Virus record (IMG/VR): IMGVR_UViG_3300027852_000039
Span: 11,761-75,760 of that record
Origin: a virus
Direction: 5' to 3' (one strand)
Length of the DNA: 64,000 nucleotides
Position numbers and translations under genes: made by a program. Below the pieces are notes generated by a model. It searched no databases and had not been told where the DNA came from. It saw only the letters and a list, made by a program, of their open reading frames with translations. Of the stretch, positions 1 to 64,000 are shown in pieces (within the stretch, counting starts at the first letter, position 1; each line of letters starts with the position of its first letter).

Positions 1-1
1 C

Positions 2-139
2 AGCGACGGCGACGGCGAACTCGAACTTACGTGGGAAGGGATCTCTGTTGAGAAGAGCGGACAAGCTCTCATCGAATGGTTGAAACAGAGCGGACGTGTC
101 TGTACGTGTCCGCAGAAAGGAGCGTCTATGGTCGACTGA
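2..139 (+). CDS. hypothetical protein, 3' end only
   Basis: Open frame from window edge (SDGDGELELTWEG...SMVD) to TGA at 137-139. Confidence 0.45.
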   Translation, partial: SDGDGELELTWEGISVEKSGQALIEWLKQSGRVCTCPQKGASMVD

Positions 140-227
140 CTCAGTGACGCAGCGACGACAGGGAATCAAGAAGGTAGGGGAGGTTGAATCTTTAGACGGG
201 TGGGTTTGGTGGGACAAAGGAGAAACC

Positions 228-806
228 ATGACGAAAAAGAAAGATGGAAAGATCACCGAAAAGGAACAGATTCCTGGAGAGAAGCTCAACTTCATGACGA
301 CTGTTCTCGGAAACGGAATCGCGGATATGCTTTTTCTATTCGAACAGAAAACAGGAGTCGAAGTTCTCGCGCTGGATATTCACAGAAGAAGAGGACGGAC
401 GTGTAATCATTGCCAAATGCGAAACATCAAAATCGTGGTCCACGTTCACACAAACTATCCGGGACGATTAGATCCGGACAACGTTCCTCGTGAACATCGC
501 CATCTCGTCAACGTAGATCTCGAACGGAAGATGGTAAAAAAGATCGTCCGAAGACGAGAAAAGAGTTCGTTCTCATCGGGTACACGGAAAAGGAGAAGGC
601 GAGGCTCCGACGCGCAATCGTGGCGGCGTCGAATCAGGGATACACGGAAACTCCAGAAGAAATGGGGCGATGTCTTGACAAGGAACGGGTTCTCGCGCTC
701 GCCGTTCGGAAGGAGGTCGGGATGTGTCTTGGGCGATTCAGGAATCGGACGAAAGATTTCGCGTGGATTGAAGCAATCCGAGATGCGAACGGACGCCATA
801 GAATGA
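228..806 (+). CDS. hypothetical protein (3' end uncertain, overlaps next gene)
   Basis: AGGAG RBS before ATG 228; Arg-rich tail overlaps ORF 662-919. Confidence 0.55.
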   Translation: MTKKKDGKITEKEQIPGEKLNFMTTVLGNGIADMLFLFEQKTGVEVLALDIHRRRGRTCNHCQMRNIKIVVHVHTNYPGRLDPDNVPREHRHLVNVDLERKMVKKIVRRREKSSFSSGTRKRRRRGSDAQSWRRRIRDTRKLQKKWGDVLTRNGFSRSPFGRRSGCVLGDSGIGRKISRGLKQSEMRTDAIE

Positions 807-919
807 ACCTCGAAGCGCTCGTAAAAGAACTCGGACATCTCAAATGGTCGATCGAAAGTTATCTTGAGGACCAGGGAGCCGAGATTCAACGCAGGATCGT
901 ATTGGAGGGGGGCACATGA
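662..919 (+). CDS. hypothetical protein, paralog of 916-1158
   Basis: FRNRTKDFAWIEAIRDANG...LVKELGHLKWSIE aligns without gaps to MRQKVRSYAFVQDYIDQNG...VLRELCYLQWAME; start uncertain. Confidence 0.65.
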   Translation: MGRCLDKERVLALAVRKEVGMCLGRFRNRTKDFAWIEAIRDANGRHRMNLEALVKELGHLKWSIESYLEDQGAEIQRRIVLEGGT

Positions 920-1158
920 ACAAGACACTCGAAACCCTCGTCGACGTCGTCAAAGACCTAGAATTCATGAGACAGAAGGTTCGGTCCTATGCGTTCGTTC
1001 AAGACTACATCGATCAGAACGGGGTTCCGATGGTTACTGTTGAGAGCGTGCTCCGAGAACTCTGTTATCTTCAATGGGCGATGGAGTTCGTTCTCGTTCA
1101 ACAGGGAATCACAATCAAGAGGGAGCTTCTTGTCGAGGAAACCGAGGAGACTTTTTGA
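916..1158 (+). CDS. hypothetical protein
   Basis: GGAGG RBS, ATGA overlap with upstream gene, paralog upstream. Confidence 0.75.
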   Translation: MNKTLETLVDVVKDLEFMRQKVRSYAFVQDYIDQNGVPMVTVESVLRELCYLQWAMEFVLVQQGITIKRELLVEETEETF

Positions 1159-1988
1159 TGAACAAGACGGGGATAGAGTGGGCGACCAAGACGGTGAATC
1201 CGATCGTAGGATGTACAGAGATCTCTGAAGCGTGCGAGAATTGCTACGCGAGATTTTGGGCTTATCGACAGTACAGGATCTCGAAGGCGCTCGACGAACA
1301 TGTTCGAGCGGCGCGATACAAGAAGACCGTCACGGAGAAGGGAAGAGCATGGACGGGACATCTGTCGTGGTTTCCCGAGCGATTGTCCGACATGAGGAAG
1401 CGGACGAAAGGAAAGAGAGAGCACGTGTTCGTCGGGTCGCTTACGGACCTGTTCCACAAGAACGTCGAGGACGAATGGAGAGACAAGATCTTCAGCGCGA
1501 TCCGTCAATCTCCGGGGAACACGTACATGATCCTCACGAAGCGAGAGCGCGCGATGCAAAGGTACTGGAAGAGCTTGAAGGAAAAGGAGCGTCCTCGGAA
1601 CCTATGGTTAGGAGTGACCGCAGAAAACCAGAAGCGCGCGGATCAACGGATTCCTGTCTTGCTCTCTCTTCCGGGAGTGTCCATGTACTTCGTGAGCGGA
1701 GAACCTCTCCTTGAGGATGTCGACTGGCGTCCGTATCTTGCGAAACGCTTGCGCGGACTGCGAAGCGGGGGATCCACGCACGACTGCGATCCAGGCGCGC
1801 GCGTGAATTGGTTGATCGTGGGAGCGGAGACGGGATCGAACAAGCGAGAATTCCGGGTCGAATGGGGATACTCGTCGCTCGCGCAAGCGAGGAACGCGGG
1901 GATCCCGTTCTTCTTCAAAGGGATGAGAGGACGGAAAGATCCTCCGAAGGATCTACTCGTCCGGGAATTTCCGAAGGTGAGAAAATGA
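1158..1988 (+). CDS. DUF5131 family protein (phage Gp37/Gp68-like)
   Basis: TGIEWATKTVNPIVGCTEISEACENCYA, VFVGSLTDLFH, ILTKR, NLWLGVTAENQ, FVSGEPLL, WLIVGAETG, IPFFFK motifs. Confidence 0.92.
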   Translation: MNKTGIEWATKTVNPIVGCTEISEACENCYARFWAYRQYRISKALDEHVRAARYKKTVTEKGRAWTGHLSWFPERLSDMRKRTKGKREHVFVGSLTDLFHKNVEDEWRDKIFSAIRQSPGNTYMILTKRERAMQRYWKSLKEKERPRNLWLGVTAENQKRADQRIPVLLSLPGVSMYFVSGEPLLEDVDWRPYLAKRLRGLRSGGSTHDCDPGARVNWLIVGAETGSNKREFRVEWGYSSLAQARNAGIPFFFKGMRGRKDPPKDLLVREFPKVRK

Positions 1989-2254
1989 GAATGAACAACA
2001 GAAGAGGAACGAGCGTGGGAAAGAAACCCATTCGTGCGAAGATCGAGACGTGTCCGACTTGTGAGGGGAAAGGAAAGATCAGCGTTATCGCGACAGAGAG
2101 TCTTCGCGAGATGCGCGAGTCGCGGGGGATCACGATGACCGAGGTTGCGCGGCGCTTGAAGCTCTCACTCCCTTACCTCTCAGACGTTGAAAAGGGGAAC
2201 CGTCAACCAACAAGAAAGATCCTGGATATGTATAGGGAGATCGAAAGGCAATGA
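1985..2254 (+). CDS. XRE-family HTH regulator with CxxC motif
   Basis: CPTCEGKG then LREMRESRGITMTEVARRLKLSLPYLSDVEKGNR. Confidence 0.85.
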   Translation: MRMNNRRGTSVGKKPIRAKIETCPTCEGKGKISVIATESLREMRESRGITMTEVARRLKLSLPYLSDVEKGNRQPTRKILDMYREIERQ

Positions 2255-2418
2255 CACAAACAAGGCAATCGCTGCAATTCGAGGACGTCGTTAAAGTCAC
2301 TCTGGAGATGTCAAGGGGAGACAAGCTCGAGCTTAAGCCCGCGCGATGTAGAGGGGAACTATCTTGTATGACGGACACAAGAGAATTCTTCACCATACCT
2401 GTGATCTTGAACTCTTGA
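2251..2418 (+). CDS. small hypothetical protein (55 aa)
   Basis: ATGA overlap at 2251; fills gap between genes; below ORF-track cutoff. Confidence 0.45.
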   Translation: MTQTRQSLQFEDVVKVTLEMSRGDKLELKPARCRGELSCMTDTREFFTIPVILNS

Positions 2419-2448
2419 GAGAGAAAGACGACGAACTTCGGGAGAGAC

Positions 2449-2946
2449 ATGGACGGATCTGAACTAAACGATGTTTGCTTCTTCTGTGAAGTGGAGAAGA
2501 AGTCCCGAATCGATGGTCGGAAGAAGATCATTCACAAGGGGATCGACACGGAGAGACTGAAGTTTCCGAGCGGAGATCTCGAAAGAGCTTTCGCGAGGCT
2601 ATGGGAAAAACAGAACAAGCGTCGTCCAGGCTTGAACTACGGAATGGGGACACTTCAAGATCTCATGGTTCGACGAAGCGAGTCCGCTCCGTACGGTCAT
2701 TCGGTCCCGTATTGGATAACGCAGAGGGAAGCGACGATCGTCGCGACTATCATTCAGTGGCTCGGAACGAATTGTGGGTTCGCCTTTCTGTGTCAAGCGC
2801 TTGGAGATTGCGATATTCACGTCGAGAGCACGGAAGCTTATAACGAGAGACTCAAAAAGACCAACAGGAAGTTCCGAGAAGCAGAGGAGCATAAACGAAC
2901 GCGGACGCGACGAGTCGTCCGTCCAGGAGGAGCGAGCGATGAGTAA
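2449..2946 (+). CDS. hypothetical protein with C-terminal TRRVVRP motif
   Basis: GGGAG RBS; ATIIQWLGTNCGFAFL segment typical of small phage proteins. Confidence 0.8.
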   Translation: MDGSELNDVCFFCEVEKKSRIDGRKKIIHKGIDTERLKFPSGDLERAFARLWEKQNKRRPGLNYGMGTLQDLMVRRSESAPYGHSVPYWITQREATIVATIIQWLGTNCGFAFLCQALGDCDIHVESTEAYNERLKKTNRKFREAEEHKRTRTRRVVRPGGASDE

Positions 2947-3151
2947 GAAGGGAGAAGACACTCCGATAACGATGCAAGTGAAGGAGTCAGATCTTCGTAT
3001 GATTCAGAGTAAATGTAACGAGATCCTTCATCCATCTTGTGCGTGGAACAAAGATCCGCTGAAGACAGCGGAGCAAGCGATCGAGAACATGAAGGCGTCG
3101 GCAATAACGATCCTACAGACTGTAACGAGGATATTTCCCAGCCGTGCCTAG
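2939..3151 (+). CDS. hypothetical protein
   Basis: GGAGG RBS, overlap coupling. Confidence 0.65.
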   Translation: MSKKGEDTPITMQVKESDLRMIQSKCNEILHPSCAWNKDPLKTAEQAIENMKASAITILQTVTRIFPSRA

Positions 3152-3356
3152 CGAAACGTACATGAGGGTTTCAAGAATCGTGGGATGGAGCGAGAAAGAA
3201 ATCTATAATTATCCTCTGATCGATCGAGTTCGGAGCGAGAAGGATATGACGAAGTTTCTTCGATGGCATCGCTTCTTGAGACATCCGAGGACGGAGGAAG
3301 AGGAAGAGATCATCGCAATCATAAAAGAAAAGCTGGAGGATCTGTGGAATGACTAA
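3144..3356 (+). CDS. hypothetical protein
   Basis: Coupled ORF, GTG start. Confidence 0.6.
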   Translation: MPSETYMRVSRIVGWSEKEIYNYPLIDRVRSEKDMTKFLRWHRFLRHPRTEEEEEIIAIIKEKLEDLWND

Positions 3357-3633
3357 AAAGCGCAAAAAGGAAGAGAGAAGAGGAAAGCCCGTGTTCGCTA
3401 TTTCACAAGTGGATGACCTTCTGAAGGATGGATATGTTCAAGACTGTCCGTTCTCGATAAATGAGCGCCCTTGTGGAAACTGGTGTCCGTTCTTCGAGAA
3501 GCTCATGGAGCCGACGCGCGGGCTGATCATAATCTTCAATTGCAACGAGTCCATCAGTGGCACCTTCCAGGTCGATATTTCGGAAAGCGAGACTCCGAAG
3601 ATCGGGAAGGAAGCGGAGGAACCCAAACAGTGA
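3349..3633 (+). CDS. hypothetical Cys-cluster protein
   Basis: GGAGG RBS; CPF...CGNWCPFF motif. Confidence 0.65.
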   Translation: MTKKRKKEERRGKPVFAISQVDDLLKDGYVQDCPFSINERPCGNWCPFFEKLMEPTRGLIIIFNCNESISGTFQVDISESETPKIGKEAEEPKQ

Positions 3634-4208
3634 GGATTTGTGCAATTGATACGGATACGCGCTCCCCCGGTTACGCGATTTTCGACGGTGTCAAGTGTAT
3701 CGAACATGGAATCATCCCGCTCAAGAGAGGGAATCGAATCAGAGATGTCTTCGCAAAGTGGATGCTGGACCTTGTGTCTCGATCTGATATTCTGGTCATA
3801 GAGGATCAGTTCATCCCGAAGAAGAAACCGAATGTCGCGAAGTCGATGTTGTACCTTGCGGCGGCGAGAGGGAAGCTCGAACTCTTTTTCGAACTGGAAG
3901 GGAAGCGCGTCGTTCGCTTGATGGCGTTCAAGTGGCAGAGCGATGTTCTGTGGACGACCGCGCGGAAAAACAAACCCTGGATGAACCGGGAGGAAGCGGA
4001 GCGACGGACGAAGATGGTCGCGGAGGAGATCGTCGGAGGGGGGGTCACGAACGCGGACGTCGCGAGCGCGATCTGTATCGGGAGCTATTTCGCGAGACTC
4101 TATCAGGTCCACGGGGATCTCGCGCTCGATATAGCGACACAGTCGAAGAAGAAAACCAAGGTGAGCGCAACGAAAAGGGGTCAAACAAGAGGAGGAAAGA
4201 AAAGATGA
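3630..4208 (+). CDS. RuvC-like Holliday junction resolvase
   Basis: ICAIDTDTRSPGYAIF, LVIEDQF, W in MAFKWQ, NADVASAICIG; RNase H-fold motif order. Confidence 0.75.
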   Translation: MRICAIDTDTRSPGYAIFDGVKCIEHGIIPLKRGNRIRDVFAKWMLDLVSRSDILVIEDQFIPKKKPNVAKSMLYLAAARGKLELFFELEGKRVVRLMAFKWQSDVLWTTARKNKPWMNREEAERRTKMVAEEIVGGGVTNADVASAICIGSYFARLYQVHGDLALDIATQSKKKTKVSATKRGQTRGGKKR

Positions 4209-4651
4209 GTACGAAAACCCTCAGACAAGAATGGACATTCTTACACACGATTCTCGTGACGATGGCGGCGCTTATTAGCGTTCTGTTGCTTTTTCAGGGA
4301 CGCGTCTCGGGAGCGGATATCGAAGCGTGGGTTACTCCGGGGGAACCGTTCAATATTGGGTGGGCGGCGGCGAATCCTCCGGGAGATGGATACGAGGTCG
4401 AGCGATCGATGAACGGCGCAGCATGGGCGCTCCTTGGACAGACGACCGAGCAAGCTCAGTTCACGGAGATGCTCACCGGAGGAGCGGCGCAGTACAAGGT
4501 CAAAGCGTACAACCTGATTTCGTACACGGATCTCGACGGGACGCACGAGTCGAGACAGTACGGACCTTATTCAGAGATCTCTTTGACGTTCATCGCGGGA
4601 GAGGAACCCGAAGAGCCTGGACCTTGCGGAAGACCCGGACTTCTCCAATAG
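4205..4651 (+). CDS. exported fibronectin type III-like protein
   Basis: N-terminal hydrophobic signal-like segment; W..GYEVER..W..YKVKAYN..GPYSE FN3 pattern. Confidence 0.7.
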   Translation: MSTKTLRQEWTFLHTILVTMAALISVLLLFQGRVSGADIEAWVTPGEPFNIGWAAANPPGDGYEVERSMNGAAWALLGQTTEQAQFTEMLTGGAAQYKVKAYNLISYTDLDGTHESRQYGPYSEISLTFIAGEEPEEPGPCGRPGLLQ

Positions 4652-4663
4652 GAGGGAGATCGA

Positions 4664-5125
4664 ATGCCCGATCCCGGATCCATTCCTCCGTTCGAGATCT
4701 ACGTTGACGAGATGGCGATGTTCACGAGGAACGTTGTCCGGATCTACGTGAAGGTCAGAGCGAACTATTCCCTCGGGATGATCTCAAACCCGGACGTCAT
4801 TGAAGCGAACAAGGAACACCTTCTCCGACCGGACGGGAAGGGAGAGTTTGAAGTCGTCCCCTACGATCAGACGATGGTCAGAACGATCGACGAGAACGAT
4901 TACTTCCTGGACATCCCTCGTCCGTTATTCGAGCATCTTCTCGAAGCGATGCTGAAGTATGCGAAGAGGAACGGAATCGAACCCGATTCTCTTGCGGACC
5001 TGAAAGCGACACTGAGGGCGAAGGAAGAACATCTCGAAGACTTCCGGAATCTCGTTCAACAGAAGTTCAACATCACGCTTCCTCAACGTCGTGTCGTGAG
5101 GGGAGGTTCTGAGAATGGAAAGTGA
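4664..5125 (+). CDS. hypothetical protein with C-terminal QRRVVRG motif
   Basis: GGAGG RBS; KEEHLEDFRNLV helix. Confidence 0.75.
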   Translation: MPDPGSIPPFEIYVDEMAMFTRNVVRIYVKVRANYSLGMISNPDVIEANKEHLLRPDGKGEFEVVPYDQTMVRTIDENDYFLDIPRPLFEHLLEAMLKYAKRNGIEPDSLADLKATLRAKEEHLEDFRNLVQQKFNITLPQRRVVRGGSENGK

Positions 5126-5525
5126 TCGAGAATACATCGACATCGAGGTCGTCATGGACTGGAGCGATCCGGGTCCGGAGGGGATGTCTGTTCGTCCTGG
5201 AGCGCTGAAGGTCGACGAGTACATGAAGAACTCCGTCGTTCTTTCGAGCTTCGATGTGAGGACTCCTCCGGTCGGAAAGACGACGGAGATCGAGTTCGGT
5301 GAGGACGGGAAGTGTCGGATCAAGATGAAGATCGAACGCACGTACGCGGAAGCGATCCTCGAAGGCGCGATGTTTGCGAACCCTGGATTCATCGCGAAGA
5401 AGTGGACCGAGAAGGACGACGGGACGAAGGAGTACGAAGAGGGCGATCTTCTCTCCATTGGACTCGTCGCGAAACCTCCCGCTGAGAGTCAAGACAATGG
5501 CGAAGATCCCGGATCTAAAGGCTAA
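5115..5525 (+). CDS. catalytically inactive HK97 prohead-protease-like protein
   Basis: Aligns to 39900-41423 protease (EYMKNSVVLSSFD vs EFMKNPVLLQMHD; GFIAKKWTE vs GFIPNSWTE) but lacks His/Ser/Glu. Confidence 0.75.
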   Translation: MESDREYIDIEVVMDWSDPGPEGMSVRPGALKVDEYMKNSVVLSSFDVRTPPVGKTTEIEFGEDGKCRIKMKIERTYAEAILEGAMFANPGFIAKKWTEKDDGTKEYEEGDLLSIGLVAKPPAESQDNGEDPGSKG

Positions 5526-5880
5526 GGTTGACGTGTCGTTGTCCGAACAGTTGAAGATTTTTGTTGAGATAATGAGGGCGTTCGGGATCTCGACAGTGGA
5601 TGCGGCGAAGAACTTCGAAGAGTTCGGGAAAGCGATGAAGAAGATTCAGCCGAAGAACCCGGACGCGGTTGAGATGGATCTCCCCCCTTACGATGACGGT
5701 CTTTCGGATTTCTGCAAGAACACGGTCGCGATAGGAGAACAGGGAAAACCGCAACAGGTCACGAGCTGGAAGGCCACGATCGGACCGACCGGAAGATTTC
5801 CCGCGACCTTCCCGATGGAAGCATCCAAAGGAAGCGACGGATTGTACAACCCACAAACGGAAAAGAAGGAGGAGTCGAAG

Positions 5881-7122
5881 ATGAATGTTGAGTTTTCACG
5901 CGACGTACTCGAAGAAAAACTCTCATACGCGAGGGTCTTCACAGAAGCAAAGGGATCGATGCAACGACTCGACGCGGTCCTCTGTGAAGCGAAGAAGCTG
6001 GAGGGAGGAAGAACCGTCCTTCAGATCACAACGACAAACCTTGAGACGTCCTATGTCGGTCTAGTCGACTGCGATGTGAAGGAGGAGGGGACGGTCTGTC
6101 TCAACGCTGCGAAGCTTCTCGATATTGTGAAGACGTTGAACCGAGAAGCGGCGGCGTCTCTCACCGTGACGAAGAAGGATCCGGAGACGGTCCTCCTGAA
6201 GAGCGGTCGATCGAAGTTCAAGCTGAAACTGTTTCCTCCGGAGGAGTTCCCGAAGCTCTCGAAGGTCAAGTACACGGAGGGGATCCCGATCAACCCGTTC
6301 ACGCTGTCGAGAGCAATCCGGAAAGCGAAGAAGGGAACGTCCAAACAGTTACAGACGGGTCGGGTCGGACTGGAGTCTCTTCTCTTCCGGTTCGAGGGAA
6401 AAGACTTGAAGAAGCTCTTTCTCGTGAATGTCGGGACGGACGGTCATCGTTTGGCATACGTGAGGAACAAGATCCCTCTCGACGAATCTCAGATCGCTTC
6501 ACAAGAGCTTCCTCCCTGGATCAAGGGAGCGGAGGACGGAAAAGCGCGAGAGTACGTTCTTCCGATCTCAGGACTCCTTCAGCTTGAGAGGGTCGTCACG
6601 GACTATCTGTCGTCACTGAAGGAGGGAGACGAGGAGATTCCGGTCGAGGTTGCTCCGGATGAAGAAACCCGAGCGATTGCGTTCGCGATCAACGACTCGA
6701 TTCTTCATCTTCAATGTATCAACATGATGTATCCGGATTTCGAGGCGATCAGGAAGCACGAGTTCGGTGTGACGCTCCACGTGGATCTCCCGCAAATATC
6801 GGCGGCGCTGAAGCGGGTTGCGGTCCTCACAGATTCCAAGCATCGCGAGGTCACGCTGAAGGCGAGATCGACCGAGCTTGATATGAAACACGTCAGCGCG
6901 GAGATCGGAGAAGCTCAGGACACGGTCGCTTGTGAACTCATGGGGGAACCGTGGGAACTGAACTTCAACGTTACGTATCTCCGAGAAGGCGTCCAGGGGA
7001 TCGCGGAGGAGGAGGACGTCTTGATCGAGATCGCGGAGGGAGGAAAACCCGTCCGGATCCGGGGATCGAAAAATGCGTACGCGGACGAGTTCGAGTATAT
7101 CTTGATGCCGCTCAGGATATAG
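5881..7122 (+). CDS. dnaN: DNA polymerase III beta sliding clamp (in-frame upstream extension possible from ATG 5497)
   Basis: TTNLE, AAKLLDIVKTL, KSGRSKFKL, EEFPKL, GTDGHRLA, YPDFE, FNVTYL, YILMPLR; strong AAGGAGGAG RBS before 5881. Confidence 0.93.
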   Translation: MNVEFSRDVLEEKLSYARVFTEAKGSMQRLDAVLCEAKKLEGGRTVLQITTTNLETSYVGLVDCDVKEEGTVCLNAAKLLDIVKTLNREAAASLTVTKKDPETVLLKSGRSKFKLKLFPPEEFPKLSKVKYTEGIPINPFTLSRAIRKAKKGTSKQLQTGRVGLESLLFRFEGKDLKKLFLVNVGTDGHRLAYVRNKIPLDESQIASQELPPWIKGAEDGKAREYVLPISGLLQLERVVTDYLSSLKEGDEEIPVEVAPDEETRAIAFAINDSILHLQCINMMYPDFEAIRKHEFGVTLHVDLPQISAALKRVAVLTDSKHREVTLKARSTELDMKHVSAEIGEAQDTVACELMGEPWELNFNVTYLREGVQGIAEEEDVLIEIAEGGKPVRIRGSKNAYADEFEYILMPLRI

Positions 7123-7140
7123 CGGCGCGGAGGAACAGAG

Positions 7141-7575
7141 ATGTCTGAAGAGAAGAGGGAGAAGCGCTTCAAGGTCTGGAAGGTGTCCACGATCGCGGCG
7201 GGTCTGTTCTTTTGGGGGATCCTTATTCTGTGGGGATACTCGGTCATAAGAATGGCGATCGCGGTTACGCTCGAAGAAACGCTCTCTGAGAGGACGATCT
7301 TCTTTCTGTTGGGTCAAGGGTCTATCATCTCCTTGCTGGTCCTTTTTGTTGGGACTCCGTTCGCGTGGCGGCGCTTCAAGAAGTGGCGCGCGTGGAGAAG
7401 GCGAATCATCAAGGACGATCGCCCTCCCACGGTCCAGGAGATTCATGAAGCGATGCTTGACGCGATCGAACGTCTGACGGGCCGGCGACCGAACACGACC
7501 GAGATCCAGTTCCCCGGAACACCTCCGGAGTTCCTTCCGAAGTTCAATCCAGGACCGCCATATGGGAGTGCATAA
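7141..7575 (+). CDS. membrane protein (2 TM)
   Basis: Two hydrophobic segments; GGAGG RBS. Confidence 0.75.
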   Translation: MSEEKREKRFKVWKVSTIAAGLFFWGILILWGYSVIRMAIAVTLEETLSERTIFFLLGQGSIISLLVLFVGTPFAWRRFKKWRAWRRRIIKDDRPPTVQEIHEAMLDAIERLTGRRPNTTEIQFPGTPPEFLPKFNPGPPYGSA

Positions 7576-7589
7576 AGGAGGACCAGGAA

Positions 7590-7886
7590 ATGAAGAAGCA
7601 CGAATTGAAGACGGACCCGATCGTGTTCGCGGAGACGTGGTCGGGAAAGAAGAACTTCGAGGTCCGCGTGAACGATCGAGACTTCCAGGTCGGAGACGCT
7701 CTCGATCTTTGGGAGACGAGCTTTACGGGCGAGGAGATGAAGAAAGGGTCGTCTCTCATCTATACGGGGAGATACATCGAGGTCGAGGTCGAGTACATCC
7801 TTCACGGTCCGATCTATGGACTCGCGGAGGGATGGGTCATCATGGCGACACGGTTCATCACGAGAGGAACGAAGGATCGCAAATAG
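7590..7886 (+). CDS. DUF3850 / ASCH-PUA-like domain protein
   Basis: HELKT..F...SGKKNFEVRVNDRDFQVGD.L.LWE...YTGR. Confidence 0.88.
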   Translation: MKKHELKTDPIVFAETWSGKKNFEVRVNDRDFQVGDALDLWETSFTGEEMKKGSSLIYTGRYIEVEVEYILHGPIYGLAEGWVIMATRFITRGTKDRK

Positions 7887-7897
7887 GAGGATTGATC

Positions 7898-8161
7898 ATG
7901 GATCCTGAAACCTTCTGGACGAAGTTTCTTCCGGGAGTTCTTACAGTCCTCTTCCTGATTTGGGTTCTGTGGTACGTGGGGATCGACTTGCTAAGATGTT
8001 ACCTTCGACGGCGACGGTTGATCTGTCCGAAGTGTAAGCATCGAGGAAGCGATGGAGGAGGGAACCCCTATTGCGAAGCGCTCGACAGGAAGCTGTACGA
8101 GTACGTCGAGCGATGTTGTAGCTTCGAACGGGGACGAGGGAGGTACGGTCGGATATGCTAG
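7898..8161 (+). CDS. membrane-anchored Cys-rich protein
   Basis: N-terminal TM, CPKC..C..CC; GGAGG RBS. Confidence 0.65.
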   Translation: MDPETFWTKFLPGVLTVLFLIWVLWYVGIDLLRCYLRRRRLICPKCKHRGSDGGGNPYCEALDRKLYEYVERCCSFERGRGRYGRIC

Positions 8162-9240
8162 GACTGATCCGTGAAATGGAGAGGAGGAGGGAGCGAGAGA
8201 TGTTGATCGAAGAGAAGCAATGGACGCCGTTCTTCCCCTGGAAGGCGCTTCTGTACCCGAGAGAATGCGAGGGGATCGTCAAGGGAGACTTCCTCCCTCC
8301 TGTCGTGTTGCATATCTACGTGACGAACAAGTGTAACTCTAATTGTGCGTGGTGCATCATGCGCGAGGAGCGCGCTCTCGGAGGGGAACTCGACAGAGAT
8401 GTTTTTAGAGACATCGTCGAGCAAGCGATCAAGCTCGGAGTGAAAGCGATCCATATCAGCGGAGGAGGGGAGCCGCTTCTTTACAAACATCTCCATATCC
8501 TCGACAGATTTCCGGGGAAGAAGATCCTCTCGACGAACGGGATCGCGATCCGGGACACATACAGCGCGCGAGATCTTTGGAAGCTCTTCGATCGCATCCG
8601 GATCTCGATCGACGCGGGATCGTCCGGAGTATACGACGATGTCAGAGGGGGAGAGCTAACGTTCTGCAAAGTACTCGACAACTGTCGCGCGTTGTCTGAG
8701 GACGACGGGAGGGACGGGACAAAGACGCTCGGACTCGGGTTCGTCCTGGATCATAATAACTGGAAGGACACGTTCGACTTCTGTCAGATTCCGAAGGTCA
8801 GAGATTTTGATGCGGACTTCCTTCACATTCGACCCGCATATTACCCGAGAGGATCGGAAGAGGATCGGATGGTCCGCGAGATTATCCGTCCCGCGTATCA
8901 TCTCTGTGAAGCGGCAAGGGGAGCAACGAACGTTCCGATCTTTGCTATCTCGGACAAGTTCCGGGGATACTGGACCCCGAGGTCGACCGTGTATTGTTAC
9001 GCAACCCCGCTTCACGCGGTCGTGACGGCGACCGCTGAGTTCATCGTCTGTCAAGACGTCTTCATCCGGTTTGGAGACTTGAAGAGACAGCGGTTCGGGG
9101 AGATATGGGGGGGACACGAACACAAGGAAGCGATCGCGAGAATCGGGACCGATAAGTGTCCGCGATGCGTAATGAACAACGCGAACGAAATTATCGAAAA
9201 AGTATTTGTCGAGGATCAAATCATGAAGGAGCTACTATGA
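8155..9240 (+). CDS. radical SAM protein with SPASM/twitch domain
   Basis: CNSNCAWC, SGGGEPLL, STNG, IRISIDAG, C-terminal CYA...C...CPRC; start may be 8200. Confidence 0.92.
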   Translation: MLGLIREMERRREREMLIEEKQWTPFFPWKALLYPRECEGIVKGDFLPPVVLHIYVTNKCNSNCAWCIMREERALGGELDRDVFRDIVEQAIKLGVKAIHISGGGEPLLYKHLHILDRFPGKKILSTNGIAIRDTYSARDLWKLFDRIRISIDAGSSGVYDDVRGGELTFCKVLDNCRALSEDDGRDGTKTLGLGFVLDHNNWKDTFDFCQIPKVRDFDADFLHIRPAYYPRGSEEDRMVREIIRPAYHLCEAARGATNVPIFAISDKFRGYWTPRSTVYCYATPLHAVVTATAEFIVCQDVFIRFGDLKRQRFGEIWGGHEHKEAIARIGTDKCPRCVMNNANEIIEKVFVEDQIMKELL

Positions 9241-10010
9241 CCGATCAGAAGAAAGTTCTCGTAACGGGAAGCGAAGGGTTCGTCGGGAAGTACGTATGCG
9301 AGGGACTGAGGAGCGCGGGGATCGACGTCGTTCGGTTTGACTTGGCTTTAGGGAACGACGTCTTCGACCCGAAGCATCTATCGACGGCGCTGTGGGAGAA
9401 GGGGATCGACGCGGTTGTTCATCTTGTCGCGCATCCGCATCGACATAGCGTCTATACGAAATGGGGCAAGTCGAAGGACAGCGTTGACAAACGAGAGGAG
9501 TTCCTTGAATTCGTGCGGTTGAACTCCGAAGGAGCGAAGCTCGTATACGACGAATGTGATCGAGCACGGACGCGTCGGCTCGTTTACTGTTCTTCTGGAG
9601 CGGTCTATGGATTCGAGGATGGATTCGGGACTCCGGTCGGACGGATCAAGACGACCGACGTTCCGGATCTTGCGGACGACCGACTTCACTCGTATCCGCG
9701 ATCGAAGCTTCTCGCGGAGCAATATCTCGGTCTCGCGACGGAAGCGTTGTCGGCGATCGACAACAAGGTTCCCGAGGTCGTGATCCTTCGCTTGAACTGG
9801 ATCCAGCATCCGACACTCGGAGACGGAAAGAGCGGACCGGAATGGAAGGGCGCGACGTGTTCAATCCCGAGGATGGTTCAGGGGTTCGTGAACGCCGTCG
9901 ATGCGGACGTCTCGGGTTACGTGAATCCGATCGTCATGGATCTGATCGAGAAAAACGACGCATGGGAGGGATCGCTTCTTGCGAGCGAGATCCTGTTCGG
10001 AGGGGAATGA
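9237..10010 (+). CDS. NAD-dependent epimerase/dehydratase (extended SDR)
   Basis: VLVTGSEGFVG, SSGAVYG, YPRSK (YxxxK), VVILR. Confidence 0.9.
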   Translation: MTDQKKVLVTGSEGFVGKYVCEGLRSAGIDVVRFDLALGNDVFDPKHLSTALWEKGIDAVVHLVAHPHRHSVYTKWGKSKDSVDKREEFLEFVRLNSEGAKLVYDECDRARTRRLVYCSSGAVYGFEDGFGTPVGRIKTTDVPDLADDRLHSYPRSKLLAEQYLGLATEALSAIDNKVPEVVILRLNWIQHPTLGDGKSGPEWKGATCSIPRMVQGFVNAVDADVSGYVNPIVMDLIEKNDAWEGSLLASEILFGGE

Positions 10011-10276
10011 AAATGAGAGTGATTATATGTTTATGGGAGGATCTTCCAGATGATGTTCCCGACGAGCCTGGAGGGTTTGACGAGTGGTCGTTTGGACGAG
10101 GAGGGGACGGACTTCCTGACGGGACATGGCATCTTCACAAGGTCGTGGAAGAGGAGGGAAGGATTGTCGATTATATTTACCCGTTTCCCCCGTGCGTTCA
10201 GTACGTCATCAAACAAATAAAGGAAGGGGAGAGAGAAAAGGTAAAGAGCGAAATACGTCGAGCGCTTGGACTTTGA
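10007..10276 (+). CDS. hypothetical protein
   Basis: GGAGGGG RBS, ATGA overlap. Confidence 0.7.
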   Translation: MKMRVIICLWEDLPDDVPDEPGGFDEWSFGRGGDGLPDGTWHLHKVVEEEGRIVDYIYPFPPCVQYVIKQIKEGEREKVKSEIRRALGL

Positions 10277-10291
10277 CGGAGGGGATTAAAC

Positions 10292-10507
10292 ATGGACACA
10301 AGGACCGGACACATTTACTCGCCGGAAGAGGTCGCGGAACTCAAGAAGAAGGGACTGGATACTTCTCACTTGAAACAGATGGAGCTTCCCCCTACGGACA
10401 AACAGATGAAGCGACGTCCCCCGAAGGTTGGACGGAATGAACTTTGTCCGTGCGGGAGCGGGAAGAAGTTCAAGAAATGCTGTCTCGATCTACAGAGGAG
10501 ACCGTAA
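10292..10507 (+). CDS. SEC-C motif protein
   Basis: [20 protein letters not shown]. Confidence 0.92.
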
Positions 10508-10508
10508 G

Positions 10509-10670
10509 ATGAGCAAGAACTGTATTCAATGTGTGAAGAATGAAAGGACTGGACCGGATCTCCTTTGCGATAAGTGTCGGGAGCGAGAGAGCATTCCTGG
10601 AAGAAACGAAGAGCATGCGGCTCTCGTAAAGGCGACAGCAGCCAAGAGAGGATTTCGGATAGACGGTTGA
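10509..10670 (+). CDS. small Zn-finger protein
   Basis: NCIQCVKN...DLLCDKC; N-terminus repeated at 11926. Confidence 0.7.
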   Translation: MSKNCIQCVKNERTGPDLLCDKCRERESIPGRNEEHAALVKATAAKRGFRIDG

Positions 10671-10813
10671 AGAGAATAATCAAAATTGTAACTACAGAGT
10701 TGGCCGAGATGCCCTATCGCGAAAGAAGGAAGGTGTTCAACCGCATGTTGGCGGTGAAGGGCTGGCACTATTCAGAATCTGGTCCTCGACTGCGCCCCTT
10801 GCTCCCACTGTAA
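10667..10813 (+). CDS. small hypothetical protein
   Basis: TTG start overlapping upstream stop. Confidence 0.4.
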   Translation: MKRIIKIVTTELAEMPYRERRKVFNRMLAVKGWHYSESGPRLRPLLPL

Positions 10814-10843
10814 CAAGTTCCATGCAGCCCCAAGAAACGAGGG

Positions 10844-11066
10844 GTGAAAAAATCCGAAGTGGATAAATCCGAATCAGAGGTATGGTCCTTGCCCCTACAG
10901 TGCGGAGGAGCAAGCGGAACACAAAAAGGACTGCGGAATCTTTCGCAGTTCAGCCTGTACTTGTGGGCAGCATGAGCAAGAGACATGTTGCCACGCCTGG
11001 CATCACCCGGATGGCCTGATGGTCAAGATCAAGAAGAAGGACTTCGGTTTGAAGCGGAATGCGTAG
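10844..11066 (+). pseudogene. probable frameshifted gene ending in an RNA-ligase-like (DUF5565-type) C-terminal motif
   Basis: GTG 10844 followed by A6; the frame from 10848 reads ...WHHPDGLMVKIKKKDFGLKRNA*, with no usable start near its 5' end. Confidence 0.4.
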
Positions 11067-11102
11067 TGTATCGGTATTATGTTCGATTCGGGAGGGGGAA
11101 TA

Positions 11103-11321
11103 ATGTCAGATCCAGACAGGAAAGCAATGAGAGAATACCGCCGAAAGTACTTTGCCGTCAGGATCGAGGAGGGCCGCTACTTCTTGGATGAGGGGGAGGT
11201 GCTGGTATCCATCACGTCGAACGGGAAACAGTGGCAGAGTTTAGGGCTCTACCTGGACGACGAAGTGCCCCAGGTGATTGCAGCCCTACAGAGGACACAG
11301 ATACCACAGAAAGTACAGTGA
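11103..11321 (+). CDS. hypothetical protein
   Basis: GGAGGGGG RBS. Confidence 0.7.
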   Translation: MSDPDRKAMREYRRKYFAVRIEEGRYFLDEGEVLVSITSNGKQWQSLGLYLDDEVPQVIAALQRTQIPQKVQ

Positions 11322-11554
11322 CAAATATACAGGATGCGGAGGACGAGATGGGATATTTCAGAGAGCTGCACGGAATTCGTAGCCCCGAGTTCTTCGAGGG
11401 CGTAGTGGCAGGCATGACAGCCTATGCTGTTTGGCGTGACGGAACGCAGTGGGTGGGAGATCCGGCGAAATCCCTCAAGGTTGCTATCGAAGAGGCAAGG
11501 CGGGATCTGCTCGAGCACGATGACCAAAATACATGTCACCGGGAGGAGCCATGA
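11318..11554 (+). CDS. hypothetical protein
   Basis: FFEGVVAGMTAYAVWRDGTQWVG motif common in small phage proteins; start 11318 or 11348. Confidence 0.7.
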   Translation: MTNIQDAEDEMGYFRELHGIRSPEFFEGVVAGMTAYAVWRDGTQWVGDPAKSLKVAIEEARRDLLEHDDQNTCHREEP

Positions 11555-11754
11555 GAAACCGCAAGGGCTGGAAAGAGTACCCACTCAGGCGGTGCCGATG
11601 GCTGAATGGGTGTTGCGTCTGCGGTAAAGACATCGTATCCGGCGAGCTCTACTACGATGGAGGGTACAGTAGGCGGGCGCACAAACTGTGTGTAGATATT
11701 ATGGCAAAGTATAGCAACCCAGACACACGTGGAGGAACTGATGAGCGATCTTAG
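11551..11754 (+). CDS. small Zn-finger protein
   Basis: CCVCGKDI...HKLC; GGAGG RBS. Confidence 0.7.
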   Translation: MRNRKGWKEYPLRRCRWLNGCCVCGKDIVSGELYYDGGYSRRAHKLCVDIMAKYSNPDTRGGTDERS

Positions 11755-11929
11755 ATCCCCGCTGGCAAAGGCCAGAGATGCCTTCCTTGAAAGAGATGAG
11801 GGCAAGAAGCTCCTGGAGGGCTCTGCGAGCGGCCAATACCTGAAGAACAGAATCGAGGCCGCATGGTTGGCTGGCGTGAGGTATGGCATGGTGCTGCATG
11901 ACCCAGATACATGTGGAGGTAACGAATGA
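11741..11929 (+). CDS. hypothetical protein
   Basis: GGAGG RBS; YLKNRIEAAWLAG. Confidence 0.7.
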   Translation: MSDLRSPLAKARDAFLERDEGKKLLEGSASGQYLKNRIEAAWLAGVRYGMVLHDPDTCGGNE

Positions 11930-12210
11930 GCACTAATTGTATTCAATGCGTGAAAAACAAAAGGAGGGGACCAGACCTGCTCTGTGATGCTTGCCGGGAG
12001 AAGCAAATGCAAGCATCCGGCAGCGAGGCCAACTACTCTATGGAAGAGCCGGAATTTTTAAGGTATGTGAAATTACTCTCGTCGATGTGCCTCGACTACC
12101 AGATGGACGGTATCAGCCGGGAAACGTTCATATCAAATCTGGACATCATATCGAGACAGATTGGGGAGCAATATGACCACAAGACGTGTTCGCAAGGAGA
12201 CGAGGAATGA
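11926..12210 (+). CDS. hypothetical protein with N-terminal Zn finger
   Basis: NCIQCVKN...DLLCDAC; GGAGG RBS. Confidence 0.7.
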   Translation: MSTNCIQCVKNKRRGPDLLCDACREKQMQASGSEANYSMEEPEFLRYVKLLSSMCLDYQMDGISRETFISNLDIISRQIGEQYDHKTCSQGDEE

Positions 12211-12395
12211 GGCGGCTACTTGAGAAAAACCTGCCAATCTATATTCGCTTCTGGCCTACGCAGTTTTGGCTGGCAGTGTGGTCGGCTCCGTCCCGGCAGG
12301 GGGGAGAAACAGACTGGAAGGCCCTCCGAATCACCATAAGGAGAGGCCGTCACCATTCTTTGCTCGTTGCGGTCATAAAGGCCGGAACAATATGA
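12207..12395 (+). CDS. hypothetical protein
   Basis: ATGA overlap, RBS. Confidence 0.55.
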   Translation: MRRLLEKNLPIYIRFWPTQFWLAVWSAPSRQGGETDWKALRITIRRGRHHSLLVAVIKAGTI

Positions 12396-12425
12396 CCCAG
12401 ACTCACTTGACCCTACGGAGGGGTG

Positions 12426-12683
12426 ATGCAGTTATCAAGAGAAGTCCCCAAGCACACAAAGACGGAACACTTCAACTGGTGCAAGAAGGGTTGGCTCAAA
12501 ATGACCCCGAGATTCCGGGAGCTTCGGTCGATATGTAGCAACAAGATGGACACATGCTTCTGGTGCCGTCACAAATTCAAAGATGGCGAAGAAATGGCGC
12601 TGGCGCAACCCAAGAAGAGAAGAAATAAGGTTCTCTGTGATGGGTGTGCCGACGCTCTTTTGCGTAGTGATACGGAGTCATAA
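12426..12683 (+). CDS. Zn-finger hypothetical protein
   Basis: CFWC...LCDGC; GGAGG RBS. Confidence 0.7.
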   Translation: MQLSREVPKHTKTEHFNWCKKGWLKMTPRFRELRSICSNKMDTCFWCRHKFKDGEEMALAQPKKRRNKVLCDGCADALLRSDTES

Positions 12684-13042
12684 TGTCTTCTGAAACGATC
12701 TACCGCATTCAAGATAACGAAGGCCGAGGGCCGTTCAGGCCGGGCTTTTCCAGGCGATGGGTGGAGCCCCGACCGGATCATGAAAACCTGATGCCCTGGA
12801 CGATGGAGTTTGGCCGAGTGGACAGGGCTCTCCTCTTCGGCGAAATGGCTGGTAGTGGGTGTCGGACCCTGGAGCAGCTACGTCGCTGGTTCACTCAGTC
12901 CGAGTACGAGACGCTCGTGAAATACGGATACAGGGCGGTGAAGATGGGAATAGGCCGCGTCCTGGCCGAGCCAGAAAAGCAATGTATGTTCGGTCGGGCC
13001 GAGCCGTTGAGAGAGGACGTGGAAGAAGTACAACTGTACTAG
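12683..13042 (+). CDS. hypothetical protein
   Basis: IYRIQDNEGRGPF...GCRTLEQLRRWF; TAATG coupling. Confidence 0.7.
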   Translation: MSSETIYRIQDNEGRGPFRPGFSRRWVEPRPDHENLMPWTMEFGRVDRALLFGEMAGSGCRTLEQLRRWFTQSEYETLVKYGYRAVKMGIGRVLAEPEKQCMFGRAEPLREDVEEVQLY

Positions 13043-13079
13043 GCGACATGACTCACAATCTTGATGCTCGGAGGAAACA

Positions 13080-13979
13080 ATGAAGATCGGAATCATGTAC
13101 TCGGGAATCGGACAGAGAAACGGAGCGGACTTCGTTGCGGAGTTCATGATAAACGCAGTCAAACTTCTCGGACACGAGTGCGTTGTGTTGGGATCGCACG
13201 GAGGTCCGCAAGCGACGGAGATCCCGGACGGACTTGACTTCATCGTCCATTCATCCGGGAGGGAACTGAAACTCGGGCTCGTGTACAAGCTCAAGAAGAA
13301 GACGAAGGTCGTCCTCTGGACCCATAACGACGAGATGGAAGACTGGAGACAGATCATCGCTCCGATCTCTCCTGTGGTTGACATTCATTTCTCGTATACG
13401 AAAGGACATCCGTATGGAGATCACGTCCGATACTTACCGCTCGCAGCGGACGAAACGATCTATCATCCGATCGACGCATGGGAAGCGTTCTATGAATACG
13501 ATGTCGCTCTGATCGGAGCGCGGCGCTCCTGGAGAGAGAAGTTCGCGGAGGGAATTCAAAAGAGCTTCCCGAAAGCGTTCTTTCATTTCGAGATGGCGCT
13601 CACGCACGAGGAAGTGAACCGCATATACAACTCGACAAGAGTTGTTCTCGCTCCCGTCCAGGATTGCGACGAGGACTCTCCCGCTCGCGCGTGGGGTTGT
13701 CCCTGTAGAACCTTCGATGTCCCCGCGTCCGGAGCTTTTCAGATCCAGGTCGCGCGGGGAGGACTGTACGACGTTTATCCTGAAGCAATCGTGATCGACC
13801 CGATCGAGGACGTCGACGTCGCGGTCGATGCGTGGTCGGAAGTGATCGACTACTACATCACGCACGAGGAAGTCCGGTTGTACAAAGCGACTGAGTTGTG
13901 GGTCCGGACCCGCGCGCAACATAAGTACACTCACAGAATTCAAACCATGATCGACGCGATCGAGGAGCTTGCGGGATGA
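13080..13979 (+). CDS. CgeB-like glycosyltransferase (GT-B, Glyco_trans_1_2 type)
   Basis: YLPLAADETIYHP, YDVALIG, RTFDVPASGAFQI, HKYTHRIQTMI. Confidence 0.85.
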   Translation: MKIGIMYSGIGQRNGADFVAEFMINAVKLLGHECVVLGSHGGPQATEIPDGLDFIVHSSGRELKLGLVYKLKKKTKVVLWTHNDEMEDWRQIIAPISPVVDIHFSYTKGHPYGDHVRYLPLAADETIYHPIDAWEAFYEYDVALIGARRSWREKFAEGIQKSFPKAFFHFEMALTHEEVNRIYNSTRVVLAPVQDCDEDSPARAWGCPCRTFDVPASGAFQIQVARGGLYDVYPEAIVIDPIEDVDVAVDAWSEVIDYYITHEEVRLYKATELWVRTRAQHKYTHRIQTMIDAIEELAG

Positions 13980-14713
13980 TAACAACGGATACGATCTACA
14001 CGATGAAGCATGAAGAGCTTGATCGATGGATTATCGAGAACGTCATGGAATGGAGAGCGCTCCCCTTCGACGCGCTTCAGGGACTCTTCGACCCGGAGGT
14101 ATACATCGAGTTCCCCGCGTGCGTGTTCAATCCGAGGACTGAGGTCTATGAGATGTTTCCGCATTCGAAGGCGAGACATCCGATCCCCTTCTCGCCGTCG
14201 ACGTTTCCGGAATCAGCGACGGCGGCACTCGACAAGATCTCCGATCGAGACGGATGGACCTACTCGATTCTTCGCGGATCCGCGAGCGAGCGACAGGCGA
14301 TCCTCCGCGCGCTGAAGTGGAAGCTCGCGACGGAGGACGAGGAGAGAGACGGAGAGGGGATCTTCGTGGTTCTCGCGAGGAAAGGTCTTTGCGTCCTTGG
14401 ACACGGTCCCCTCCTTCCACTTGCAGCGGCGCGCGCGGTCTGTCAGACCTTCGGGAAACCGGACGAGAGAGGTTTCGTCACGTCGAAGGAGATCCTCGAA
14501 CAGACGGGAGTCAAGAGCGTTCAGACCCTCATGAACTGGACGAAGCTCGGGATCCTTCCGTCTCCAAGAGTGACCGCTCAGAAGAACGGGCGCGGGTCGA
14601 TCGCATGGTTCCCGTACTTCGCGCTCGACCGCGTGTCGATGATCCTGGACCTAAAGAGGCAAGGGTACGGGATCCGGAGGATCAAGAAGATCCTGGACGT
14701 CGTCGGGCGCTGA
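13976..14713 (+). CDS. phage ABA-sandwich-like domain fused to MerR-like HTH
   Basis: ELDRWIIENVMEW...FSPST N-terminus; KEILEQTGVKSVQTLMNWTKLGILPSP...LKRQGYGIRRIK C-terminus. Confidence 0.65.
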   Translation: MITTDTIYTMKHEELDRWIIENVMEWRALPFDALQGLFDPEVYIEFPACVFNPRTEVYEMFPHSKARHPIPFSPSTFPESATAALDKISDRDGWTYSILRGSASERQAILRALKWKLATEDEERDGEGIFVVLARKGLCVLGHGPLLPLAAARAVCQTFGKPDERGFVTSKEILEQTGVKSVQTLMNWTKLGILPSPRVTAQKNGRGSIAWFPYFALDRVSMILDLKRQGYGIRRIKKILDVVGR

Positions 14714-15300
14714 TCTCGACGTTCTATCTCGTGCGAGATTTGTTCTACGAAGCACAGAACGATCGTTATATTCCTGGATTTCTGAGCGCGGCGAATTGGG
14801 CCGGTTAAACGCCGAAAAACGTGAATGCTGAAAAATCAAAGGCATAGCAAAAAGTCTCATTTTGAGAAAAATCTCTAAGCAGGAATCGCTCCTGTCTGAA
14901 CGGGGTTAATTGTAAAAGTTTTGTAAAAAGACGGATATCAACGATCCGCGATATCCGGTCGAACAAAGTCTCATAGAATCAACCGTTCGGATTGGGCCTA
15001 TTCCTGACCCCCCCCTATGCGTAGAGCGTCACTTTCCCGTCCCCAAAAAAGAAGCCCATCCATCGAGGCATAGCTCGATCGGTGACGCTCGCCGTCACTC
15101 GGTTGACGCTCGTGGTCACTTCCCCGAGATCTCTGCGGGGGTCTATTCTCGCAAGTCCCCGGCGATGGGCCGCTTTTTTTTCGGCGCGCTCTGGCACGGT
15201 TCCTGCTCTATTTCTCGGGTAATGAATACATCTCTTAACTTTTGTTCGACAGGCATATACCACAGACCGCGCGGGAACGCGCAAGACGAAAAGGAGAACA
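14714..15300. promoter_or_regulatory. largest non-coding region; AT-rich repeats plus structured element
   Basis: No credible ORF; AAAGTCTCAT twice, TTGTAAAA twice, CGGATATC/GATATCCG inverted repeat. Confidence 0.55.
15023..15192. ncRNA. candidate multi-stem structured RNA or DNA element
   Basis: Closing stem 15045-15060/15164-15179 enclosing four hairpins; T8 run; outer AGAGCG/CGCTCT pair. Confidence 0.45.
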
Positions 15301-15302
15301 TC

Positions 15303-15602
15303 ATGAAGACGTTGACCGAGGGGACGAGGATCTTCAATCGCGGCGACATGGCGAACATCGAACACTTCGGAACGATTATCAAGGTCAAGACGGATCGATG
15401 GGGAACGCATTACAGGATCAGGATCGACGAGGAAGACAGAACGACAGAGAGAGAAGAGTACGAAGTTCCGAAGTGCATGGTTCACGAAGTCGACAAGGGT
15501 CACGGGGGAACGAGGATCGTGACCGAGGAAGCGTACAACAGGTTGGGAGAGGAAAGGATCAGGGAGTTCAAGGAACGATACGGAAAGAAGGAGGTCGCGT
15601 AA
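15303..15602 (+). CDS. hypothetical protein
   Basis: AAGGAG RBS; first gene after non-coding region. Confidence 0.8.
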   Translation: MKTLTEGTRIFNRGDMANIEHFGTIIKVKTDRWGTHYRIRIDEEDRTTEREEYEVPKCMVHEVDKGHGGTRIVTEEAYNRLGEERIREFKERYGKKEVA

Positions 15603-15787
15603 TGCGTTGTCCGAATTGCCCGAACATGGTCGACACGGTTGTCGTCGAGGAGAGAGAGGGGACCAGGGGAGCGATGATCGAGTGTCCCCTCTGCAAAGTC
15701 CGCGCTCGGGAATTTACGTGGGCGAACGCGAGCGCAAGGTACGAAGAAGAATACGGACCGGACGAAGACGAACCTGTCAACGTGTAA
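15602..15787 (+). CDS. Zn-ribbon protein
   Basis: CPNC...CPLC; TAATG coupling. Confidence 0.65.
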   Translation: MRCPNCPNMVDTVVVEEREGTRGAMIECPLCKVRAREFTWANASARYEEEYGPDEDEPVNV

Positions 15788-15821
15788 CCCGAAAGAAGTA
15801 AAGCGCAGCAAACCACAAACA

Positions 15822-15856
15822 GGAGAGCGGGGCGTCGACGGAGGAACCCGCTCTCC
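15822..15856. other. perfect 10-bp intergenic hairpin
   Basis: GGAGAGCGGG / CCCGCTCTCC, 15-nt loop, directly before the RBS of 15872. Confidence 0.55.
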
Positions 15857-15871
15857 CCTGGAGGATGGAAC

Positions 15872-16048
15872 ATGACGATGCAAGCGAGAGAAAGAATCGA
15901 AGAGAGACTCGACGCGATCGAGAGAGAGATCGAAGAAGAGAAGAACGAAGTCCGCAAGGTTCTTCTTCGGCGCGAGCATAGGATTCTCTCGGGTTGGGAT
16001 CACGTCGAGCAACAGTGTAAGAGAGACGGAATAGTCGAGGTATGGTGA
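15872..16048 (+). CDS. small coiled-coil protein (58 aa)
   Basis: GGAGG RBS; MTMQARERIEERLDAIEREIEEE...; below ORF-track cutoff. Confidence 0.6.
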   Translation: MTMQARERIEERLDAIEREIEEEKNEVRKVLLRREHRILSGWDHVEQQCKRDGIVEVW

Positions 16049-16102
16049 ACGATCCTTGTCGGAGGGGATTGCTCACATCATAGAAGGATGGAAGGAAGGA
16101 CA

Positions 16103-16408
16103 ATGAAGAGCGACACAAAAGACGAGATCATGGAACTAGTCAAGGAAGCGGAAGCGATGATGCTGGACGACACGTCAAGGTATTTCCTGAGCGGGTTGAG
16201 AAAGAAGCTAAAGGATCCGAACCTGAGAGCGGCGAACGCGTTCTCATGGAGCGAGGATCCGGAGAAGACGATCTTCGACGGGATCACCGGGATCCCGATC
16301 GAGAATTACGAAGGTCTGGTCCTCGTGTTCTTCAGCGACGGGTCGTGTTTCATGAGGACTTGGATCGAGAACCGCGAACGGAATTGGAGAGCGCTCGGAA
16401 CCGACTAG
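16103..16408 (+). CDS. hypothetical protein
   Basis: AAGGA RBS. Confidence 0.7.
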   Translation: MKSDTKDEIMELVKEAEAMMLDDTSRYFLSGLRKKLKDPNLRAANAFSWSEDPEKTIFDGITGIPIENYEGLVLVFFSDGSCFMRTWIENRERNWRALGTD

Positions 16409-16433
16409 ACATCTCTGTCAAACATGGTACACT
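16406..16433 (+). promoter_or_regulatory. putative sigma70-type promoter
   Basis: TAGACA-16 nt-TACACT with TGn extension, upstream of the AAA operon. Confidence 0.35.
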
Positions 16434-16481
16434 AGAATTATGCGAATCGCATAACAACATGAACGAAGTACGGAGGAAGCA

Positions 16482-16754
16482 ATGAAAAAAGCGAGTGCGA
16501 AGAAAAAAACGGAGAAGAGGAACGATGAGATGTTCAACGAGAATGCTTCGGTCTTTGCAATCAAATATAAACGGTATGGAGAACTCAGCGATAGACTCAT
16601 GGAGATTATCCATGTGAAAGTGGATTACTCCGAAGATCCTCTCCTTATGGCGAATGACGCGATTCGAAGGATGAGGAATCGCGCTGCGGATGCTCATCGG
16701 ATCCTTGAGTCAGCATACGTCCTGAAAAACTTCGAAGCAAAGAAAGGAGACTGA
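16482..16754 (+). CDS. hypothetical protein
   Basis: GGAGG RBS. Confidence 0.7.
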   Translation: MKKASAKKKTEKRNDEMFNENASVFAIKYKRYGELSDRLMEIIHVKVDYSEDPLLMANDAIRRMRNRAADAHRILESAYVLKNFEAKKGD

Positions 16755-16757
16755 ATC

Positions 16758-18308
16758 ATGAGAACACAAGACTTGAACTTCACGCATTATCACAACGCGG
16801 GGTTTCCGTACATTTGGATCGAGACGTTCGAAGCGGACCGATTGATCCGAGACATGACCGCGATGATCCCCGAGGAGGAGGAGGTCTTTCAGTGGGACAT
16901 GGTCGACGGGATCTACGAAGCGCGGTCCGGGAAGCACATCGAGATCGAGAGGAGCGACGATGATGATGACAAAGACGAGGGACCGAAGGCGCAAGACATG
17001 ATCGATCTTCTCGTGTCAAGGGACGGACCCGCGATCATGTTCGCGGTGAACTTTCATTTCGTCCTGGACGAGAGGGTCAACCCGGAGGAGAGAGCGGAGA
17101 TCATTCAGAAGCTCGTCAACGCGCGAGACGAGCTTCAGAGAAAGGGGAACTGCCTCGTCGTTGTCTGTCCGGTCCTGGAGATTCCGCTCGAACTGTCCAA
17201 GATATTTCAGACGATCGAGTTCGATCTCCCCACGAAAGAAAAGCTCCGAGAGGTCTTCGAGCAGCAAGCCAAGAACGCGAAGCTCCCGGAATCGAGCAAT
17301 GACCACATGGAGAGCGTTCTCGAATCGGCGGTTGGTCTGACAGCACACGAAGCGGAAAACGCTGCGGCGCTCTCTATTGCGGCGATCGACGCTCTCGACC
17401 CGAAGATCATCTCTCATCTTCGCGCGGATATGATTCGTCAGAGCGCGACTCTTGAGGTTGGAAGGTTCGAGAAGACGCTCGATGACCTGAAGGGGATGGA
17501 CGCCGTCAAGGGATACATTCTCGATTCCCTGAAGAGCGACAAGTACAAGGGGATCCTCCTCATCGGGATGGCGGGAAGCGGGAAAACGGAACTCGCGAAG
17601 ACGATCGGAGCGCACGTCGAGCGGGACACGATCATCGCGGATATCAACAAGATCATGTCGGAAGGAAAGGCGCTTGTCGGTCAAGCGGAGACGAAAGCGT
17701 ATCAGTCGACGAAGATCATCGACTCGCAAGGAAGTCCGATCGTCATGTTCGACGAGATCGAGAAGGGACATCCGGGAGCGCGCGCGCACGAAGGAGACGG
17801 GGGATCGAGAAGCGGCGTCGGCGCGATTCTTCTGAAGTGGTTGTCGGACCGTCCTCGCGGAAAGGCGTACGTGATTGCGACGTGTAACGCAATCGACAAG
17901 CTCCCTCCGGCATGGAAGCGCGCGGGACGATGGGACGCGATCTTCTTCGTGGACTTCCCGGACAAGGAGACGCGGGACGAGATCCTCGATCATTACTGCA
18001 AGATTCACGACGTCGATAACTTCGACGCTCCCGAGATGGAAGGATGGACCGGAGCGGAGATCGAGCAAATGGTCCTCAACGCGTCGATGTTGAATCGGAC
18101 CCTGAAGGACGCGAGCATGTTCGTGACTCCGATCGTGGAAGTGGATCCCGAGGGAGTGAAGGAGCTTGAAGACTGGGCATTCCCGAAGGGGAGAGACAAG
18201 AAGGGGCGATGTGTCCTTGCGACCACGAGGAAGAATCCGAAGGACAAGAAGATCGATCCGTCCGGATCGACCAGGAGAATCAAGCGGGACGGCGAGAGCG
18301 TCAACTAG
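16758..18308 (+). CDS. Ycf46-like AAA+ ATPase
   Basis: Degenerate N-terminal AAA (IWIETFEADR, NFHFVL, IPLEL, FDLPT); Walker A GMAGSGKT, Walker B MFDEIEK, LPPAWKRAGRWDAIFFVDFP. Confidence 0.92.
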   Translation: MRTQDLNFTHYHNAGFPYIWIETFEADRLIRDMTAMIPEEEEVFQWDMVDGIYEARSGKHIEIERSDDDDDKDEGPKAQDMIDLLVSRDGPAIMFAVNFHFVLDERVNPEERAEIIQKLVNARDELQRKGNCLVVVCPVLEIPLELSKIFQTIEFDLPTKEKLREVFEQQAKNAKLPESSNDHMESVLESAVGLTAHEAENAAALSIAAIDALDPKIISHLRADMIRQSATLEVGRFEKTLDDLKGMDAVKGYILDSLKSDKYKGILLIGMAGSGKTELAKTIGAHVERDTIIADINKIMSEGKALVGQAETKAYQSTKIIDSQGSPIVMFDEIEKGHPGARAHEGDGGSRSGVGAILLKWLSDRPRGKAYVIATCNAIDKLPPAWKRAGRWDAIFFVDFPDKETRDEILDHYCKIHDVDNFDAPEMEGWTGAEIEQMVLNASMLNRTLKDASMFVTPIVEVDPEGVKELEDWAFPKGRDKKGRCVLATTRKNPKDKKIDPSGSTRRIKRDGESVN

Positions 18309-18356
18309 AAGTTGAACAGAGATCTCTAACGACTTAGGAAACAGGAGGAGAACATC

Positions 18357-18824
18357 ATGAGTCACGTCGACGTAATGGAAGTCGATTGTTCCGACCTGGA
18401 CGTGGTCGAGGCGGCGATCAAGCGGTTGCACCCTGGAGCGGAACTTCGGAGGAATCAGAAGACATACGCATGGTGGGGACACTCGATCGGAGACTATCCG
18501 ATCCCGGACGGGTTCACGGAGAAGGATCTCGGGAAGTGCGATCACGCGATCAGGATCCCCGGCTGCGCGTATGAGATCGGGATCGTCAAGCATCCGAAGA
18601 CCGGACAGTACGTCTTCATCGCGGACTTCTTTCAAACGGGAAGCTTGAAAAGGATTTGCGGCGCTCACGGAAATCTGTTGAAGCAAGCGTACACCGTCGA
18701 GAAGACGACGAAGGCGGCGAAGGCGAAGGGGTTCAAGGTGAAGGAGACGAAGCGGTCCAAGCTGCGGCGCTTCTTGAGCCGCGACAAACAATCGCTCGGG
18801 ATTCAACTAAAGATCACGAGGTAA
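18357..18824 (+). CDS. DUF1257 (Ycf35-like) protein
   Basis: MSHV...DLDVVEAAIKRL, YEIGIV, Y.F.AD.F, LKQAY; follows Ycf46-like AAA. Confidence 0.8.
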   Translation: MSHVDVMEVDCSDLDVVEAAIKRLHPGAELRRNQKTYAWWGHSIGDYPIPDGFTEKDLGKCDHAIRIPGCAYEIGIVKHPKTGQYVFIADFFQTGSLKRICGAHGNLLKQAYTVEKTTKAAKAKGFKVKETKRSKLRRFLSRDKQSLGIQLKITR

Positions 18825-18838
18825 CGGAGGTCAACATC

Positions 18839-19045
18839 ATGACGAGAAGACTCAAAAAAGGCGAAGAGATCATCGTGAATTGTTACGATGACGGTGAAGT
18901 CGAGGTCAAGGCGAAAGGGTTCAAGGGAGGATCCTGTTATGAGGCAACGCAATTCCTGGAGAAAGCTCTCGGACGCGTTAAGAAAACGAGGAAGACTTCC
19001 GATTACTTCAAACAGCGGAAAGAACGAGAGCGTGTCCGGGGATGA
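18839..19045 (+). CDS. DUF2997 protein
   Basis: I.V....DGEVEVKAKGFKGGSCYEATQFLEKALG..T.DYF. Confidence 0.85.
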   Translation: MTRRLKKGEEIIVNCYDDGEVEVKAKGFKGGSCYEATQFLEKALGRVKKTRKTSDYFKQRKERERVRG

Positions 19046-19240
19046 GATCACGATGTTCTGTCGAGACGATGGAAAGCTCGAAATCCCGTGGTCGACACCG
19101 GAATCTCGGGACGTCCTTTGTGGCGTCTGCGAGAAGTGCGCGGGATGGAGAACGGAGAGTCGTCCAAGAGATTGTGTGGTCGGGAATCCGTGGTGCGGGT
19201 AAATTTCAAGACAATGTGATGTGCAACGGAGGAGAGAATC

Positions 19241-20203
19241 ATGAAGACGAAGAAGAAAGAAAAGTCTGAAGAGAAGAAGATCCCCGAGGTCTTCGAGTGC
19301 GGTCGACTCCTGAAGCTCCGCTTCTCCCAATGGCAAGGGAGGAAGAAGGTCGATCAGGATAAAGTCGAGTGCAAACCAGGAGATGACGGGGCGGTCGCGA
19401 AAGAAGGGACGTGGGACGCGAGGAAGTCCCTTGTCGATCGAGACAAGGCGATCCTTCCAATCAACAGGGTAAAGGGACAAACCGTCGCAGAAGTCGAGAG
19501 AAGGATGGTTCCCGGATGGGATGACCGCGCAAGCTTCTTCATCGCGAAGAACGACATCCTGTCGACGGAAGCGTTACTGAAGGAAATGAGCGTCCTGTTT
19601 TATGAGAAGGTCGAGACGCTCCATAAGGAGATGGAGAATCTCAAAGCGGAAGCGCGAGTGAACCTCGGTCCACTCTACAATCCGGAAGACTATCCGGACG
19701 ACGTCCGGAATCACTTCAAGATGTCTTGGAACTGGTTGAAGGTCACTCCCGAGAACGGTGACGACGTCCTCCCTCCCGAGATGCAAGCGAACGAGATCGA
19801 CAAGTTCAAGGACATGATGGGAGAGTTCCGAGAGACGGCGATGTTCAATCTTCGTCTCGCGTTCAAGGAGGTCGTCGGGGAGATCGTCGAGGGTCTGACG
19901 TCCGGATCGAAGGACGGGAAGCGGAAGGTCATCCGTGGGGACTTCGTCGAGTCCAGGGTCGAGAAGATTCAACACCTGTCCTCCCTGAACGTCTTCCAGG
20001 ACGGCGATCTTGAGAAGGAGATCGAGAACCTTCAGCGGATCCTGAACGGCGTCGACATCGAGGATCTGAAGGAGGACGAGAAGTTCAAGAAGCGGGTCCG
20101 GACCGAGGTCGGGAAGATCTCGAAAGCGGTCCGTCCCTGGATGGACGACGCTCCGATTCGGAGGATCATCCGTCCGTCCAGGTTGAAGCACCTGGATAAG
20201 TAG
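19241..20203 (+). CDS. DUF3150-like protein with C-terminal IRRIIRP
   Basis: L.FSQWQGRKK, KSLVD, LGPLYNPEDYP, F...W, LNVFQDGDLEKEI; typical neighbour of this AAA module. Confidence 0.7.
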   Translation: MKTKKKEKSEEKKIPEVFECGRLLKLRFSQWQGRKKVDQDKVECKPGDDGAVAKEGTWDARKSLVDRDKAILPINRVKGQTVAEVERRMVPGWDDRASFFIAKNDILSTEALLKEMSVLFYEKVETLHKEMENLKAEARVNLGPLYNPEDYPDDVRNHFKMSWNWLKVTPENGDDVLPPEMQANEIDKFKDMMGEFRETAMFNLRLAFKEVVGEIVEGLTSGSKDGKRKVIRGDFVESRVEKIQHLSSLNVFQDGDLEKEIENLQRILNGVDIEDLKEDEKFKKRVRTEVGKISKAVRPWMDDAPIRRIIRPSRLKHLDK

Positions 20204-20207
20204 GATC

Positions 20208-20253
20208 CCCGAGAATGGGGAAGGGGGACAAGGCGCTCCCCTTCCCTTTCGGG
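20208..20253. terminator. long GC-rich hairpin after the AAA module
   Basis: GGGAAGGGG/CCCCTTCCC plus CCCGAGA/TTTCGGG; no clear T-tract. Confidence 0.4.
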
Positions 20254-20304
20254 AGCGGGGGACATGCTCAGAATCGATTCTCGTAAGCGAGGGAGGACAT
20301 TCAG

Positions 20305-20574
20305 ATGACGGACGACGTCGTACAGAAAAACCGGAGGAAATACCTCGGATACAAGGTCCAGGGAACAGGAGTCGACGCGAAGATCATCGCCGTGGATCTC
20401 CGCGATGCAACGGGGGTCACGCTTCAGGAAGCGAAGAGTCAACTCCGGATCTATCATCTCGCGCAAGCGGAGCGTCTCGCGGGACTCGCGAGGATGCACA
20501 AGGACGCGGCGAAGAATGTCCGGTCGATCCGGAAGAAGGACATTCCGAAACGAGACAGGAGGAAGAAGAAATGA
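20305..20574 (+). CDS. hypothetical protein
   Basis: GGAGGA RBS. Confidence 0.7.
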   Translation: MTDDVVQKNRRKYLGYKVQGTGVDAKIIAVDLRDATGVTLQEAKSQLRIYHLAQAERLAGLARMHKDAAKNVRSIRKKDIPKRDRRKKK

Positions 20575-20852
20575 AGGCGATACTTCTCGAAGATCTGTCT
20601 CCGTCTTGTCATCGCTGCGGGGGACGGATGGAGTTTCACAGATGGAAGGACGGAGCGAACATTTGTCAAAGGTGTCAGACCGAGGTCGCGAATCTCAAGG
20701 ACGAGAGCGAGGAGTTTCTCAATTCGGAGGAGACGTGTACGGATTGTGGGGACACGGTCCGGATGGGAGACATCTCGATCGACAACGGCGGTTTGATGCT
20801 CTGCGAGTTGTGCGCTTCGTGGAAGAGAAGACCCGATCAGAGGAGGAACTGA
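20571..20852 (+). CDS. Zn-binding hypothetical protein
   Basis: Four CxxC pairs. Confidence 0.7.
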   Translation: MKAILLEDLSPSCHRCGGRMEFHRWKDGANICQRCQTEVANLKDESEEFLNSEETCTDCGDTVRMGDISIDNGGLMLCELCASWKRRPDQRRN

Positions 20853-20854
20853 AC

Positions 20855-21172
20855 ATGAAGGACTCGGAGTTATTGAAGGCGCTCAACGCGCATAGAGCGG
20901 TAACGAGCGAAGTGAGCCTCCTTCTTCAGACATACAGGGACTCGGAGATCGAGCAAGGAGAGGACTCGTACGGAACCTTCGCGGAGAGGATTGCTTGTGC
21001 GTGCGAGGATATCGTAACGCGTCATCGGTCGGAGTGGGAGTCGATGACGAAAGAGGAACGGAAGATCGCAGCGTCGCAGATCTTGAGCGCTCGAATGTTA
21101 TTCATGAAGGTCGTCCCGGAAGGATACGTCTCCGGATACGAGGGGAAGGTAATCACAGAGATTCCTTTTTGA
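20855..21172 (+). CDS. hypothetical protein
   Basis: GGAGGA RBS. Confidence 0.7.
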   Translation: MKDSELLKALNAHRAVTSEVSLLLQTYRDSEIEQGEDSYGTFAERIACACEDIVTRHRSEWESMTKEERKIAASQILSARMLFMKVVPEGYVSGYEGKVITEIPF

Positions 21173-21190
21173 AGGACGGAGGATCTGAAC

Positions 21191-21583
21191 ATGATGGAGA
21201 CGAAGAAAGGATCCGCGCTCCCGCTTGCGGAGTCGGTCGAGGCGTTCCTGTCGGAAGCGGAGTGCGCGCTCCACGAGCGCGATGTGATCGAGGCGAACGG
21301 GCGAACGTACTTGACCGCGTTCGGAATGCGACGGATCGCGAGAATGTATGCGAAGTATCATCCGAAGGAAGACCCGGAGGAGCAAACCATGAAGACGCAT
21401 CGTACGGATCAGGAAGGTCGGTTCAGAATGTGGATCCCGGAAGTATCGGAGGAGATCTTCGATCACTTCGCCGTGAAGAAGATCGTCGTCCAGGTCGAGA
21501 AGGATGGTCGTCCGACGAGCTTCGTCTTTTATCGAACGGAAGGAGAACAATATGCCTTCTCAGGCAAAATGCACAACCTGTAA
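21191..21583 (+). CDS. hypothetical protein
   Basis: GGAGGA RBS. Confidence 0.7.
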   Translation: MMETKKGSALPLAESVEAFLSEAECALHERDVIEANGRTYLTAFGMRRIARMYAKYHPKEDPEEQTMKTHRTDQEGRFRMWIPEVSEEIFDHFAVKKIVVQVEKDGRPTSFVFYRTEGEQYAFSGKMHNL

Positions 21584-21872
21584 AGTCCGGTTCGTTTGGG
21601 ATCCTGAGTATCTTCCGAAGGACGTCGACGCGGCGACGCGGAGGAAGGTGACGACGAGGATCAATCAACGGGGGAGCGACAACTCGATCACGAATGAACC
21701 ACTCCGGAAGCTCGCGTGTCGGCACTGCAACGGCGCGCTCGAAGCGACGTCGTATCATTCGAAGCTTCTGGTATCCACGGATCTTCCGGTCTATCGCGAG
21801 GGTGTCGAGGGAAAGCATCGGTCGTTCCCTCCGGAGTTTCGGAAGAGATCTCGGGGACAATTCTCTTCTTGA
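21552..21872 (+). CDS. Zn-ribbon protein
   Basis: CTTC...CRHCNGAL; similar to 22190-22429. Confidence 0.65.
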   Translation: MPSQAKCTTCKVRFVWDPEYLPKDVDAATRRKVTTRINQRGSDNSITNEPLRKLACRHCNGALEATSYHSKLLVSTDLPVYREGVEGKHRSFPPEFRKRSRGQFSS

Positions 21873-21935
21873 TCTCTTTATGCAATCCGCATAAACTGAA
21901 GTCATACCCTGAGACGAACCGGAGGAAAGGAAGAG

Positions 21936-22193
21936 ATGTCGAACGGATGCATCAAGAAGAGAAAGAGGAAGCTCGTTCCGTGGGATCGTGAATGGAAGAA
22001 CGTCAAGGAAGATGCGCGCTCGCTTACGAAGGAACTCGATTTTCTCGGGGTCGACAACCTGATCGTTCGGAAGCTCGATCTCAAAGAACTTCGAACTCTC
22101 CGCGCGGCGCTCCTGAATCTGTTTGTTCGCGCGGATCTGTACTATTCGATGAGACTGGAAGAGTCAATCGACAAAGGAGGGAAGAAAAAATGA
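21936..22193 (+). CDS. hypothetical protein
   Basis: RBS, coupled to next gene. Confidence 0.65.
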   Translation: MSNGCIKKRKRKLVPWDREWKNVKEDARSLTKELDFLGVDNLIVRKLDLKELRTLRAALLNLFVRADLYYSMRLEESIDKGGKKK

Positions 22194-22429
22194 ATGTCAT
22201 GGGCGCTGTGTGTGATGCGTGCGAGGTTGCGTTCGAGTCGAGGTCGGTCCCTTTCGACGTGAGGAAGGCGCAGTGTCTGTACTGCGGGGGGAAACTTCGA
22301 CCGCTGTCGTTCAAGGACGAGTACCCGAAGCTCACCGTCAATCCTCCGAGTCAGTACGGGAGAGCGACAGAGAAGACGGATCGGATCTTCGGGAAACCTG
22401 AGAAGTCAAGAGCATGGGGGACGGTATGA
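22190..22429 (+). CDS. Zn-ribbon protein
   Basis: CDAC...CLYCGGKL. Confidence 0.65.
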   Translation: MNVMGAVCDACEVAFESRSVPFDVRKAQCLYCGGKLRPLSFKDEYPKLTVNPPSQYGRATEKTDRIFGKPEKSRAWGTV

Positions 22430-22776
22430 AGACACCTAAATGGGTTTGGATTGTGATCGGGATCGCGGCGCTCGCGACGGTTGTGTCGATCGTCCTGGAC
22501 TTCATGAGTGTCGCGGAAGGATCCGAGGTCGGGACGATCTTCTGTTCCGGAAGAATCGTGGATGTCGGAGATCCGGAGATCGAGCTTCTCTCGAAGTGTG
22601 GAAGTCCGACGACGTCCTCGCCGTGCGATCAGGACTATTACTTCGAACCGAACCACGTCCGGAGGAAGTGTGTCGTCACGCATTACTACAACCGAGGGTC
22701 CGGACAGTTCATGAAGGCGGTTACGGTGAGCGGCGGGAGAGTGATCGGAATCCAGGATCTCGACTATGGGAACTGA
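22426..22776 (+). CDS. DUF2845-like exported protein
   Basis: N-terminal TM/signal; CSGRIVDVGD...LLSKCGSP...YYNRGSGQF...GGRVIGI..YG. Confidence 0.75.
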   Translation: MKTPKWVWIVIGIAALATVVSIVLDFMSVAEGSEVGTIFCSGRIVDVGDPEIELLSKCGSPTTSSPCDQDYYFEPNHVRRKCVVTHYYNRGSGQFMKAVTVSGGRVIGIQDLDYGN

Positions 22777-22848
22777 ACCCAAGAAGCCTATCCTTATCTC
22801 TATCGTGAACTTGACACGATGACTAAACCAAAAGGAGGATGTGAAGAG

Positions 22849-23265
22849 ATGTCTGAAAAGAATCTGAGTCTGAAGAGGGTCGCGAGGGAAGTTCTCGAAG
22901 CGTATCGACTCCGAAAGTGGATCCCTCGGGATCTCCTCGTGGACCTGGAGACGGCGATCAAGGAACCGAAAGCGACCGAGAAGGAAAAGGCGAAGGACGC
23001 TCCCTTCGAATGGGACAAGATCTCGAAGCTTACCGCACGCGGGAGGAACGGAAACTTCGCGGTTCAGGGGATCGAGATTGACCGTACGGCGCTCGTCGAC
23101 GGCGAGGGAGTGGGGACTGTCGCCCTCTTCTCGAAACAGCGCGGAAAGACCGCTCCCGTTCTTCTCACGGGGGAATCTCACGAGCTTGTCCCCATGTTCC
23201 GAGCGATCGCGGACATCCTCGAAGGGGACCATTCTCAGACGATCGCGCTCAAGTTCAAGATCTGA
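22849..23265 (+). CDS. hypothetical protein
   Basis: AAAGGAGG RBS. Confidence 0.7.
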   Translation: MSEKNLSLKRVAREVLEAYRLRKWIPRDLLVDLETAIKEPKATEKEKAKDAPFEWDKISKLTARGRNGNFAVQGIEIDRTALVDGEGVGTVALFSKQRGKTAPVLLTGESHELVPMFRAIADILEGDHSQTIALKFKI

Positions 23266-23278
23266 AGGAAGGGAGGAC

Positions 23279-23515
23279 ATGAACAAGAAGAGAAGAAAGA
23301 TCAACAGGATCCTTACGAACCCGTTCATGAAGGGAGAGGATCTCCGGAACCTCCGGGAGACGTTCGGGTGGACGCAATTTCAGGTAGCGACCATCTTGGG
23401 GGTGGATCAATCTCAGATCTCGCGATGGGAGACGAGGAGCGAGTATGTCCCGAACATGGCGCGGAAGCTCCTTCAAGATCACTGCGATGTTGTTCGGGAG
23501 AAGTACGGAGTATGA
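23279..23515 (+). CDS. XRE-family HTH regulator
   Basis: LRNLRETFGWTQFQVATILGVDQSQISRWE. Confidence 0.88.
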   Translation: MNKKRRKINRILTNPFMKGEDLRNLRETFGWTQFQVATILGVDQSQISRWETRSEYVPNMARKLLQDHCDVVREKYGV

Positions 23516-23665
23516 CAGGAGAGGAGAGAACGGTACAGAAATGACAACGGGAGATCTCGGGGAGGAGGTCGGTCCGATCACGGTCCGTTCTCGCTTCCTG
23601 AGTCTCCCGCTGTACGTTTGAGAGGATACCTCACCGAAAAAGTTCGGGTCAAGAGAAATTCGAGC

Positions 23666-23695
23666 TTGACAAGGCGACCCTCCATCTGAGAGACT
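23666..23695 (+). promoter_or_regulatory. putative promoter
   Basis: Perfect TTGACA, 18 nt, TGn-GAGACT in intergenic region. Confidence 0.35.
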
Positions 23696-23739
23696 TCCCG
23701 TCGTAATCCCCTTTCTTGATTCAAAACGATTCCCTCATG

Positions 23740-23797
23740 AAGCTCCGTCGCTTCGAGTCGACGATACGATTCGGCACGCTCGGAGCTTTTCTTTTTT
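23740..23797 (+). terminator. hairpin plus T-tract (intrinsic terminator or attenuator)
   Basis: AAGCTCCG/CGGAGCTT followed by TTCTTTTTT. Confidence 0.5.
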
Positions 23798-23832
23798 CAG
23801 GGGGAATCAACCGCGTCAGAGGAGGAGAAGAG

Positions 23833-24486
23833 ATGTCGAAAAAGAAGACAGCACGTCCGGATCCCTCCGGACTTCCCGTCGAATGGGTTCCTCTCGACAA
23901 GATCATCGAGTACGAACACAACCCGAAGAAACATCCCGAACATCAAGTGAAGAAGATCGCGGAACAGATTGAACTGTATGGGTTCCATCCCGCGATCGAG
24001 CTTGACAGGGACGGGGTTATCATCGCGGGTCATGGTCGCAAGCTCGCAGCAAAGCGACTCGGACGGAAGGAAGCTCCGTGCGTCCGAAGAAAGGATCTCA
24101 CGGCGAGGGAAGCAAGGGGCCGGCGATTAGGGGACAACGTTGTCGCGGAATCCCCGTGGGACGAGGATCTTCTCCGGACGGAGTTCGATGTCCTCGCAAC
24201 CGAGGAAGGGATGAGTCACGAAGAGATCGCGAAGATGAGCGGGTTCGACAAGGACGTGGTCGAGGATCTCTTGAAGGCGAGCGGGGAGGCGACGATCCCT
24301 CCGGACGGTTCGGAAGGTTCGGAAGGTGAGGACTCCTCGGGAGTGAAGACATACAAGAAGGATCCGAACATCATAATCCGGATCTCGGTTCATCCGGGAT
24401 TGTGGGCGGGGAAGCGGGACGAGATTCGTCAAGTTCTCTTTGACATGGAAAAGGCGTATAACTGCAAGATCTCGATCGAGGAGTAA
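23833..24486 (+). CDS. ParB/Srx N-terminal domain protein
   Basis: YEHNPKKH...IAEQIELYGF...IIAGHGRKLAAKRLG...GDN...SPWDEDLL. Confidence 0.9.
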   Translation: MSKKKTARPDPSGLPVEWVPLDKIIEYEHNPKKHPEHQVKKIAEQIELYGFHPAIELDRDGVIIAGHGRKLAAKRLGRKEAPCVRRKDLTAREARGRRLGDNVVAESPWDEDLLRTEFDVLATEEGMSHEEIAKMSGFDKDVVEDLLKASGEATIPPDGSEGSEGEDSSGVKTYKKDPNIIIRISVHPGLWAGKRDEIRQVLFDMEKAYNCKISIEE

Positions 24487-24487
24487 C

Positions 24488-24730
24488 ATGGAGTTTGTAG
24501 GTTCCAAGGAATCGAGGGAATGCTGTCAGGTCGGATCGTACGAACATCAAGTCCCGATGCCGATCAACGGAAGGCGGCAAGACATTGATTTTTGCATCGC
24601 GGACATAGTCGCGGCGCTGAACGCTGCGAACATCGTGACCATTGCTTTATGCTGTGGACATGGAATCATGGAAGCGAGGATCGACCTTCGGGACGGAAGA
24701 CGAATGATCGTGACGAATCCGAAAAGATGA
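24488..24730 (+). CDS. small CCGH-motif phage protein
   Basis: IDFCIADIVAALNAANIVTIALCCGHG. Confidence 0.75.
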   Translation: MEFVGSKESRECCQVGSYEHQVPMPINGRRQDIDFCIADIVAALNAANIVTIALCCGHGIMEARIDLRDGRRMIVTNPKR

Positions 24731-24740
24731 GGAGTGGTCC

Positions 24741-25394
24741 GTGAGCGATCCGTACGACGCCGACCGTTACGACTGGAAGCATTGTCCGGGGAATTGCGAG
24801 GAGTGTGAATTCGATCCCGAGAAGAGTTTGATAAAGGAGGGGTTGAACATGGGAGACGGAAACCGAAGGAGAGAAGAGATCCAGAAGCAAGAAGAGGAAG
24901 CGCGCGAAGCGTGGGGACTCCCTGAACTCGACGGACCGGAATGGAGAAAGCTCTTCGTCTACGAGGGGGAGATCCAAATCATCACCGATCGCGATCGCGC
25001 GGTCATGGAGTATCAACGGAACCTCTTGATGGACTATCTCCCGATGATTCTGAACATGCTTCTTGAGATCCATCCCATCACGTACGAAGAGTTCAACAGG
25101 GTCGTGGTCACGCAACCCGGAGTCCAGGAGAAGGCGCTCCTTTCTCTTGAGGAGAACTATCCCGCGATCGGAATAACGAAGGTCGGGGGATTGTGGGGAT
25201 GGTCGACCCTGTCCCTGATCGCAACGATCACGGAGATCCTCGTCGGGGATCGTCTTGCATTCCTCATCGACACACCCTCCAAGAAGGGAGGACGGTTGTA
25301 CGCGTGCGAATGGTACAACCGGGACTCCATCCCTCGACAGAACTTCCTGAACTGGATCACACCGAAAAGATGGAACACGACGGAGATCGGATGA
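24741..25394 (+). CDS. hypothetical protein
   Basis: Long ORF; start 24741 or 24849. Confidence 0.7.
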   Translation: MSDPYDADRYDWKHCPGNCEECEFDPEKSLIKEGLNMGDGNRRREEIQKQEEEAREAWGLPELDGPEWRKLFVYEGEIQIITDRDRAVMEYQRNLLMDYLPMILNMLLEIHPITYEEFNRVVVTQPGVQEKALLSLEENYPAIGITKVGGLWGWSTLSLIATITEILVGDRLAFLIDTPSKKGGRLYACEWYNRDSIPRQNFLNWITPKRWNTTEIG

Positions 25395-25771
25395 CCGAGT
25401 TCGTGCGAGTGTATCTCTGTACGCGGGAATCTTGTCGCGCGTTCTTCAATCTGAGCACGGAGGGGTTCGACTTCTGTCCGGGAGGTTACATGCTTCCGTG
25501 TCGAGACTGCGGCGGGGTCACGAAGTACAGGATCATTCCGAAAGAACTTCTCGAAGTCGAGCATATCGCGGGGAGAATCCGGAGGACGGAGAAGTCTCCG
25601 CTTGTATCGAACGACGGGGGAGTGTTGCTCCCGAAAGAACTCGCGGACTACCTGAAGGGATCGTTCGCGAAAACGCGTAACAGAGCGAAGGGGGACAGCC
25701 ATGCAGAAAAACAAAGAACGATTCATCAGAAAGTATTGAGAGTCGGGGGGAAGTATGTTCGTCGCATGTAG
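25391..25771 (+). CDS. Zn-ribbon hypothetical protein
   Basis: C....C...CRDCGG; ATGA overlap. Confidence 0.6.
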   Translation: MTEFVRVYLCTRESCRAFFNLSTEGFDFCPGGYMLPCRDCGGVTKYRIIPKELLEVEHIAGRIRRTEKSPLVSNDGGVLLPKELADYLKGSFAKTRNRAKGDSHAEKQRTIHQKVLRVGGKYVRRM

Positions 25772-25904
25772 ACACGCGGGGATCCCGAGAACCGTCTTCT
25801 ACCGATGGCGCAAAAGCGACGAGGAGTTCCGGAAAGAGATCGAGAAGGTCAACGCGGAGAACGTTGACAAGATCATGGACGCCCTTCAAAGGACGGGGAC
25901 ATGA
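25701..25904 (+). pseudogene. TerS-like HTH gene interrupted by in-frame TGA
   Basis: MQKNKERFIRKY*ESGGSMFVACRHAGIPRTVFYRWRKSDEEF...; TGA at 25737-25739; resembles 33084 protein. Confidence 0.6.
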
Positions 25905-27280
25905 AGATCGGGTATCTATCATTCGGGCGCGACGACTTCTCGTACGGACTCGCGCTCGTCCTGTCCAGGATCAAGGACAAGTGCGAGACGTTCCGGGTGT
26001 CACCGAAAACCGCGAGGTACGCGGACGAGATCTTCTTCTCCCTATTTTGGTGGGAACACCTTTACCTTCTCGCGGACTTCCTCCGGAAAGCGGGTATCTC
26101 GAAGAACGAGGATCTCAAAAGTCGACCGCGTATCCGGATCGGAGGATATCAAACATTCAACCCTGTCCCTCTCCTCGCGTATGGTGACGAGGTCTTCGTC
26201 GGTGACGGCGAGGAGGGGTTCCCTCTTCGACTCTTCAAGAACGAAACTCCTCCCTCCCTTTATCTCTCGCACAAACAGAAGTCGGTCGAGTACGCTTGTG
26301 TCGAGAGTCTCCGAGGATTCTCCCACATCACGAACGACTTCACGCGCGTCGAGATCGCGCGCGGATGTCGCTACCGCTGTAAGTTCTGTCTCGTCTCCCA
26401 TCTGAAACCATACCGCGAAGTTCCGATCGAGGAGCTTCGTCCGCTCGTGCGGCGCTGCAAGACGAAGCGGATCTCTCTCTTCGCCCCTGAAGTCACGGCG
26501 TATTCGTCGGCAGAAGAGCTTGATTACCTCTGCGCGGAGAAGAAGCTCGTCCGGAGCGAACAGGACACGCGGATCGAGAACGTTCATCTCCGACAACAGA
26601 AGACGCTCCCGCAAGTGGGGATCGAGGGGATCTCCGAGCGATTGCGGAAGAGCGTTCGGAAAAACATCTCTGACGAGATTCTTCTCGAACAGGTCGCGAG
26701 GATGATCTCGCAAGGCAAGCGGGGACTCCGCGCATACTACATCCTCGGACTACCGGGAGAGACGTCGGAGGATTGGGACTCCTTCAAGGAGTTCCTCGTG
26801 AAGATGGGAAATCTTCCAGGAGCGGAGAAGTTCTCGTTCTTCCCGTACCCGAACGCGTTCAACGCGAACCCTCATACTCCGTTCGAGATGGAACCCGTCC
26901 GATGGGAGGTCGACTATCGAAAGAAGTGGACCGATCTCTTTTTCCTGAGAGGGTGCTCCATGGAGTCTCTTCCCTGGAAAATGAAAATCATGGCGTTCAC
27001 GAGGATGCACGGACCCGCGTCCAGGATCCTCGCTCAGATCGCGTTGAGAGCGGGAGAGGAGTTCTTCGACCTGGAGAGGGACTTGTCTCGGAGAGGAGTG
27101 ATCCGGATCCAGAAGACCCGCGTCGTCTGCAAGAGTGCAGACGCGCTCGTCGATGCGTTGAAGAAGTGGGGAGGGGTTGAGCGATATTGCGGAGTCCCGA
27201 AGGAAACTCCATGGAAGAAGGTCAAGCTTCAGAAACCCAAAGAGAAGGGGAAAGACAATGGGGATACTACAGGACGTTAA
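25901..27280 (+). CDS. radical SAM protein (B12-binding-domain-like class)
   Basis: GDGEE, VEIARGCRYRCKFC, GIEGISERLRK, YILGLPGET, PHTPF. Confidence 0.9.
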   Translation: MKIGYLSFGRDDFSYGLALVLSRIKDKCETFRVSPKTARYADEIFFSLFWWEHLYLLADFLRKAGISKNEDLKSRPRIRIGGYQTFNPVPLLAYGDEVFVGDGEEGFPLRLFKNETPPSLYLSHKQKSVEYACVESLRGFSHITNDFTRVEIARGCRYRCKFCLVSHLKPYREVPIEELRPLVRRCKTKRISLFAPEVTAYSSAEELDYLCAEKKLVRSEQDTRIENVHLRQQKTLPQVGIEGISERLRKSVRKNISDEILLEQVARMISQGKRGLRAYYILGLPGETSEDWDSFKEFLVKMGNLPGAEKFSFFPYPNAFNANPHTPFEMEPVRWEVDYRKKWTDLFFLRGCSMESLPWKMKIMAFTRMHGPASRILAQIALRAGEEFFDLERDLSRRGVIRIQKTRVVCKSADALVDALKKWGGVERYCGVPKETPWKKVKLQKPKEKGKDNGDTTGR

Positions 27281-27689
27281 AAGCTTCATTCAGGAAGTCG
27301 TCGAGTATCTCACGAGCGAAGAGGGACAGGAGAAGGTGAGCGATACAGTGAAGAACCTTGTCGATCTCGCGAAGGCCGCGATCTTCATCCTGTCGTTATT
27401 CAACCATCCGCTGACACCGACAGAGAAGCGGGAACTTCTCCGGAGGTTTTTTGAGATCCTCCGCAAGATGGATCCGCGAGACTTGGACCTGTTGATCGAG
27501 GTCGTCCAGTCCAGAGCGATTCGATCGATGAGCGATGCGGAACTCGATGCGCTCGTCGGGATCGTCCTCGCGATCACGCTGGAGGATCAAGTCATCGATA
27601 CCTTCGCGTCTTCCGAGATGGGAGGAAAGAGGATGAAAGGACCGCTTCCAACCGAGTTCAAGAGGAGAGGGAAAACCCACAAGAAGTAA
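27258..27689 (+). CDS. hypothetical helical protein
   Basis: RBS, overlap coupling. Confidence 0.65.
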   Translation: MGILQDVKSFIQEVVEYLTSEEGQEKVSDTVKNLVDLAKAAIFILSLFNHPLTPTEKRELLRRFFEILRKMDPRDLDLLIEVVQSRAIRSMSDAELDALVGIVLAITLEDQVIDTFASSEMGGKRMKGPLPTEFKRRGKTHKK

Positions 27690-27701
27690 AGGGAGGGAGT
27701 C

Positions 27702-27974
27702 ATGTCAAAGACGGAAGCAATCTATGAAGGTCTTCTGTGGGTCGGAGCGGCGTTGCTCCTGTATTTCTGCGGGAAGCATGGACTCGCAGACACGAAGACG
27801 CTCTCGACGCTCCTCGGGGTTCTGATCGGCGCTGTTGCGAGACAGTTCGGGTCAACGTGGTCGAACGCGAAGCAAGGCGCGGCGCTCACGAAAGAAGACA
27901 TCGAGGCGCTTCTCAGGCAACCGATTCCATTGGACGTAACGGCGCTTCGAGAAGCTCTGAGGGAACAAGGATGA
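27702..27974 (+). CDS. small 2-TM membrane protein (holin-like)
   Basis: Two hydrophobic segments with a charged tail. Confidence 0.55.
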   Translation: MSKTEAIYEGLLWVGAALLLYFCGKHGLADTKTLSTLLGVLIGAVARQFGSTWSNAKQGAALTKEDIEALLRQPIPLDVTALREALREQG

Positions 27975-28312
27975 GACACCAACAGTACAATCTCCGGATA
28001 GAGGTCGAGGAGAAGCGGACCGTCATTCGGATGTCCAAGCTCGGGATGTTGGACATCCTGTCCGCGTTGAGCAATCTGAACCGGATGTCGACAGAGATCT
28101 CGGAGAAGGAGTGGAGGGAGAGGGACGAACCGTTCGTCGTGCGGTTTCTGAGTAAACCGCTCGGAAACATCGAATGGATACTCGATCCGAAATTCGAGCG
28201 CGAGATCCTGGAGCAACAGCGCGCGGAAATCGAGGAAAGAGTCCGCAAGACATGGGGAGCGGCAAATGAGACGAAGGTATTGTCCATGCGGAGCAAGGAT
28301 CGCGGAGGATGA
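27971..28312 (+). CDS. hypothetical protein
   Basis: ATGA overlap. Confidence 0.6.
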   Translation: MRHQQYNLRIEVEEKRTVIRMSKLGMLDILSALSNLNRMSTEISEKEWRERDEPFVVRFLSKPLGNIEWILDPKFEREILEQQRAEIEERVRKTWGAANETKVLSMRSKDRGG

Positions 28313-28772
28313 CAACCCGTGTCCTTTTTGTGGGAAGGAGCGGGAGACGAAGCCGTCGATGTTCACGACGCCGACGTTCTTTCAGGAGAAGGATCCCGTC
28401 AAACTTCTCACAGTGATCGAGGACTACATTGACAAAGGACCGTTCGACGATTCACACATCACGAAGTCGTTTCCGATGATCCCCTTCGTGGAGATCATCG
28501 GAAACGACATGGGGTTAGGGTGCGAGATAACGAAAGACCTGATCTCGAAGACGACGAGTAACTCGCCCATCATGTACTACAAAATGCTTCAGGCGCAAAA
28601 GGACAAGGAGATCGAGAAGCTCAAGGAAGAGATGCGCGGGGAGATCATCAAGGAGCTTGGAATCCCGAAGTCGATCCTGAACATGCGGACTGGACCGGCG
28701 AAGAAGGAGAAGCGAAGACCCACGGAGCGAACCCGGAGGATCATTCGTCCGGGGATGAAGAAGGAGGAATAA
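28266..28772 (+). CDS. Zn-ribbon protein with portal-stem-like segment and C-terminal TRRIIRP
   Basis: CPCG...CPFCG; QKDKEIEKLKEEMRGEIIKELGIP resembles portal QRDMDFGGLRKMAREEVCAILGVP. Confidence 0.7.
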   Translation: MRRRYCPCGARIAEDDNPCPFCGKERETKPSMFTTPTFFQEKDPVKLLTVIEDYIDKGPFDDSHITKSFPMIPFVEIIGNDMGLGCEITKDLISKTTSNSPIMYYKMLQAQKDKEIEKLKEEMRGEIIKELGIPKSILNMRTGPAKKEKRRPTERTRRIIRPGMKKEE

Positions 28773-29272
28773 TGCGATATCCCAAACCGAAGACGTACTT
28801 CATCGAGGTCGACCATTATCTTTCGGACGAGGAACACGACAGGATGCTTCACGAGTGGGGGATGCGAAACCGGAGAATGGGATTCAAGGATGAGCTTATC
28901 CTCCTGGACGGCGGGATGCGTCTCGCGAATCCGGGATCCGTCTGGAAAGCGTTCGTCGGTGGGTTCCTCGTGGCGGCGATGGCGGCGCTCGTGTTCGCGG
29001 TCGTCATGGCGGCGGTCGAGGCAGAGGGAGCAATGCTTCGAAATCCCTTTGAGAGCAACGAGGATGCCGAAAACGAGGGGAATCTCCCTGGACAGATACA
29101 AGTGATCCAGGATTGGAAGGGGGACGATCTGACCTGTATTCCGTGGGAAGTGGCGTGTGTCGAGGACGGAGGGGAGAAGCTTCTCTGTATAATCCCATGC
29201 GGCGACGTCCGCGCGGATCCGGGGGATCTCCTCGTCTGTCCGGACGGACGTCAATACATAGCGGACCCATAA
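28772..29272 (+). CDS. membrane protein with portal-clip-like N-terminus
   Basis: LSDEEHDRMLHEW...LLDGGMRL vs portal LDDDQYDRVMAQW...ILDGGLKF; then a TM helix and Cys-rich tail. Confidence 0.7.
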   Translation: MRYPKPKTYFIEVDHYLSDEEHDRMLHEWGMRNRRMGFKDELILLDGGMRLANPGSVWKAFVGGFLVAAMAALVFAVVMAAVEAEGAMLRNPFESNEDAENEGNLPGQIQVIQDWKGDDLTCIPWEVACVEDGGEKLLCIIPCGDVRADPGDLLVCPDGRQYIADP

Positions 29273-29335
29273 GAAACAGACATCGACCGGAATCGATGTT
29301 GTAAAACGACGTACAGAAAGAGAGGAGAGTAAAAC

Positions 29336-29806
29336 ATGGCGAAATCAGGAAAGACAGCGGGAGCGGGAAGGGGAGGGGGAGGAGCGGCAGGGACGACAGT
29401 AAGCTCTGACGTCCTGGATATGCTCAAGAACATTCAACAGCTTGTGTCCTCGATGGCGACGAGAACCGTCACGAGTTCCGAGCAATACAGTGTCGGACAG
29501 GACATCGGAATCGACGAAGTACAGAAGACCGCGAGCGGCGTCCTGTCAACGGTCATGGCACAGGAAGCGCAAAAGATCCAGGCGCACGCGGACGGACTTC
29601 GGGACGCGCGGAACCTGTCGATCCAGTGTCACCTTGCATCCTTGCAAGCGATCGCGGGAGTGGGGAACGCGGTGGACAAGCTTCAGAACATCAACGAGAC
29701 GGACGCGATCGCGGCGACGATGGTCGAGGCGATGCAGCGGAATCCCGCGCTCATGGAGCTTGTTCTTGCAAAGCTCGGATCCGATCTTCTGGAGAAGAAT
29801 AATTAA
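29336..29806 (+). CDS. hypothetical protein (Gly/Ala-rich N-terminus, helical)
   Basis: GAGGAG RBS. Confidence 0.75.
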   Translation: MAKSGKTAGAGRGGGGAAGTTVSSDVLDMLKNIQQLVSSMATRTVTSSEQYSVGQDIGIDEVQKTASGVLSTVMAQEAQKIQAHADGLRDARNLSIQCHLASLQAIAGVGNAVDKLQNINETDAIAATMVEAMQRNPALMELVLAKLGSDLLEKNN

Positions 29807-29889
29807 CAAACCCACAATATGATTCCGGTCGGTGTTCTTTTTTTGGAGGACGACGAAAGCGCGAGGCGACGAAGGGTTGAGGGCTAATT

Positions 29890-30045
29890 ATGAGGGTATA
29901 TTGTCCAGCTTGTGGGGAATGGATCGATCAATCTGAGGAAATAGATCTATGTCCTGGAGACTCGATTCCGTGGGAATGCCCGGATTGCGGAATGAGGTTC
30001 TATATCGATGTGGAGTTCGACCAGACGCAGGGTGTTTTCGAATAG
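29890..30045 (+). CDS. small Zn-ribbon protein (51 aa)
   Basis: MRVYCPACGEWID...ECPDCGMRF; below ORF-track cutoff. Confidence 0.65.
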   Translation: MRVYCPACGEWIDQSEEIDLCPGDSIPWECPDCGMRFYIDVEFDQTQGVFE

Positions 30046-30059
30046 CGGGGGATAGAAGG

Positions 30060-30248
30060 ATGGCGATCGTAAAGACTTCTCAGAGAATAACGAACCTGTC
30101 GTTGACGCTCGAACACGAGGACGAGGTTTGCGCATTCGCAGAGATCATCGAATACGCAAAGTCGTACATGCACAAGCATTCGACGGGATCCCCCGGAGCG
30201 ATGGATTTGATCCGGAAGATCGAGGAGGGCGGGGTCAAGAGGAAATGA
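30060..30248 (+). CDS. hypothetical protein
   Basis: RBS, coupled to next gene. Confidence 0.55.
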   Translation: MAIVKTSQRITNLSLTLEHEDEVCAFAEIIEYAKSYMHKHSTGSPGAMDLIRKIEEGGVKRK

Positions 30249-30751
30249 GAGCGGACCTGTTTGACTGGAGAGGCGCGCTTTTCTCGGAGGACCGGAAGCA
30301 TCGGTTCGCCTTGTGGCGATTGTGGCGTCCTTCCGGAGCGTACGTGACGTTCGTTCTTCTGAACCCATCGACAGCGGACGAGGAGCGGGACGACCCTACG
30401 ATCCGAAGGTGTATCGGGTACGCGGAGAAGTGGGGGTTCGGGGGAGTCGTGATTCTGAACCTGTTCAGCTTCCGGACGTACAACCCGAAGGAGATGAGGG
30501 AGCAAGGCGCGGGAGCGAATCTCCCGGAGAACGACGACTTCATTCGATGGTTTAATCGCGGATCGTGGGAGACGGTTTGCGCGTGGGGAGCGCACGGGAA
30601 CTTCCTCGGGAGAGCGCACGAGGTCTTCCCGATGATAAGTAATCCGAGATGTCTGTCGAGAACGAAGGACGGCGAACCCTCGCATCCGCTTTACCTGAAG
30701 AAAACACTCAGGACAAGGAGATATCACCGTGAAGGAAGAGGACAAGGTTGA
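30245..30751 (+). CDS. DUF1643 family protein
   Basis: HRFALWRLW, LLNPSTAD...DDPTIRRC, NLFSFR, VCAWG, TKDGEPSHPLYL. Confidence 0.92.
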   Translation: MRADLFDWRGALFSEDRKHRFALWRLWRPSGAYVTFVLLNPSTADEERDDPTIRRCIGYAEKWGFGGVVILNLFSFRTYNPKEMREQGAGANLPENDDFIRWFNRGSWETVCAWGAHGNFLGRAHEVFPMISNPRCLSRTKDGEPSHPLYLKKTLRTRRYHREGRGQG

Positions 30752-31055
30752 TTTCAAGATGCCGTCAGACGAGGAGATCGCGCTCGTCGGAGACGGAACC
30801 GAGGGGTTGACGACCCACGAGCGGAAGGGATGGTTCGACTCCGGACGACTGAGGGGATTCATCGATCTCGCGCGGATGGTCGTCTCCTCGCGGAAGCGGG
30901 AACCGAAGCACGGCGTAAAGGCGTCGCGTGGAAGGAGGATGAGGAGATCCGATCGACGTCACGCGGCGAACAAGGTCGCGCGGCGATCGCGGAAGACGAG
31001 CGCGAAGAGTGGAGCGACGGGGAGTTCCCGTCAGACCTGGAGGAAGAAGCGGTGA
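30729..31055 (+). CDS. hypothetical basic protein
   Basis: AAGGAG RBS, GTG start; Arg-rich tail. Confidence 0.55.
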   Translation: MKEEDKVDFKMPSDEEIALVGDGTEGLTTHERKGWFDSGRLRGFIDLARMVVSSRKREPKHGVKASRGRRMRRSDRRHAANKVARRSRKTSAKSGATGSSRQTWRKKR

Positions 31056-31246
31056 GCGTAAACAAGGAGATGTTCGTCCCTGTGGATCTGTGGGAAGAGA
31101 TCATGAAGACGCTTCGGACGTATGCGTCTCCACTCATGTATCGGGGACATTGGAATCGGCCGGCGACTATTCTCGTCCACGACAAAGGGGAGCAAGCTCG
31201 CGCGATCCTGGAGAGGATCAAGGAGAAAGGACTCCCCACAAAATGA
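31052..31246 (+). CDS. hypothetical protein
   Basis: GTGA overlap; LRTYA...DKGEQARAIL. Confidence 0.6.
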   Translation: MSVNKEMFVPVDLWEEIMKTLRTYASPLMYRGHWNRPATILVHDKGEQARAILERIKEKGLPTK

Positions 31247-31260
31247 AGGAGGAAAAAGAG

Positions 31261-31767
31261 ATGAAGACATTCCAGAAACCAGTCGGACCCGGAACGGTCC
31301 GGACAGAGACGATCGAGATCTACGAGGGGGAGGACGCGTGTCCGGAGTGTGAGGGATGGAAGTATATCGCGAACGACGAGGAGGGAACGTCGTGGCGTGC
31401 GTGGGACGAGCTTCCGGGGATGTCGAAGGGAGCGATCCGCGCGGGAGTGGTTCGTCCTCTCCCGTGTCCGAGATGCCGGGGAGAAGGGAGAGAACCGATT
31501 GAAGAGGAGGAGGTTCCGACCCTGGACATTGAACCGAAGCGTCCGAAGCTCTCGGTCGACTTTCTCTTCGAGATCGGGGAGATGGTTCGGACGCCGTTCA
31601 AGACAAGAGGGATCGTGAGGATGCTCGGGTTCGATGACGGGGGAGCGAAGATCAACGTTCAGACGGAGAAGGGAGCGGAGTGGTTCACTCAGGACGAGCT
31701 TGTCGCGGCGTATGTGGACGCGGAGGTCGAGAGGAAGATCCCCTGTACGGTTGAGGCGGTACGATGA
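31261..31767 (+). CDS. hypothetical protein with CxxCxGxG-type Zn finger
   Basis: CPECEGW...CPRCRGEG; SH3-like tail. Confidence 0.7.
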   Translation: MKTFQKPVGPGTVRTETIEIYEGEDACPECEGWKYIANDEEGTSWRAWDELPGMSKGAIRAGVVRPLPCPRCRGEGREPIEEEEVPTLDIEPKRPKLSVDFLFEIGEMVRTPFKTRGIVRMLGFDDGGAKINVQTEKGAEWFTQDELVAAYVDAEVERKIPCTVEAVR

Positions 31768-32135
31768 AGACGGGTCCATGCACGGAGCGCTGTCCGGACG
31801 ATTGTCCATACAGAGATCTCGTGAAATCTGAGTGTCGGAAGTTCGACCCGAGGAGACTGAAGGGGGAGTGTTCCCTCTACGTCGCGAGCGAGGCGGGGGT
31901 CGTGCATGGAGAGGAGGACTTCTTGGTTGCGAACAAGGAGAACCGCTTCTCCCCGTGGAAGTGGAAAGCTCCGAAGAATCAGGGGAGGGTCAAGAGATTG
32001 CGGAGTGGAGAGTCGATCGGGGACGTGTCCAGGGACACGGGGATATCGGCGGCGAAGCTCGGAAAGTGGATGAAAGAAGACGTCATCGGAGAAGCAAGAG
32101 AAGAGGAACGAAAGGAGGTGGTTTGCGATGAGTGA
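31764..32135 (+). CDS. Cys-rich protein with C-terminal HTH
   Basis: GESIGDVSRDTGISAAKLGKW. Confidence 0.6.
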   Translation: MKTGPCTERCPDDCPYRDLVKSECRKFDPRRLKGECSLYVASEAGVVHGEEDFLVANKENRFSPWKWKAPKNQGRVKRLRSGESIGDVSRDTGISAAKLGKWMKEDVIGEAREEERKEVVCDE

Positions 32136-32691
32136 GGACATTCGAGCGCGATGCGCGATCCATACGAACAACTCTCTCGGGATCGTTGAATACGAGGGAG
32201 AGGACGGAATCCGGACCCTGAGCGTGGGACAGTGCGGAACGTGCATGAAGAACCGGGAGAAGTGGGCGAAAGACAAGGCGATCTCTGCGATGGTTCTCGC
32301 GATCGATTCCTTCAAACTGGAGGACATTATGAAGATCGTCGAGGGGATTCTCGCGCGGTTGAGTCCGGACAGCAACTTGAAGATCGCGGAGGACATCGTC
32401 CTGTCCCTGGGCATGGACAGGTTGATCGCTTTGGAGGGAACGGTCGGGACACAACAGGCGGCCCTTCACGCGAGGGAAGGAGGTAAGCGTGATTCTGGGG
32501 ATCCTCTCGTCATGAACAGGATCGTCAAGGAGATCGTCGATAGATCGGACATGCTCCGACCTGGAGGGGTCGTCGAGGTAGCGAACAGGATCGTGAAGGA
32601 GATGGATCTTGAGGCTCTCGCGGAGTTTGATTTCGAGATCTCTGCAAGAATGTCGGAGCTTGAAGCAAAAAGGAAGGAGTCGGAGCGATGA
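32128..32691 (+). CDS. hypothetical protein
   Basis: GGAGG RBS. Confidence 0.7.
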   Translation: MSEDIRARCAIHTNNSLGIVEYEGEDGIRTLSVGQCGTCMKNREKWAKDKAISAMVLAIDSFKLEDIMKIVEGILARLSPDSNLKIAEDIVLSLGMDRLIALEGTVGTQQAALHAREGGKRDSGDPLVMNRIVKEIVDRSDMLRPGGVVEVANRIVKEMDLEALAEFDFEISARMSELEAKRKESER

Positions 32692-32954
32692 AAACGAAGG
32701 AGATCAGGAACGATACGCAGTTAATGCAATACGCGATCTCGATCATCGAGGAACTGAGGGACGAGAAGTCCGGACACGTCTGGACGGTGAGGATTCAACT
32801 CGGGGGGATGCGCGCGAGACTCGATCGGTTGACCTACGAAGAAGTGACGCATTTGTCCGGGTTCCTCTTGAACATCCAGGGGATAGAGGTCGAGGTTGTC
32901 AAGACGAAGGAGCTTCAAGAGAGGGAGGAAGAGGAGAAGAGCGGGGGAGATTGA
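32688..32954 (+). CDS. hypothetical protein
   Basis: ATGA overlap. Confidence 0.65.
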   Translation: MKTKEIRNDTQLMQYAISIIEELRDEKSGHVWTVRIQLGGMRARLDRLTYEEVTHLSGFLLNIQGIEVEVVKTKELQEREEEEKSGGD

Positions 32955-33083
32955 GGGACGGAAAAGGGGTTGAAGCGAAGCATGTAGACAAAACGACGGA
33001 CTTGTGAACTCTCGGAATGAGGCAAAGTCCGCGATTCCAAACGAGAAGCATGAATGATGTGTACACTTCTATAAAAAAGATCA

Positions 33084-33563
33084 ATGGCGACGACGAAACG
33101 CGAGCGACAAGAGGAGTTCCTTTTCCTGTATCCTCAATGCGGGTATTCGATCACTCGGACGATCCGGAAGATGAGTCCTCCTCTTCATCGGAATCAGGTC
33201 TATCGATGGAAGTCGGAGAAGGGCTTTAAGGAAAAACTCGCGGCGCTCGACATGGAGCAAGCGGACATCGCAAAGGATCAGATGTGGAGATGGTTCATCG
33301 TTCCCACGAAGGTCAAAGAGGACAAGGACGGAAACCCGGAGATAGATCCGGAGACGGGAGAGGAGAAGCGGATCCCCGCGAAACCGAATCTCACAGCGTT
33401 GATCTTCTGGATGAATATGACGGGAGACTTCGTCGGGTTCGACTTGGAGAAGGTACTCAAACAGGAAGAGCTTCAGCGGAAGAACAAGGAGCGGACGAAG
33501 AAGAAGGGTCGGAGGATCGTTCGTCCATCTGACGTGAAAGCGGTGAAGAAGGAGAAGTCATGA
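33084..33563 (+). CDS. terminase small subunit-like HTH protein with C-terminal GRRIVRP
   Basis: N-terminal HTH (RNQVYRWK...F), PNLTALIFW motif typical of TerS; heads the late region. Confidence 0.65.
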   Translation: MATTKRERQEEFLFLYPQCGYSITRTIRKMSPPLHRNQVYRWKSEKGFKEKLAALDMEQADIAKDQMWRWFIVPTKVKEDKDGNPEIDPETGEEKRIPAKPNLTALIFWMNMTGDFVGFDLEKVLKQEELQRKNKERTKKKGRRIVRPSDVKAVKKEKS

Positions 33564-33862
33564 CGGTCGACCTGTTGCATATTTCTCTCGTCGGTGCGTG
33601 CGTCGTGTTCGTTGCGCTCGTCTTCTATCTTGGACAGAGGAGGGAGCGCTCGATCTGGATCCGGAGCGGTCGAGAGAACAGGTTCATGGTGTTCGGAGAC
33701 AGGAGGTTTTTCGTGTTCAACGCGACAGAATTTGATATAGTCGACCGCAAGACAGCGGAGGTAGTTGCGGAAGCGGCGCAACGGGGAGAGAATCCCGTCA
33801 AGCGAATCACGAAGGCGTTCCGAGCTTTTCGGGAAGAGATGTCTTCGAAGAAGGAGTCGTAG
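33560..33862 (+). CDS. membrane-anchored hypothetical protein
   Basis: N-terminal TM. Confidence 0.65.
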   Translation: MTVDLLHISLVGACVVFVALVFYLGQRRERSIWIRSGRENRFMVFGDRRFFVFNATEFDIVDRKTAEVVAEAAQRGENPVKRITKAFRAFREEMSSKKES

Positions 33863-33864
33863 TC

Positions 33865-34128
33865 GTGGCGAGGAAAGACGTCTCTGATCTTCAAGTCTGT
33901 TTCGTCTATTGGTTGAGATCGGACTTCCACTTCAAGCAATGGCCGGAACAGATCCTCTCGACGATCACGGGAGAACCGGAGAAGGTTTGCTTCCGAGCAA
34001 TGGAGCGCGCTTACGATCGTGATCTGATCGAGTACGGCATGTCGCTCCGAGCGGGATGGTTGAGCGATAAGGGGAGGGAGCTTCTCTCGAACGCTTCAGG
34101 AGAGGATCTCGGGAGGACCATCCATTGA
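33865..34128 (+). CDS. small winged-helix-like phage protein
   Basis: TGEPEKVCFRAMERA..R.LIEYGMSLRAGWLSDKG. Confidence 0.7.
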   Translation: MARKDVSDLQVCFVYWLRSDFHFKQWPEQILSTITGEPEKVCFRAMERAYDRDLIEYGMSLRAGWLSDKGRELLSNASGEDLGRTIH

Positions 34129-34652
34129 CGTTGACAGATGCGATCAAGCGACACGGACTCGGGAGCGATGAGACAGGAAGGGCGCTCCTTGCTTACGTGC
34201 GCGGAATTGTGTACAACAAGATGAACGCGGACAACGAGAAACAGCGGGAGATGATCGCTCGATGTGTCGCGGGAGGATGGGAAGCATTATCGAAGAACCG
34301 GAAGAAGCTTCAGACGGAGAATCATCACTTCGCGGAGCGGGTCGTCCGGTCGAGGGTTGCGAGTGTCTTCAGGACGTACAGAGCGGAGCGGAAGAGGGAG
34401 GGGATCTTCCTGTCGCTCCTGGACGTCGAGGAGTATGAACTCGCGACGAAACAGGAACTCCTTCTCGTGAGGATCCGAGACGAGATTCTTGACGAGATCG
34501 GAATCAAGGCGAAGTGCAAAGCGCGGAAGATGGCGCTCGACGTATTGCAAGGAAGGCGAGAGATCTCTTCGTATAGTGCGGAGGATCAACGAACCATCAA
34601 AACTTTCGTATGGAGGATTATCGATTATGTCGATCCTGATCCGTCCCCCTGA
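34125..34652 (+). CDS. possible sigma-factor-like protein
   Basis: Region-2-like pattern LLAYVRGIV...EMIA...WEAL...FAERVVRSRVASVFR; weak. Confidence 0.4.
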   Translation: MTLTDAIKRHGLGSDETGRALLAYVRGIVYNKMNADNEKQREMIARCVAGGWEALSKNRKKLQTENHHFAERVVRSRVASVFRTYRAERKREGIFLSLLDVEEYELATKQELLLVRIRDEILDEIGIKAKCKARKMALDVLQGRREISSYSAEDQRTIKTFVWRIIDYVDPDPSP

Positions 34653-35046
34653 GAAGAGCGCGGAGGAAGTCTTCATCAAGCTCCTGGCGCACGAGATGAA
34701 GGACACGTTTATGATGGATCTGTTCCAAGCACTTCAGTATCCCGACATGAAAGCGTCCAAGGGGAAAGGAAAGAAGGAGGAGGACGAAGACGCAAAAGCT
34801 CAGACCCCGGACAAGAACTTCCCCGCTGAGTTCTATCACATCCTGTCGCATGGGGTCGGAAGGAGACTCATAATCCCGAGGAAAAACACGATCGACTCGT
34901 TGATTTCAAAAGCGGAGATGTACGTGTTCATCCGGGACCAGAAGAACCCGGATGAGGCGTATCGCGCGGCGATGGCGAGATACAAGCTTTCCCGAGGAGA
35001 CATTGATCGGATCTTTAGGATGGTCCGGAGCATTGCGGAGAAATAG
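34627..35046 (+). CDS. Mor/C-like transcription activator
   Basis: GRRLIIPRK...MY...AMARYKLSRGDIDRIF. Confidence 0.5.
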   Translation: MSILIRPPEKSAEEVFIKLLAHEMKDTFMMDLFQALQYPDMKASKGKGKKEEDEDAKAQTPDKNFPAEFYHILSHGVGRRLIIPRKNTIDSLISKAEMYVFIRDQKNPDEAYRAAMARYKLSRGDIDRIFRMVRSIAEK

Positions 35047-35048
35047 AC

Positions 35049-35456
35049 ATGCCGATGTTAGATCTTCGACAGGTTCTCGCTCGCGTGAGCGAGGCACAGT
35101 TCAATCGGATCGAGCGCCTTATGTCGTTCGTGGAGGCGATCGAGAAGAAGGAGTTCGATCCGCTCATGGTCAAGAGTAACGGATACAAGGCGCACGAACT
35201 CGAACGAGGATACAAGATCGCATCGAAGGCGCTCGTCGATATTTGGAAGGCGACGTTGGCGCAACAAGTCTCCTCGATTTCGGAGGATGTCCCGGACGAT
35301 CTCGAAGCGCTGTACTACGAACTCTTGTCAATGTCCGAGAAAGATGTCGGTCGTCTTCAGGCGGCGGTCAAGCTCTTCCGGAGCGATGTGGACATCGAGC
35401 AATTCCTCGCGCTCGCGGAGAAGATCGAAGGAGGGAAGGATGGGAAAGAGCCTTGA
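35049..35456 (+). CDS. hypothetical helical protein
   Basis: ORF between regulators and TerL. Confidence 0.7.
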   Translation: MPMLDLRQVLARVSEAQFNRIERLMSFVEAIEKKEFDPLMVKSNGYKAHELERGYKIASKALVDIWKATLAQQVSSISEDVPDDLEALYYELLSMSEKDVGRLQAAVKLFRSDVDIEQFLALAEKIEGGKDGKEP

Positions 35457-35715
35457 CGAAAAGCTCCGCAACAAACCGAGGAAAGAGTACATAGCGTTCC
35501 TCTGTCCATTCCAGGAGATAGAGGACAGAATGAACTTTCATGCGGAACAAGGTTATTGGTATCTCGACGCGAAGGAGTCGCGGCAACCCTGGAGAGGAGG
35601 AAGCGAACCACAGTGGTTGATTATCATGAGGTATCGACCGAAGGAAGCAATGACTAAGCAAGGTGGGACGAAAACCAAACCCGTTATTCCCTACGGAGGA
35701 ACTCGTGAGCAATAG
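35440..35715 (+). CDS. DUF4177-like small protein
   Basis: EYI...IEDRMNFHAEQGYW; paralog of next gene. Confidence 0.6.
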   Translation: MGKSLDEKLRNKPRKEYIAFLCPFQEIEDRMNFHAEQGYWYLDAKESRQPWRGGSEPQWLIIMRYRPKEAMTKQGGTKTKPVIPYGGTREQ

Positions 35716-35956
35716 ACTGTACAACTACATCGCGAAGACGGTTCCGTTTGGAGGGCTTGAAGAGTTCCTGAATCATTTTGCTGAACATGGATACGTCCTC
35801 GTGAGCAATCATCCGGCGACGATCGATGTGTCTCATCGAGAAGCAGAAACCGAAGACGGGAAGGAAGGAGCTACCGGAACGCTCGTGTACGACAAGTTCA
35901 ATGTCGTCATGGCTCAGTACGTCGGACCGAGAGGTCCAGAAGTCCAGGGGAACTAA
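35705..35956 (+). CDS. DUF4177-like small protein
   Basis: NYI...LEEFLNHFAEHGYVLV. Confidence 0.6.
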   Translation: MSNRLYNYIAKTVPFGGLEEFLNHFAEHGYVLVSNHPATIDVSHREAETEDGKEGATGTLVYDKFNVVMAQYVGPRGPEVQGN

Positions 35957-35958
35957 TC

Positions 35959-37734
35959 TTGACGGACTCAATCCTCGAAGCACTTGACACCCTCCGAAGA
36001 ATCAAGTCTCCCAAAACAGCGAAACAGGTCCGCGAGATCGTTCCTATATCGGAGTGGCTTGAATCTCCGTACTACGTCGGGGAAGACGGTCTGAAGCTCT
36101 ACGACGTATGGAAGGACGAGCTTGCGAAGGTCTTCGACGAGGACAAGCCGAAATCCGAGTGGATCGTAACAGGATCCCTCGGGAGCGGGAAGTCGACGGC
36201 GGGGGAGTTCGCGGAAGTCCGGAAGGTCTACGAGCTTTCATGCTTTGAACCGATCCCGTATCTGTTCAATTTCATGAAATCGTCGACGATCATGTTCATC
36301 TATTTCTCGATCACTCTGGAGCAAGCTCAGAGAACGGGGTTCGGGGAGATCCGGAGAAGGGTTGACTCGATCCCGTACTTCACAAGGCGCTTCGGTAGAA
36401 ACCGAGACAAAGACAAAGCGCTCGAATTCAAGAACCTCTCGATCATCTACGGATCGGACGTCGGTCATCAAGTAGGAACCCATCTGATTAGCGCTCTACT
36501 GGACGAAGCGAACTTCATGGATCGGAAGTTCGATGCGATGAAAAAAAACTACTCAAAAGCTCAGGCGCTTTACAATAGCGTCCTGAACCGGAGACTGAAC
36601 CGCTTTGTGATTGACGGCGTCGATCATGGTCTGTCCGTTCTTGTGTCTTCAGCGGCAACGACGTCGAGCTTCACGGAAGAGCGCATCGAGGCGGCGAGGG
36701 ACAACTCGCGATCGCACGTCTCTGAAGTGACGGCGTTCAAGGTCAAGCGGAAAGAATACGACCTGAACGAGTTCCTCGTGTTCGTGGGGACGGAGCTTGT
36801 CGACCCGTGTCTGATCGACAACTATGGAGACTTGACCCGGACGTGCGAAGCGCTCGGGACCGAATGTCCGGAGCATGGATCCCTGAGACGGAGAGTCCGA
36901 AGGATCGAAGAGAAATACAGAGATCTCTTTCAATGGGTTCCCTCCGAACAGTTCCGGGACAGCTTCGAGAAGAACCTCCTCGATTCGATTCAAGACGTCC
37001 TCGGGATCTCGACGCGACCGCTCGGGAAACTCTTTCAGAGTCATTCGAAATACGCGAAGGTAATCGAGCTTGCGGACTATCTCGAAGCGAGACATCCGTT
37101 CACGAGCGAGGTCATCACGATCTCGACCGAGAACAACAAGATGATCCAGGACTTCATAATCGAGGAACGGATGGGTCCGAAGAACAAGGCGCGATGTATC
37201 CACGTCGATCAATCCAAGTCGAACGACTGGACGGGGATCGCAAGCGCATACGTGGACGGATACATCGACATTCAGGTCGGAGAGAAGAGTCAGAGGGTTG
37301 CGCTCGTCCGGGTTGAATTCGTGATCGTGATCGAACCTCCAAAGAAACCCGCAGAGATCCCGATCGAGCGAACACGTCTCTTCGTCAATTGGTTGAAAGA
37401 CAATAAGTACAGAGTCTCTCGTGTGACCTATGACGCATGGGGATCCGTGGAGTCGATTCAGATTCTTCAGCGTCAAGGGATCGCGGCGTCTCACTATTCC
37501 GTCGACAAGGACGACGAACCATACAAGCAACTCGTCACGATGATAAACCAGGGTCCGAGGATCCTCCTGTACGATCATCCGATTTTCAGGCGCGAGCTTT
37601 TCAACCTGGATCATGATCGGATGAAAGGGAAGGTCGACCATCCGGAGAAGGGATCCAAGGACGCAGCGGACGCGGTTTGTGGCGCGGTGAACAACGCTCT
37701 CCTCGCAATTCTCCCCGAACCGAGGATTCGGTAA
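35959..37734 (+). CDS. terminase large subunit
   Basis: Walker A GSLGSGKS, Walker B LLDEA, nuclease HVDQS...D, TYDAW, KVDHP..GSKDAADAV. Confidence 0.92.
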   Translation: MTDSILEALDTLRRIKSPKTAKQVREIVPISEWLESPYYVGEDGLKLYDVWKDELAKVFDEDKPKSEWIVTGSLGSGKSTAGEFAEVRKVYELSCFEPIPYLFNFMKSSTIMFIYFSITLEQAQRTGFGEIRRRVDSIPYFTRRFGRNRDKDKALEFKNLSIIYGSDVGHQVGTHLISALLDEANFMDRKFDAMKKNYSKAQALYNSVLNRRLNRFVIDGVDHGLSVLVSSAATTSSFTEERIEAARDNSRSHVSEVTAFKVKRKEYDLNEFLVFVGTELVDPCLIDNYGDLTRTCEALGTECPEHGSLRRRVRRIEEKYRDLFQWVPSEQFRDSFEKNLLDSIQDVLGISTRPLGKLFQSHSKYAKVIELADYLEARHPFTSEVITISTENNKMIQDFIIEERMGPKNKARCIHVDQSKSNDWTGIASAYVDGYIDIQVGEKSQRVALVRVEFVIVIEPPKKPAEIPIERTRLFVNWLKDNKYRVSRVTYDAWGSVESIQILQRQGIAASHYSVDKDDEPYKQLVTMINQGPRILLYDHPIFRRELFNLDHDRMKGKVDHPEKGSKDAADAVCGAVNNALLAILPEPRIR

Positions 37735-37816
37735 AGAATCCAAGGACTTGCCGAAGACATCTCTGAAACTCCCTGATCGCGCGCGCACTATATCTTGAAT
37801 AGGAGGCCCGTTTCCT

Positions 37817-39895
37817 ATGCAAGATATAGTGTCCGGTTCGAAGGCGCTCGCACCCTTCAATCCTGGAATCCCCCTGTCAAATTACCGAATCATCCCTCGA
37901 TCCCCTGTCGTCGCGGATCGTCTTCGGTCAGTCGCGAAAGCGCATAAGCTGACGGATCCAGGATGGGCGCAAGTGTTCGGGTCCGGGAAGTGGTCTATCT
38001 CGGAAGAGAACTTTTACAAACAACACCTTTGGGTCTACGCGTGCATAAATCGGATCTCGTCCAACGTCGGCGGCGTCCCCTACGAAGTGTACAAGGGGGA
38101 CACGGAAGTTCCGGTCGATGACGAGAAGGACGATTGCTTCCGACTCTTCCGAGATGTCAACCCGCACCTTTCCCGATACCAGCTATTCGAAGGAACTTCG
38201 ATCTTCCTCTATGGGTGGGGCGAAGCGTTTTGGGTTCTTGAGAAACTCGGGATGCCGACCGTCCAAGAGATTTGGATGTTCCGTCCGGATCACTTCAAGC
38301 ATGTCGTCAAAGACGGGAAGCTCATCGGATGGGTATACGACCGGGGAGTGAAACAGGTTCCGCTCGAACTCGACGAAGTGATTCATTTCCGACTGTTCAA
38401 TCCGTACGACGACATTCGCGGATTCAATCCGATGCAAGTCGCAAAGCTCACGGTCGAGACGGATTACTTCGCGCAAAAGTTCAACTGGAATTTCTTCAAA
38501 CAGGGTGCGACCCCTGGACTCTCTCTCACGACAGAGCAAGCACTCGACGACGATCAGTACGATCGCGTCATGGCGCAATGGGAACAGAAGTATTCCGGAC
38601 TGTCGAAGTCTCATTCGATCGCGATCCTCGATGGAGGACTCAAGTTCGACAAGATGCCGATCACGCAGAGGGACATGGACTTCGGAGGTCTTCGGAAGAT
38701 GGCGAGGGAGGAGGTCTGTGCAATCCTCGGAGTTCCTCCCGCTGAAGTCGGGATCCTCGAATACTCTCGCGCGTTCGCGAACACGAAGTCGCAAGACAAA
38801 GGGTTTTGGCAGAAGACCCTGATCCCTCGGATGCATTACTTCGAAGACATCCTGAACACGAATTTCTTTCCCGTCCATTTCCCGGAACATCAAGGGTACT
38901 TCGATCTGTCGGTTGTCGAAGCGCTTCAAGCGGATCTCCATGAGAAGGCGAAGACGGCGAAGACCTTTCATACGATGGGATATCCGATCAACGTTATCAA
39001 CGAGAGCATGGGTCTCGGGTTCCCGGAAATCAACGGGGGAGAGTTCGGATACCTTCCGCAAAACTACATCCCCGTTACGGCGGTGAAGGACGCGAAGAAG
39101 ACGGTCGACAAGGTGCGCGAGGAGATCGGAGAGAAGATCACGCGACGGATCGTTCGACCGAAAAGGAAGTACACGAAGGTCGGTTCTCTCAACACGCGGA
39201 AGATCGAAGCGATGAGAGTGCGGTACGCGGAAGAACTTCGCCTTGAGATCGAGAGCGCTAAGGAGCGGATCCGCGATCATCTGAAGGGTGTCTTCGGATA
39301 CGGAAAGAAGATGCGGACGAAAGGACCGAAACAGTACGCTCCCGAAGTCATCGAGGGAATCTTTTCCGATTGGGTCAAGGGATGGAAGGAGAAGGGTGCG
39401 GAGTACCTCAAGGAAGCGTTCGAGTTTGGTCTGTCTTCTGCAGAGGAACTCATGGGAGACTTGCTCACGAGCGAGACGTTCCGAGAGACGGTTCTCATTC
39501 AATTGACGTCGAAGAACGACGCGTTCGTCCAAAAGAGGATCGATTCAATCCTCGCACAACTCGCGAGCGAGCTTTCAGATATAGGATGGGAAGGCGAAGG
39601 GGCGGCGTCGGTCGCGGTTGATCTGTTGAACCGACACACCTTCCGCGCTGAAACCTTCGCGAATTTTGTTCTCTCTGTAGCGCACCATTCCTTCGTAGCG
39701 GAGGGGGCAGAGAGAAAGTATCAAGGCATCTGGCACACAACCGGAGACGGGAACGAGTGTCCCACTTGCGAGGGGATGCCTTCCGGAAATCCGTGGAAGC
39801 TCGGAGAGATGACGACGCTTCCGGGAGAGGACGTCATCTGTAACGGTCGGTGTCGATGCTATGTGGAGATCGTGAATCCAGAAGAAGGGGGTTAG
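37817..39895 (+). CDS. HK97-family portal protein fused to C-terminal MuF-like domain
   Basis: VYACINRIS, GEAFW, EVIHFR..NP, FFKQGATP, ILDGG, LGVPP; C-terminal W...D..CPTC...C.GRCRC. Confidence 0.95.
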   Translation: MQDIVSGSKALAPFNPGIPLSNYRIIPRSPVVADRLRSVAKAHKLTDPGWAQVFGSGKWSISEENFYKQHLWVYACINRISSNVGGVPYEVYKGDTEVPVDDEKDDCFRLFRDVNPHLSRYQLFEGTSIFLYGWGEAFWVLEKLGMPTVQEIWMFRPDHFKHVVKDGKLIGWVYDRGVKQVPLELDEVIHFRLFNPYDDIRGFNPMQVAKLTVETDYFAQKFNWNFFKQGATPGLSLTTEQALDDDQYDRVMAQWEQKYSGLSKSHSIAILDGGLKFDKMPITQRDMDFGGLRKMAREEVCAILGVPPAEVGILEYSRAFANTKSQDKGFWQKTLIPRMHYFEDILNTNFFPVHFPEHQGYFDLSVVEALQADLHEKAKTAKTFHTMGYPINVINESMGLGFPEINGGEFGYLPQNYIPVTAVKDAKKTVDKVREEIGEKITRRIVRPKRKYTKVGSLNTRKIEAMRVRYAEELRLEIESAKERIRDHLKGVFGYGKKMRTKGPKQYAPEVIEGIFSDWVKGWKEKGAEYLKEAFEFGLSSAEELMGDLLTSETFRETVLIQLTSKNDAFVQKRIDSILAQLASELSDIGWEGEGAASVAVDLLNRHTFRAETFANFVLSVAHHSFVAEGAERKYQGIWHTTGDGNECPTCEGMPSGNPWKLGEMTTLPGEDVICNGRCRCYVEIVNPEEGG

Positions 39896-39899
39896 GAGA

Positions 39900-41423
39900 A
39901 TGGACAAGAAGCAAGTCTTCGCTCACATCAAAGAAATGAAGGACAGGAAGTTCTTCGCTTATGCTTCGACACGATCTCTCGACCGGGACGGGGAGGTCAT
40001 CCTTCCCGAAGCGTTCAACAACATAATTGAGTTCATGAAGAACCCGGTTCTCTTGCAGATGCACGATTACCAGAAACCCTCTGCCGGAAAGATTTTGAAC
40101 CTCGACATCGATTCGAAGGGACTCCTTTTCGAGGGGGAGTTCGCTCCCACGGACGAAGGTCGAATGTTCAGGACCTTGTACGAAGAGGAATTCATGAACG
40201 CGTTCTCGATCGGGTTCATTCCGAACTCCTGGACCGAGATCGATCCGGAGAACAACGAGACGGTCTATCGTCTGACCACTCCGAACGGAGTCGTTGAGTT
40301 CAACCTTGACGACTACAAGAAAAGCGGGACGGTTTATCGCGTGTACACGGACGTCGAACTTCTCGAAGTATCGGTCGTTCCTGTCCCCGCTAACCCGGAC
40401 GCGCTTCAGCGGATGCACCAGCTTTCCGTAAAGCTCAAGGAGTGGGTCAACAAGCTGGACGTAAAGGGGAAGGACGCGAAGACCGGAGACACGGACGATC
40501 CGAACAAGGACAAGGAGCTTCCCGGACGTGAGATCGAAGTGGGGGACGTGGTTCAACTCGAAACCGAACACGGGTATTTCCTCACGGAAGAGCTTGAAGG
40601 ATTCAAGAGCTTCCGGCGAGTAGACGACGCGGAGGTCGTCGATCACAAGGGAGTCGACGCGATCCTCGGATTCGACGAGGAGAGGAAGGAGACGACCGTC
40701 TGTTACCTGTACAGCGCGGAAGCGTGGACGGAAGAGAAGGCGACCAAGGACGTCAACGCGCGCGAGGTCGAAGGACAGATCGGGAACTTCTACGCGGCGA
40801 AGGGAGAAGGAGAGTCCGAGGGGGGAGACGACAAGGAGGAAAGGAAGCGAGTCATCCCCTACAAGAAGTATCCGACCATCGATCGTTCGTGGGATGCTGG
40901 CGCGGCAAGGAAGCGCCTTGTCTCGTGGGCGGGAGGTCCGGAGAAGGAGGACATCGACTTCTCGAAATTCCGTCTCGGGTTCGGGTGGTACGACGAGTCG
41001 AAAGCGGATGCTGTGACGGCGTACAAGTATCCGCATCACGACGTCATTGACGGCGCGCTGAAGACGAACATTCGCGGTGTCGTCGCGGCGATGCAAGTCG
41101 TCAACGGTGCGCGAGGAGGGGACTCTCTCTCCGACGCGGATAGGAAGAAGCTGTACAACCATCTCGCGAAGCATTATCGAGACGCGGACATGGAACCTCC
41201 CGAGCTGAAGGAGTTCGATGATCCGGAACTCGACCCTGCTCTTGACGCTCTCTTCGAGGTCAAGCGAGAGGTCGCGGACCTTGCGAAGATGGTCAGTGAG
41301 ATCAAAGAGAAAATGGTCCCGAAGTCCGAAGGATCAGGAGATCCGTCTGAGGACACAAAGGACGCGGAAACGTGGGACGCAATCGCGAACGGAGTGAAAG
41401 AGATCTCTGAAGCGGTTCAGTAA
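39900..41423 (+). CDS. HK97-family prohead protease with extra C-terminal domains
   Basis: STRSLDRDGE, LQMHD, AFSIGF, LLEVSVVPVPANP. Confidence 0.93.
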   Translation: MDKKQVFAHIKEMKDRKFFAYASTRSLDRDGEVILPEAFNNIIEFMKNPVLLQMHDYQKPSAGKILNLDIDSKGLLFEGEFAPTDEGRMFRTLYEEEFMNAFSIGFIPNSWTEIDPENNETVYRLTTPNGVVEFNLDDYKKSGTVYRVYTDVELLEVSVVPVPANPDALQRMHQLSVKLKEWVNKLDVKGKDAKTGDTDDPNKDKELPGREIEVGDVVQLETEHGYFLTEELEGFKSFRRVDDAEVVDHKGVDAILGFDEERKETTVCYLYSAEAWTEEKATKDVNAREVEGQIGNFYAAKGEGESEGGDDKEERKRVIPYKKYPTIDRSWDAGAARKRLVSWAGGPEKEDIDFSKFRLGFGWYDESKADAVTAYKYPHHDVIDGALKTNIRGVVAAMQVVNGARGGDSLSDADRKKLYNHLAKHYRDADMEPPELKEFDDPELDPALDALFEVKREVADLAKMVSEIKEKMVPKSEGSGDPSEDTKDAETWDAIANGVKEISEAVQ

Positions 41424-41483
41424 CCCACGGCGGCGCGGATCGGGAAAGACGGTTTTCAACTCTGAAGGATGGAGGGAAGCGAA

Positions 41484-42620
41484 ATGGATGAGAAAGTACA
41501 GGAGGTTCTTCAGTCCTTGGAGGAACTGAAGGGACTCGCGGGGAAGATCACAACCCTGGAGGAAATGCACAAGGCGACGGACGCGATCGCACAGAAGGCG
41601 TACGGCGCGATCGAGAGTCTGAAAGCCGCGAGGAAGATCGGGATCACCGACTTTGACTCCGAAGGCGAGTCGAAGAAGTTCCTCGAATGGTTCATGCACG
41701 CGGCGAACGACTTCAAGTTCGTGGACCCGGAGAAGAAAGCAACGATGGTCGGAGACTCGGCGGCGAGCGGTGGATACCTCGTCCCGGAGGAGTTCCTTCC
41801 GACACTGATCCGGATCATCTACAAGTACGGGAAGTTCCGACAGGGTGCGACCGTGGTCCCCATGAACACGGACACGCTCAAGATCCCTTCCCTCGCTTCT
41901 GAGCTTACGGTTCAGTGGTTGTCCACTCAGGCGTCCTCAATGAACGAGGTCGCTCCGACGTTCTCCGAGGTCGAACTCGCCGTCAAGACGATGGCGTGTC
42001 TCGTCCCGGTCGCGAACGAACTCATGATGGACTCCATGATCGACGTCGCGAACCTTCTCGCGACCCTCATGGGCGAAGCGGTCGCGAAGGAGGAGGACAG
42101 GATCGGGTTCGCCGGGGACGTGACTGGAAACGGCGATCCATACAACGGGATCCTGAACGCGACAGGCGTGAACATCGTTACGCTCGGGACCGGAAGGACG
42201 AAGTTCGCTGATCTGACCGCTGACGATATCGCGGACATGATCGACGCAGCGGAGGACGACGACAACGCGGTGTTTGTCCTTCATCGTACGATCTTCAACG
42301 TGATCCGGAAGCTGAAGGATCAGAACGGGAATTACATCTATCAGTCTCCGGACGCGGGAGAACCCGGAACCATTTGGGGATACCCGTACGTTAAGTCGAA
42401 CGTCATGCCGAAGATCTCGCAGAGCGCCGCAGATACCTCGTATGTGATCTTCGGGAACCTTCGGTATGCGTACCTCGGGAACCGTCAACAGATGCAGATC
42501 GCTTCCTCCCCGCACGCGGGTTTCACGAAGAACGTCACGTACGTTCGAATGATTGAGAGGATCGCGATCGCTGTCGGTGCCGGGGATGCTTTCTCGGCTC
42601 TGAAGACTGCCGCGCAATAG
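41484..42620 (+). CDS. major capsid protein (HK97 fold)
   Basis: SGGYLVPEEF, PTFSEVEL, LKDQNGNYIY, TIWGYP, FGNL, ERI. Confidence 0.96.
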   Translation: MDEKVQEVLQSLEELKGLAGKITTLEEMHKATDAIAQKAYGAIESLKAARKIGITDFDSEGESKKFLEWFMHAANDFKFVDPEKKATMVGDSAASGGYLVPEEFLPTLIRIIYKYGKFRQGATVVPMNTDTLKIPSLASELTVQWLSTQASSMNEVAPTFSEVELAVKTMACLVPVANELMMDSMIDVANLLATLMGEAVAKEEDRIGFAGDVTGNGDPYNGILNATGVNIVTLGTGRTKFADLTADDIADMIDAAEDDDNAVFVLHRTIFNVIRKLKDQNGNYIYQSPDAGEPGTIWGYPYVKSNVMPKISQSAADTSYVIFGNLRYAYLGNRQQMQIASSPHAGFTKNVTYVRMIERIAIAVGAGDAFSALKTAAQ

Positions 42621-42662
42621 TCGACAGGCCTGGAGAGTGGTTGCTGAAGGAGGGGTCGGGTC

Positions 42663-42857
42663 GTGGAATCTATGGAGTGTGTTGTCAAGCGCCCGTTCTT
42701 TCATCGTCGGGTCGGCCGGCGACTGGAGAAGGACGAGCGGATTGACTTGACCCCTCACGAAGCGAAAGCAATCGGACCGAGGTTTATATCGATCACGACG
42801 AGAGGTCTGAAAGGACCGCATTCGCACAAGATGATCGAGAACGCTTCCAACAAGTAA
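42663..42857 (+). CDS. small capsid-associated protein
   Basis: Position after capsid gene; P..KMI C-terminus. Confidence 0.55.
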   Translation: MESMECVVKRPFFHRRVGRRLEKDERIDLTPHEAKAIGPRFISITTRGLKGPHSHKMIENASNK

Positions 42858-42878
42858 AAAAGAAAAGAGGAGGTTCTC

Positions 42879-43421
42879 ATGGGAACACAAGTCTTCGGTG
42901 ACAGCGTTTATGTGAACGTTGCTTCCGCAGTGATCGCGAGCGTTGTTGCCACGATTCCGGGTCGCGATGCGTCCGCGATCAACATCAACACGATCGACGT
43001 TACGGGAGACAACGCATCCCAAACCCTTGACGTCTACGTCGAGACGGGGCGCACGCGCGCGAGCATGGCAATGGCGGCGGGTCAGAGCGTCTGTTACGTC
43101 GGCGTGACGAGCGGGTTCGAAGCGGACGACAACGTGATCGTTCAGCACAAGAGCGGGAAGTATCAGAAGACAACCGTCCTGTCGGTCGGTACGACTTCGA
43201 TCACGCTCGGGGCGAACCTCACGAACGCGTTCGCGTACGACACCGATCGTCCGGATGAGATCATCGAGCTTGAGAAGAAAGCTCAACTCATCATCGGAGC
43301 GGGGACGTTGCAAAAGTACGGAGACAAGCAGCTTTGGATTCCGAGGGGATCCCCCGCGTACTTCGCCGTCTCGAACGGAACGACCGCTGCGATCAATGCG
43401 ATCGCGGGAGTTTACACGTAG
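42879..43421 (+). CDS. virion structural protein (beta-rich)
   Basis: Strong RBS; Thr/Val/Ala-rich. Confidence 0.7.
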   Translation: MGTQVFGDSVYVNVASAVIASVVATIPGRDASAININTIDVTGDNASQTLDVYVETGRTRASMAMAAGQSVCYVGVTSGFEADDNVIVQHKSGKYQKTTVLSVGTTSITLGANLTNAFAYDTDRPDEIIELEKKAQLIIGAGTLQKYGDKQLWIPRGSPAYFAVSNGTTAAINAIAGVYT

Positions 43422-43541
43422 AAGATCGGCGCGCAAGCGCTTACCTCACTCGGGGGTCCGCTTTGATGTGGGATCGAAACGGACCCCTTATCCCCCTTCT
43501 GGAAGTTAGCTCCTCAACCATGAACGCGAGGAGTCCGTTCG

Positions 43542-43877
43542 ATGTTAAAAGAGAACGCGAGTTACTTTCCGCTTCAAAGAAACGCCACGGCCCAGGGTAC
43601 GGATCAAACGGTTGACGCTGTCCCTGTTGCTTCGGCGTCCGGGTGCATCTGGACGTATCTCGCGGTCAGTGGAGGGAACCGACAACTCGGGAAGATGGAA
43701 GCTTCATGGAACTTAGATGGATCGACGATCAGCTATTCGCGAGAACGGATCGAGGACGTCGGGAATTGTGATGGACTCTCCTCGATGGATGTCGCGTTGA
43801 GCGGATCGGATATCGTCTTCCGGTCCTCGTCAAGTAACGAATGGACGATCTATTACAGAAGGAGTCGAATCGGATGA
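43542..43877 (+). CDS. virion structural protein
   Basis: Beta-rich composition, structural module. Confidence 0.65.
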   Translation: MLKENASYFPLQRNATAQGTDQTVDAVPVASASGCIWTYLAVSGGNRQLGKMEASWNLDGSTISYSRERIEDVGNCDGLSSMDVALSGSDIVFRSSSSNEWTIYYRRSRIG

Positions 43878-46800
43878 TACGGAAGAGATCTCTTTTCATA
43901 CTGCTTCTGATCCTCTCGTTCGTCTCGTCTGCGATCGCCGGGGACAAGATCTTCGACGAAGGGATCCGGATCGGAACATCGGACGAAACCAAGGACGGGA
44001 CGGTCCGATACAACGGATCGAACTTCCAGGGATACAAGTCCGGATGGACGAACCTGGACGACACGGTCGCGGGTGGCGGCGCTCCCTCGGACTCCCTGTA
44101 TCTGACGCTCGGGTACGACGCGGATCTCAGCGGGGAGCGTCTGTTCACACCGGGGACCGGACTCTCCGCGACAGACGCGGGAGCGAACTCAACGTACACT
44201 CTCGACGTCACATTGTCCCCATTTTCGACGACAAATCTTTCGGAGGGGTCAAACCTTTACTTTACGGATGAACGCACGGATGACCGCGTCTCGTCGCTCA
44301 TACAGAACGGAACGGGGTTGACCTGGACGTACGTCGACGCTTCGAACACCTTAACCGGAAACGTCGCGCTTGTCGCGGGAGAAGGGATCGATGTCTCCGG
44401 AGTCACGATCTCCGGGGAAGACGCAAGCGACACGAACAAGGGGATCGCGACCTTTGATTCCTATTGGTTCAAGGTGACGACTGGGGATGTCTCCGCGTCC
44501 GACGATGTCGCGTTATCGTACGATACGCTTGACGGGATGGCTTTCGATAAACCCGATATGACGATCGTCGACGATGTTGGATTGAAGCTCGATATCGAGA
44601 AAGTCGGGGGAGGGGACATGAAGTTCCTCGTCGACGGAGTCATCTCGACTTTGGATTGTACGACGGGGAGCGGAGCGGGAGGGAAGGCGCGCGTATCGTT
44701 GACCGCAGGATCGGACGCTAATACTCCCGCGACGAATTACATTTACATCACGGGCTCGGGAGGGACCGCGACCTTGTCCGCGTCGACGTCTCTTCCGACT
44801 GGAGCGTTTGCGTGGATAGGAAAGATCATCGTTCCGGATGCGACGACCTGGACGTCGACCGGAGCATACGGATTCCAAAGATATACAGAAGCATTTCAGA
44901 ACGATACGCGGGGACTTCTATCCCACGAGCGAGAGAAGCTTCGAGCGTTTGGAGCAGTCTATATTAGCGGAGTGTCTCAGAGTCTCGCGATAACGACGAA
45001 CGTCGGAACTCCGGACAACGTACATCTCGTGACCGGATCGGGGTCGGTATATCAACTACATCGACAGGCGTTTCCCGCCTTCTCGACCGGACCGTATTAC
45101 TACGGGAACGGGTCCAATATCTACGAAGAGATCTCTGATCTGAACGAGCTTCTGACAGATGCGGACGGGGGGTCGATGTCCGGGAAGAAGTTCAACCTTG
45201 TCGTATGGGGAGCGGTCAATGTCTCTTCAGGAGAGTGCAAACTGTTTGTAAACCTCCCGAACGATTCGTACGTCCGGAACTCGCAAGCGATCTCGGACGT
45301 CGACAACACTTCGGACTACACGGTTCCCGACGATATGCGATCAGTCGCGTTCATGATCTCCCGGATCGCGCTCGCGCATACGACGACGAGCGGGGGAACC
45401 TGGGTGGAACTCGGGACGTATTCCCTTCTTGGATCTCCATACGGAGCTAGGAGCGGAGGAGCGGGAGCGGTCGCGTCAAATGAGTTCGACGACTCGCAGT
45501 TCAGGATCTATGACGACGCGGACAATACGAAACTGATTGCGTTTCAAGCGAGCGGAATCACGACCGCGACGACGCGAACGCTCACGGCTCAGGACTCTGA
45601 CGGAACGATCGCGTATCTGACGGACATCCCGACAGACATCTCGGGAGAACCTTTCTATACAGTTTCCCTTTCGGGAAATCTTTCAAATGAAACGATCTTA
45701 TCAGCCGGTGAAGGAATCGATCTTGCGACGGGTGCTATCTCGGGAGAAGATGCAAGTTCATCCAACAAAGGGATCTTGTCTATTTCCGACACAGGAAACT
45801 TCACGATCACAACGGGGGATATGGTTGCCAATCTTGCGAATGGTTCGACCTATTCAAACTTTGGTGTGGTGGGGGATGACACGTTTGATGAACTGTTTGC
45901 TGCAATAGATACGGCTTGGCCTTCGGCAACATCACCTGCTGGAAACGATGGAAATGTCCAATATAACAACGGTGGGGTGTTTGGAGGAGAGGATGAATTT
46001 TTTTGGAATGATACTAATAAGTCTCTTTCTCTTGGTACTTCTTCAAATCCCACTTCTAGTGTAAGACTTCTTGTTCAAGAAGATGATGGAACGAATGCCG
46101 CTATTCGTGTAACGACATATTCTAGTTCAGAGGAAGCTTACGGTGGGTTACAACTTAGTCACGCACGTGGAACACCAACAATTCCATCTGCCGTTCTCGA
46201 TCAAGATCACCTTGGTATTTTAGGATTTCTTGGTCACAATGGGACCGGCATGCTACCCGGACCTCAGATTGTTGGTGCTGCAACAGAAGATTGGAGTGTT
46301 GGCAATCAGGGCTCGGGCATACTTTTGAAAACCATGATTAATAATTCAACAACTGCGAATGCAGCCCAATGGATCGACCACGATGGCAATGTTCATATAG
46401 GTAATAATATTGATAGAACAACTAATCCTATTATTCGCCTTGAAGTATCAGAAGATGCAGCCCAAGCTCGGCAATTAATAATTGCTTATGCAGACACAGC
46501 AACATATCAATCAGGGGTTCTTGCTTTGGCACGGGGACGAGGTACAAGAGCTTCTCCAGAAGCAATTGACCTGGATGATAGTCTTGGATATTTGTTGTTT
46601 CAGGGACATGACGGGTCTGCAATCGGGCCTGGAGCTTTCTTTTATGCTGCTGCTACAGAAAACTGGTCTGGAAGTGGTCACGGTGCAAAATTAATTTTAA
46701 GGATGGTTGCAAATACTTCTACTACACCTGCTGATGCGATAATTATTGAAAACGATGGAGCGGCACAGTTACTTGGTCAAGACGCGAACGCAGTGTCGTA

Positions 46801-46891
46801 TTCCGTCGCTGGGTCAGGCCTGTGTCGAGAGCTTGCAGTCGACGAGAACGGAAATCTTATTGTCGGAAGCTCGGACGTAGCATGTCCGTGA
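43874..46891 (+). CDS. large fibre/adhesin-like virion protein with signal-peptide-like N-terminus
   Basis: STTNLSEGSNLYFTDER, TATTRTLT..D.DGT, GNVQYNNGGVFGG fibre motifs; internal repeats. Confidence 0.8.
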   Translation: MIRKRSLFILLLILSFVSSAIAGDKIFDEGIRIGTSDETKDGTVRYNGSNFQGYKSGWTNLDDTVAGGGAPSDSLYLTLGYDADLSGERLFTPGTGLSATDAGANSTYTLDVTLSPFSTTNLSEGSNLYFTDERTDDRVSSLIQNGTGLTWTYVDASNTLTGNVALVAGEGIDVSGVTISGEDASDTNKGIATFDSYWFKVTTGDVSASDDVALSYDTLDGMAFDKPDMTIVDDVGLKLDIEKVGGGDMKFLVDGVISTLDCTTGSGAGGKARVSLTAGSDANTPATNYIYITGSGGTATLSASTSLPTGAFAWIGKIIVPDATTWTSTGAYGFQRYTEAFQNDTRGLLSHEREKLRAFGAVYISGVSQSLAITTNVGTPDNVHLVTGSGSVYQLHRQAFPAFSTGPYYYGNGSNIYEEISDLNELLTDADGGSMSGKKFNLVVWGAVNVSSGECKLFVNLPNDSYVRNSQAISDVDNTSDYTVPDDMRSVAFMISRIALAHTTTSGGTWVELGTYSLLGSPYGARSGGAGAVASNEFDDSQFRIYDDADNTKLIAFQASGITTATTRTLTAQDSDGTIAYLTDIPTDISGEPFYTVSLSGNLSNETILSAGEGIDLATGAISGEDASSSNKGILSISDTGNFTITTGDMVANLANGSTYSNFGVVGDDTFDELFAAIDTAWPSATSPAGNDGNVQYNNGGVFGGEDEFFWNDTNKSLSLGTSSNPTSSVRLLVQEDDGTNAAIRVTTYSSSEEAYGGLQLSHARGTPTIPSAVLDQDHLGILGFLGHNGTGMLPGPQIVGAATEDWSVGNQGSGILLKTMINNSTTANAAQWIDHDGNVHIGNNIDRTTNPIIRLEVSEDAAQARQLIIAYADTATYQSGVLALARGRGTRASPEAIDLDDSLGYLLFQGHDGSAIGPGAFFYAAATENWSGSGHGAKLILRMVANTSTTPADAIIIENDGAAQLLGQDANAVSYSVAGSGLCRELAVDENGNLIVGSSDVACP

Positions 46892-46977
46892 ACCTTGTCC
46901 GATCTTTGCGCGGAGGGTTCGTGTTAGGACTGGAGGATTACAAAGGACCGAAGAGTCCGAAGAAAGGAGAGAGGGGA

Positions 46978-47304
46978 ATGAAAGCATCAACGAGACAATG
47001 GATCTTCCTCGCGATCATGGCAACGATGTTGATTTCGACGACGTGCATCGCCGGGGACAAACCGGACCAGGAGCAAACGGTCGAACAGAAGGATCCGCGC
47101 GACTTTCTTCAACCATTCGATCAGTTGAACATGAAACGATCGAACATCCTCGCTCAGATCCTCGTGAAAGAGAAAGAGATCGAAGTGCTCGAAGAACGTC
47201 TGAAGGTGAACGAGACGCGGATCCGCGTACGACAGGAAGAAGAGAGAAACATCCGACAGTATGAGGAAGAACTCCGGAGACAGGAAGAGGTCGAGAGTGA
47301 ATGA
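46978..47304 (+). CDS. signal-peptide coiled-coil protein
   Basis: MKASTRQWIFLAIMATMLISTTCIA-GDK then a coiled coil. Confidence 0.7.
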   Translation: MKASTRQWIFLAIMATMLISTTCIAGDKPDQEQTVEQKDPRDFLQPFDQLNMKRSNILAQILVKEKEIEVLEERLKVNETRIRVRQEEERNIRQYEEELRRQEEVESE

Positions 47305-48086
47305 AGTTCGCGATCAAAGACTTTCCTGTTTACGATTACTTCCCGGTCGTCGACTCGGAACTCGCGCAACGGGTCGACGGCCTGACGACGGGACTGTTTC
47401 AGACATCCCTGTACGATCCGGACGGAGAGACAAGCGGACAATCCGTGACGCTCTCCGTCCTTCCGAACGGACTGTTCGCGGTCGAGTTCACTCCGAACGA
47501 GGAGGGGACATGGATTCTCAACGTCGATCATCCGACGTATTTCCCTTACGGAAAGAGCGAAGCGTATCACGCTTTGGAGACGCTCTCGGGAGCTTTCGTT
47601 TCTACGGGATCGACCTTTTACGACGGGGTTCAGATAGTGGATCTCGTCGACGGGGAGAGGATCGGAGGACTGGCGTCGAGCGACTTGACGATCACGTTGT
47701 ACGAACCGGACGGAACGACGTCCTCGCTTCCGGTACATTTCGAGGAGATCCCAAACAAGATCTATCGAGCGGGGTTCAATCCGGACGAAGACGGACGATG
47801 GATCCTGAACGTTGACAGCGCGACGTATTTTCCGTTCGGCAAGAGCGCGGGATACGAAGCGGGGACGCACAGCGCAAGCGGACAGACTCAGATCGTCACG
47901 GTCGGATCGACAGTGTACGTCCTCGATCGACAGATCAATGCGTCGGTCAAGAAGAAAGACGTGACGGCGTCCAGGACGGGAACGGAATCGATCGTCGTGA
48001 ATAAGAGGTTGACAACCGTTGTCGATTTAACATCCAGGGAAGTAACGATCTCGACCACGAAGCGACAGATAACGATCTCTCAATAA
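47301..48086 (+). CDS. virion protein with two tandem Ig-like repeats
   Basis: LY(D/E)PDG...F.P.E.G.WILNVD..TYFP(Y/F)GKS present twice. Confidence 0.75.
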   Translation: MKFAIKDFPVYDYFPVVDSELAQRVDGLTTGLFQTSLYDPDGETSGQSVTLSVLPNGLFAVEFTPNEEGTWILNVDHPTYFPYGKSEAYHALETLSGAFVSTGSTFYDGVQIVDLVDGERIGGLASSDLTITLYEPDGTTSSLPVHFEEIPNKIYRAGFNPDEDGRWILNVDSATYFPFGKSAGYEAGTHSASGQTQIVTVGSTVYVLDRQINASVKKKDVTASRTGTESIVVNKRLTTVVDLTSREVTISTTKRQITISQ

Positions 48087-48099
48087 CGGGGGCATAGAG

Positions 48100-48435
48100 A
48101 TGGCACTCAACGACACTCCTTTCGATTTTTACATGGGGGATTCGGACAGCGTCACGTTCAGGTTGAGGGAGGACGGCGCGAACAAGAACATGGATGGATT
48201 GACGGCGCGCTTTGTCGGGAAGACTGCGTTTGCCGATGCTGCGACGGAATACGTATTCGATATCGAATGTACGAATCTCGGAGAAGGAAGGGTGCGCGCG
48301 AGCTACACAGGGGACGACATGTCGGAAGAAGTGAAGGCGGGAGTCTGCGAGGTCGTCGTCATCAATGTCGATGGATCACACAAGACTTTCGATCAATGGG
48401 GATTCATTATCAACCCGGACGTATACAGGGGATAA
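48100..48435 (+). CDS. BppU-like adaptor domain protein
   Basis: YMGDSDSVTF.L..DG...M.G.TARF...G.V...T..D. Confidence 0.55.
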   Translation: MALNDTPFDFYMGDSDSVTFRLREDGANKNMDGLTARFVGKTAFADAATEYVFDIECTNLGEGRVRASYTGDDMSEEVKAGVCEVVVINVDGSHKTFDQWGFIINPDVYRG

Positions 48436-48439
48436 GACC

Positions 48440-49012
48440 ATGTCTTCTCTTTGCACTCTCGACGATATTCGAATGGTGATTGACGTCGCTGACGGAGACA
48501 CGAGGGACAACAGACTCCTCGAACGATTGATCGTGTTCACGTCCGGGGTCTTCTCAAAGCTGACGAGAAGGATCTACGACGAGCGCATTCATACCGAATA
48601 CTTCAACACGACTCACGGACAGAAGAAGCTCCTTCTGAAGCAATATCCCGTCACGTCCTGGAGCGGGTTGACCAGGGTCGAGGACAACGAAGCGTATGCG
48701 TCCTCAGAGTTTCAGGTCAACACGAGCGCGGGAATTGTGATGTTGCTCGACGACACGTTCCCCGTGGGAGATCGCGAGATCGTCTTCACGTACGTCGCGG
48801 GATATACGACGTCGAACGTTCCGGACGAGATCGCGGCGGCGGTTGCAATTCAGACCGTTTCCTTTTTCAACAGCGTCAAGGAGCGTGGGTTCGAGACAGA
48901 GAAGCTCGACGCACATTCGTACAAGGCGCTCGGGGATCTCGAACCCGAATTCAAACTCGCGATCGCGGACAACATGAAGATGGGACACGCGAGCGGGTTC
49001 AACTCTCAATAA
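48440..49012 (+). CDS. head-tail connector (adaptor) protein
   Basis: LCTLDDI...D.LLERLI, L.L.QYPV, TYVAGY...VPDEI. Confidence 0.85.
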   Translation: MSSLCTLDDIRMVIDVADGDTRDNRLLERLIVFTSGVFSKLTRRIYDERIHTEYFNTTHGQKKLLLKQYPVTSWSGLTRVEDNEAYASSEFQVNTSAGIVMLLDDTFPVGDREIVFTYVAGYTTSNVPDEIAAAVAIQTVSFFNSVKERGFETEKLDAHSYKALGDLEPEFKLAIADNMKMGHASGFNSQ

Positions 49013-49050
49013 GACTCCGACGAAGGAGCGAACGAGAGAAAGGAACGATC

Positions 49051-49788
49051 ATGGATAATCGAACGGTGTCAGTCGTGACGTGTCTTTGGAACAACATGGA
49101 ATATTGGGATCTCTTCTATTCCTCGCTGAAGAGACTGTCCGCGAGGATCGATGAGCTTATCGTCGTGGACAACGGGTCGGAAGACGACACGGCGAGGATC
49201 CTCGAACAATGTCCGGACGTCACGTTCGTACGACTGGAGGAAAACCTCTTTGAAGGCGGCGGGGTTCGGTGTGCGATGAAGAAGGCGACCGGAGATCTCG
49301 TCTTCAAGTGCGACCCGGACATCGAGTTCACGAGCAACGAATGGCAAGAACAAATGATCGAGATGTTGGACAAGGGCGAGGAGATCGGCGGCGTGGTCTG
49401 TGAGCCTTATTTCTGGCATCGATGCAAGCATAACGAGTATCAGGAAGCGAGCGTCCTGATCGGGACTCTGTTCCTCCTGGAGAGGAAGGTTCTTGATGCG
49501 TGCGGGTATTGGGACGCGGCGCTCAAGTATGGGACGAACGAGTTCGATTACGCGGTGCGGATGCGGCGTGAGGGGTTCCGGATCGCGATCGCGGACTTCA
49601 TCCCGATCAATCATTTTGTAAACCATGCAAGACTCCGAGAGATCGGAACATTCGATGTCGGTCCTCTTATTCAAGAGTCCTGGAGGGCGCTCTTCGAGAA
49701 GCTCGGGACAATGGAGTATTGGGAGATCGACGTGAACACGAGGTTCAACGGGGAATGGGACAGAGCTTCCAAACCTCCGGAGGTCTGA
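49051..49788 (+). CDS. glycosyltransferase family 2
   Basis: ELIVVDNGSEDDT, ATGD..F.CDPD, E.DY..R. Confidence 0.9.
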   Translation: MDNRTVSVVTCLWNNMEYWDLFYSSLKRLSARIDELIVVDNGSEDDTARILEQCPDVTFVRLEENLFEGGGVRCAMKKATGDLVFKCDPDIEFTSNEWQEQMIEMLDKGEEIGGVVCEPYFWHRCKHNEYQEASVLIGTLFLLERKVLDACGYWDAALKYGTNEFDYAVRMRREGFRIAIADFIPINHFVNHARLREIGTFDVGPLIQESWRALFEKLGTMEYWEIDVNTRFNGEWDRASKPPEV

Positions 49789-49792
49789 GAAC

Positions 49793-50251
49793 ATGAGAGC
49801 GGATTCAATCGTACTTCACCATAGTTTGACGCGAGACGGAAAGACGGTGTCGTGGGGTCCGATCCGGAAATGGCACACGGGACTACATCCCGAGAGTCCA
49901 TACGTCAACGACCCGATGATCGATATCGGGTATCACGCGGGGATCGAATTGATTGGAGACAGACACGAGATCCTCGTCGGAAGAATGTTCGACGAAGACG
50001 GTGCTCACTGTAGACAACAGGGAATGAATAGGCGATCACTCGGGGTTCTCTTGATCGGGAACTTCGACCTTGCTCCTCCTCCTATAGACATGTGGACGCT
50101 TGCGATCAGGTTCGTTCGATCTATGTGTGATGTTCTGTACATCCCGAGGAATCGGGTATACGGACATCGCGAATTCACTTCCTACAAGACGTGTCCCGGA
50201 AGATTGTTCGATCTCGATAGATTCAGATCTGATCTTCTCAACGCAGCATGA
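49793..50251 (+). CDS. N-acetylmuramoyl-L-alanine amidase (endolysin)
   Basis: IVLHHS, DIGYH, GAHC, LIGNFD, GHRE, KTCPG. Confidence 0.93.
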   Translation: MRADSIVLHHSLTRDGKTVSWGPIRKWHTGLHPESPYVNDPMIDIGYHAGIELIGDRHEILVGRMFDEDGAHCRQQGMNRRSLGVLLIGNFDLAPPPIDMWTLAIRFVRSMCDVLYIPRNRVYGHREFTSYKTCPGRLFDLDRFRSDLLNAA

Positions 50252-50278
50252 AAACACATTCGCAAGGAGGACCGTACT

Positions 50279-50734
50279 ATGTGGGAAGGCGTATTCAAAG
50301 CTGTTGCTGGATACCTCGGACCGGGGATTGCGCTGATTCTTTTTGGGGTCGTGATCGGAATAGTCTATATGCAGCGGCGCTGCAAGGCGACACAAGAATG
50401 GTGTCAAGCGGTTAGGGAGAGGAACAAGGAGGAGGTCATGTCGAAAATCGGAGAAGCGAAAAACGGAGCGAAACAGGAGATCGACGCGCACTATCCCGCA
50501 TGTCCGAACACCGGAATCCTGACCGAGCTAAGAACCAAGGTTGACGGAGAGATCGAACGCATTCATCACAGAATCACGGATGCGGAGGAACATGCGAGAG
50601 AGATCAAAGGCGACGTAAAAAGAGAGCTTGAAAGCACGAGAGGACAGATCAACACAGCGCTTACCGAGCAACAAAGATTCCTGAACGATCTCGCGCTGAA
50701 GCTTATGAATGGGGAAAGCAAAGGGAAGGGATGA
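50279..50734 (+). CDS. membrane protein with coiled coil (possible holin/lysis accessory)
   Basis: N-terminal TM; adjacent to endolysin. Confidence 0.5.
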   Translation: MWEGVFKAVAGYLGPGIALILFGVVIGIVYMQRRCKATQEWCQAVRERNKEEVMSKIGEAKNGAKQEIDAHYPACPNTGILTELRTKVDGEIERIHHRITDAEEHAREIKGDVKRELESTRGQINTALTEQQRFLNDLALKLMNGESKGKG

Positions 50735-50791
50735 TCCCGCTCCCTTATCGAACAAGAATACGCTTCGACGCGTGAGAAAGGCGAGAAGACG

Positions 50792-51415
50792 ATGAAGCAT
50801 CGTTTACTCACTGACCGAGCTATTCTCAGGCGATCGTCGAACATTCTTCTCGATTCGGTCGATGGCAATACGACGGCGACGTTGACTCTCGATTTGGAGA
50901 TGCCCGATCCCGCTTATCTCCTGATCGAAGCGGACGACGGGGGGTCCGGATTCATCACCGGGGTCGTGAGCGGCGTCACGATGACGGAAGCGCTGACGGA
51001 AGCGCTGACAATCCCCTCGGACGGGATCCTGAAGTCGGAGAACGAGTTCGCATCCGTTGTAGGGATGACGTTCTCGAATATCGCGGGAGAGATCTCGATC
51101 CGAGCGGTCGAACGACAGGGTCAACCGAAGATGTTTTACGAAGACGTTTGCGGAATTGTTCCGTGTCGAGTGTTCGACAAGAGTTCGGTGATCGTCCCGT
51201 CTGGCCGTGGAGAGACCAGGGAGGATCAGAACAAGGTCTATGTCGATTGGGATCATGACCGATATCGACTTTACAACAGAGATGTCTTGTACGTCTATGA
51301 TCCGAAGACGCCGTCAATTCCGGGTATCACGATTGCTCTGAAGGGGGTCCGGGTGCAACGAGGGAAGAGAGGAAGACCGAGCTTCTATTCGGCGCGAGGA
51401 ATACAGATCAACTAG
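50792..51415 (+). CDS. head-closure-like virion protein
   Basis: LLTDRAILRR...VPCRV...RD.L pattern with an inserted domain. Confidence 0.5.
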   Translation: MKHRLLTDRAILRRSSNILLDSVDGNTTATLTLDLEMPDPAYLLIEADDGGSGFITGVVSGVTMTEALTEALTIPSDGILKSENEFASVVGMTFSNIAGEISIRAVERQGQPKMFYEDVCGIVPCRVFDKSSVIVPSGRGETREDQNKVYVDWDHDRYRLYNRDVLYVYDPKTPSIPGITIALKGVRVQRGKRGRPSFYSARGIQIN

Positions 51416-51428
51416 GAAAGGAACATCG

Positions 51429-52406
51429 ATGAAAACATTCGCGCTCGTCATTGCAACGATCAGGGACGTCGGGTTCCTCGGGGAGTGGGACAGACATCTC
51501 GGAGGAGATACGACTGTGTACATCGTCGAAGATCGGGAGGAGAAGACCGTACAAATCCCGGAGGTTCGACAGAAAGTCGTTCATCTCTGTCACGAGGATA
51601 TCGACAGGGATCTCGGAAAGGATTCATGGATCATCCCGAGGAAGACGAGCGGGATCAAGTCGTACGGAATTCTGAAAGCATGGAGGGACGGACATGAAGG
51701 GATCGCGATTCTTGACGACGACTGCTTTCCTTCCGAAAGTTCTCCGCATTGGGAAACCGATCACAAACGAATCCTCAACTCGTACGCCGTCGTCGGACAA
51801 GGCGTCTTCAATACGGTCTTCGGATTCTATCCTCGCGGGTATCCGTTCGGACCAAGGGAAAGGGAATCGAAAATAGTGTTGAGCGTGGGAGGATGGGAAC
51901 AATACCCGGACATCGACGCGAAGACCGAACTCACAAAGGGAGTGCCGGGAATATGGTGGATGACAGACGCGATCGTTCCGTACGGACAATACTTCCCGCT
52001 GTGCGGAATGAACATCGCGTTCAGGCGAGAGATCGCTCCCTTGATGTACTTCGGACTTCAGGGGAAGGGATATGAGTTCGATCGATACGATGATATTTGG
52101 ATGGGAATCTTCGCGAAAGCGGTGATCGATGGGATGGGACAAGCGATCCACGTCGGACGACCGATCGTCAGACATTCGCGCGCAAGCGACCCGAGAGAGA
52201 ACCTGAAGAAAGAGACGGCGGGATATCCGGTCACGGAAAGGATGGTCGAGGAGAACTTCTTCCGTCCGCTCCCTTGTCGATCCTGGACCGAGGGAATGTT
52301 CCGCGTCTCGATGAGAACGAACGCGCTTCACGACGAGACGGGATACTTCGAGAAGCTCGGTCGAGCGATGCGGATTTGGAACGAACAGTTCATTGAAAGG
52401 GTTTGA
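51429..52406 (+). CDS. RGP / GT75 family protein (UDP-arabinopyranose mutase-like)
   Basis: ILDDDC, PRGYPF, PDIDA.T.L, LCGMNIAF.RE, MYFGL.G, RYDDIW.G, HSRAS.P..NLKKE match reversibly glycosylated polypeptide motifs. Confidence 0.88.
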   Translation: MKTFALVIATIRDVGFLGEWDRHLGGDTTVYIVEDREEKTVQIPEVRQKVVHLCHEDIDRDLGKDSWIIPRKTSGIKSYGILKAWRDGHEGIAILDDDCFPSESSPHWETDHKRILNSYAVVGQGVFNTVFGFYPRGYPFGPRERESKIVLSVGGWEQYPDIDAKTELTKGVPGIWWMTDAIVPYGQYFPLCGMNIAFRREIAPLMYFGLQGKGYEFDRYDDIWMGIFAKAVIDGMGQAIHVGRPIVRHSRASDPRENLKKETAGYPVTERMVEENFFRPLPCRSWTEGMFRVSMRTNALHDETGYFEKLGRAMRIWNEQFIERV

Positions 52407-53118
52407 TGGGATGGGCGATCGAGCGTGGTGGAAAGCGAAGCTTCATCAAGGAGGGAGTCCTTTCGAGAACGTCGAAGGAGAAGCGCCTCCGGACTATTGG
52501 AACATCTTCGGAGGATGGAACTCCGTCTTCAAGGAGATCGTCCGGAAGGAACAGCCGAGAGAGATCATCGAGGTCGGGTCGTGGTTGGGAAGAAGTGCGA
52601 TCGAGATGTCTTCACAACAAAAGGCGCTCGGGATCCCGGACGCCGTTACGGTCTGCGTGGATACCTGGACGGGTTATCCGCAATGGCGAGAGTGGAAAGA
52701 CGCTCCGGAACCGTGGAAGTCGTACCTGTTCAGGTCGTTGCGTCTGAAGAACGGGTTCTCGCAAATGTACGAGACGTTCGCGAGAGCGGTCGTTCATCAC
52801 GGGATACAAGACATCGTCGTTCCGTTTCCCGCGACATCGGTGCAAGCGTGGGAATGGATGAAAGTGGAGAAGGTCTGTCCGGATCTCGTTTACATTGACG
52901 GGGATCATTCGGAGCTTCAGACCTATCAAGACATAACGAACTTCTTCGAGCTTGTGCGTCCTGGAGGATTGCTCGTGGGGGACGATTACGAGGATCCGAC
53001 GTGGGCGGGAGTGACGAACGCGGTCAATCGATTCAAGAGTGAGCGCGGTCTTCCGGTTGAGTTCTTCCAGGACGACAATCGGAAGTACCGTCGATACTGG
53101 ATGCTCCGCAAACCGTAA
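52393..53118 (+). CDS. class I SAM-dependent methyltransferase (Methyltransf_24-like)
   Basis: IEVGSWLGRSA, VDTW.G, DLVYIDGDH, PGGLLVGDDY. Confidence 0.9.
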   Translation: MKGFDGMGDRAWWKAKLHQGGSPFENVEGEAPPDYWNIFGGWNSVFKEIVRKEQPREIIEVGSWLGRSAIEMSSQQKALGIPDAVTVCVDTWTGYPQWREWKDAPEPWKSYLFRSLRLKNGFSQMYETFARAVVHHGIQDIVVPFPATSVQAWEWMKVEKVCPDLVYIDGDHSELQTYQDITNFFELVRPGGLLVGDDYEDPTWAGVTNAVNRFKSERGLPVEFFQDDNRKYRRYWMLRKP

Positions 53119-53155
53119 CGAGGACCGAAGAGTCCACAACGGAAAAGAGGGGAAG

Positions 53156-53905
53156 ATGAAAGATCCGATGAGGGTACAAACCGGAATGGTCATGACGACC
53201 TACTCCACGGATGGACATCGGCGGGATCTCGCGATCTCTTCGATCCGGTCGCTCCTGGAGAACACGAACATGTCTGACAAGTTCTTGATGATCGTGGACG
53301 ACGCTTCAACGGACGGACTCAGGGATCTTCTTCAACAGGAGTTCGGGAACGAGGAGAGCATTGCATTCATTATGCGGGTCGAGAACTGCGGGGTTGGAGC
53401 AAACAAGGCGGTCGGGTGCGAGACACTCTTCCGGATGTTCCCGAACATGAGACTCCTGTACATCTGTGACGACGATCTGATCTATCAATCCGGATGGTTC
53501 GAGATGTCTCTCGCAATGATCGAATATCTAAAGGAGACGGGAGAAGAGGTCGGAATGTTCGGGCTTTGGAGACATCGGGCGCACGAGGTTGTCGAAGCGA
53601 TTCCGTTCGAACTCGACCCGAGATATTCGCTTCTCCGGGTCCAGGATCTTCCGGGATGCTGTGTCTTCATGGATCCGGAGGTCTACAAGAACGCGGGAGG
53701 ATGGAGTCCGGGTCGACCCGAGGACAAGCGCGGGGACGACGTCGAGACAACGAGAGCGATTCAACGTCTCAGACTGAACCTGTTCGCGTGTACTCCTCCG
53801 CTCGTTCTTCACGAAGGACACGTCTACGCGGACGGGAAAGAGGTTTGCTTCCACGATCAACAGAACCAAGAGAACAACGAATGGATTCGGATCAATGATC
53901 GATGA
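53156..53905 (+). CDS. glycosyltransferase family 2
   Basis: IVDDASTDG, N.GV, ICDDD, DD.E. Confidence 0.85.
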   Translation: MKDPMRVQTGMVMTTYSTDGHRRDLAISSIRSLLENTNMSDKFLMIVDDASTDGLRDLLQQEFGNEESIAFIMRVENCGVGANKAVGCETLFRMFPNMRLLYICDDDLIYQSGWFEMSLAMIEYLKETGEEVGMFGLWRHRAHEVVEAIPFELDPRYSLLRVQDLPGCCVFMDPEVYKNAGGWSPGRPEDKRGDDVETTRAIQRLRLNLFACTPPLVLHEGHVYADGKEVCFHDQQNQENNEWIRINDR

Positions 53906-54363
53906 TCCTTCAGGAGAGACACCCTCCCGTAGACGGCGGGAGAACAGTCAAGGCGATTTGTTACGGAGTCCAGGACTTCGACGTCTTGACCTGTCCCGAG
54001 GAAGGCGCGCTCCTTCTCTGGAGACTTTCGTTCGAGATCGGGATGAAGGGGATCGAAGAGATCCGAGTCCGGTTCGGTCCGACCTTCGGGTACTCTGCGG
54101 TCCTCGTGATCGAGGAGTCTCACATCGCGGTGCATACCTGGACGGAGACGGGAGATCTCCGGATCATCGTGGACACTTGCAAGGGATTTTCGAAGCGGAC
54201 GCTGAAGGAATTCTTGAACAGAGAACTCTGTCCGAACTATATTCACATCTCAGAGATTCGCCGGAATCGGCCGGCTTCTTGGGTTCGCCTTTACCTGAAG
54301 GCGAGAAAACACCTTTCCCGGAGTCGCATCGGACGACGTAACGGGACACGGAAGGAGAAATGA
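53902..54363 (+). CDS. speD: S-adenosylmethionine decarboxylase proenzyme
   Basis: G.SAVLVIEESHIAVHTW.E...TC; pyruvoyl-forming ESH site. Confidence 0.85.
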   Translation: MILQERHPPVDGGRTVKAICYGVQDFDVLTCPEEGALLLWRLSFEIGMKGIEEIRVRFGPTFGYSAVLVIEESHIAVHTWTETGDLRIIVDTCKGFSKRTLKEFLNRELCPNYIHISEIRRNRPASWVRLYLKARKHLSRSRIGRRNGTRKEK

Positions 54364-56738
54364 ACATGCCGACTTACTCGATCATTATTCCCACGTTCAA
54401 CGGACTTCAGGTCTTGACGCAGTGCATGACCGCGCTCTTCAAGCATACGCGGGACTTCGAGGCCATTGTCGTCGACAACGGGTCGACGGACGGGACGCGC
54501 GGATACCTGGAGGACATCGAGAAGCGTCACGGGTATGCGGTGAGAACGATCTTCAACGAAATGAACATGGGGTTCGCTCGTGCGATCAATCAGGGACTCG
54601 AAGCGGCGAAAGGGGATTTCCTCGTATGGTTGAACAACGATGTTCTCGTAACTCCGGATTGGGCAGAGCATCTCCGATACGCCATGAACAACGCGCAACA
54701 GGTCAAGAACATCGATCGCGTCGGACTGATCGGACCCTGTACGAACTTTGCGGCGGGAAGACAGGCGGTCACTGACGCGAACGGAAATCCTCCGAGATAC
54801 CATCTCGGGAACCTGGACACCTTCGCGACGAACGCGCACAAACAGAACTCTCATAACTGGTACGACACGGGATTTCTCTCGGGGTTCTGTCTCATGATGA
54901 AGCGCGAGGTATACGAGGACGTCGGTCCCGTGGAGGAATGGTCCGAGTTCATGGAGGAAGGGAAGAGCAATCCCGGAGGATACGAAGACAACGACTACGT
55001 CGCGCGAGCGTGGCTAGCGGGATATCGATCGCTCATCTGTGGCGACACCTTCGTTCATCACTTCGGGAGCGTGACGCTTCAGAAGTTCCCGGACATGCGC
55101 GGGGGAGTGGCGAACGGAGAATTCCTCGTGAAGAAGTGGCAGAAGGAGTTCAACAAAGAGGGACAGAAGCTCGTCGCCGGGATCCGCGTGAAGTGGACAC
55201 AGAAGGATTGTCCTCTTCAGGAAGTCCTCGACAACGTCATCCGGTTCGCGGACGAGATCGTGATCGTGGATAACGGAATGTTGATCGAGGACAAGATGGT
55301 CGTCGCGGAACATCACGGAGTCGTCGATATCATCGAGACGGATGGACTTGACGAGCGGCGGGACAGGAATCTCCTCATCGCCATGGCGCGAGAAGCGGGA
55401 GCGGACTGGATGATCTCGGTCGATGCGGACGAGAAGTTCGAAGACAAGTTCGATCGAGCGTACGTCGAGCGTTTGATGAATCCTCCCTTCCCGATGTTCG
55501 CGTACTGCTTTCACTGGAATACGATGTGGGATTCCGTCGACAGGTTCAGGACGGACGGCGTCTTCGGACAGATCAGCGGCGCGAGAATGTTCCGGATGGT
55601 CCCCGGAGTGAAGATCGTCCTCGGGAACGATAAGGGGTTTCATTGCGGCAACATCCCGAACCATCCGAGCGAGTTCGTTCGATGGACCAACATCCGGATC
55701 AAGCATTACGGATACGTCGACCTCGAGGAGCGTCAAAGGAAATTCGATTGGTACGAGAAGAACGACACGGACAAACGACCGGAGTTAATCGGGGGACAGG
55801 ATTACGGACATCTCGTTCACAAGGACGTTAGTCTCTCCAATTGGGAAGACGATTGCGGAGTGACGCTGTGTATGTTGGGGAGGAACGAGGAAGAGTTCGT
55901 CCTCGAAGCACTTCGTCAATACTGGAGCTTCGTCGATCGGGTCGTGTTCGTCGATACGGGGTCGACGGACAAGACGAAGGAATATGCGAAGCTCATGGGT
56001 GCGGACGTCTTCGATTACAAGTGGAAGGACGACTTCTCAGCGGCGAGGAACTTCGCGTCCTCGAAGGCGACATCCCCGTGGATCTGGCAGATGGACCCGG
56101 ACGAGGACATCCCGCTCTCGAAGGGATGTCTCCCGGAGCTTCGGCGCATGATGCAGCGAGATGTCCATTGCATCCTGTTCTCGTTCCAAAACGTACATCC
56201 GAACGGTCCGGTCACGTTCTCCGAGAACATCCGCATGTTCCGGAGAGATCCTCGACTGTGGTTCGAGGGATGCGCTCACGAGACCTTCGACGAGGCGCTC
56301 GTGAACAACAAGGGTCTTCGAGTGGAGAAAGCGGGGTTCTCTTGCGTACACAAGGGATACCTCCGATCGAACGAGTTCGTCGCCGGGAAGATGAAATACT
56401 ATTACGATCTGAACCTCGAACAAGTGAAGAGGAACCCGAAGGACGTCCGTGCGATGCACTCGATCGCAACGCATCTCCTGAACCTCGGGAAGATTGACGA
56501 AGCAATGCAATGGCTGCTCAAAGCGGACGCGACGAAACCGTATCTTCTGGCCAAGAGACATCTCGCGCAGTTGTACGCGCGGTTCGCTGCGGATCAGTGC
56601 CGAGAAGCTCTCGGAGGATGCAAGTTCGTTCGGGTTGAAGATCATCAGTACATGGAGAACTTCATGAACGCGATGGGTCAGTTCAAGTTTATCAATATCC
56701 CTGTTCCGCACGAAGGGGAGAAACCCGTCGAGGGATGA
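54360..56738 (+). CDS. multi-domain glycosyltransferase (three GT2 domains plus TPR)
   Basis: VVDNGSTDGT/LNND; VDNG/VDADE/HYGY; VDTGSTDKT/DDFSAARN/DPDE/HE/H.GY; C-terminal TPR-like helices. Confidence 0.92.
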   Translation: MNMPTYSIIIPTFNGLQVLTQCMTALFKHTRDFEAIVVDNGSTDGTRGYLEDIEKRHGYAVRTIFNEMNMGFARAINQGLEAAKGDFLVWLNNDVLVTPDWAEHLRYAMNNAQQVKNIDRVGLIGPCTNFAAGRQAVTDANGNPPRYHLGNLDTFATNAHKQNSHNWYDTGFLSGFCLMMKREVYEDVGPVEEWSEFMEEGKSNPGGYEDNDYVARAWLAGYRSLICGDTFVHHFGSVTLQKFPDMRGGVANGEFLVKKWQKEFNKEGQKLVAGIRVKWTQKDCPLQEVLDNVIRFADEIVIVDNGMLIEDKMVVAEHHGVVDIIETDGLDERRDRNLLIAMAREAGADWMISVDADEKFEDKFDRAYVERLMNPPFPMFAYCFHWNTMWDSVDRFRTDGVFGQISGARMFRMVPGVKIVLGNDKGFHCGNIPNHPSEFVRWTNIRIKHYGYVDLEERQRKFDWYEKNDTDKRPELIGGQDYGHLVHKDVSLSNWEDDCGVTLCMLGRNEEEFVLEALRQYWSFVDRVVFVDTGSTDKTKEYAKLMGADVFDYKWKDDFSAARNFASSKATSPWIWQMDPDEDIPLSKGCLPELRRMMQRDVHCILFSFQNVHPNGPVTFSENIRMFRRDPRLWFEGCAHETFDEALVNNKGLRVEKAGFSCVHKGYLRSNEFVAGKMKYYYDLNLEQVKRNPKDVRAMHSIATHLLNLGKIDEAMQWLLKADATKPYLLAKRHLAQLYARFAADQCREALGGCKFVRVEDHQYMENFMNAMGQFKFINIPVPHEGEKPVEG

Positions 56739-56739
56739 G

Positions 56740-56835
56740 ATGTTGAAGCCCTATGTCGGATGGTACTACATACTCGCGGGGATCCTTTCGATCCTCGCAT
56801 GGATCGGAGCGATCGAGCTATTTCTGAGGTATTGA
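56740..56835 (+). CDS. 31-aa hydrophobic membrane peptide
   Basis: MLKPYVGWYYILAGILSILAWIGAIELFLRY fills the gap; below ORF-track cutoff. Confidence 0.5.
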   Translation: MLKPYVGWYYILAGILSILAWIGAIELFLRY

Positions 56836-56839
56836 AACA

Positions 56840-57319
56840 ATGGCGGTTAGACTGCAATGGAAGAACAGAGGGAAGGTCTTGAAGGACATCGTCGTCGCGG
56901 AAGAGCGTCTCGCGGTCGCGGGAGCGGGCGCGGTCGAGGAAGTGATCGACATGATTCACGTCGACTTCCGGAAGGCGGCGAGCTTGACGGATCATACCCT
57001 TGAGGATCTCGCGGCGCTCGGACATCCGTACGCGGTACGCGCTCCTCAACAGATCCATTCCCCGAACTGGCTCGTTCACAAACAGAGCGGATACTTGCAC
57101 GGGGCGATCGGGAAGAAACACGCGTCGCTCGGGAGCGTGATCTCGGGAGAGGTCTTCCTCGACATCCAGAAAGCTCCGCACGGGATCTTCGTCATCTTCG
57201 GAACGAGGAAGATGATCGCTCGTGATTTCATGGGAATGACGCTCCGCGAGAACATCGACCTGTACATCGACGGGTTCATGGACGTCCTTCGTATGGCGTC
57301 CGTCAAGTGGGCGGCGTAG
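56840..57319 (+). CDS. HK97 gp10-like tail completion protein
   Basis: SG.L...I, AP....V.FGTRKMIARDF. Confidence 0.8.
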   Translation: MAVRLQWKNRGKVLKDIVVAEERLAVAGAGAVEEVIDMIHVDFRKAASLTDHTLEDLAALGHPYAVRAPQQIHSPNWLVHKQSGYLHGAIGKKHASLGSVISGEVFLDIQKAPHGIFVIFGTRKMIARDFMGMTLRENIDLYIDGFMDVLRMASVKWAA

Positions 57320-57331
57320 AAGGAGGGAAGA

Positions 57332-57724
57332 ATGATCGCTGACGATCTTGAACAATTGCTTTACGAGACGCTGATCGCGGACGCGAACGTCAAGGGTCGG
57401 GTGTTGACCAGGGTGCATCCGAGCGAAATCGCTCTTGTCGCGAATCAGATGTTCCCTTGCATCTGTTACAGCTACGGAGAGGCGCGTCCCGAATGGGTCG
57501 GGTTTGTGGGTCCGGTCCCGATGACGTTTTGGGTTCATTCGTCCAAGGACTACGCGGAAGCTCAGGAGATCTTTCAGATCCTTTTCGACAAGCTTCACGC
57601 GAACCGATATGGAGACGCGAGAGTGAACACGGTCGGAAGGCTAGCGAGCGGACCCGGAAAGATGTACGACGGGGAGATCTATACGCTCGTGTCGATTTGG
57701 AACTTTACTTGTATCGGAGTGTAG
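57332..57724 (+). CDS. tail terminator protein (DUF3168-like)
   Basis: LYETL.AD......RV.P...FPCICY; position in tail module. Confidence 0.75.
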   Translation: MIADDLEQLLYETLIADANVKGRVLTRVHPSEIALVANQMFPCICYSYGEARPEWVGFVGPVPMTFWVHSSKDYAEAQEIFQILFDKLHANRYGDARVNTVGRLASGPGKMYDGEIYTLVSIWNFTCIGV

Positions 57725-57726
57725 AC

Positions 57727-58107
57727 ATGGGAAATCAGGCAAAGAACAAAGGACCGAAGAGTCCGGGAGAGCGGGGGGATCAGAACAGAGATTTCTTCGG
57801 AGACGAAGGACATCGAACCGAAGATCGAGCGGATTTCTTCATTCGATGTTCGTGCGACAACCTGATCTGTCGACAAAGCAAGGAGGATGCGAAGACGTTC
57901 AGGTTCAAGGAGAAGGAATTCTATCTCGAAGTGAACGATCCTGTTGCGATGTCGACGCGGTGTCGAAGATGCGCGCGGACGGTTCACATTCCGAACCGAG
58001 CGTCGAAAGAGAACTTCGACATCGTGAAAGACTTCGAGGAACTCGGTCGAGAGATGGAAGAAAAACGGAAAGGACATGAGAGTCCGAGAACTCCGTCGAA
58101 CGCTTGA
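57727..58107 (+). CDS. Zn-ribbon hypothetical protein
   Basis: IRCSCDNLIC...CRRC. Confidence 0.65.
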   Translation: MGNQAKNKGPKSPGERGDQNRDFFGDEGHRTEDRADFFIRCSCDNLICRQSKEDAKTFRFKEKEFYLEVNDPVAMSTRCRRCARTVHIPNRASKENFDIVKDFEELGREMEEKRKGHESPRTPSNA

Positions 58108-58140
58108 TGGGAAATCTACGACGGAAAGGAGGTGAGTACA

Positions 58141-58698
58141 ATGACAGAATTCAACATGCCGAGCTACACGGAAGCAGAACTGACTTTCGGACCCGCTGTG
58201 ATCTATCTCGGACCCTCTGACGGATCGACCCCTACGGTTGATGTCGGCGCGGTGTCAGAAGCGATTAATATCACCGTCACTCGTGAGATTGTCGACGTCA
58301 CGCAAGGGAATCCGGCGAGGATCATCAAGTCCTTCTGTATCTCCGAGCGCGTTGAGATTGCGCTTGAAGCGCTTCAGATCGACTTGACAAAACTTCCGTA
58401 TGCACTTGGAGCGGGAGAGACGGCGTATGCCGGAGGCGTTCAGACGTTCGAGTTCGGCGGGGACGTCAATGTGAAGGAAGCGGCGATGAAGCTCGTCCAC
58501 ATACATCCGGACGGAGCGACAGAGGAGCTTTACGCGTGGACGGTTCGAGGAAGCGGAAGTCTCGCAAGGGATTTCGCGCGAACTCCTACGCACGCGCATC
58601 CGATGACCTTGACAGTCCTGGACAGCACGGTGGATTGGGCGTCGAACAGTCTGACGGGAATAAAGCGCTACCTGAAGTGGAAGCTCACAGAGGCATAG
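58141..58698 (+). CDS. major tail (tube) protein
   Basis: LTFGPAVIY.G...DVGA....I; position before chaperone and tape measure. Confidence 0.75.
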   Translation: MTEFNMPSYTEAELTFGPAVIYLGPSDGSTPTVDVGAVSEAINITVTREIVDVTQGNPARIIKSFCISERVEIALEALQIDLTKLPYALGAGETAYAGGVQTFEFGGDVNVKEAAMKLVHIHPDGATEELYAWTVRGSGSLARDFARTPTHAHPMTLTVLDSTVDWASNSLTGIKRYLKWKLTEA

Positions 58699-58739
58699 GC
58701 TGAAGGGAGCGTACAGATCTTATGAAAGGAGATCTGAAC

Positions 58740-59273
58740 ATGAACGAAAAAGAATCGAAGGCACAAGAGATGCCGACTACGCAGCACCCCTCCGCTTCTG
58801 AAGCGGCGAAAGAGAACGAGGCTTTCAAGGACGCGATTCGATCGCGTTTTCCGAAAGAGATCAAAACCATCGACGGAGATCCGATCAAGATCAAGCCTAT
58901 CTCGTGGGGAAAGAGAACCCTCGCGCTCGACATTGTCGCGAAGGTATACGAAACGGTCATGAAGTCGGAAGGCGAGAATACAAGCTTCACATTCGTTCAA
59001 GCGAACCGCAACATGATGATAGAGTGTCCCGAGTACGTTGCGGAACTTGCGGCGATCGCAGTCGAAAAGGATGCGGAGTGGGTCAACAAGAACCTGGAGG
59101 ACGTCGTCGCCCTGGAGATTGTCAACCCTTTTTTCGAAAGTTCTATCTTGATCAAGGACGCCATGATGAAAGCGTACGTTCCGGAAGTGGCGGCGATGAT
59201 TCAAGCGTTTCTGTCCGAGATAGCGAAGGGTCCGAAGCAAGGACCGTCCCCTTCCGACTCATCTGGAGGATAG
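58740..59273 (+). CDS. tail assembly chaperone (G-like)
   Basis: Position between tail tube and tape measure. Confidence 0.7.
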   Translation: MNEKESKAQEMPTTQHPSASEAAKENEAFKDAIRSRFPKEIKTIDGDPIKIKPISWGKRTLALDIVAKVYETVMKSEGENTSFTFVQANRNMMIECPEYVAELAAIAVEKDAEWVNKNLEDVVALEIVNPFFESSILIKDAMMKAYVPEVAAMIQAFLSEIAKGPKQGPSPSDSSGG

Positions 59274-59482
59274 AACATATCTTTCAGGGGACGTACGGGA
59301 AGAGCGCTCTTCACGATTTCACGTACGAAGAGGTCGTCGCTCTTCTTGAGGTTATGCTCTCGGAGAAACCTCAGATTCCGGGAGCGTCGGATTCGAGCGA
59401 GTCAACACCGATAGCGACGGAGCAGGAAGTCGAGCGGTCGCGCGAGGTAGCAAAAGGTCTCGGGATCTTTGAAAAAGGATAA
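59126..59482 (+). CDS. tail assembly chaperone extension (GT-like) via -1 frameshift
   Basis: The -1 frame is open to 59482 (...WRIEHIF...DFTYEEVVALL); slippery C CCT TTT at 59126; start coordinate marks the candidate slip site. Confidence 0.5.
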   Translation, partial: PFFRKFYLDQGRHDESVRSGSGGDDSSVSVRDSEGSEARTVPFRLIWRIEHIFQGTYGKSALHDFTYEEVVALLEVMLSEKPQIPGASDSSESTPIATEQEVERSREVAKGLGIFEKG

Positions 59483-59485
59483 GAA

Positions 59486-62080
59486 ATGAGACTCGAAGAT
59501 ATCGTCGTCGGATGGAATCTTGATCTCACCGGACTGAAGAAAGGGATGTCCGGAGCGAAGACGCAAATCGATTCGTTCGACAAGCGTTTCTCTGCGGCGA
59601 CCGCGAAGCTTTCGAACAAATGGACAGGACTCGTCGGGACGATCGGGACCATCGCTCTTTTCAAGAAGGCGCTCGACTCTACGATCGAGTTCGAGAAGGG
59701 ACTCTCGGGAGTCGCGTCTCTTGTCGACGCGGATATGCGTCCTGCGATTTTCGGAATGAAGGAAGACCTTCAAAACCTTATGATTCAATACGGAGAGACG
59801 GGGAAGGCGACAACAAATGCTTTGTACAAGCTTCAGTCGTTCGGATTCGAAGGAAGGGACGCGCTAAAGGTTCTCGAAGTCGCGATGAAGGGAGCGACGG
59901 CGGGAGCGACGGACGTCGATACGTCGACGAATGCTCTCATTCAAACGATGAAGGCGTACGGATTGAGCGCGGACGAAGCACTGAAAGCTTCCGACTCTCT
60001 GTTTCTCGCGGTAAAGCGCGGAGGTACGGACTTCACAGCGCTCGCGTCGAACGTCGCGAAGGTTGCTCCGACAGCGGCGGCGGCGGGAATCAAAATGGAG
60101 GAGATGAACGCGGCGCTCGCGACCTTGACGGCGGTCGGCGGTACGACGGAAGAAGCGGTCGTCGGATTGCGAGGAGTGATCGATACCTTCCTGAAGTCCG
60201 AAGAGAAGTCTGTTGAAGCTGCGGCGAAGTTCGGAATCGAGTTGAGTTCTCAGACGTTGAAGACCGAAGGATTGACCGGAGTCATGAAGAAGCTCGAAGG
60301 CGCAACGGCGGACCAGGTTGCGGGGATCTTCCGTGAGTCTCAGGCGAGAACGGCGGTTCTGAAGCTCATGAGCGCGACCGAGGAGCAAGTCCGGAATCTC
60401 GACGAACAATTGACCACGTCGGGCGCAACGCAAAGCGCGTATGCGGTCAACGCGGACACCACAGCGCAAGCGATAAAACGATTCAATGCGGCGGTCGAGG
60501 TCTTCGGGGAACGTGCCACCCAGTGGTTTTTAGAGCCGTTGACAAAAGTGATCGAAATTTTCACGAATCTTGATTTTATTATCTCCGGATCCATTATCAC
60601 GTTGAAAGAATGGTCGCAAAAGGTCGCGCATTTCTTCGGGGAAATGGTTGCGGATATAGCGGGATTCATGGGGAAGCTTCCTGGAAAACTCGGAGCGCCG
60701 TTCCGTGAAGTCGAGGCGGAATTCAGGAAGACGATGGAGCGACAGAAGAAGAATCTTGAGAATCTTCGCGTGGTATGGAACGAAGAAGTCGACAAGCGTA
60801 TCGGTCTGGTCCAGGAAGAGCTTGACGCGAACATGAAGAAGGACGGCGCGATTGCCGACAGCGCGAAAAAGACAACCGGGAAACTCGGAGACGAGCAGGA
60901 AAAAAGAACCAAGAAGACAAAGAAGGAGCTTCAGAAGGAAATCGACGCGGCGATAAAGAAGGACAACGAACTCCTTGCGAGGACGGTCAACCGCGCGGAA
61001 GCGCAAGCGATCATCGAAGGGGATTACTGGAGACAGCGACTCGAACTCGAACACAAGCTCGTCCTCACCGGGGACAGAGAGATCAAGGAACAACTCGAAG
61101 AACTCGATCTCATTTACGCGGAGCGCTTCAAGAACGCGAACGAAGATATGTTCGAGTTCGTTTCGAAACTCGATCAGGCGAGAGCGAAGGAACACGGAGA
61201 AGTCCTCGATGAGATGAGCGCGAAGGAACAAGCGGTCGCGGCGAAACAGAAGGGCGATCTCGCGGGGGTCGCTCAGGGACACAGCAACGTCGCGAACGCG
61301 GCAACGACTGCGGGAAAGCAAGTTGTTGGGTCAATGCAAGAACAGGCAGTTCATATCAGGAAGGTCCGGGAAGAGTTTCAGGCTTACGCGGATCAAGTCG
61401 TCGCAATGAAGTATTTCGACATCCGAGGGATTGGAGCAACCGGAGGATACGTCGACACGGAAGGCGTTGAGTTTACGACTCTCGGAGGGATAACAGAGCT
61501 TTCACAGACGTTCCTCGCGAACATGGAGCGCTATTCTCAGTCGCTCGCGGAATGGGTCAAGGGGGGAAGATCGGGGAAAGCTCCCGCTCCTCCGTCGACT
61601 GCGGGTATCTCCCAACTTTCGGGAGCGTCTCTCAAAGATATCAAGAATGTCCCTCCTGAAGTGTATGAGGCGCAGGAGACGCTGAATAAGCTTCTTACGT
61701 ACAACACAAACGATTGGCTTCGTGAATATGGCTTGCTCGACACGACTCAGTCCGGACAGGGAGGAGGATCATCCAATCGAGGAGGAGGGACAACGTCCAT
61801 CATGAACGAAATAAGCACTCCGGGAAGAGGAACGCGATCGATGGGTATGGCTCCCCCCATCGGCCCGGTTCCCTTCCAAGATGCGGTTCCGATACAAGCG
61901 GACAAGGTCGTGAACAACTATTCGAATCAATATACGTTCAACTTTACCGCTCCGGAAGCTTTCGTAAAAGACGATCTTCAAAAATGGGTTGTCGATAAGA
62001 TCATTCCGGTCCTCAATCAGTTAGCTGCGAACGGTCGAATCCCGTGGGTCAGCAATAAACAGAACCCCTCCTTCAGCTAG
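59486..62080 (+). CDS. tape measure protein (TP901-type core)
   Basis: EFEKGLSGVASL, ALYKLQSFG, KGATAGATD, VAPTAAAAG, ALATLT; long helical body. Confidence 0.92.
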   Translation: MRLEDIVVGWNLDLTGLKKGMSGAKTQIDSFDKRFSAATAKLSNKWTGLVGTIGTIALFKKALDSTIEFEKGLSGVASLVDADMRPAIFGMKEDLQNLMIQYGETGKATTNALYKLQSFGFEGRDALKVLEVAMKGATAGATDVDTSTNALIQTMKAYGLSADEALKASDSLFLAVKRGGTDFTALASNVAKVAPTAAAAGIKMEEMNAALATLTAVGGTTEEAVVGLRGVIDTFLKSEEKSVEAAAKFGIELSSQTLKTEGLTGVMKKLEGATADQVAGIFRESQARTAVLKLMSATEEQVRNLDEQLTTSGATQSAYAVNADTTAQAIKRFNAAVEVFGERATQWFLEPLTKVIEIFTNLDFIISGSIITLKEWSQKVAHFFGEMVADIAGFMGKLPGKLGAPFREVEAEFRKTMERQKKNLENLRVVWNEEVDKRIGLVQEELDANMKKDGAIADSAKKTTGKLGDEQEKRTKKTKKELQKEIDAAIKKDNELLARTVNRAEAQAIIEGDYWRQRLELEHKLVLTGDREIKEQLEELDLIYAERFKNANEDMFEFVSKLDQARAKEHGEVLDEMSAKEQAVAAKQKGDLAGVAQGHSNVANAATTAGKQVVGSMQEQAVHIRKVREEFQAYADQVVAMKYFDIRGIGATGGYVDTEGVEFTTLGGITELSQTFLANMERYSQSLAEWVKGGRSGKAPAPPSTAGISQLSGASLKDIKNVPPEVYEAQETLNKLLTYNTNDWLREYGLLDTTQSGQGGGSSNRGGGTTSIMNEISTPGRGTRSMGMAPPIGPVPFQDAVPIQADKVVNNYSNQYTFNFTAPEAFVKDDLQKWVVDKIIPVLNQLAANGRIPWVSNKQNPSFS

Positions 62081-62098
62081 GACGGGAGGAATTCAGAG

Positions 62099-64000
62099 AT
62101 GTTTGTCGTCTATGAAAGTATCGCGGGACTGACGTCGACCATCACGGCGTCTTCGATCGCTGAACCATATGTCTCGCAGGTCCGAAAATACTCGGACGCT
62201 GTTACAATCAGCGCGGCATCAATGGAAGCGGCGGGGACGTTTGACGGACTGACCCGGTCGAATTATATGGTTGAGGTCACGGAGCTAGGCTCTGTTGTGG
62301 TCCCTGGAGATCCGAGCTACGAGTCCTATAACTTCGGACGCGGGTTTCTCATGCGATACCCGTATGCAATGCAAGCTTGGATTTCAGGAGGGACACAGTT
62401 CGACATTACGGACGAGGTCGCGGATAACTCGCAATTAACATCCTTGGACGGAGTTATTCCGGACTCAGACTCGTATCTTGTGATCGCTCAGGAGTACCCG
62501 TTCGACAAGTTCTTTGTCGGGATCTCTACCGCAAACGTCGATGCGTCTACGATGGGCGCTTACTATTGGGACGGGTCGACCTGGACAACGGTCGAGGATC
62601 TCGTTGACGGGACACAGTCCGGAGCGGTGACGATGGCGCTCGACGGACTCGTCGAGTTCACTCCTCCTGGAGCGTGGTTCAAGGAATTAATGAACGGAAT
62701 CGAGACTGCGCTCTATTGGTTGAAGGTAACGTTTACGGATGGACTAACCGGATCCGTTGATGAGGTAAAGCTAAAGAACCGACCGAACTTCTACAACTAC
62801 GATACAGAACAGACGTTCACGTTTGAGTGCGAGACGGTCGCCTCCGGAGCATCACAAGCGATCTTCTCTCTGACCGCATCCGAGGACGGAGATCTCGGTC
62901 AATTCGAATGCGGAGTTCAACACAGCGTAGACGGGGGATCGATCACCTTTAGAATATGGGAGAACCCGGATCGACCGTGGATGAACATCATTCGCGCAAC
63001 GGCGAATTATCAACCAGAAACGACGATGCCTGTTTACACGGTTTACACTCAACCGGACATAGTGTCCGCGATCGCAAACGACATGGCGCTCACGATCGCA
63101 TGGTACGGATCCCCCGCGCAATCGAGCAAGCCTCTTCCGTGGAACACTCCGGACAACGGTCTGATATATCATATCAAACAGAACAGCGCGCTTATGGCGG
63201 GAGGAAGAATGTACAGGAGCGCGACAGGTTTGACCGAGTGGACACGAGAAACATTCATCGACATGGTCAATCACGGATTCTATTATGATGACCACACGCC
63301 GGTTGACGAATATAACGATTATATTCCGTACGGAGACCGGATGTATAACAACCGCGAACCTGTCGGGACGTGGGATCAGGCGCTCTTCCATTATTGCAGT
63401 CTTCCAACGAACACCGATCCGCATATCATCAAGTACGCTCTTACCGATGGATCGACGACTAAGCTCGCGGACGACTCGACGGGAAAACAAGGGTCGAATC
63501 TCGGATACTGTTCAGCGGGGCAGACGCTCTATATCGTCGGACCCAATCGAGTGACGCTTTACAACATGTCGTCCGATACGTTCGTCGACGGCGACACGAC
63601 TGGACTGAACGTTGATGGGTGGACGAATCCGGTTGTTACTTACGACTATCTGAACGACCATCTGTATGTCTATGGAGAACAGAATGACGAGAACTTGATG
63701 ATCTATGATCCCGCGACTGACGGGTTGTCCGACATGTACGCAGTCGGAGATCTCGGAACGATCATCGGTATGTCGTTCTGGGAGACGACGAATCAGATCT
63801 TGATCTTCAGGTACGGAGGAGAACCCGTCGTAACATACAACATCAACGACGGAACCACGGGAGCATGGGCGGTCGGAGTTACCCTTGGAACTACAATAGG
63901 CTTTAATGAACCGGTCTGTGCGTTCAAGCCCGAGCCGATAGCAAAGAGAATCATCGCAGAATGGCGAGCGGGAACACTCGCCTTCGCAACGTTCAAGATC
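62099..64000 (+). CDS. tail/minor structural protein, 5' part (runs off window)
   Basis: GGAGG RBS, ATG 62099, YYWDGSTWT and beta-rich sequence; no stop seen. Confidence 0.75.
   Translation, partial: MFVVYESIAGLTSTITASSIAEPYVSQVRKYSDAVTISAASMEAAGTFDGLTRSNYMVEVTELGSVVVPGDPSYESYNFGRGFLMRYPYAMQAWISGGTQFDITDEVADNSQLTSLDGVIPDSDSYLVIAQEYPFDKFFVGISTANVDASTMGAYYWDGSTWTTVEDLVDGTQSGAVTMALDGLVEFTPPGAWFKELMNGIETALYWLKVTFTDGLTGSVDEVKLKNRPNFYNYDTEQTFTFECETVASGASQAIFSLTASEDGDLGQFECGVQHSVDGGSITFRIWENPDRPWMNIIRATANYQPETTMPVYTVYTQPDIVSAIANDMALTIAWYGSPAQSSKPLPWNTPDNGLIYHIKQNSALMAGGRMYRSATGLTEWTRETFIDMVNHGFYYDDHTPVDEYNDYIPYGDRMYNNREPVGTWDQALFHYCSLPTNTDPHIIKYALTDGSTTKLADDSTGKQGSNLGYCSAGQTLYIVGPNRVTLYNMSSDTFVDGDTTGLNVDGWTNPVVTYDYLNDHLYVYGEQNDENLMIYDPATDGLSDMYAVGDLGTIIGMSFWETTNQILIFRYGGEPVVTYNINDGTTGAWAVGVTLGTTIGFNEPVCAFKPEPIAKRIIAEWRAGTLAFATFKI

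Follow-up and report, generated by a model that had tools for sequence, protein, structure and literature searches.

The peptide RR[IV][IV]RP, carried by unrelated proteins of an uncultured phage, is, as judged from sequence, one lineage's form of a widespread terminal tail, P-x-R-x-[IVL]-x-[FLIV], in which the Arg is invariant. In dozens of other phages, the constant carriers of this tail were a p97/Cdc48-like AAA+ ATPase and a DUF3150 protein, accompanied by DUF1257 and DUF2997 proteins. The tails were alike within a phage and different between phages, and they changed together on both carriers. RR[IV][IV]RP is probably the form that a conserved terminal docking peptide takes in this lineage; its carriers would share one binding site, for which the ATPase module is the most likely place. 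The initial annotation had regarded the tag as phage-specific, which does not hold in kind.

Copies of the tag and selection on the peptide

The window analyzed (64,000 nt) corresponds to positions 11761-75760 of a contig of 75,760 bp (IMG/VR record IMGVR_UViG_3300027852_000039), the termini of which overlap by 140 bp. Genes were called with a heuristic of this analysis, giving 116 proteins for the whole genome. RR[IV][IV]R[PG] was detected six times in the window by six-frame scanning and eight times in the whole 75.8-kb genome, and all eight copies were in frame within long plus-strand ORFs (Table 1). None was found in the window in other frames, on the opposite strand or in intergenic DNA. 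Re-translation gave the same five exact copies and three near-variants, at the same coordinates, as had been reported in the initial annotation.

Residue shuffles of the 116 called proteins gave an expectation of 0.0155 for the full motif versus 8 observed, in agreement with the earlier chance estimate of about 0.01 copies. RR[IV][IVK] was observed 15 times (2.7 in the shuffles). Ten of these were at most 20 aa from the C-terminus (0.37 in the shuffles), which is the C-terminal enrichment that had been proposed as a check. Six of the eight full-motif copies were 6–11 residues from the C-terminus; those in the portal-MuF and 353-aa proteins were not near it.

Table 1. Tag copies and relevant genes in the phage genome (window positions unless stated otherwise)
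Feature	Position	Strand	Context
TRRVVRP	2905..2925	+	6 aa before C-terminus of 165-aa ORF 2449-2946; no family match
QRRVVRG	5084..5104	+	6 aa before C-terminus of 153-aa ORF 4664-5125
IRRIIRP	20156..20176	+	8 aa before C-terminus of DUF3150-like protein
TRRIIRP	28731..28751	+	6 aa before C-terminus of 168-aa ORF 28266-28772
GRRIVRP	33507..33527	+	11 aa before C-terminus of TerS-like 159-aa ORF 33084-33563
TRRIVRP	39140..39160	+	residues 442-448 of 692, ORF 37817-39895; linker joining portal domain and MuF-like part
TRRIVRP	outside window	+	11 aa before C-terminus of 129-aa ORF, genome 11037-11426
TRRIIRP	outside window	+	residues 22-28 of 353-aa protein, genome 7572-8633
TRRIKRD	18270..18290	+	weaker form; 6 aa before C-terminus of AAA+ ATPase
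QRRIVLE	887..907	+	weaker form; 4 aa before C-terminus of 99-aa ORF 620-919
LRRIKSP	35992..36012	+	large terminase residues 12-18; possible N-terminal variant, uncertain
DnaN-type sliding clamp	5881..7122	+	rival receptor candidate
p97/Cdc48-like tandem AAA+ ATPase	16758..18308	+	domain 1 predicted degenerate, domain 2 predicted active; N domain absent
DUF1257 (Ycf35-like) protein	18357..18824	+	module partner
DUF2997 protein	18839..19045	+	module partner
DUF3150-like protein	19241..20203	+	second constant tail carrier

The eight exact carriers and three to four weaker ones together account for up to about a tenth of the phage's proteins, including a Cas4-type exonuclease, a TerS-like protein, the portal-MuF linker, a zinc-ribbon protein (ORF 28266-28772, weak match) and several small early proteins. 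Most of the small carriers had no match in Pfam or PHROGs, and PDB sequence searches with two carriers gave nothing significant. Among the earlier assignments, the fusion of portal to a MuF-like part was upheld, as was the DUF3150-like protein (PF11348 matches of relatives; atlas feature score of 0.97 against DUF3150 clusters), and the TerS-like protein stands at the level of a lead only. Three loose matches probably do not represent the tag: they lie in a membrane protein (7396-7416), within a helix of MerR type (14672-14692) and, beyond the window, in a tail protein.

Selection acts on the peptide, in that codons differ between copies and orthologues keep the tag. Three copies used different codons for the same peptide. 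The portal orthologue in relative L023 (76% identity) retained TRRIVRP despite three synonymous changes, and the tag was also retained in DUF3150-like orthologues with 68–72% identity. Among relatives, P0002, P0017 and P0018 have kept it. Conservation in close relatives, on which the docking proposal had been made to depend, was thus found for both proteins, but the portal copy was gone in a relative with 56% portal identity; the strict motif was absent from portal relatives at approximately 34% identity. This comparison in close relatives covers two carriers. Searches of viral and genome contig sets with the TerL, portal and DUF3150-like proteins returned no close relatives, and a metagenome scan returned one, of 2.5 kb. 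In the alignment of the DUF3150-like family, R307, the first Arg of IRRIIRP, was the sole invariant residue besides the start Met.

The earlier statement that codons differ between copies is true, but five copies nonetheless share AGGATCRTYCGTCC. GGAGG was present in four copies, the codons after the tag formed the ribosome-binding site of the next gene in two tails, and the QRRVVRG codons double as such a site for the next ORF. Identical synonymous codons were in excess (p 0.007; 0.019 once conditioned on the next base). On these grounds the repeat might act at gene ends as nucleic acid, DNA or RNA, for example through a GGAGG of Shine-Dalgarno type or a small hairpin, and the peptide would be a by-product; such an explanation is hardly credible. 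Besides the restriction of all eight copies to one reading frame of a long ORF and the preservation of the peptide through synonymous changes, both described above, the codon excess was mostly CGT before Pro, which is the genome norm: the third Arg is encoded by the rare codon CGT, which this genome usually has for Arg ahead of Pro (23 of 49). In addition, two copies are far from gene ends, and among phages with unrelated DNA sequence the conservation of the tail is at the peptide level. A hairpin at the DNA level was dismissed, as base pairing is not maintained from copy to copy.

The ATPase module and its tail in other phages

The AAA+ ATPase matched PF00004 (5e-17, residues 266-399) and phrog_8638 (4e-50), and its AlphaFold2 model matched p97/Cdc48 D1-D2 in Foldseek (E 3e-19). 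The DUF2997 protein matched PF11211 (3e-15). The DUF1257 protein scored 0.0017, which is under the cut-off, and 10 of 19 aligned family members matched PF06868 (best 6e-16); the DUF3150-like protein had no direct Pfam match, and 13 of 31 aligned relatives matched PF11348 (best 1.5e-23). Of 80 loci, 44 and 39 had HMM matches to DUF1257 and DUF2997. The tandem AAA+, the adjacent DUF1257 and DUF2997 genes, the nearby DUF3150 gene and the shared R-x-h-x-h ending were all present in this phage. The module is also present in cultured phages, for example Mycobacterium phage Corndog and Aeromonas phage HJ05.

Both modelled tails, those of the AAA+ and the DUF3150-like protein, are disordered as predicted by AlphaFold2: pLDDT was low at AAA+ residues 490-516 and DUF3150-like residues 301-320, the rest being confident (mean 92 and 84, respectively). 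In the monomer models, neither tail docked in cis. Foldseek and VIA-align searches with the DUF3150-like model gave generic helical bundles only, with no specific fold match, and PADLOC gave generic AAA matches only. Literature searches gave no publication on what the module or the tail does, in line with the earlier remark that no system of this kind had been described.

AAA+ homologues, down to approximately 25% identity, terminated in [RK]-x-[IVL]-x-[IVLF]. In a library-wide profile search of the DUF3150-like family (12,479 representative clusters), 109 of the 149 best matches had R-x-h-x-h in the last 16 aa, the corresponding counts being 6 for an interior window and 11 for shuffled tails. 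When AAA+ tails were compared with DUF3150/family-3 tails in pairs from 45 phages, same-phage pairs scored 12.9 and mismatched pairs 10.3, and the same-phage mean was reached in none of 20,000 permutations (p < 5e-5). Tail matches of at least 22 bits were found in 5 of 1347 same-locus comparisons versus 2 of 6764 across loci. As these AAA+/DUF3150 pairs show, homologues in other phages carry a different shared tail, one of the two outcomes raised for checking in the initial annotation. RR[IV][IV]-type patterns showed no general enrichment in the ORF tails of the 80 loci; the signal was seen there only with each phage's own tail as the probe.

Examples of such tails included RPLRKIN[VI], present four times in phage G001 and once of these at the N-terminus of a UDG-exo-PolA polymerase. 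Three carriers each were found in G003 (AAA+, DUF3150-like and DprA/YpsA-like proteins) and in the complete genome G009. For Corndog, additional carriers sought as [LIVM]D[LFIV] near C-termini were discarded, the pattern being too frequent by chance for counting. At tail position +4, most phages have F or L and this phage has Arg; therefore, the local peptide may bind differently.

A probable docking peptide and competing readings

Since the local peptide is a version of the ending conserved in the Cdc48-like module, it most likely addresses its carriers to one partner. Located in disordered ends or linkers, it would probably bind one common site as a short extended strand. The peptide changes on all carriers together between phages; therefore, the site is expected to evolve in step with it and probably lies on a protein of the phage. 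The candidate site is most likely on the ATPase module, being either the AAA+ ring or one small partner. In this way the tag would deliver its carriers, which mostly serve DNA handling or packaging, to an ATPase that remodels proteins; they may act as cofactors, or be clients that it extracts from DNA or assemblies. The motif with its excess, the selection on it as a peptide, the predicted disorder of the two modelled tails, the connection with the module and the co-variation are established here, whereas we infer the single shared binding site, its identity and the events following docking. The initial proposal of a docking tag recruiting proteins to one hub gains from the selection on the peptide, the conservation in orthologues and the link to the Ycf46-like AAA+, with the hub itself remaining a candidate. 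Several points argue against this reading. As described above, neither tail docks in cis in the monomer models, position +4 has Arg in this phage, and one relative has lost the portal copy; moreover, the ATPase of this phage itself carries a weak form of the tag (TRRIKRD), and a ring that bears the ligand itself needs explanation if it is the receptor.

A more elaborate version, which we consider tentative and somewhat unlikely, is that the Cdc48-like unfoldase, with DUF3150, DUF1257 and DUF2997 proteins as cofactors, reads a private tag and either loads its carriers onto DNA or assemblies or strips them off. The clients would be DNA-bound or ring-forming proteins, i.e. the exonuclease, TerS, terminase and portal in this phage and the polymerase and DprA-like protein in others. 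Such a system would be a counterpart, working without ubiquitin, of the extraction of Ku from DNA by p97.

Resemblance to several known systems is partial. Proteasome activators dock through terminal tails, HbYX in PAN, Rpt and Cdc48 and GQYL in both mycobacterial Mpa and Bpa. As in those systems, an AAA+ ring, here with a predicted Cdc48-like fold, and an unrelated helical protein share a short end motif, which there plugs into the same partner pockets. The phage tag differs in having no penultimate Tyr, and it does not require the extreme C-terminus and its free carboxylate, being 6–11 aa from the end in this phage and, in some carriers, N-terminal or internal; furthermore, these phages are not known to possess a proteasome or another cylinder, and the carriers are far more numerous. 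The VBM, VIM and SHP box of p97 and the MIM of Vps4 are cofactor or substrate motifs that bind N-terminal domains. They too are short, linear and in some cases Arg-rich, and bring clients or cofactors to a classic-clade AAA+ through flexible tails, whereas the phage ATPase lacks an N-terminal domain and itself bears the motif. The cyanobacterial and plastid set of Ycf46, Ycf35 (DUF1257) and DUF2997 is similar in that the three families are adjacent in this phage too. It is different from the phage version, which is accompanied by DUF3150 and the shared tail; the five longer cellular or Ycf46-type homologues listed lack the tail. A Tat signal, in which a hydrophobic stretch comes after S/T-R-R-x-F-L-K at the N-terminus, was ruled out, as the copies are mostly C-terminal and none precedes a hydrophobic segment.

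AAA+ unfoldases typically enter at disordered terminal tails, the ATPase of this phage is p97/Cdc48-like, and the local tag resembles both the LRVVK tail by which SspB tethers to ClpX and the RRKKAI signal of MuA. These features would fit a degron or cleavage signal, with a protease unfolding and degrading the carriers or the prohead protease cutting them, for example MuF off the portal. Such a function is nevertheless improbable: the conserved module has no protease gene, the tag is also on the constant module partner and on the ATPase itself, and trimming 6–11 residues from most carriers would have little effect. The S78 protease at 39900 belongs to the head module, whereas most carriers are non-structural. 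The initial annotation also suggested that a protease might free MuF by cutting at the tag, or that the tag might target a compartment; nothing in the analysis supports either.

The main rival candidate for the receptor is a sliding clamp, the carriers riding the DnaN-type clamp of the phage or the beta clamp of the host like T4 gp43, gp33 and gp55 on gp45. Clamp-riding has precedents in T4 (PMC2988020) and Mu (PMC12867686), and in T4 the clamp-binding epitope of one carrier can be exchanged for that of another (PMC2988020). A clamp is encoded by this phage, its start being either ATG 5497, with 128 additional residues in frame, or ATG 5881, which has a strong ribosome-binding site; in Corndog, the clamp gene is approximately 6 kb or less from the AAA+ gene. 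The tag, like the T4 epitopes, is a short flexible-end peptide that unrelated proteins of one phage would use for one hub. Its positions (C-termini, N-termini and linkers) match those of clamp motifs, and DNA-handling proteins are prominent among the carriers (the Cas4-type exonuclease here and the DprA/YpsA-like protein in G003); the two disordered modelled tails and the exonuclease and TerS-like carriers agree with the occurrence of clamp motifs in flexible ends or loops of such proteins. G001, with the tag on its polymerase N-terminus, also encodes a DnaN-like clamp. Many tails elsewhere resemble bacterial QL[SD]LF, some relatives' reading QLDL[FI], or T4 LDFL (PQLDLI, GRQLDF and ARQLDLA at the extreme C-terminus).

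We nonetheless consider the clamp unlikely as the receptor. The clamp of this phage retains the canonical pocket residues (TDGHRLA and C-terminal LMPLRI). RR[IV][IV]RP does not follow the QL[SD]LF or QLxLxL consensus, only a loose [TQ]-x-x-h-h reading being possible; it is Arg-rich and, when aligned via the family's invariant Arg, has no hydrophobic pair at positions 4–5. The strong divergence of tails between phages fits a conserved host clamp pocket poorly. Unlike in clamp systems, no polymerase is among the constant carriers, which are DUF3150 and an ATPase of the unfoldase type, and the N-terminus of PolA in G009 lacks the tag. Moreover, a recognizable clamp gene is missing from most complete module-bearing genomes: a beta-clamp C-domain match was absent in seven (95–100% complete), five of which also had no gp45 C-domain match.

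Implications

If docking on the ATPase module is correct, a role would be gained for the orphan families DUF3150, DUF1257/Ycf35 and DUF2997 and for Ycf46-like ATPases. The group is large, with approximately 12,500 DUF3150-like representative clusters in public data, and extends to phages in culture. A peptide present on up to a tenth of the phage's proteins is a direct experimental handle, as it can serve as bait for the receptor, and the list of carriers indicates which processes the ATPase machine touches. Each phage lineage has its own version of the tag, and these versions are therefore a possible source of orthogonal docking pairs for engineering.

Tag copies and selection on the peptide

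A six-frame scan of the window for RR[IV][IV]R[PG] detected 6 copies, all on the + strand and each in frame inside a long ORF, and none in the remaining frames. The source contig, of which the window covers bases 11,761–75,760, was 75,760 bp long, with its first 140 bases repeated as its last 140; therefore, the phage genome is probably complete and circularly permuted. Two further exact copies were found in the other 11.7 kb, bringing the total to 8; the copies reported in the initial annotation were confirmed. Six were situated 6–11 residues before a stop codon, one within the portal-MuF linker, and one at residues 22–28 of a 353-aa protein.

For the chance expectation, residues were shuffled within each of 116 proteins called by a simple model of codon bias and ribosome-binding site. 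The full motif was observed 8 times against a shuffle mean of 0.0155, and RR[IV][IVK] 15 times against 2.7. Within 20 aa of the C-terminus, the latter form was observed 10 times against 0.37, bearing out the proposed C-terminal enrichment over a shuffled proteome. The tag is real and far above chance expectation. Loose matches in a membrane protein, inside a MerR-type helix and inside a tail protein look accidental and are not regarded as tags.

Features of the window phage (window positions)
Feature	Position	Remark
QRRIVLE	887-907	weaker tag form
Clamp ORF, DnaN-type	5497-7122	
71-aa ORF	10292-10507	
Module	16758-20203	
AAA+ ATPase	16758-18308	
TRRIKRD	18270-18290	weaker tag form, on AAA+
DUF3150-like	19241-20203	
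TerS-like	33084-33563	
Portal-MuF	37817-39895	
Glycosyl- and methyltransferase genes	49051-56738	
TRRVVH	outside window	weaker tag form, on 173-aa protein
LRRIKSP		perhaps weaker tag form, terminase N-terminus

The sequence AGGATCRTYCGTCC was common to 5 copies, and identical synonymous codons were over-represented among the copies (p = 0.007), as a DNA or RNA signal might produce. The bulk of this excess came from the third Arg, encoded by the rare codon CGT, which elsewhere in the genome is used more often than any other Arg codon before Pro (23/49); conditioning on the next base gave p = 0.019. Against such a signal, all 8 copies were in one frame with none intergenic, 3 had quite different codons, and the portal of a relative (L023, 76% identical) kept TRRIVRP despite 3 synonymous changes in 6 codons. 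We therefore conclude that the tag is under peptide-level selection, as differing codons had suggested earlier, perhaps with a small nucleotide-level effect besides; a DNA or RNA signal instead of a peptide is less likely.

The codons directly after two tags (P-G-G, 2905–2946; R-G-G, 5084–5125) double as GGAGG ribosome-binding sites for overlapping downstream genes that start at 2939 and 5115, respectively. In the whole genome, GATC occurred 1021 times, whereas base composition predicts about 280; the likely genes were all on one strand, and purine skew was strong. The C-terminal end of the 71-aa ORF resembles SEC-C, the metal-binding motif at the C-terminus of SecA.

The ATPase module and its matching tails

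Homologs of the AAA+ protein from many phages, down to about 25% identity, had a related basic-hydrophobic C-terminal tail (e.g., RRIVCTN, KRRVTL, GRKLDI, KRSLEV, and GRQLDF), which was absent from 5 Ycf46-type homologs. When ORFs of 80 viral loci around such ATPases were clustered, AAA+ was found in 70 (BLAST cluster, window excluded), DUF1257 in 44, and DUF2997 and DUF3150-like in 39 each (HMM); the three DUF assignments were confirmed by Pfam. In about 15–20 loci, a second module type contained a 'family 3' protein of roughly 280 aa and a small His-rich protein instead. In module type B (L042–L073), DUF1257 and DUF2997 are replaced beside the ATPase by a small His-rich protein (e.g., L139:9345–9686), which ends in HSHDGG[KQ]TWH.GH and is probably metal-binding.

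Within each phage, the tag changes in step on its carriers: the ATPase and DUF3150/family-3 endings were alike, and they varied from phage to phage. Tail similarity was 12.9 for true pairs versus 10.3 for mismatched ones, and the observed mean was reached in 0 of 20,000 permutations.

Endings of the two module proteins in individual phages
Source	AAA+	DUF3150/family-3
L038	KRSLEV	KRSLEF
L039	RKLEF	RSLDF
L034	RRRVAAP	RRRVMP
L083	TRRF	TRRF
G003	GRRIDA	GRVIDI
Window	TRRIKRD	IRRIIRP

R307, the first Arg of the DUF3150-like tag, was the sole invariant residue besides the start Met in a 31-member alignment. When 1.84 billion representative proteins were searched with a profile, 12,479 members of this family were obtained; among the 149 top-ranked, 109 had R-x-h-x-h in the last 16 residues, whereas an interior window gave only 6 and shuffled tails gave 11. 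Their tail consensus was [DE]-[RKA]-P-x-R-[ARK]-I-[STRD]-[FL]-acidic, the window form having Arg-Pro where most have [FL]-acidic.

The AAA+ model (mean pLDDT 92) matched p97/Cdc48 D1-D2 (E 3e-19), although its first domain is degenerate and a separate N domain is absent, and the helical DUF3150-like model (mean pLDDT 84) had no specific PDB match. Because residues 490–516 and 301–320, respectively, were of low confidence, both tails resemble linear motifs borne on flexible ends; in these monomer models, neither docked in cis.

Carriers and conservation in relatives

The tag is a short peptide on flexible ends under purifying selection. Its carriers are the two constant proteins of the module plus other proteins, the set of which depends on the lineage. 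In G001, a 68.6-kb fragment, RPLRKIN[VI] ended the ATPase and 2 small proteins and also began a UDG-exonuclease-PolA polymerase (MKQRPLRKINV...). This polymerase is a single 1139-aa ORF (L120:3219–6635, − strand) with a UDG-like domain, 3'-5' exonuclease and PolA, into which an intein containing an HNH endonuclease is inserted. Carriers in G003 (complete, 198 kb) were the ATPase, the DUF3150-like protein and a DprA/YpsA-like protein, and G009 (complete, 87 kb) had 3 C-terminal copies. The N-terminally tagged protein of the window phage was a Cas4-domain exonuclease (phrog_1990, 1.3e-19), and the TerS-like assignment was upheld as a lead. The extra carriers are therefore mostly DNA-handling or packaging proteins, with none encoded among the genes for the tail, lysis or glycosylation.

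Among cultured phages, Corndog and HJ05 both had the module, and their tails matched. Mycobacterium phage Corndog (L139/L140) shares the AAA+ module and clamp with the window phage, and in both the block of structural genes includes glycosyl- and methyltransferase genes; otherwise, the window phage TerL reaches only about 28% identity with TerL proteins of cultured phages.

Conservation in relatives was upheld at close range only. The tag was kept in two portal homologs, 78% and 76% identical to the window protein, and two DUF3150-like orthologs (68–72% identity in alignment) kept DAPTRRI[IV]RPS[RK]LKHL, whereas the strict motif was absent from portals at about 34% identity; thus, the exact sequence is a property of a narrow lineage. 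A portal homolog at 56% identity (P0003, 73.5-kb NCBI MAG contig) had SSRKVGTP in place of TRRIVRP, and the ATPase of this relative ends in KRHIKKREVN; therefore, its own tag version may differ.

Candidate receptors

The initial annotation regarded the tag as a docking signal recruiting proteins to one hub, and we infer one common binding site for all carriers. The sliding clamp is a serious rival for this site, though an improbable one. The clients are of a kind suited to a clamp, many tails resemble QL[SD]LF or T4 LDFL, G001 encodes a clamp and tags its polymerase, the DnaN encoded by the window phage itself retains the canonical pocket residues, and precedents exist in T4 (PMC2988020) and Mu (PMC12867686). 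However, tails diverge fast between phages, and 7 module-bearing genomes (95–100% complete) had no beta-clamp domain, 5 of them also no gp45 domain. A co-evolving, phage-encoded receptor inside the ATPase module is therefore favoured over the clamp. That the tag is a degron or cleavage signal is less likely.

The reading frame of the clamp stays open over the 355 nt upstream of ATG 5881, which is well placed behind an AAGGAGG ribosome-binding site. If translation began at ATG 5497, the protein would gain 128 aa at its N-terminus, for which no family match was found; without this extension, 5526–5880 would be a non-coding gap unusually long for this genome.

Full-text literature searches covering the peptide, the families DUF3150, DUF1257 and DUF2997, and Ycf46 in phages revealed nothing on a tag-ATPase system, the closest known likenesses being clamp-binding tails and HbYX/GQYL docking tails. 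The tag is a peptide-level tag, which we infer to act in docking, tied to an uncharacterised and very widespread phage ATPase module.

Follow-up and report, generated by a model that had tools for sequence, protein, structure and literature searches.

The window analysed here, 64,000 nucleotides long (positions 11,761 to 75,760 of the IMG/VR virus record IMGVR_UViG_3300027852_000039) and derived from an uncultured phage, carries on its plus strand a block of genes that includes a RuvC-like resolvase (phrog_827, E 3e-6), ORF 5115-5525 and a beta sliding clamp. The clamp follows directly downstream of ORF 5115-5525, and its ATG overlaps the 3' end of this ORF by 29 nt. Before the clamp domain, the clamp gene contains an in-frame upstream extension of 128 codons. 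At the other side, the stop of the orphan ORF 4664-5125 overlaps the start of ORF 5115-5525 by 11 nt, and therefore these two ORFs probably belong to one translation unit. No promoter- or terminator-like site was found on the plus strand between 4283 and 8919. The first-pass annotation had described an intact ORF with a ribosome binding site, located next to a beta clamp and about 35 kb away from the head module. All of this was borne out, and the distance to the canonical protease gene in the head module was measured as 34.8 kb. The coordinates of the features are listed in Table 1.

Table 1. Features of the window that are relevant for ORF 5115-5525.
Feature	Position	Strand	Description
Orphan ORF, 153 aa	4664..5125	+	Upstream neighbour of ORF 5115-5525; coding by codon usage
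Shine-Dalgarno-like GGGGAGG	5101..5107	+	7 nt upstream of the ATG of ORF 5115-5525; read from the sequence
ORF 5115-5525, 136 aa	5115..5525	+	Catalytically dead Peptidase_S78-fold protein, as judged by sequence; pI 4.45, 0 His
Phe46 codon TTC	5250..5252	+	His column; His in 56/56 S78 homologs
Asn89 codon AAC	5379..5381	+	Ser column; Ser in 56/56 S78 homologs
Ser114 codon TCC	5454..5456	+	Glu column; Glu in 56/56 S78 homologs
Beta sliding clamp	5497..7122	+	Downstream neighbour; clamp domain from about 5881; PF00712 and PF02768
Canonical prohead protease, 507 aa	39900..41423	+	Between portal and major capsid genes; S78 domain and long C-terminal part

For ORF 4664-5125, no match was obtained when it was compared with phages by tblastn, and its Pfam matches were weak only (E 0.09-0.17). 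That it encodes a T4 gp33-like coactivator is doubtful, the sole support being a Pfam match with an E of 0.089 over 21 residues.

Codon usage was used to judge whether ORF 5115-5525 is a real gene. Its in-frame score was 0.477 bits/codon, versus -0.46 and -0.66 out of frame, and fell inside the range of 0.20-0.67 obtained for 12 confident genes; the codon model was trained on these 12 genes and scored on the same 12 and not leave-one-out, while ORF 5115-5525 was outside the training set. The whole S78 domain of the ORF (see below) is free of stops and frameshifts. On the minus strand, ORFs 177 and 139 aa long overlap this region, and since open frames of such lengths are common in the genome, the intact frame alone is weak evidence. 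The protein has diverged down to 22-34% identity, and its codon usage is still as strong as that of bona fide genes. By these sequence properties, ORF 5115-5525 is almost certainly a real, expressed-looking gene.

Peptidase_S78 homology and replacement of conserved residues

The canonical prohead protease of the phage could be identified. PF04586 matched its residues 25-169 with an E of 1.1e-13, and TIGR01543 matched with an E of 6.8e-14 and 52.2 bits, versus a curated cut-off of 59. It retains 22 of the 23 conserved S78 columns. When the whole record was searched in six frames with PF04586, this gene was the sole match.

The product of ORF 5115-5525 aligned to this protease by BLASTP with an E of 2e-5 in a single comparison, and with an E of 5.6e-4 in an all-against-all comparison of the 84 plus-strand ORFs of the window. 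Pfam and NCBIfam searches with an E up to 1 left the ORF unmatched, placing it below every curated S78/TIGR01543 threshold. Using hhalign, residues 8-122 could be aligned over 114 columns to a profile of 56 S78 proteins from which the ORF had been left out (probability 98.6%, E 7.2e-16). A phmmer search of 1.84 billion representative proteins resulted in 14 non-self matches, seven of which covered residues 9-122 in a single stretch, and all these seven carry PF04586. PDB sequences were compared with a profile of 57 sequences, and no protease was found at an E up to 1.

The fold was assessed with the ESM Atlas model of the ORF product (pTM 0.64), which matched PF04586 clusters with TM scores of 0.78, 0.75, and 0.72 over about 124-130 residues; Peptidase_S77 clusters appeared as low-ranked Atlas feature matches only (rank 25). 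The S78 fold, for which a structural check had been suggested in the first-pass annotation, is thus supported by the predicted model, and the three alignment blocks quoted there were all reproduced by BLASTP, MAFFT and hhalign. Profile alignment together with the predicted structure confirms the ORF product as a true homolog of the HK97-type prohead proteases (Peptidase_S78), including the fold. Like the proteases of the HK97 family (PF04586; TIGR01543), it has the same domain over the whole core, with the common motifs KN.V.L, PPVGK, GF....W, and LL..G.V..P.

The best phmmer matches (P0003 with an E of 2e-13, and others) pointed to kinship with Flg_new (Listeria-Bacteroides repeat). This was rejected as an artefact of summed repeats, as each of these matches consisted of 3-12 weak repeat matches with -2.5 to 17.6 bits apiece. 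Pfam scans of three of the seven returned Flg_new each time, and the other four were judged by their per-repeat scores.

The conservation of single columns was counted in 56 S78 sequences, namely 50 of 120 listed matches (909 at an E up to 0.001), which were selected visually with preference for a higher query coverage, and six further single-stretch phmmer matches; this set includes P0015 and the phage's own protease. In HK97 gp4, the His and the Ser have a catalytic role. At the His, Ser and Glu columns, ORF 5115-5525 encodes Phe46, Asn89 and Ser114. The earlier claim that three catalytic residues are replaced therefore holds for all three columns, with the restriction that the Glu is known here by its invariance alone. 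Further changes were found around these positions. Two residues past Ser114, Gly116 replaces a second Ser that is invariant in the ELLExS strand (56/56), and in the N-terminal DR motif, Gly20 and Pro21 are found in place of the Asp (56/56) and the Arg (55/56). A conserved Pro, which is present in 55 or 56 of the 56 homologs, is also missing, and the whole protein contains no His and a single Cys. The 136 aa end right past the last core strand, whereas the 56 active homologs are 228-529 aa long. The S78 proteases thus differ from the ORF product in having the His/Ser/Glu residues, the DR motif and a C-terminal part, and in being encoded in the head module.

Overall, ORF 5115-5525 keeps 10 of the 23 columns that are conserved at 90% or more, and the losses are unevenly distributed: 9 of the 13 non-polar columns are kept, but only 1 of the 10 polar ones (Fisher p 0.0097). 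This pattern leaves little doubt that residues predicted to be structural and buried were kept and that almost all other conserved polar residues were replaced. With nine of the ten conserved polar columns lost, the old active-site face has been remodelled, and this speaks against the retention of a substrate groove. It is nearly certain from these replacements that the predicted product cannot work as a Ser-His protease. Combining the S78 fold, the replaced His, Ser and Glu and the codon usage of a real gene, the designation as a pseudo-enzyme is right at the sequence level.

A frameshift-split protease, with its C-terminal half encoded by the extension of the clamp gene at 5497-5880, was also considered and rejected, as the comparison resulted in a BLASTP E of 0.48, an hhalign probability of 0.7% and one short NPDA motif. 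The idea was modelled on SPN3US gp117/gp118.

Relatives of the ORF and its origin

No close relatives of ORF 5115-5525 were found among the 1.84 billion representative proteins, and a word-indexed search retrieved the ORF itself only (one match among seven candidates). With tblastn against 50,697 phage records, seven records were obtained at an E of 0.7-4. A pattern scan of IMG/VR yielded 158 candidates, one of which, River4, was a relative, and in a metagenome scan none of 268 candidates was confirmed. When a profile of the ORF and River4 gp63 was used, four proteins, including two new ones, were identified among 34 candidates. Related phages were also sought via the clamp, and neither of the two pattern matches was confirmed.

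The sole small relatives found in these searches belong to phrog_16618, a family of proteins from T5-like Vibrio phages, to which the link is weak. By hmmscan, the ORF matched phrog_16618 with an E of 0.004 and 18.4 bits, which at library scale corresponds to 18 bits and an E of 200. Using hhalign, the ORF aligned to phrog_16618 with 90.4% (E 1.4e-6), and phrog_16618 aligned to the S78 profile with 93.3% (E 2.7e-7). The family is present in 51 Vibrio-phage records, in which GenBank and RefSeq copies are counted separately. In the ESM Atlas, the clusters listed closest to the ORF product and to phrog_16618 are unnamed viral ones of 114-144 aa, which may belong to the same family.

Several properties are common to ORF 5115-5525 and phrog_16618, e.g. 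River4 gp63, a protein of unknown function. The Vibrio proteins are small as well (121-122 vs 136 aa), have an S78-like profile and are mostly acidic, and their genes lie amid replication genes at a distance of about 41 kb from the canonical S78 protease gene. Both of the culturable phages River4 and pVp-1 encode a canonical PF04586 protease and, distant from it, a small S78-like protein among the replication genes. The slot of phrog_16618 lies downstream of a transcriptional regulator in four of the five records viewed, and upstream of a NAD-dependent ligase in both records that were viewed with wide flanks. At the His column, Phe or Tyr is found in all eight sequences (seven of seven phrog_16618 proteins and the ORF). 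Pro90 and Gly116 are also shared, and both are derived relative to S78.

In contrast to ORF 5115-5525, phrog_16618 has an invariant Ser that is aligned with the catalytic Ser by hhalign, and close to the C-terminus it has a His-x-Asp that is likewise invariant. Because these residues are kept, phrog_16618 may not be dead. Retention of His and Ser by homologs had been named beforehand as an observation that would speak against a pseudo-enzyme. For phrog_16618 the answer is divided, as the canonical His is absent in seven of seven proteins, while the Ser is maybe kept and an invariant His is found elsewhere.

In a quick tree, ORF 5115-5525 grouped with phrog_16618 of Vibrio phages (SH-aLRT 78), a grouping for which the tool gave a long-branch warning of possibly false joining. 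The terminal branch of the ORF had a length of 4.1, compared to a median of 0.27. When the tree was constrained to group the ORF with the phage's own protease, its log-likelihood exceeded that of the free quick tree by 6.2 units, and this grouping was not rejected by the AU test (p 0.655). The term paralog therefore applies only insofar as the genome encodes two homologs, whereas a duplication of the own protease is neither rejected nor shown by the tree.

Diverged prohead-protease paralogs of giant phages are described in one report, namely SPN3US gp117, 201phi2-1 gp206 (145 aa), and PhiPA3 gp143 (136 aa) (PMC5694885). As described there, these are, like ORF 5115-5525, second, short and highly diverged protease homologs that are encoded elsewhere in the genome. 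They differ in belonging to MEROPS S80, the T4 gp21/phiKZ type, and not to S78, a distinction made by description. According to the same text, the Ser and the Asp are retained in SPN3US gp117 and the only residue missing is an aligned His, and the authors in 2017 called such a paralog "unprecedented" (PMC5694885). This report alone was retrieved when literature joining prohead proteases with inactive or pseudo-enzyme copies was searched, in a collection with most subscription journals outside its coverage.

Possible roles of the ORF product

Prohead proteases are viewed as enzymes whose single purpose is assembly. Examples of protease-family members that have lost catalysis and work through binding or regulation are iRhoms and Clostridioides CspA/CspC, which are unlike ORF 5115-5525 in fold and organism. 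A maintained copy that does not cut and is encoded far from the head genes suggests that the S78 fold is used for something else, and the recurrence in the Vibrio-phage records of a small S78-like protein, encoded close to replication genes, suggests that this is not a one-off. As the residues for cutting are lost, the product probably acts by binding a partner. A real gene for a non-protease with the S78 fold that would act by binding is the best explanation overall, with a probability of roughly 0.7.

An unlikely account, which still deserves weight, is that the S78 fold was re-used apart from proteases and capsids, as a replication, recombination or early-gene accessory with the same job as phrog_16618. 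The tight packing of the ORF between the RuvC-like resolvase and the clamp, the one fixed slot occupied by the phrog_16618 proteins, and the profile match with the shared derived residues and the aromatic His column would fit such a role. However, the similarity to phrog_16618 is low both at library scale and in tblastn, the joining of two long branches in the tree is possibly false, and the protein is acidic, with no DNA-binding or clamp-binding motif seen on reading the sequence.

It is improbable that the ORF is a functionless leftover, now decaying, of a protease gene that was duplicated or imported. The loss of all catalytic residues and of the C-terminal part, the very long terminal branch, the orphan status with a single member sequence and the frequency of chance ORFs in the genome could be explained in this way, but it is mainly polar functional columns that have been lost, with core residues retained, and the frame is open over the entire domain, has a ribosome binding site and is coupled to both neighbours. 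In particular, the codon usage is that of real genes in spite of the low protein identity, and the ORF therefore reads as a maintained pseudo-protease and not as debris.

A resemblance to S78 by chance or composition is very improbable, since the missing Pfam and NCBIfam matches and the 7 of 14 phmmer matches that are repeat-summation artefacts are opposed by the hhalign probability, by seven independent single-stretch S78 matches and by an independent structure-based match with a TM score of up to 0.78. Hardly credible is a protease that still cuts via unconventional catalytic residues: such residues sometimes migrate in pseudoenzymes, as stated in one source (PMC10211241), and the Vibrio-phage family keeps its invariant Ser and, elsewhere, its invariant His-x-Asp, but ORF 5115-5525 is devoid of His, contains one Cys and has an Asn at the Ser column.

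For the preferred reading, a maintained S78-fold protein that acts by binding, a tentative and more specific version can be proposed, for which the odds are somewhat below even. The product might mimic the head protease in the cytoplasm and would be made prior to head assembly or independently of it. It may hold the phage's own free protease inactive outside proheads, or alternatively may bind a host factor which the protease would encounter otherwise, and either of these partners, taken singly, is unlikely to be the right one. The genes of head-assembly regulators usually lie within the head module, and this, like the remodelled active-site face, counts against a mimic.

Protease-sensing activation loops of CBASS cyclases would be an example of such a host factor. 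In a 2026 preprint, prohead-protease activity is described to cleave the activation loops of CD-NTases and thereby to switch on CBASS (PMC12991175), which makes a protease mimic a concrete candidate for counter-defence. The mimic could either mask the loops or keep free protease inactive in the cytoplasm. In its widest form this proposal is a long shot: phages would make dead, tail-less copies of the head protease ahead of assembly and so blunt the "tripwire" loops of CBASS CD-NTases, phrog_16618 would be the same device, and both would belong to a widespread, unrecognised class of anti-defence proteins. Even if counter-defence fails, the S78-derived ORF 5115-5525 and the S78-like phrog_16618 offer a structural clue to proteins now annotated as "hypothetical".

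Homology to prohead proteases and loss of the catalytic residues

The likeness of ORF 5115-5525 to HK97-type prohead proteases (Peptidase_S78, hereafter S78), proposed in the first-pass annotation, proved to be real by BLASTP, a phmmer-type scan, hhalign and an ESM Atlas model. In a single BLASTP comparison, 29% identity over 92 residues was found with the phage's own canonical protease (E 2e-5), and the pair was recovered at E 5.6e-4 when the 84 plus-strand ORFs of the window were compared all against all. When 1.84 billion representative proteins were scanned in full by HMMER with ORF 5115-5525 as query, 15 proteins were obtained at E <= 0.001: the ORF itself, seven single-stretch matches and seven multi-repeat proteins. 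All seven single-stretch matches carry the Pfam model PF04586 and span residues 9-122 of the ORF. The multi-repeat matches were rejected as an artefact: individual repeats score between -2.5 and 17.6 bits, and it is their sum that yields the low E-values. Against a profile of 56 S78 proteins built without ORF 5115-5525, hhalign gave a probability of 98.6% (E 7.2e-16, 114 columns). Pfam and NCBIfam searches returned nothing at E up to 1. For precisely this sequence the ESM Atlas has a model of its own (pTM 0.64, mean pLDDT 0.69), whose closest structural clusters belong to PF04586 families (TM 0.78, 0.75 and 0.72 by query, 124-130 aligned residues). This evidence is partly independent, because a language model, rather than the sequence alignment, underlies the predicted structure. 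The protein is thus predicted to have the S78 fold.

The annotation had also claimed that the whole catalytic triad was replaced. Columns were counted in a 57-row alignment of the ORF with 56 active homologs, the own protease among them, and the replacements themselves were confirmed: Phe46, Asn89 and Ser114 stand in columns that are His, Ser and Glu, respectively, in 56/56 homologs. The Glu column was shown to be invariant, and Glu is a putative third triad member. We take the His and Ser columns to be the catalytic residues of HK97 gp4. The triad of T4 gp21 is described as His-Ser-Asp (PMC5694885). Three further invariant columns are changed as well, to Gly116 (Ser in 56/56), Gly20 (Asp in 56/56) and Ser40 (Pro in 56/56), and Pro21 replaces an Arg present in 55 of 56; the column pairings were reproduced by hhalign. 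The whole protein contains no His and one Cys.

Among the 23 columns conserved to at least 90%, ORF 5115-5525 retains 10, and the same check gave 19-23 in seven active homologs and 22 in the own protease. Only 1/10 polar columns is retained vs 9/13 non-polar ones (Fisher p 0.0097), and the losses are therefore concentrated in residues of a functional type, whereas the core persists (N39, V41, G84, G91, F92, L112, L113, V118, P121). The protein stops directly after the last core strand; the conserved NP.AL segment and the whole region beyond it are missing, and its length is 136 aa vs 228-529 aa for the 56 homologs. Judged from its sequence, ORF 5115-5525 lacks the catalytic apparatus.

Although ORF 5115-5525 shares the S78 scaffold, it departs from what defines the family in its curated score, in the His, Ser and ELLExS residues, in its missing C-terminal part and in the position of its gene. 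Annotation as a prohead protease is therefore not warranted. The nearest printed precedent that was found is SPN3US gp117 with its short giant-phage relatives (145 and 136 aa), described as diverged paralogs of T4/phiKZ-type prohead proteases and termed unprecedented by the authors in 2017; gp117 is reported there to retain Ser and Asp (PMC5694885). Within a limited coverage of the literature, no paper was found on an S78-type dead copy or on the Vibrio phage family phrog_16618 as S78-like. The putative dead protease is a clean and testable case with a timely hypothesis attached, which rests on one orphan sequence.

Gene neighbourhood

The window covers positions 11761-75760 of the 75,760-base IMG/VR record, for which CheckV estimates a completeness of 58%. 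Within it, all gene-sized ORFs with real-gene codon usage lie on the + strand. The ATG of ORF 5115-5525 is located inside the final 11 nt of ORF 4664-5125, and its own final 29 nt overlap the ATG (5497) of the frame running into the beta sliding clamp. Promoter-like or terminator-like sites were looked for on the + strand of 4283-8919 and none were found. Because of these overlaps and the lack of such sites, ORF 5115-5525 is part of a tightly packed same-strand block. The canonical protease gene is flanked by the portal and major capsid genes, 34.8 kb away.

Features of the block, the canonical protease and the small S78-like proteins of Vibrio phages (L, phage records)
Feature	Position	Strand	Remarks
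Block gene 1, RuvC-like resolvase		+	phrog_827, E 3e-6
Block gene 2, small Ig/Hoc-like protein	4208-4651	+	phrog_10993, E 3.8e-5
Block gene 3, orphan ORF	4664-5125	+	153 aa
GGGGAGG	7 nt upstream of ATG of ORF 5115-5525	+	sequence
Block gene 4, putative dead S78-like gene	5115-5525	+	136-aa ORF
Block gene 5, beta sliding clamp		+	PF00712 and PF02768; phrog_947, E 1.4e-44
Radical SAM enzyme, epimerase	farther along block
Canonical prohead protease	39900-41423	+	507 aa; PF04586, E 1.1e-13
River4 gp63 (phrog_16618)	L001 4995-5363
pVp-1 phrog_16618 protein	L005 4001-4366
Further phrog_16618 proteins	L006-L008

Several neighbours have features of their own. The product of 4208-4651, whose gene lies between the resolvase and the replication genes, combines a hydrophobic N-terminal segment with the Ig/Hoc-like domain. 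Translation of the orphan 4664-5125 is probably coupled to that of ORF 5115-5525; the C-terminal end of the orphan, ...RRVVRGGSENGK, is a near-copy of RR[IV][IV]RP, and its family matches are all weak (T4 gp33-type late-transcription coactivator, E 0.089). The 128 codons of 5497-5880 lie upstream of, and in frame with, the clamp domain, the clamp homology beginning at about residue 117-141 of the 541-aa clamp ORF. They are coding by codon usage (0.528 bits/codon), and neither a family match nor a link to the S78 C-terminal part was found for them; they either extend the clamp at its N-terminus or provide an earlier start from which a second isoform is made. At 7562-8161, the codon model prefers the +1 frame (0.202) over the listed 199-aa ORF (-0.125), and this gene call may be wrong.

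Small relatives in Vibrio phages and origin

ORF 5115-5525 is an orphan with a single member sequence on two contigs. Pattern scans of IMG/VR and metagenomes found no relative, and kin phages sought via the clamp were not found either. The sole small relatives found are the phrog_16618 proteins of T5-like Vibrio phages. ORF 5115-5525 matches their profile at E 0.004, River4 gp63 with 32% identity over 114 residues (E 4e-8, single comparison) and three members by hhalign with 90% probability (E 1.4e-6); at library scale the match reaches 18 bits and is not significant. phrog_16618 itself matches S78 by hhalign at 93.3% (E 2.7e-7). The unnamed viral Atlas clusters nearest by features (114 aa, 71 members; 128 aa, 53 members) are the same for ORF 5115-5525 and phrog_16618, a link that serves as a lead only.

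Members of phrog_16618 are present in 51 Vibrio-phage records, a tally that takes in GenBank as well as RefSeq copies, at identities as low as 31%. Its slot is constant, with a transcriptional regulator two genes upstream in 4/5 records viewed and an NAD-dependent ligase two genes downstream in both records viewed with wide flanks. A canonical PF04586 protease is encoded elsewhere in both River4 and pVp-1, in River4 at a distance of ~41 kb. An active S78 in the head module, combined with a small degenerate S78-like protein encoded near replication genes, is thus a layout seen again in a phage lineage unrelated to this one.

At the His column, ORF 5115-5525 and all seven phrog_16618 members aligned have Phe or Tyr (8/8), and Pro90 and Gly116 are invariant in the same set, both derived relative to the 56 proteases. 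Unlike ORF 5115-5525, however, phrog_16618 has an invariant Ser, which hhalign places on the catalytic Ser and MAFFT and BLAST place elsewhere, and an invariant His-x-Asp near the C-terminus. Because of the latter, the family is perhaps not dead: the His-x-Asp may be a migrated catalytic His, in an active mini-protease rather than a dead one. In addition, River4 gp63 shows only a marginal match to the protease of its own phage (E 0.009). These results count against equating phrog_16618 with ORF 5115-5525.

In a quick maximum-likelihood tree (64 rows x 140 columns), ORF 5115-5525 groups with phrog_16618 (SH-aLRT 78, with a long-branch warning). A clade with the own protease was not rejected by the AU test (p 0.655), and the tree constrained to it scored 6.2 log-likelihood units above the unconstrained quick tree. 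An origin by in-genome duplication and one by import would both be compatible with these trees.

Possible functions

A dead enzyme that keeps its fold would most simply be a binding module. The reading tentatively preferred, with a probability of about 0.4 for all its variants together, is that ORF 5115-5525 encodes a cytoplasmic mimic of the head protease. The partner of this mimic would be either the real protease in its free form or a host factor otherwise exposed to that protease. According to a CBASS preprint, prohead-protease activity cleaves the CD-NTase activation loop and thereby switches CBASS on, for which the protease active site is required (PMC12991175). The mimic might blunt this sensor by lowering free protease activity or by covering the activation loop. 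However, 9/10 conserved polar columns are gone, which implies that the former substrate face was rebuilt, and nothing ties this phage or its host to CBASS.

Alternatively, the fold may have been re-used for a job in replication or the early programme that is common to phrog_16618. ORF 5115-5525 is located among replication and accessory genes; this explanation is considered unlikely.

Less probable still is a non-functional remnant. The open frame alone is weak evidence against it, because long ORFs often arise by chance here; ORF 5115-5525 is itself overlapped by two on the minus strand, of 177 and 139 aa. Its codon score is 0.477 bits/codon in frame vs -0.46 and -0.66 in the other frames, with a model trained on 12 confident genes that themselves score 0.20-0.67. 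The protein is only 22-34% identical to any S78, and its terminal branch is 4.1 changes per column vs a median of 0.27. After neutral decay over such a distance, neither the codon signal nor a selectively retained core should have survived, and ORF 5115-5525 is probably a live gene. Set against the changed catalytic columns and the profile match, a still-active protease or a chance resemblance is, for both together, highly improbable.

Other ORFs of the window resemble head proteins or each other. Residues 11-51 (41 residues) of ORF 28772-29272, followed by a hydrophobic stretch, resemble residues 237-277 of the own portal (E 1e-4 in a single BLASTP comparison, 0.003 among 84 ORFs), and ORF 28266-28772 more weakly resembles portal residues 352-449 (E 0.009). 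As candidate head-protein mimics, these two are suggestive and no more. The adjacent small ORFs 620-919 and 916-1158 are mutual paralogs (30% identity, 60 residues, E 4.8e-10 among 84 ORFs), and the N-terminal ~115 residues of the late-region ORFs 49051-49788 and 54360-56738 are alike (23% identity, E 4e-4).
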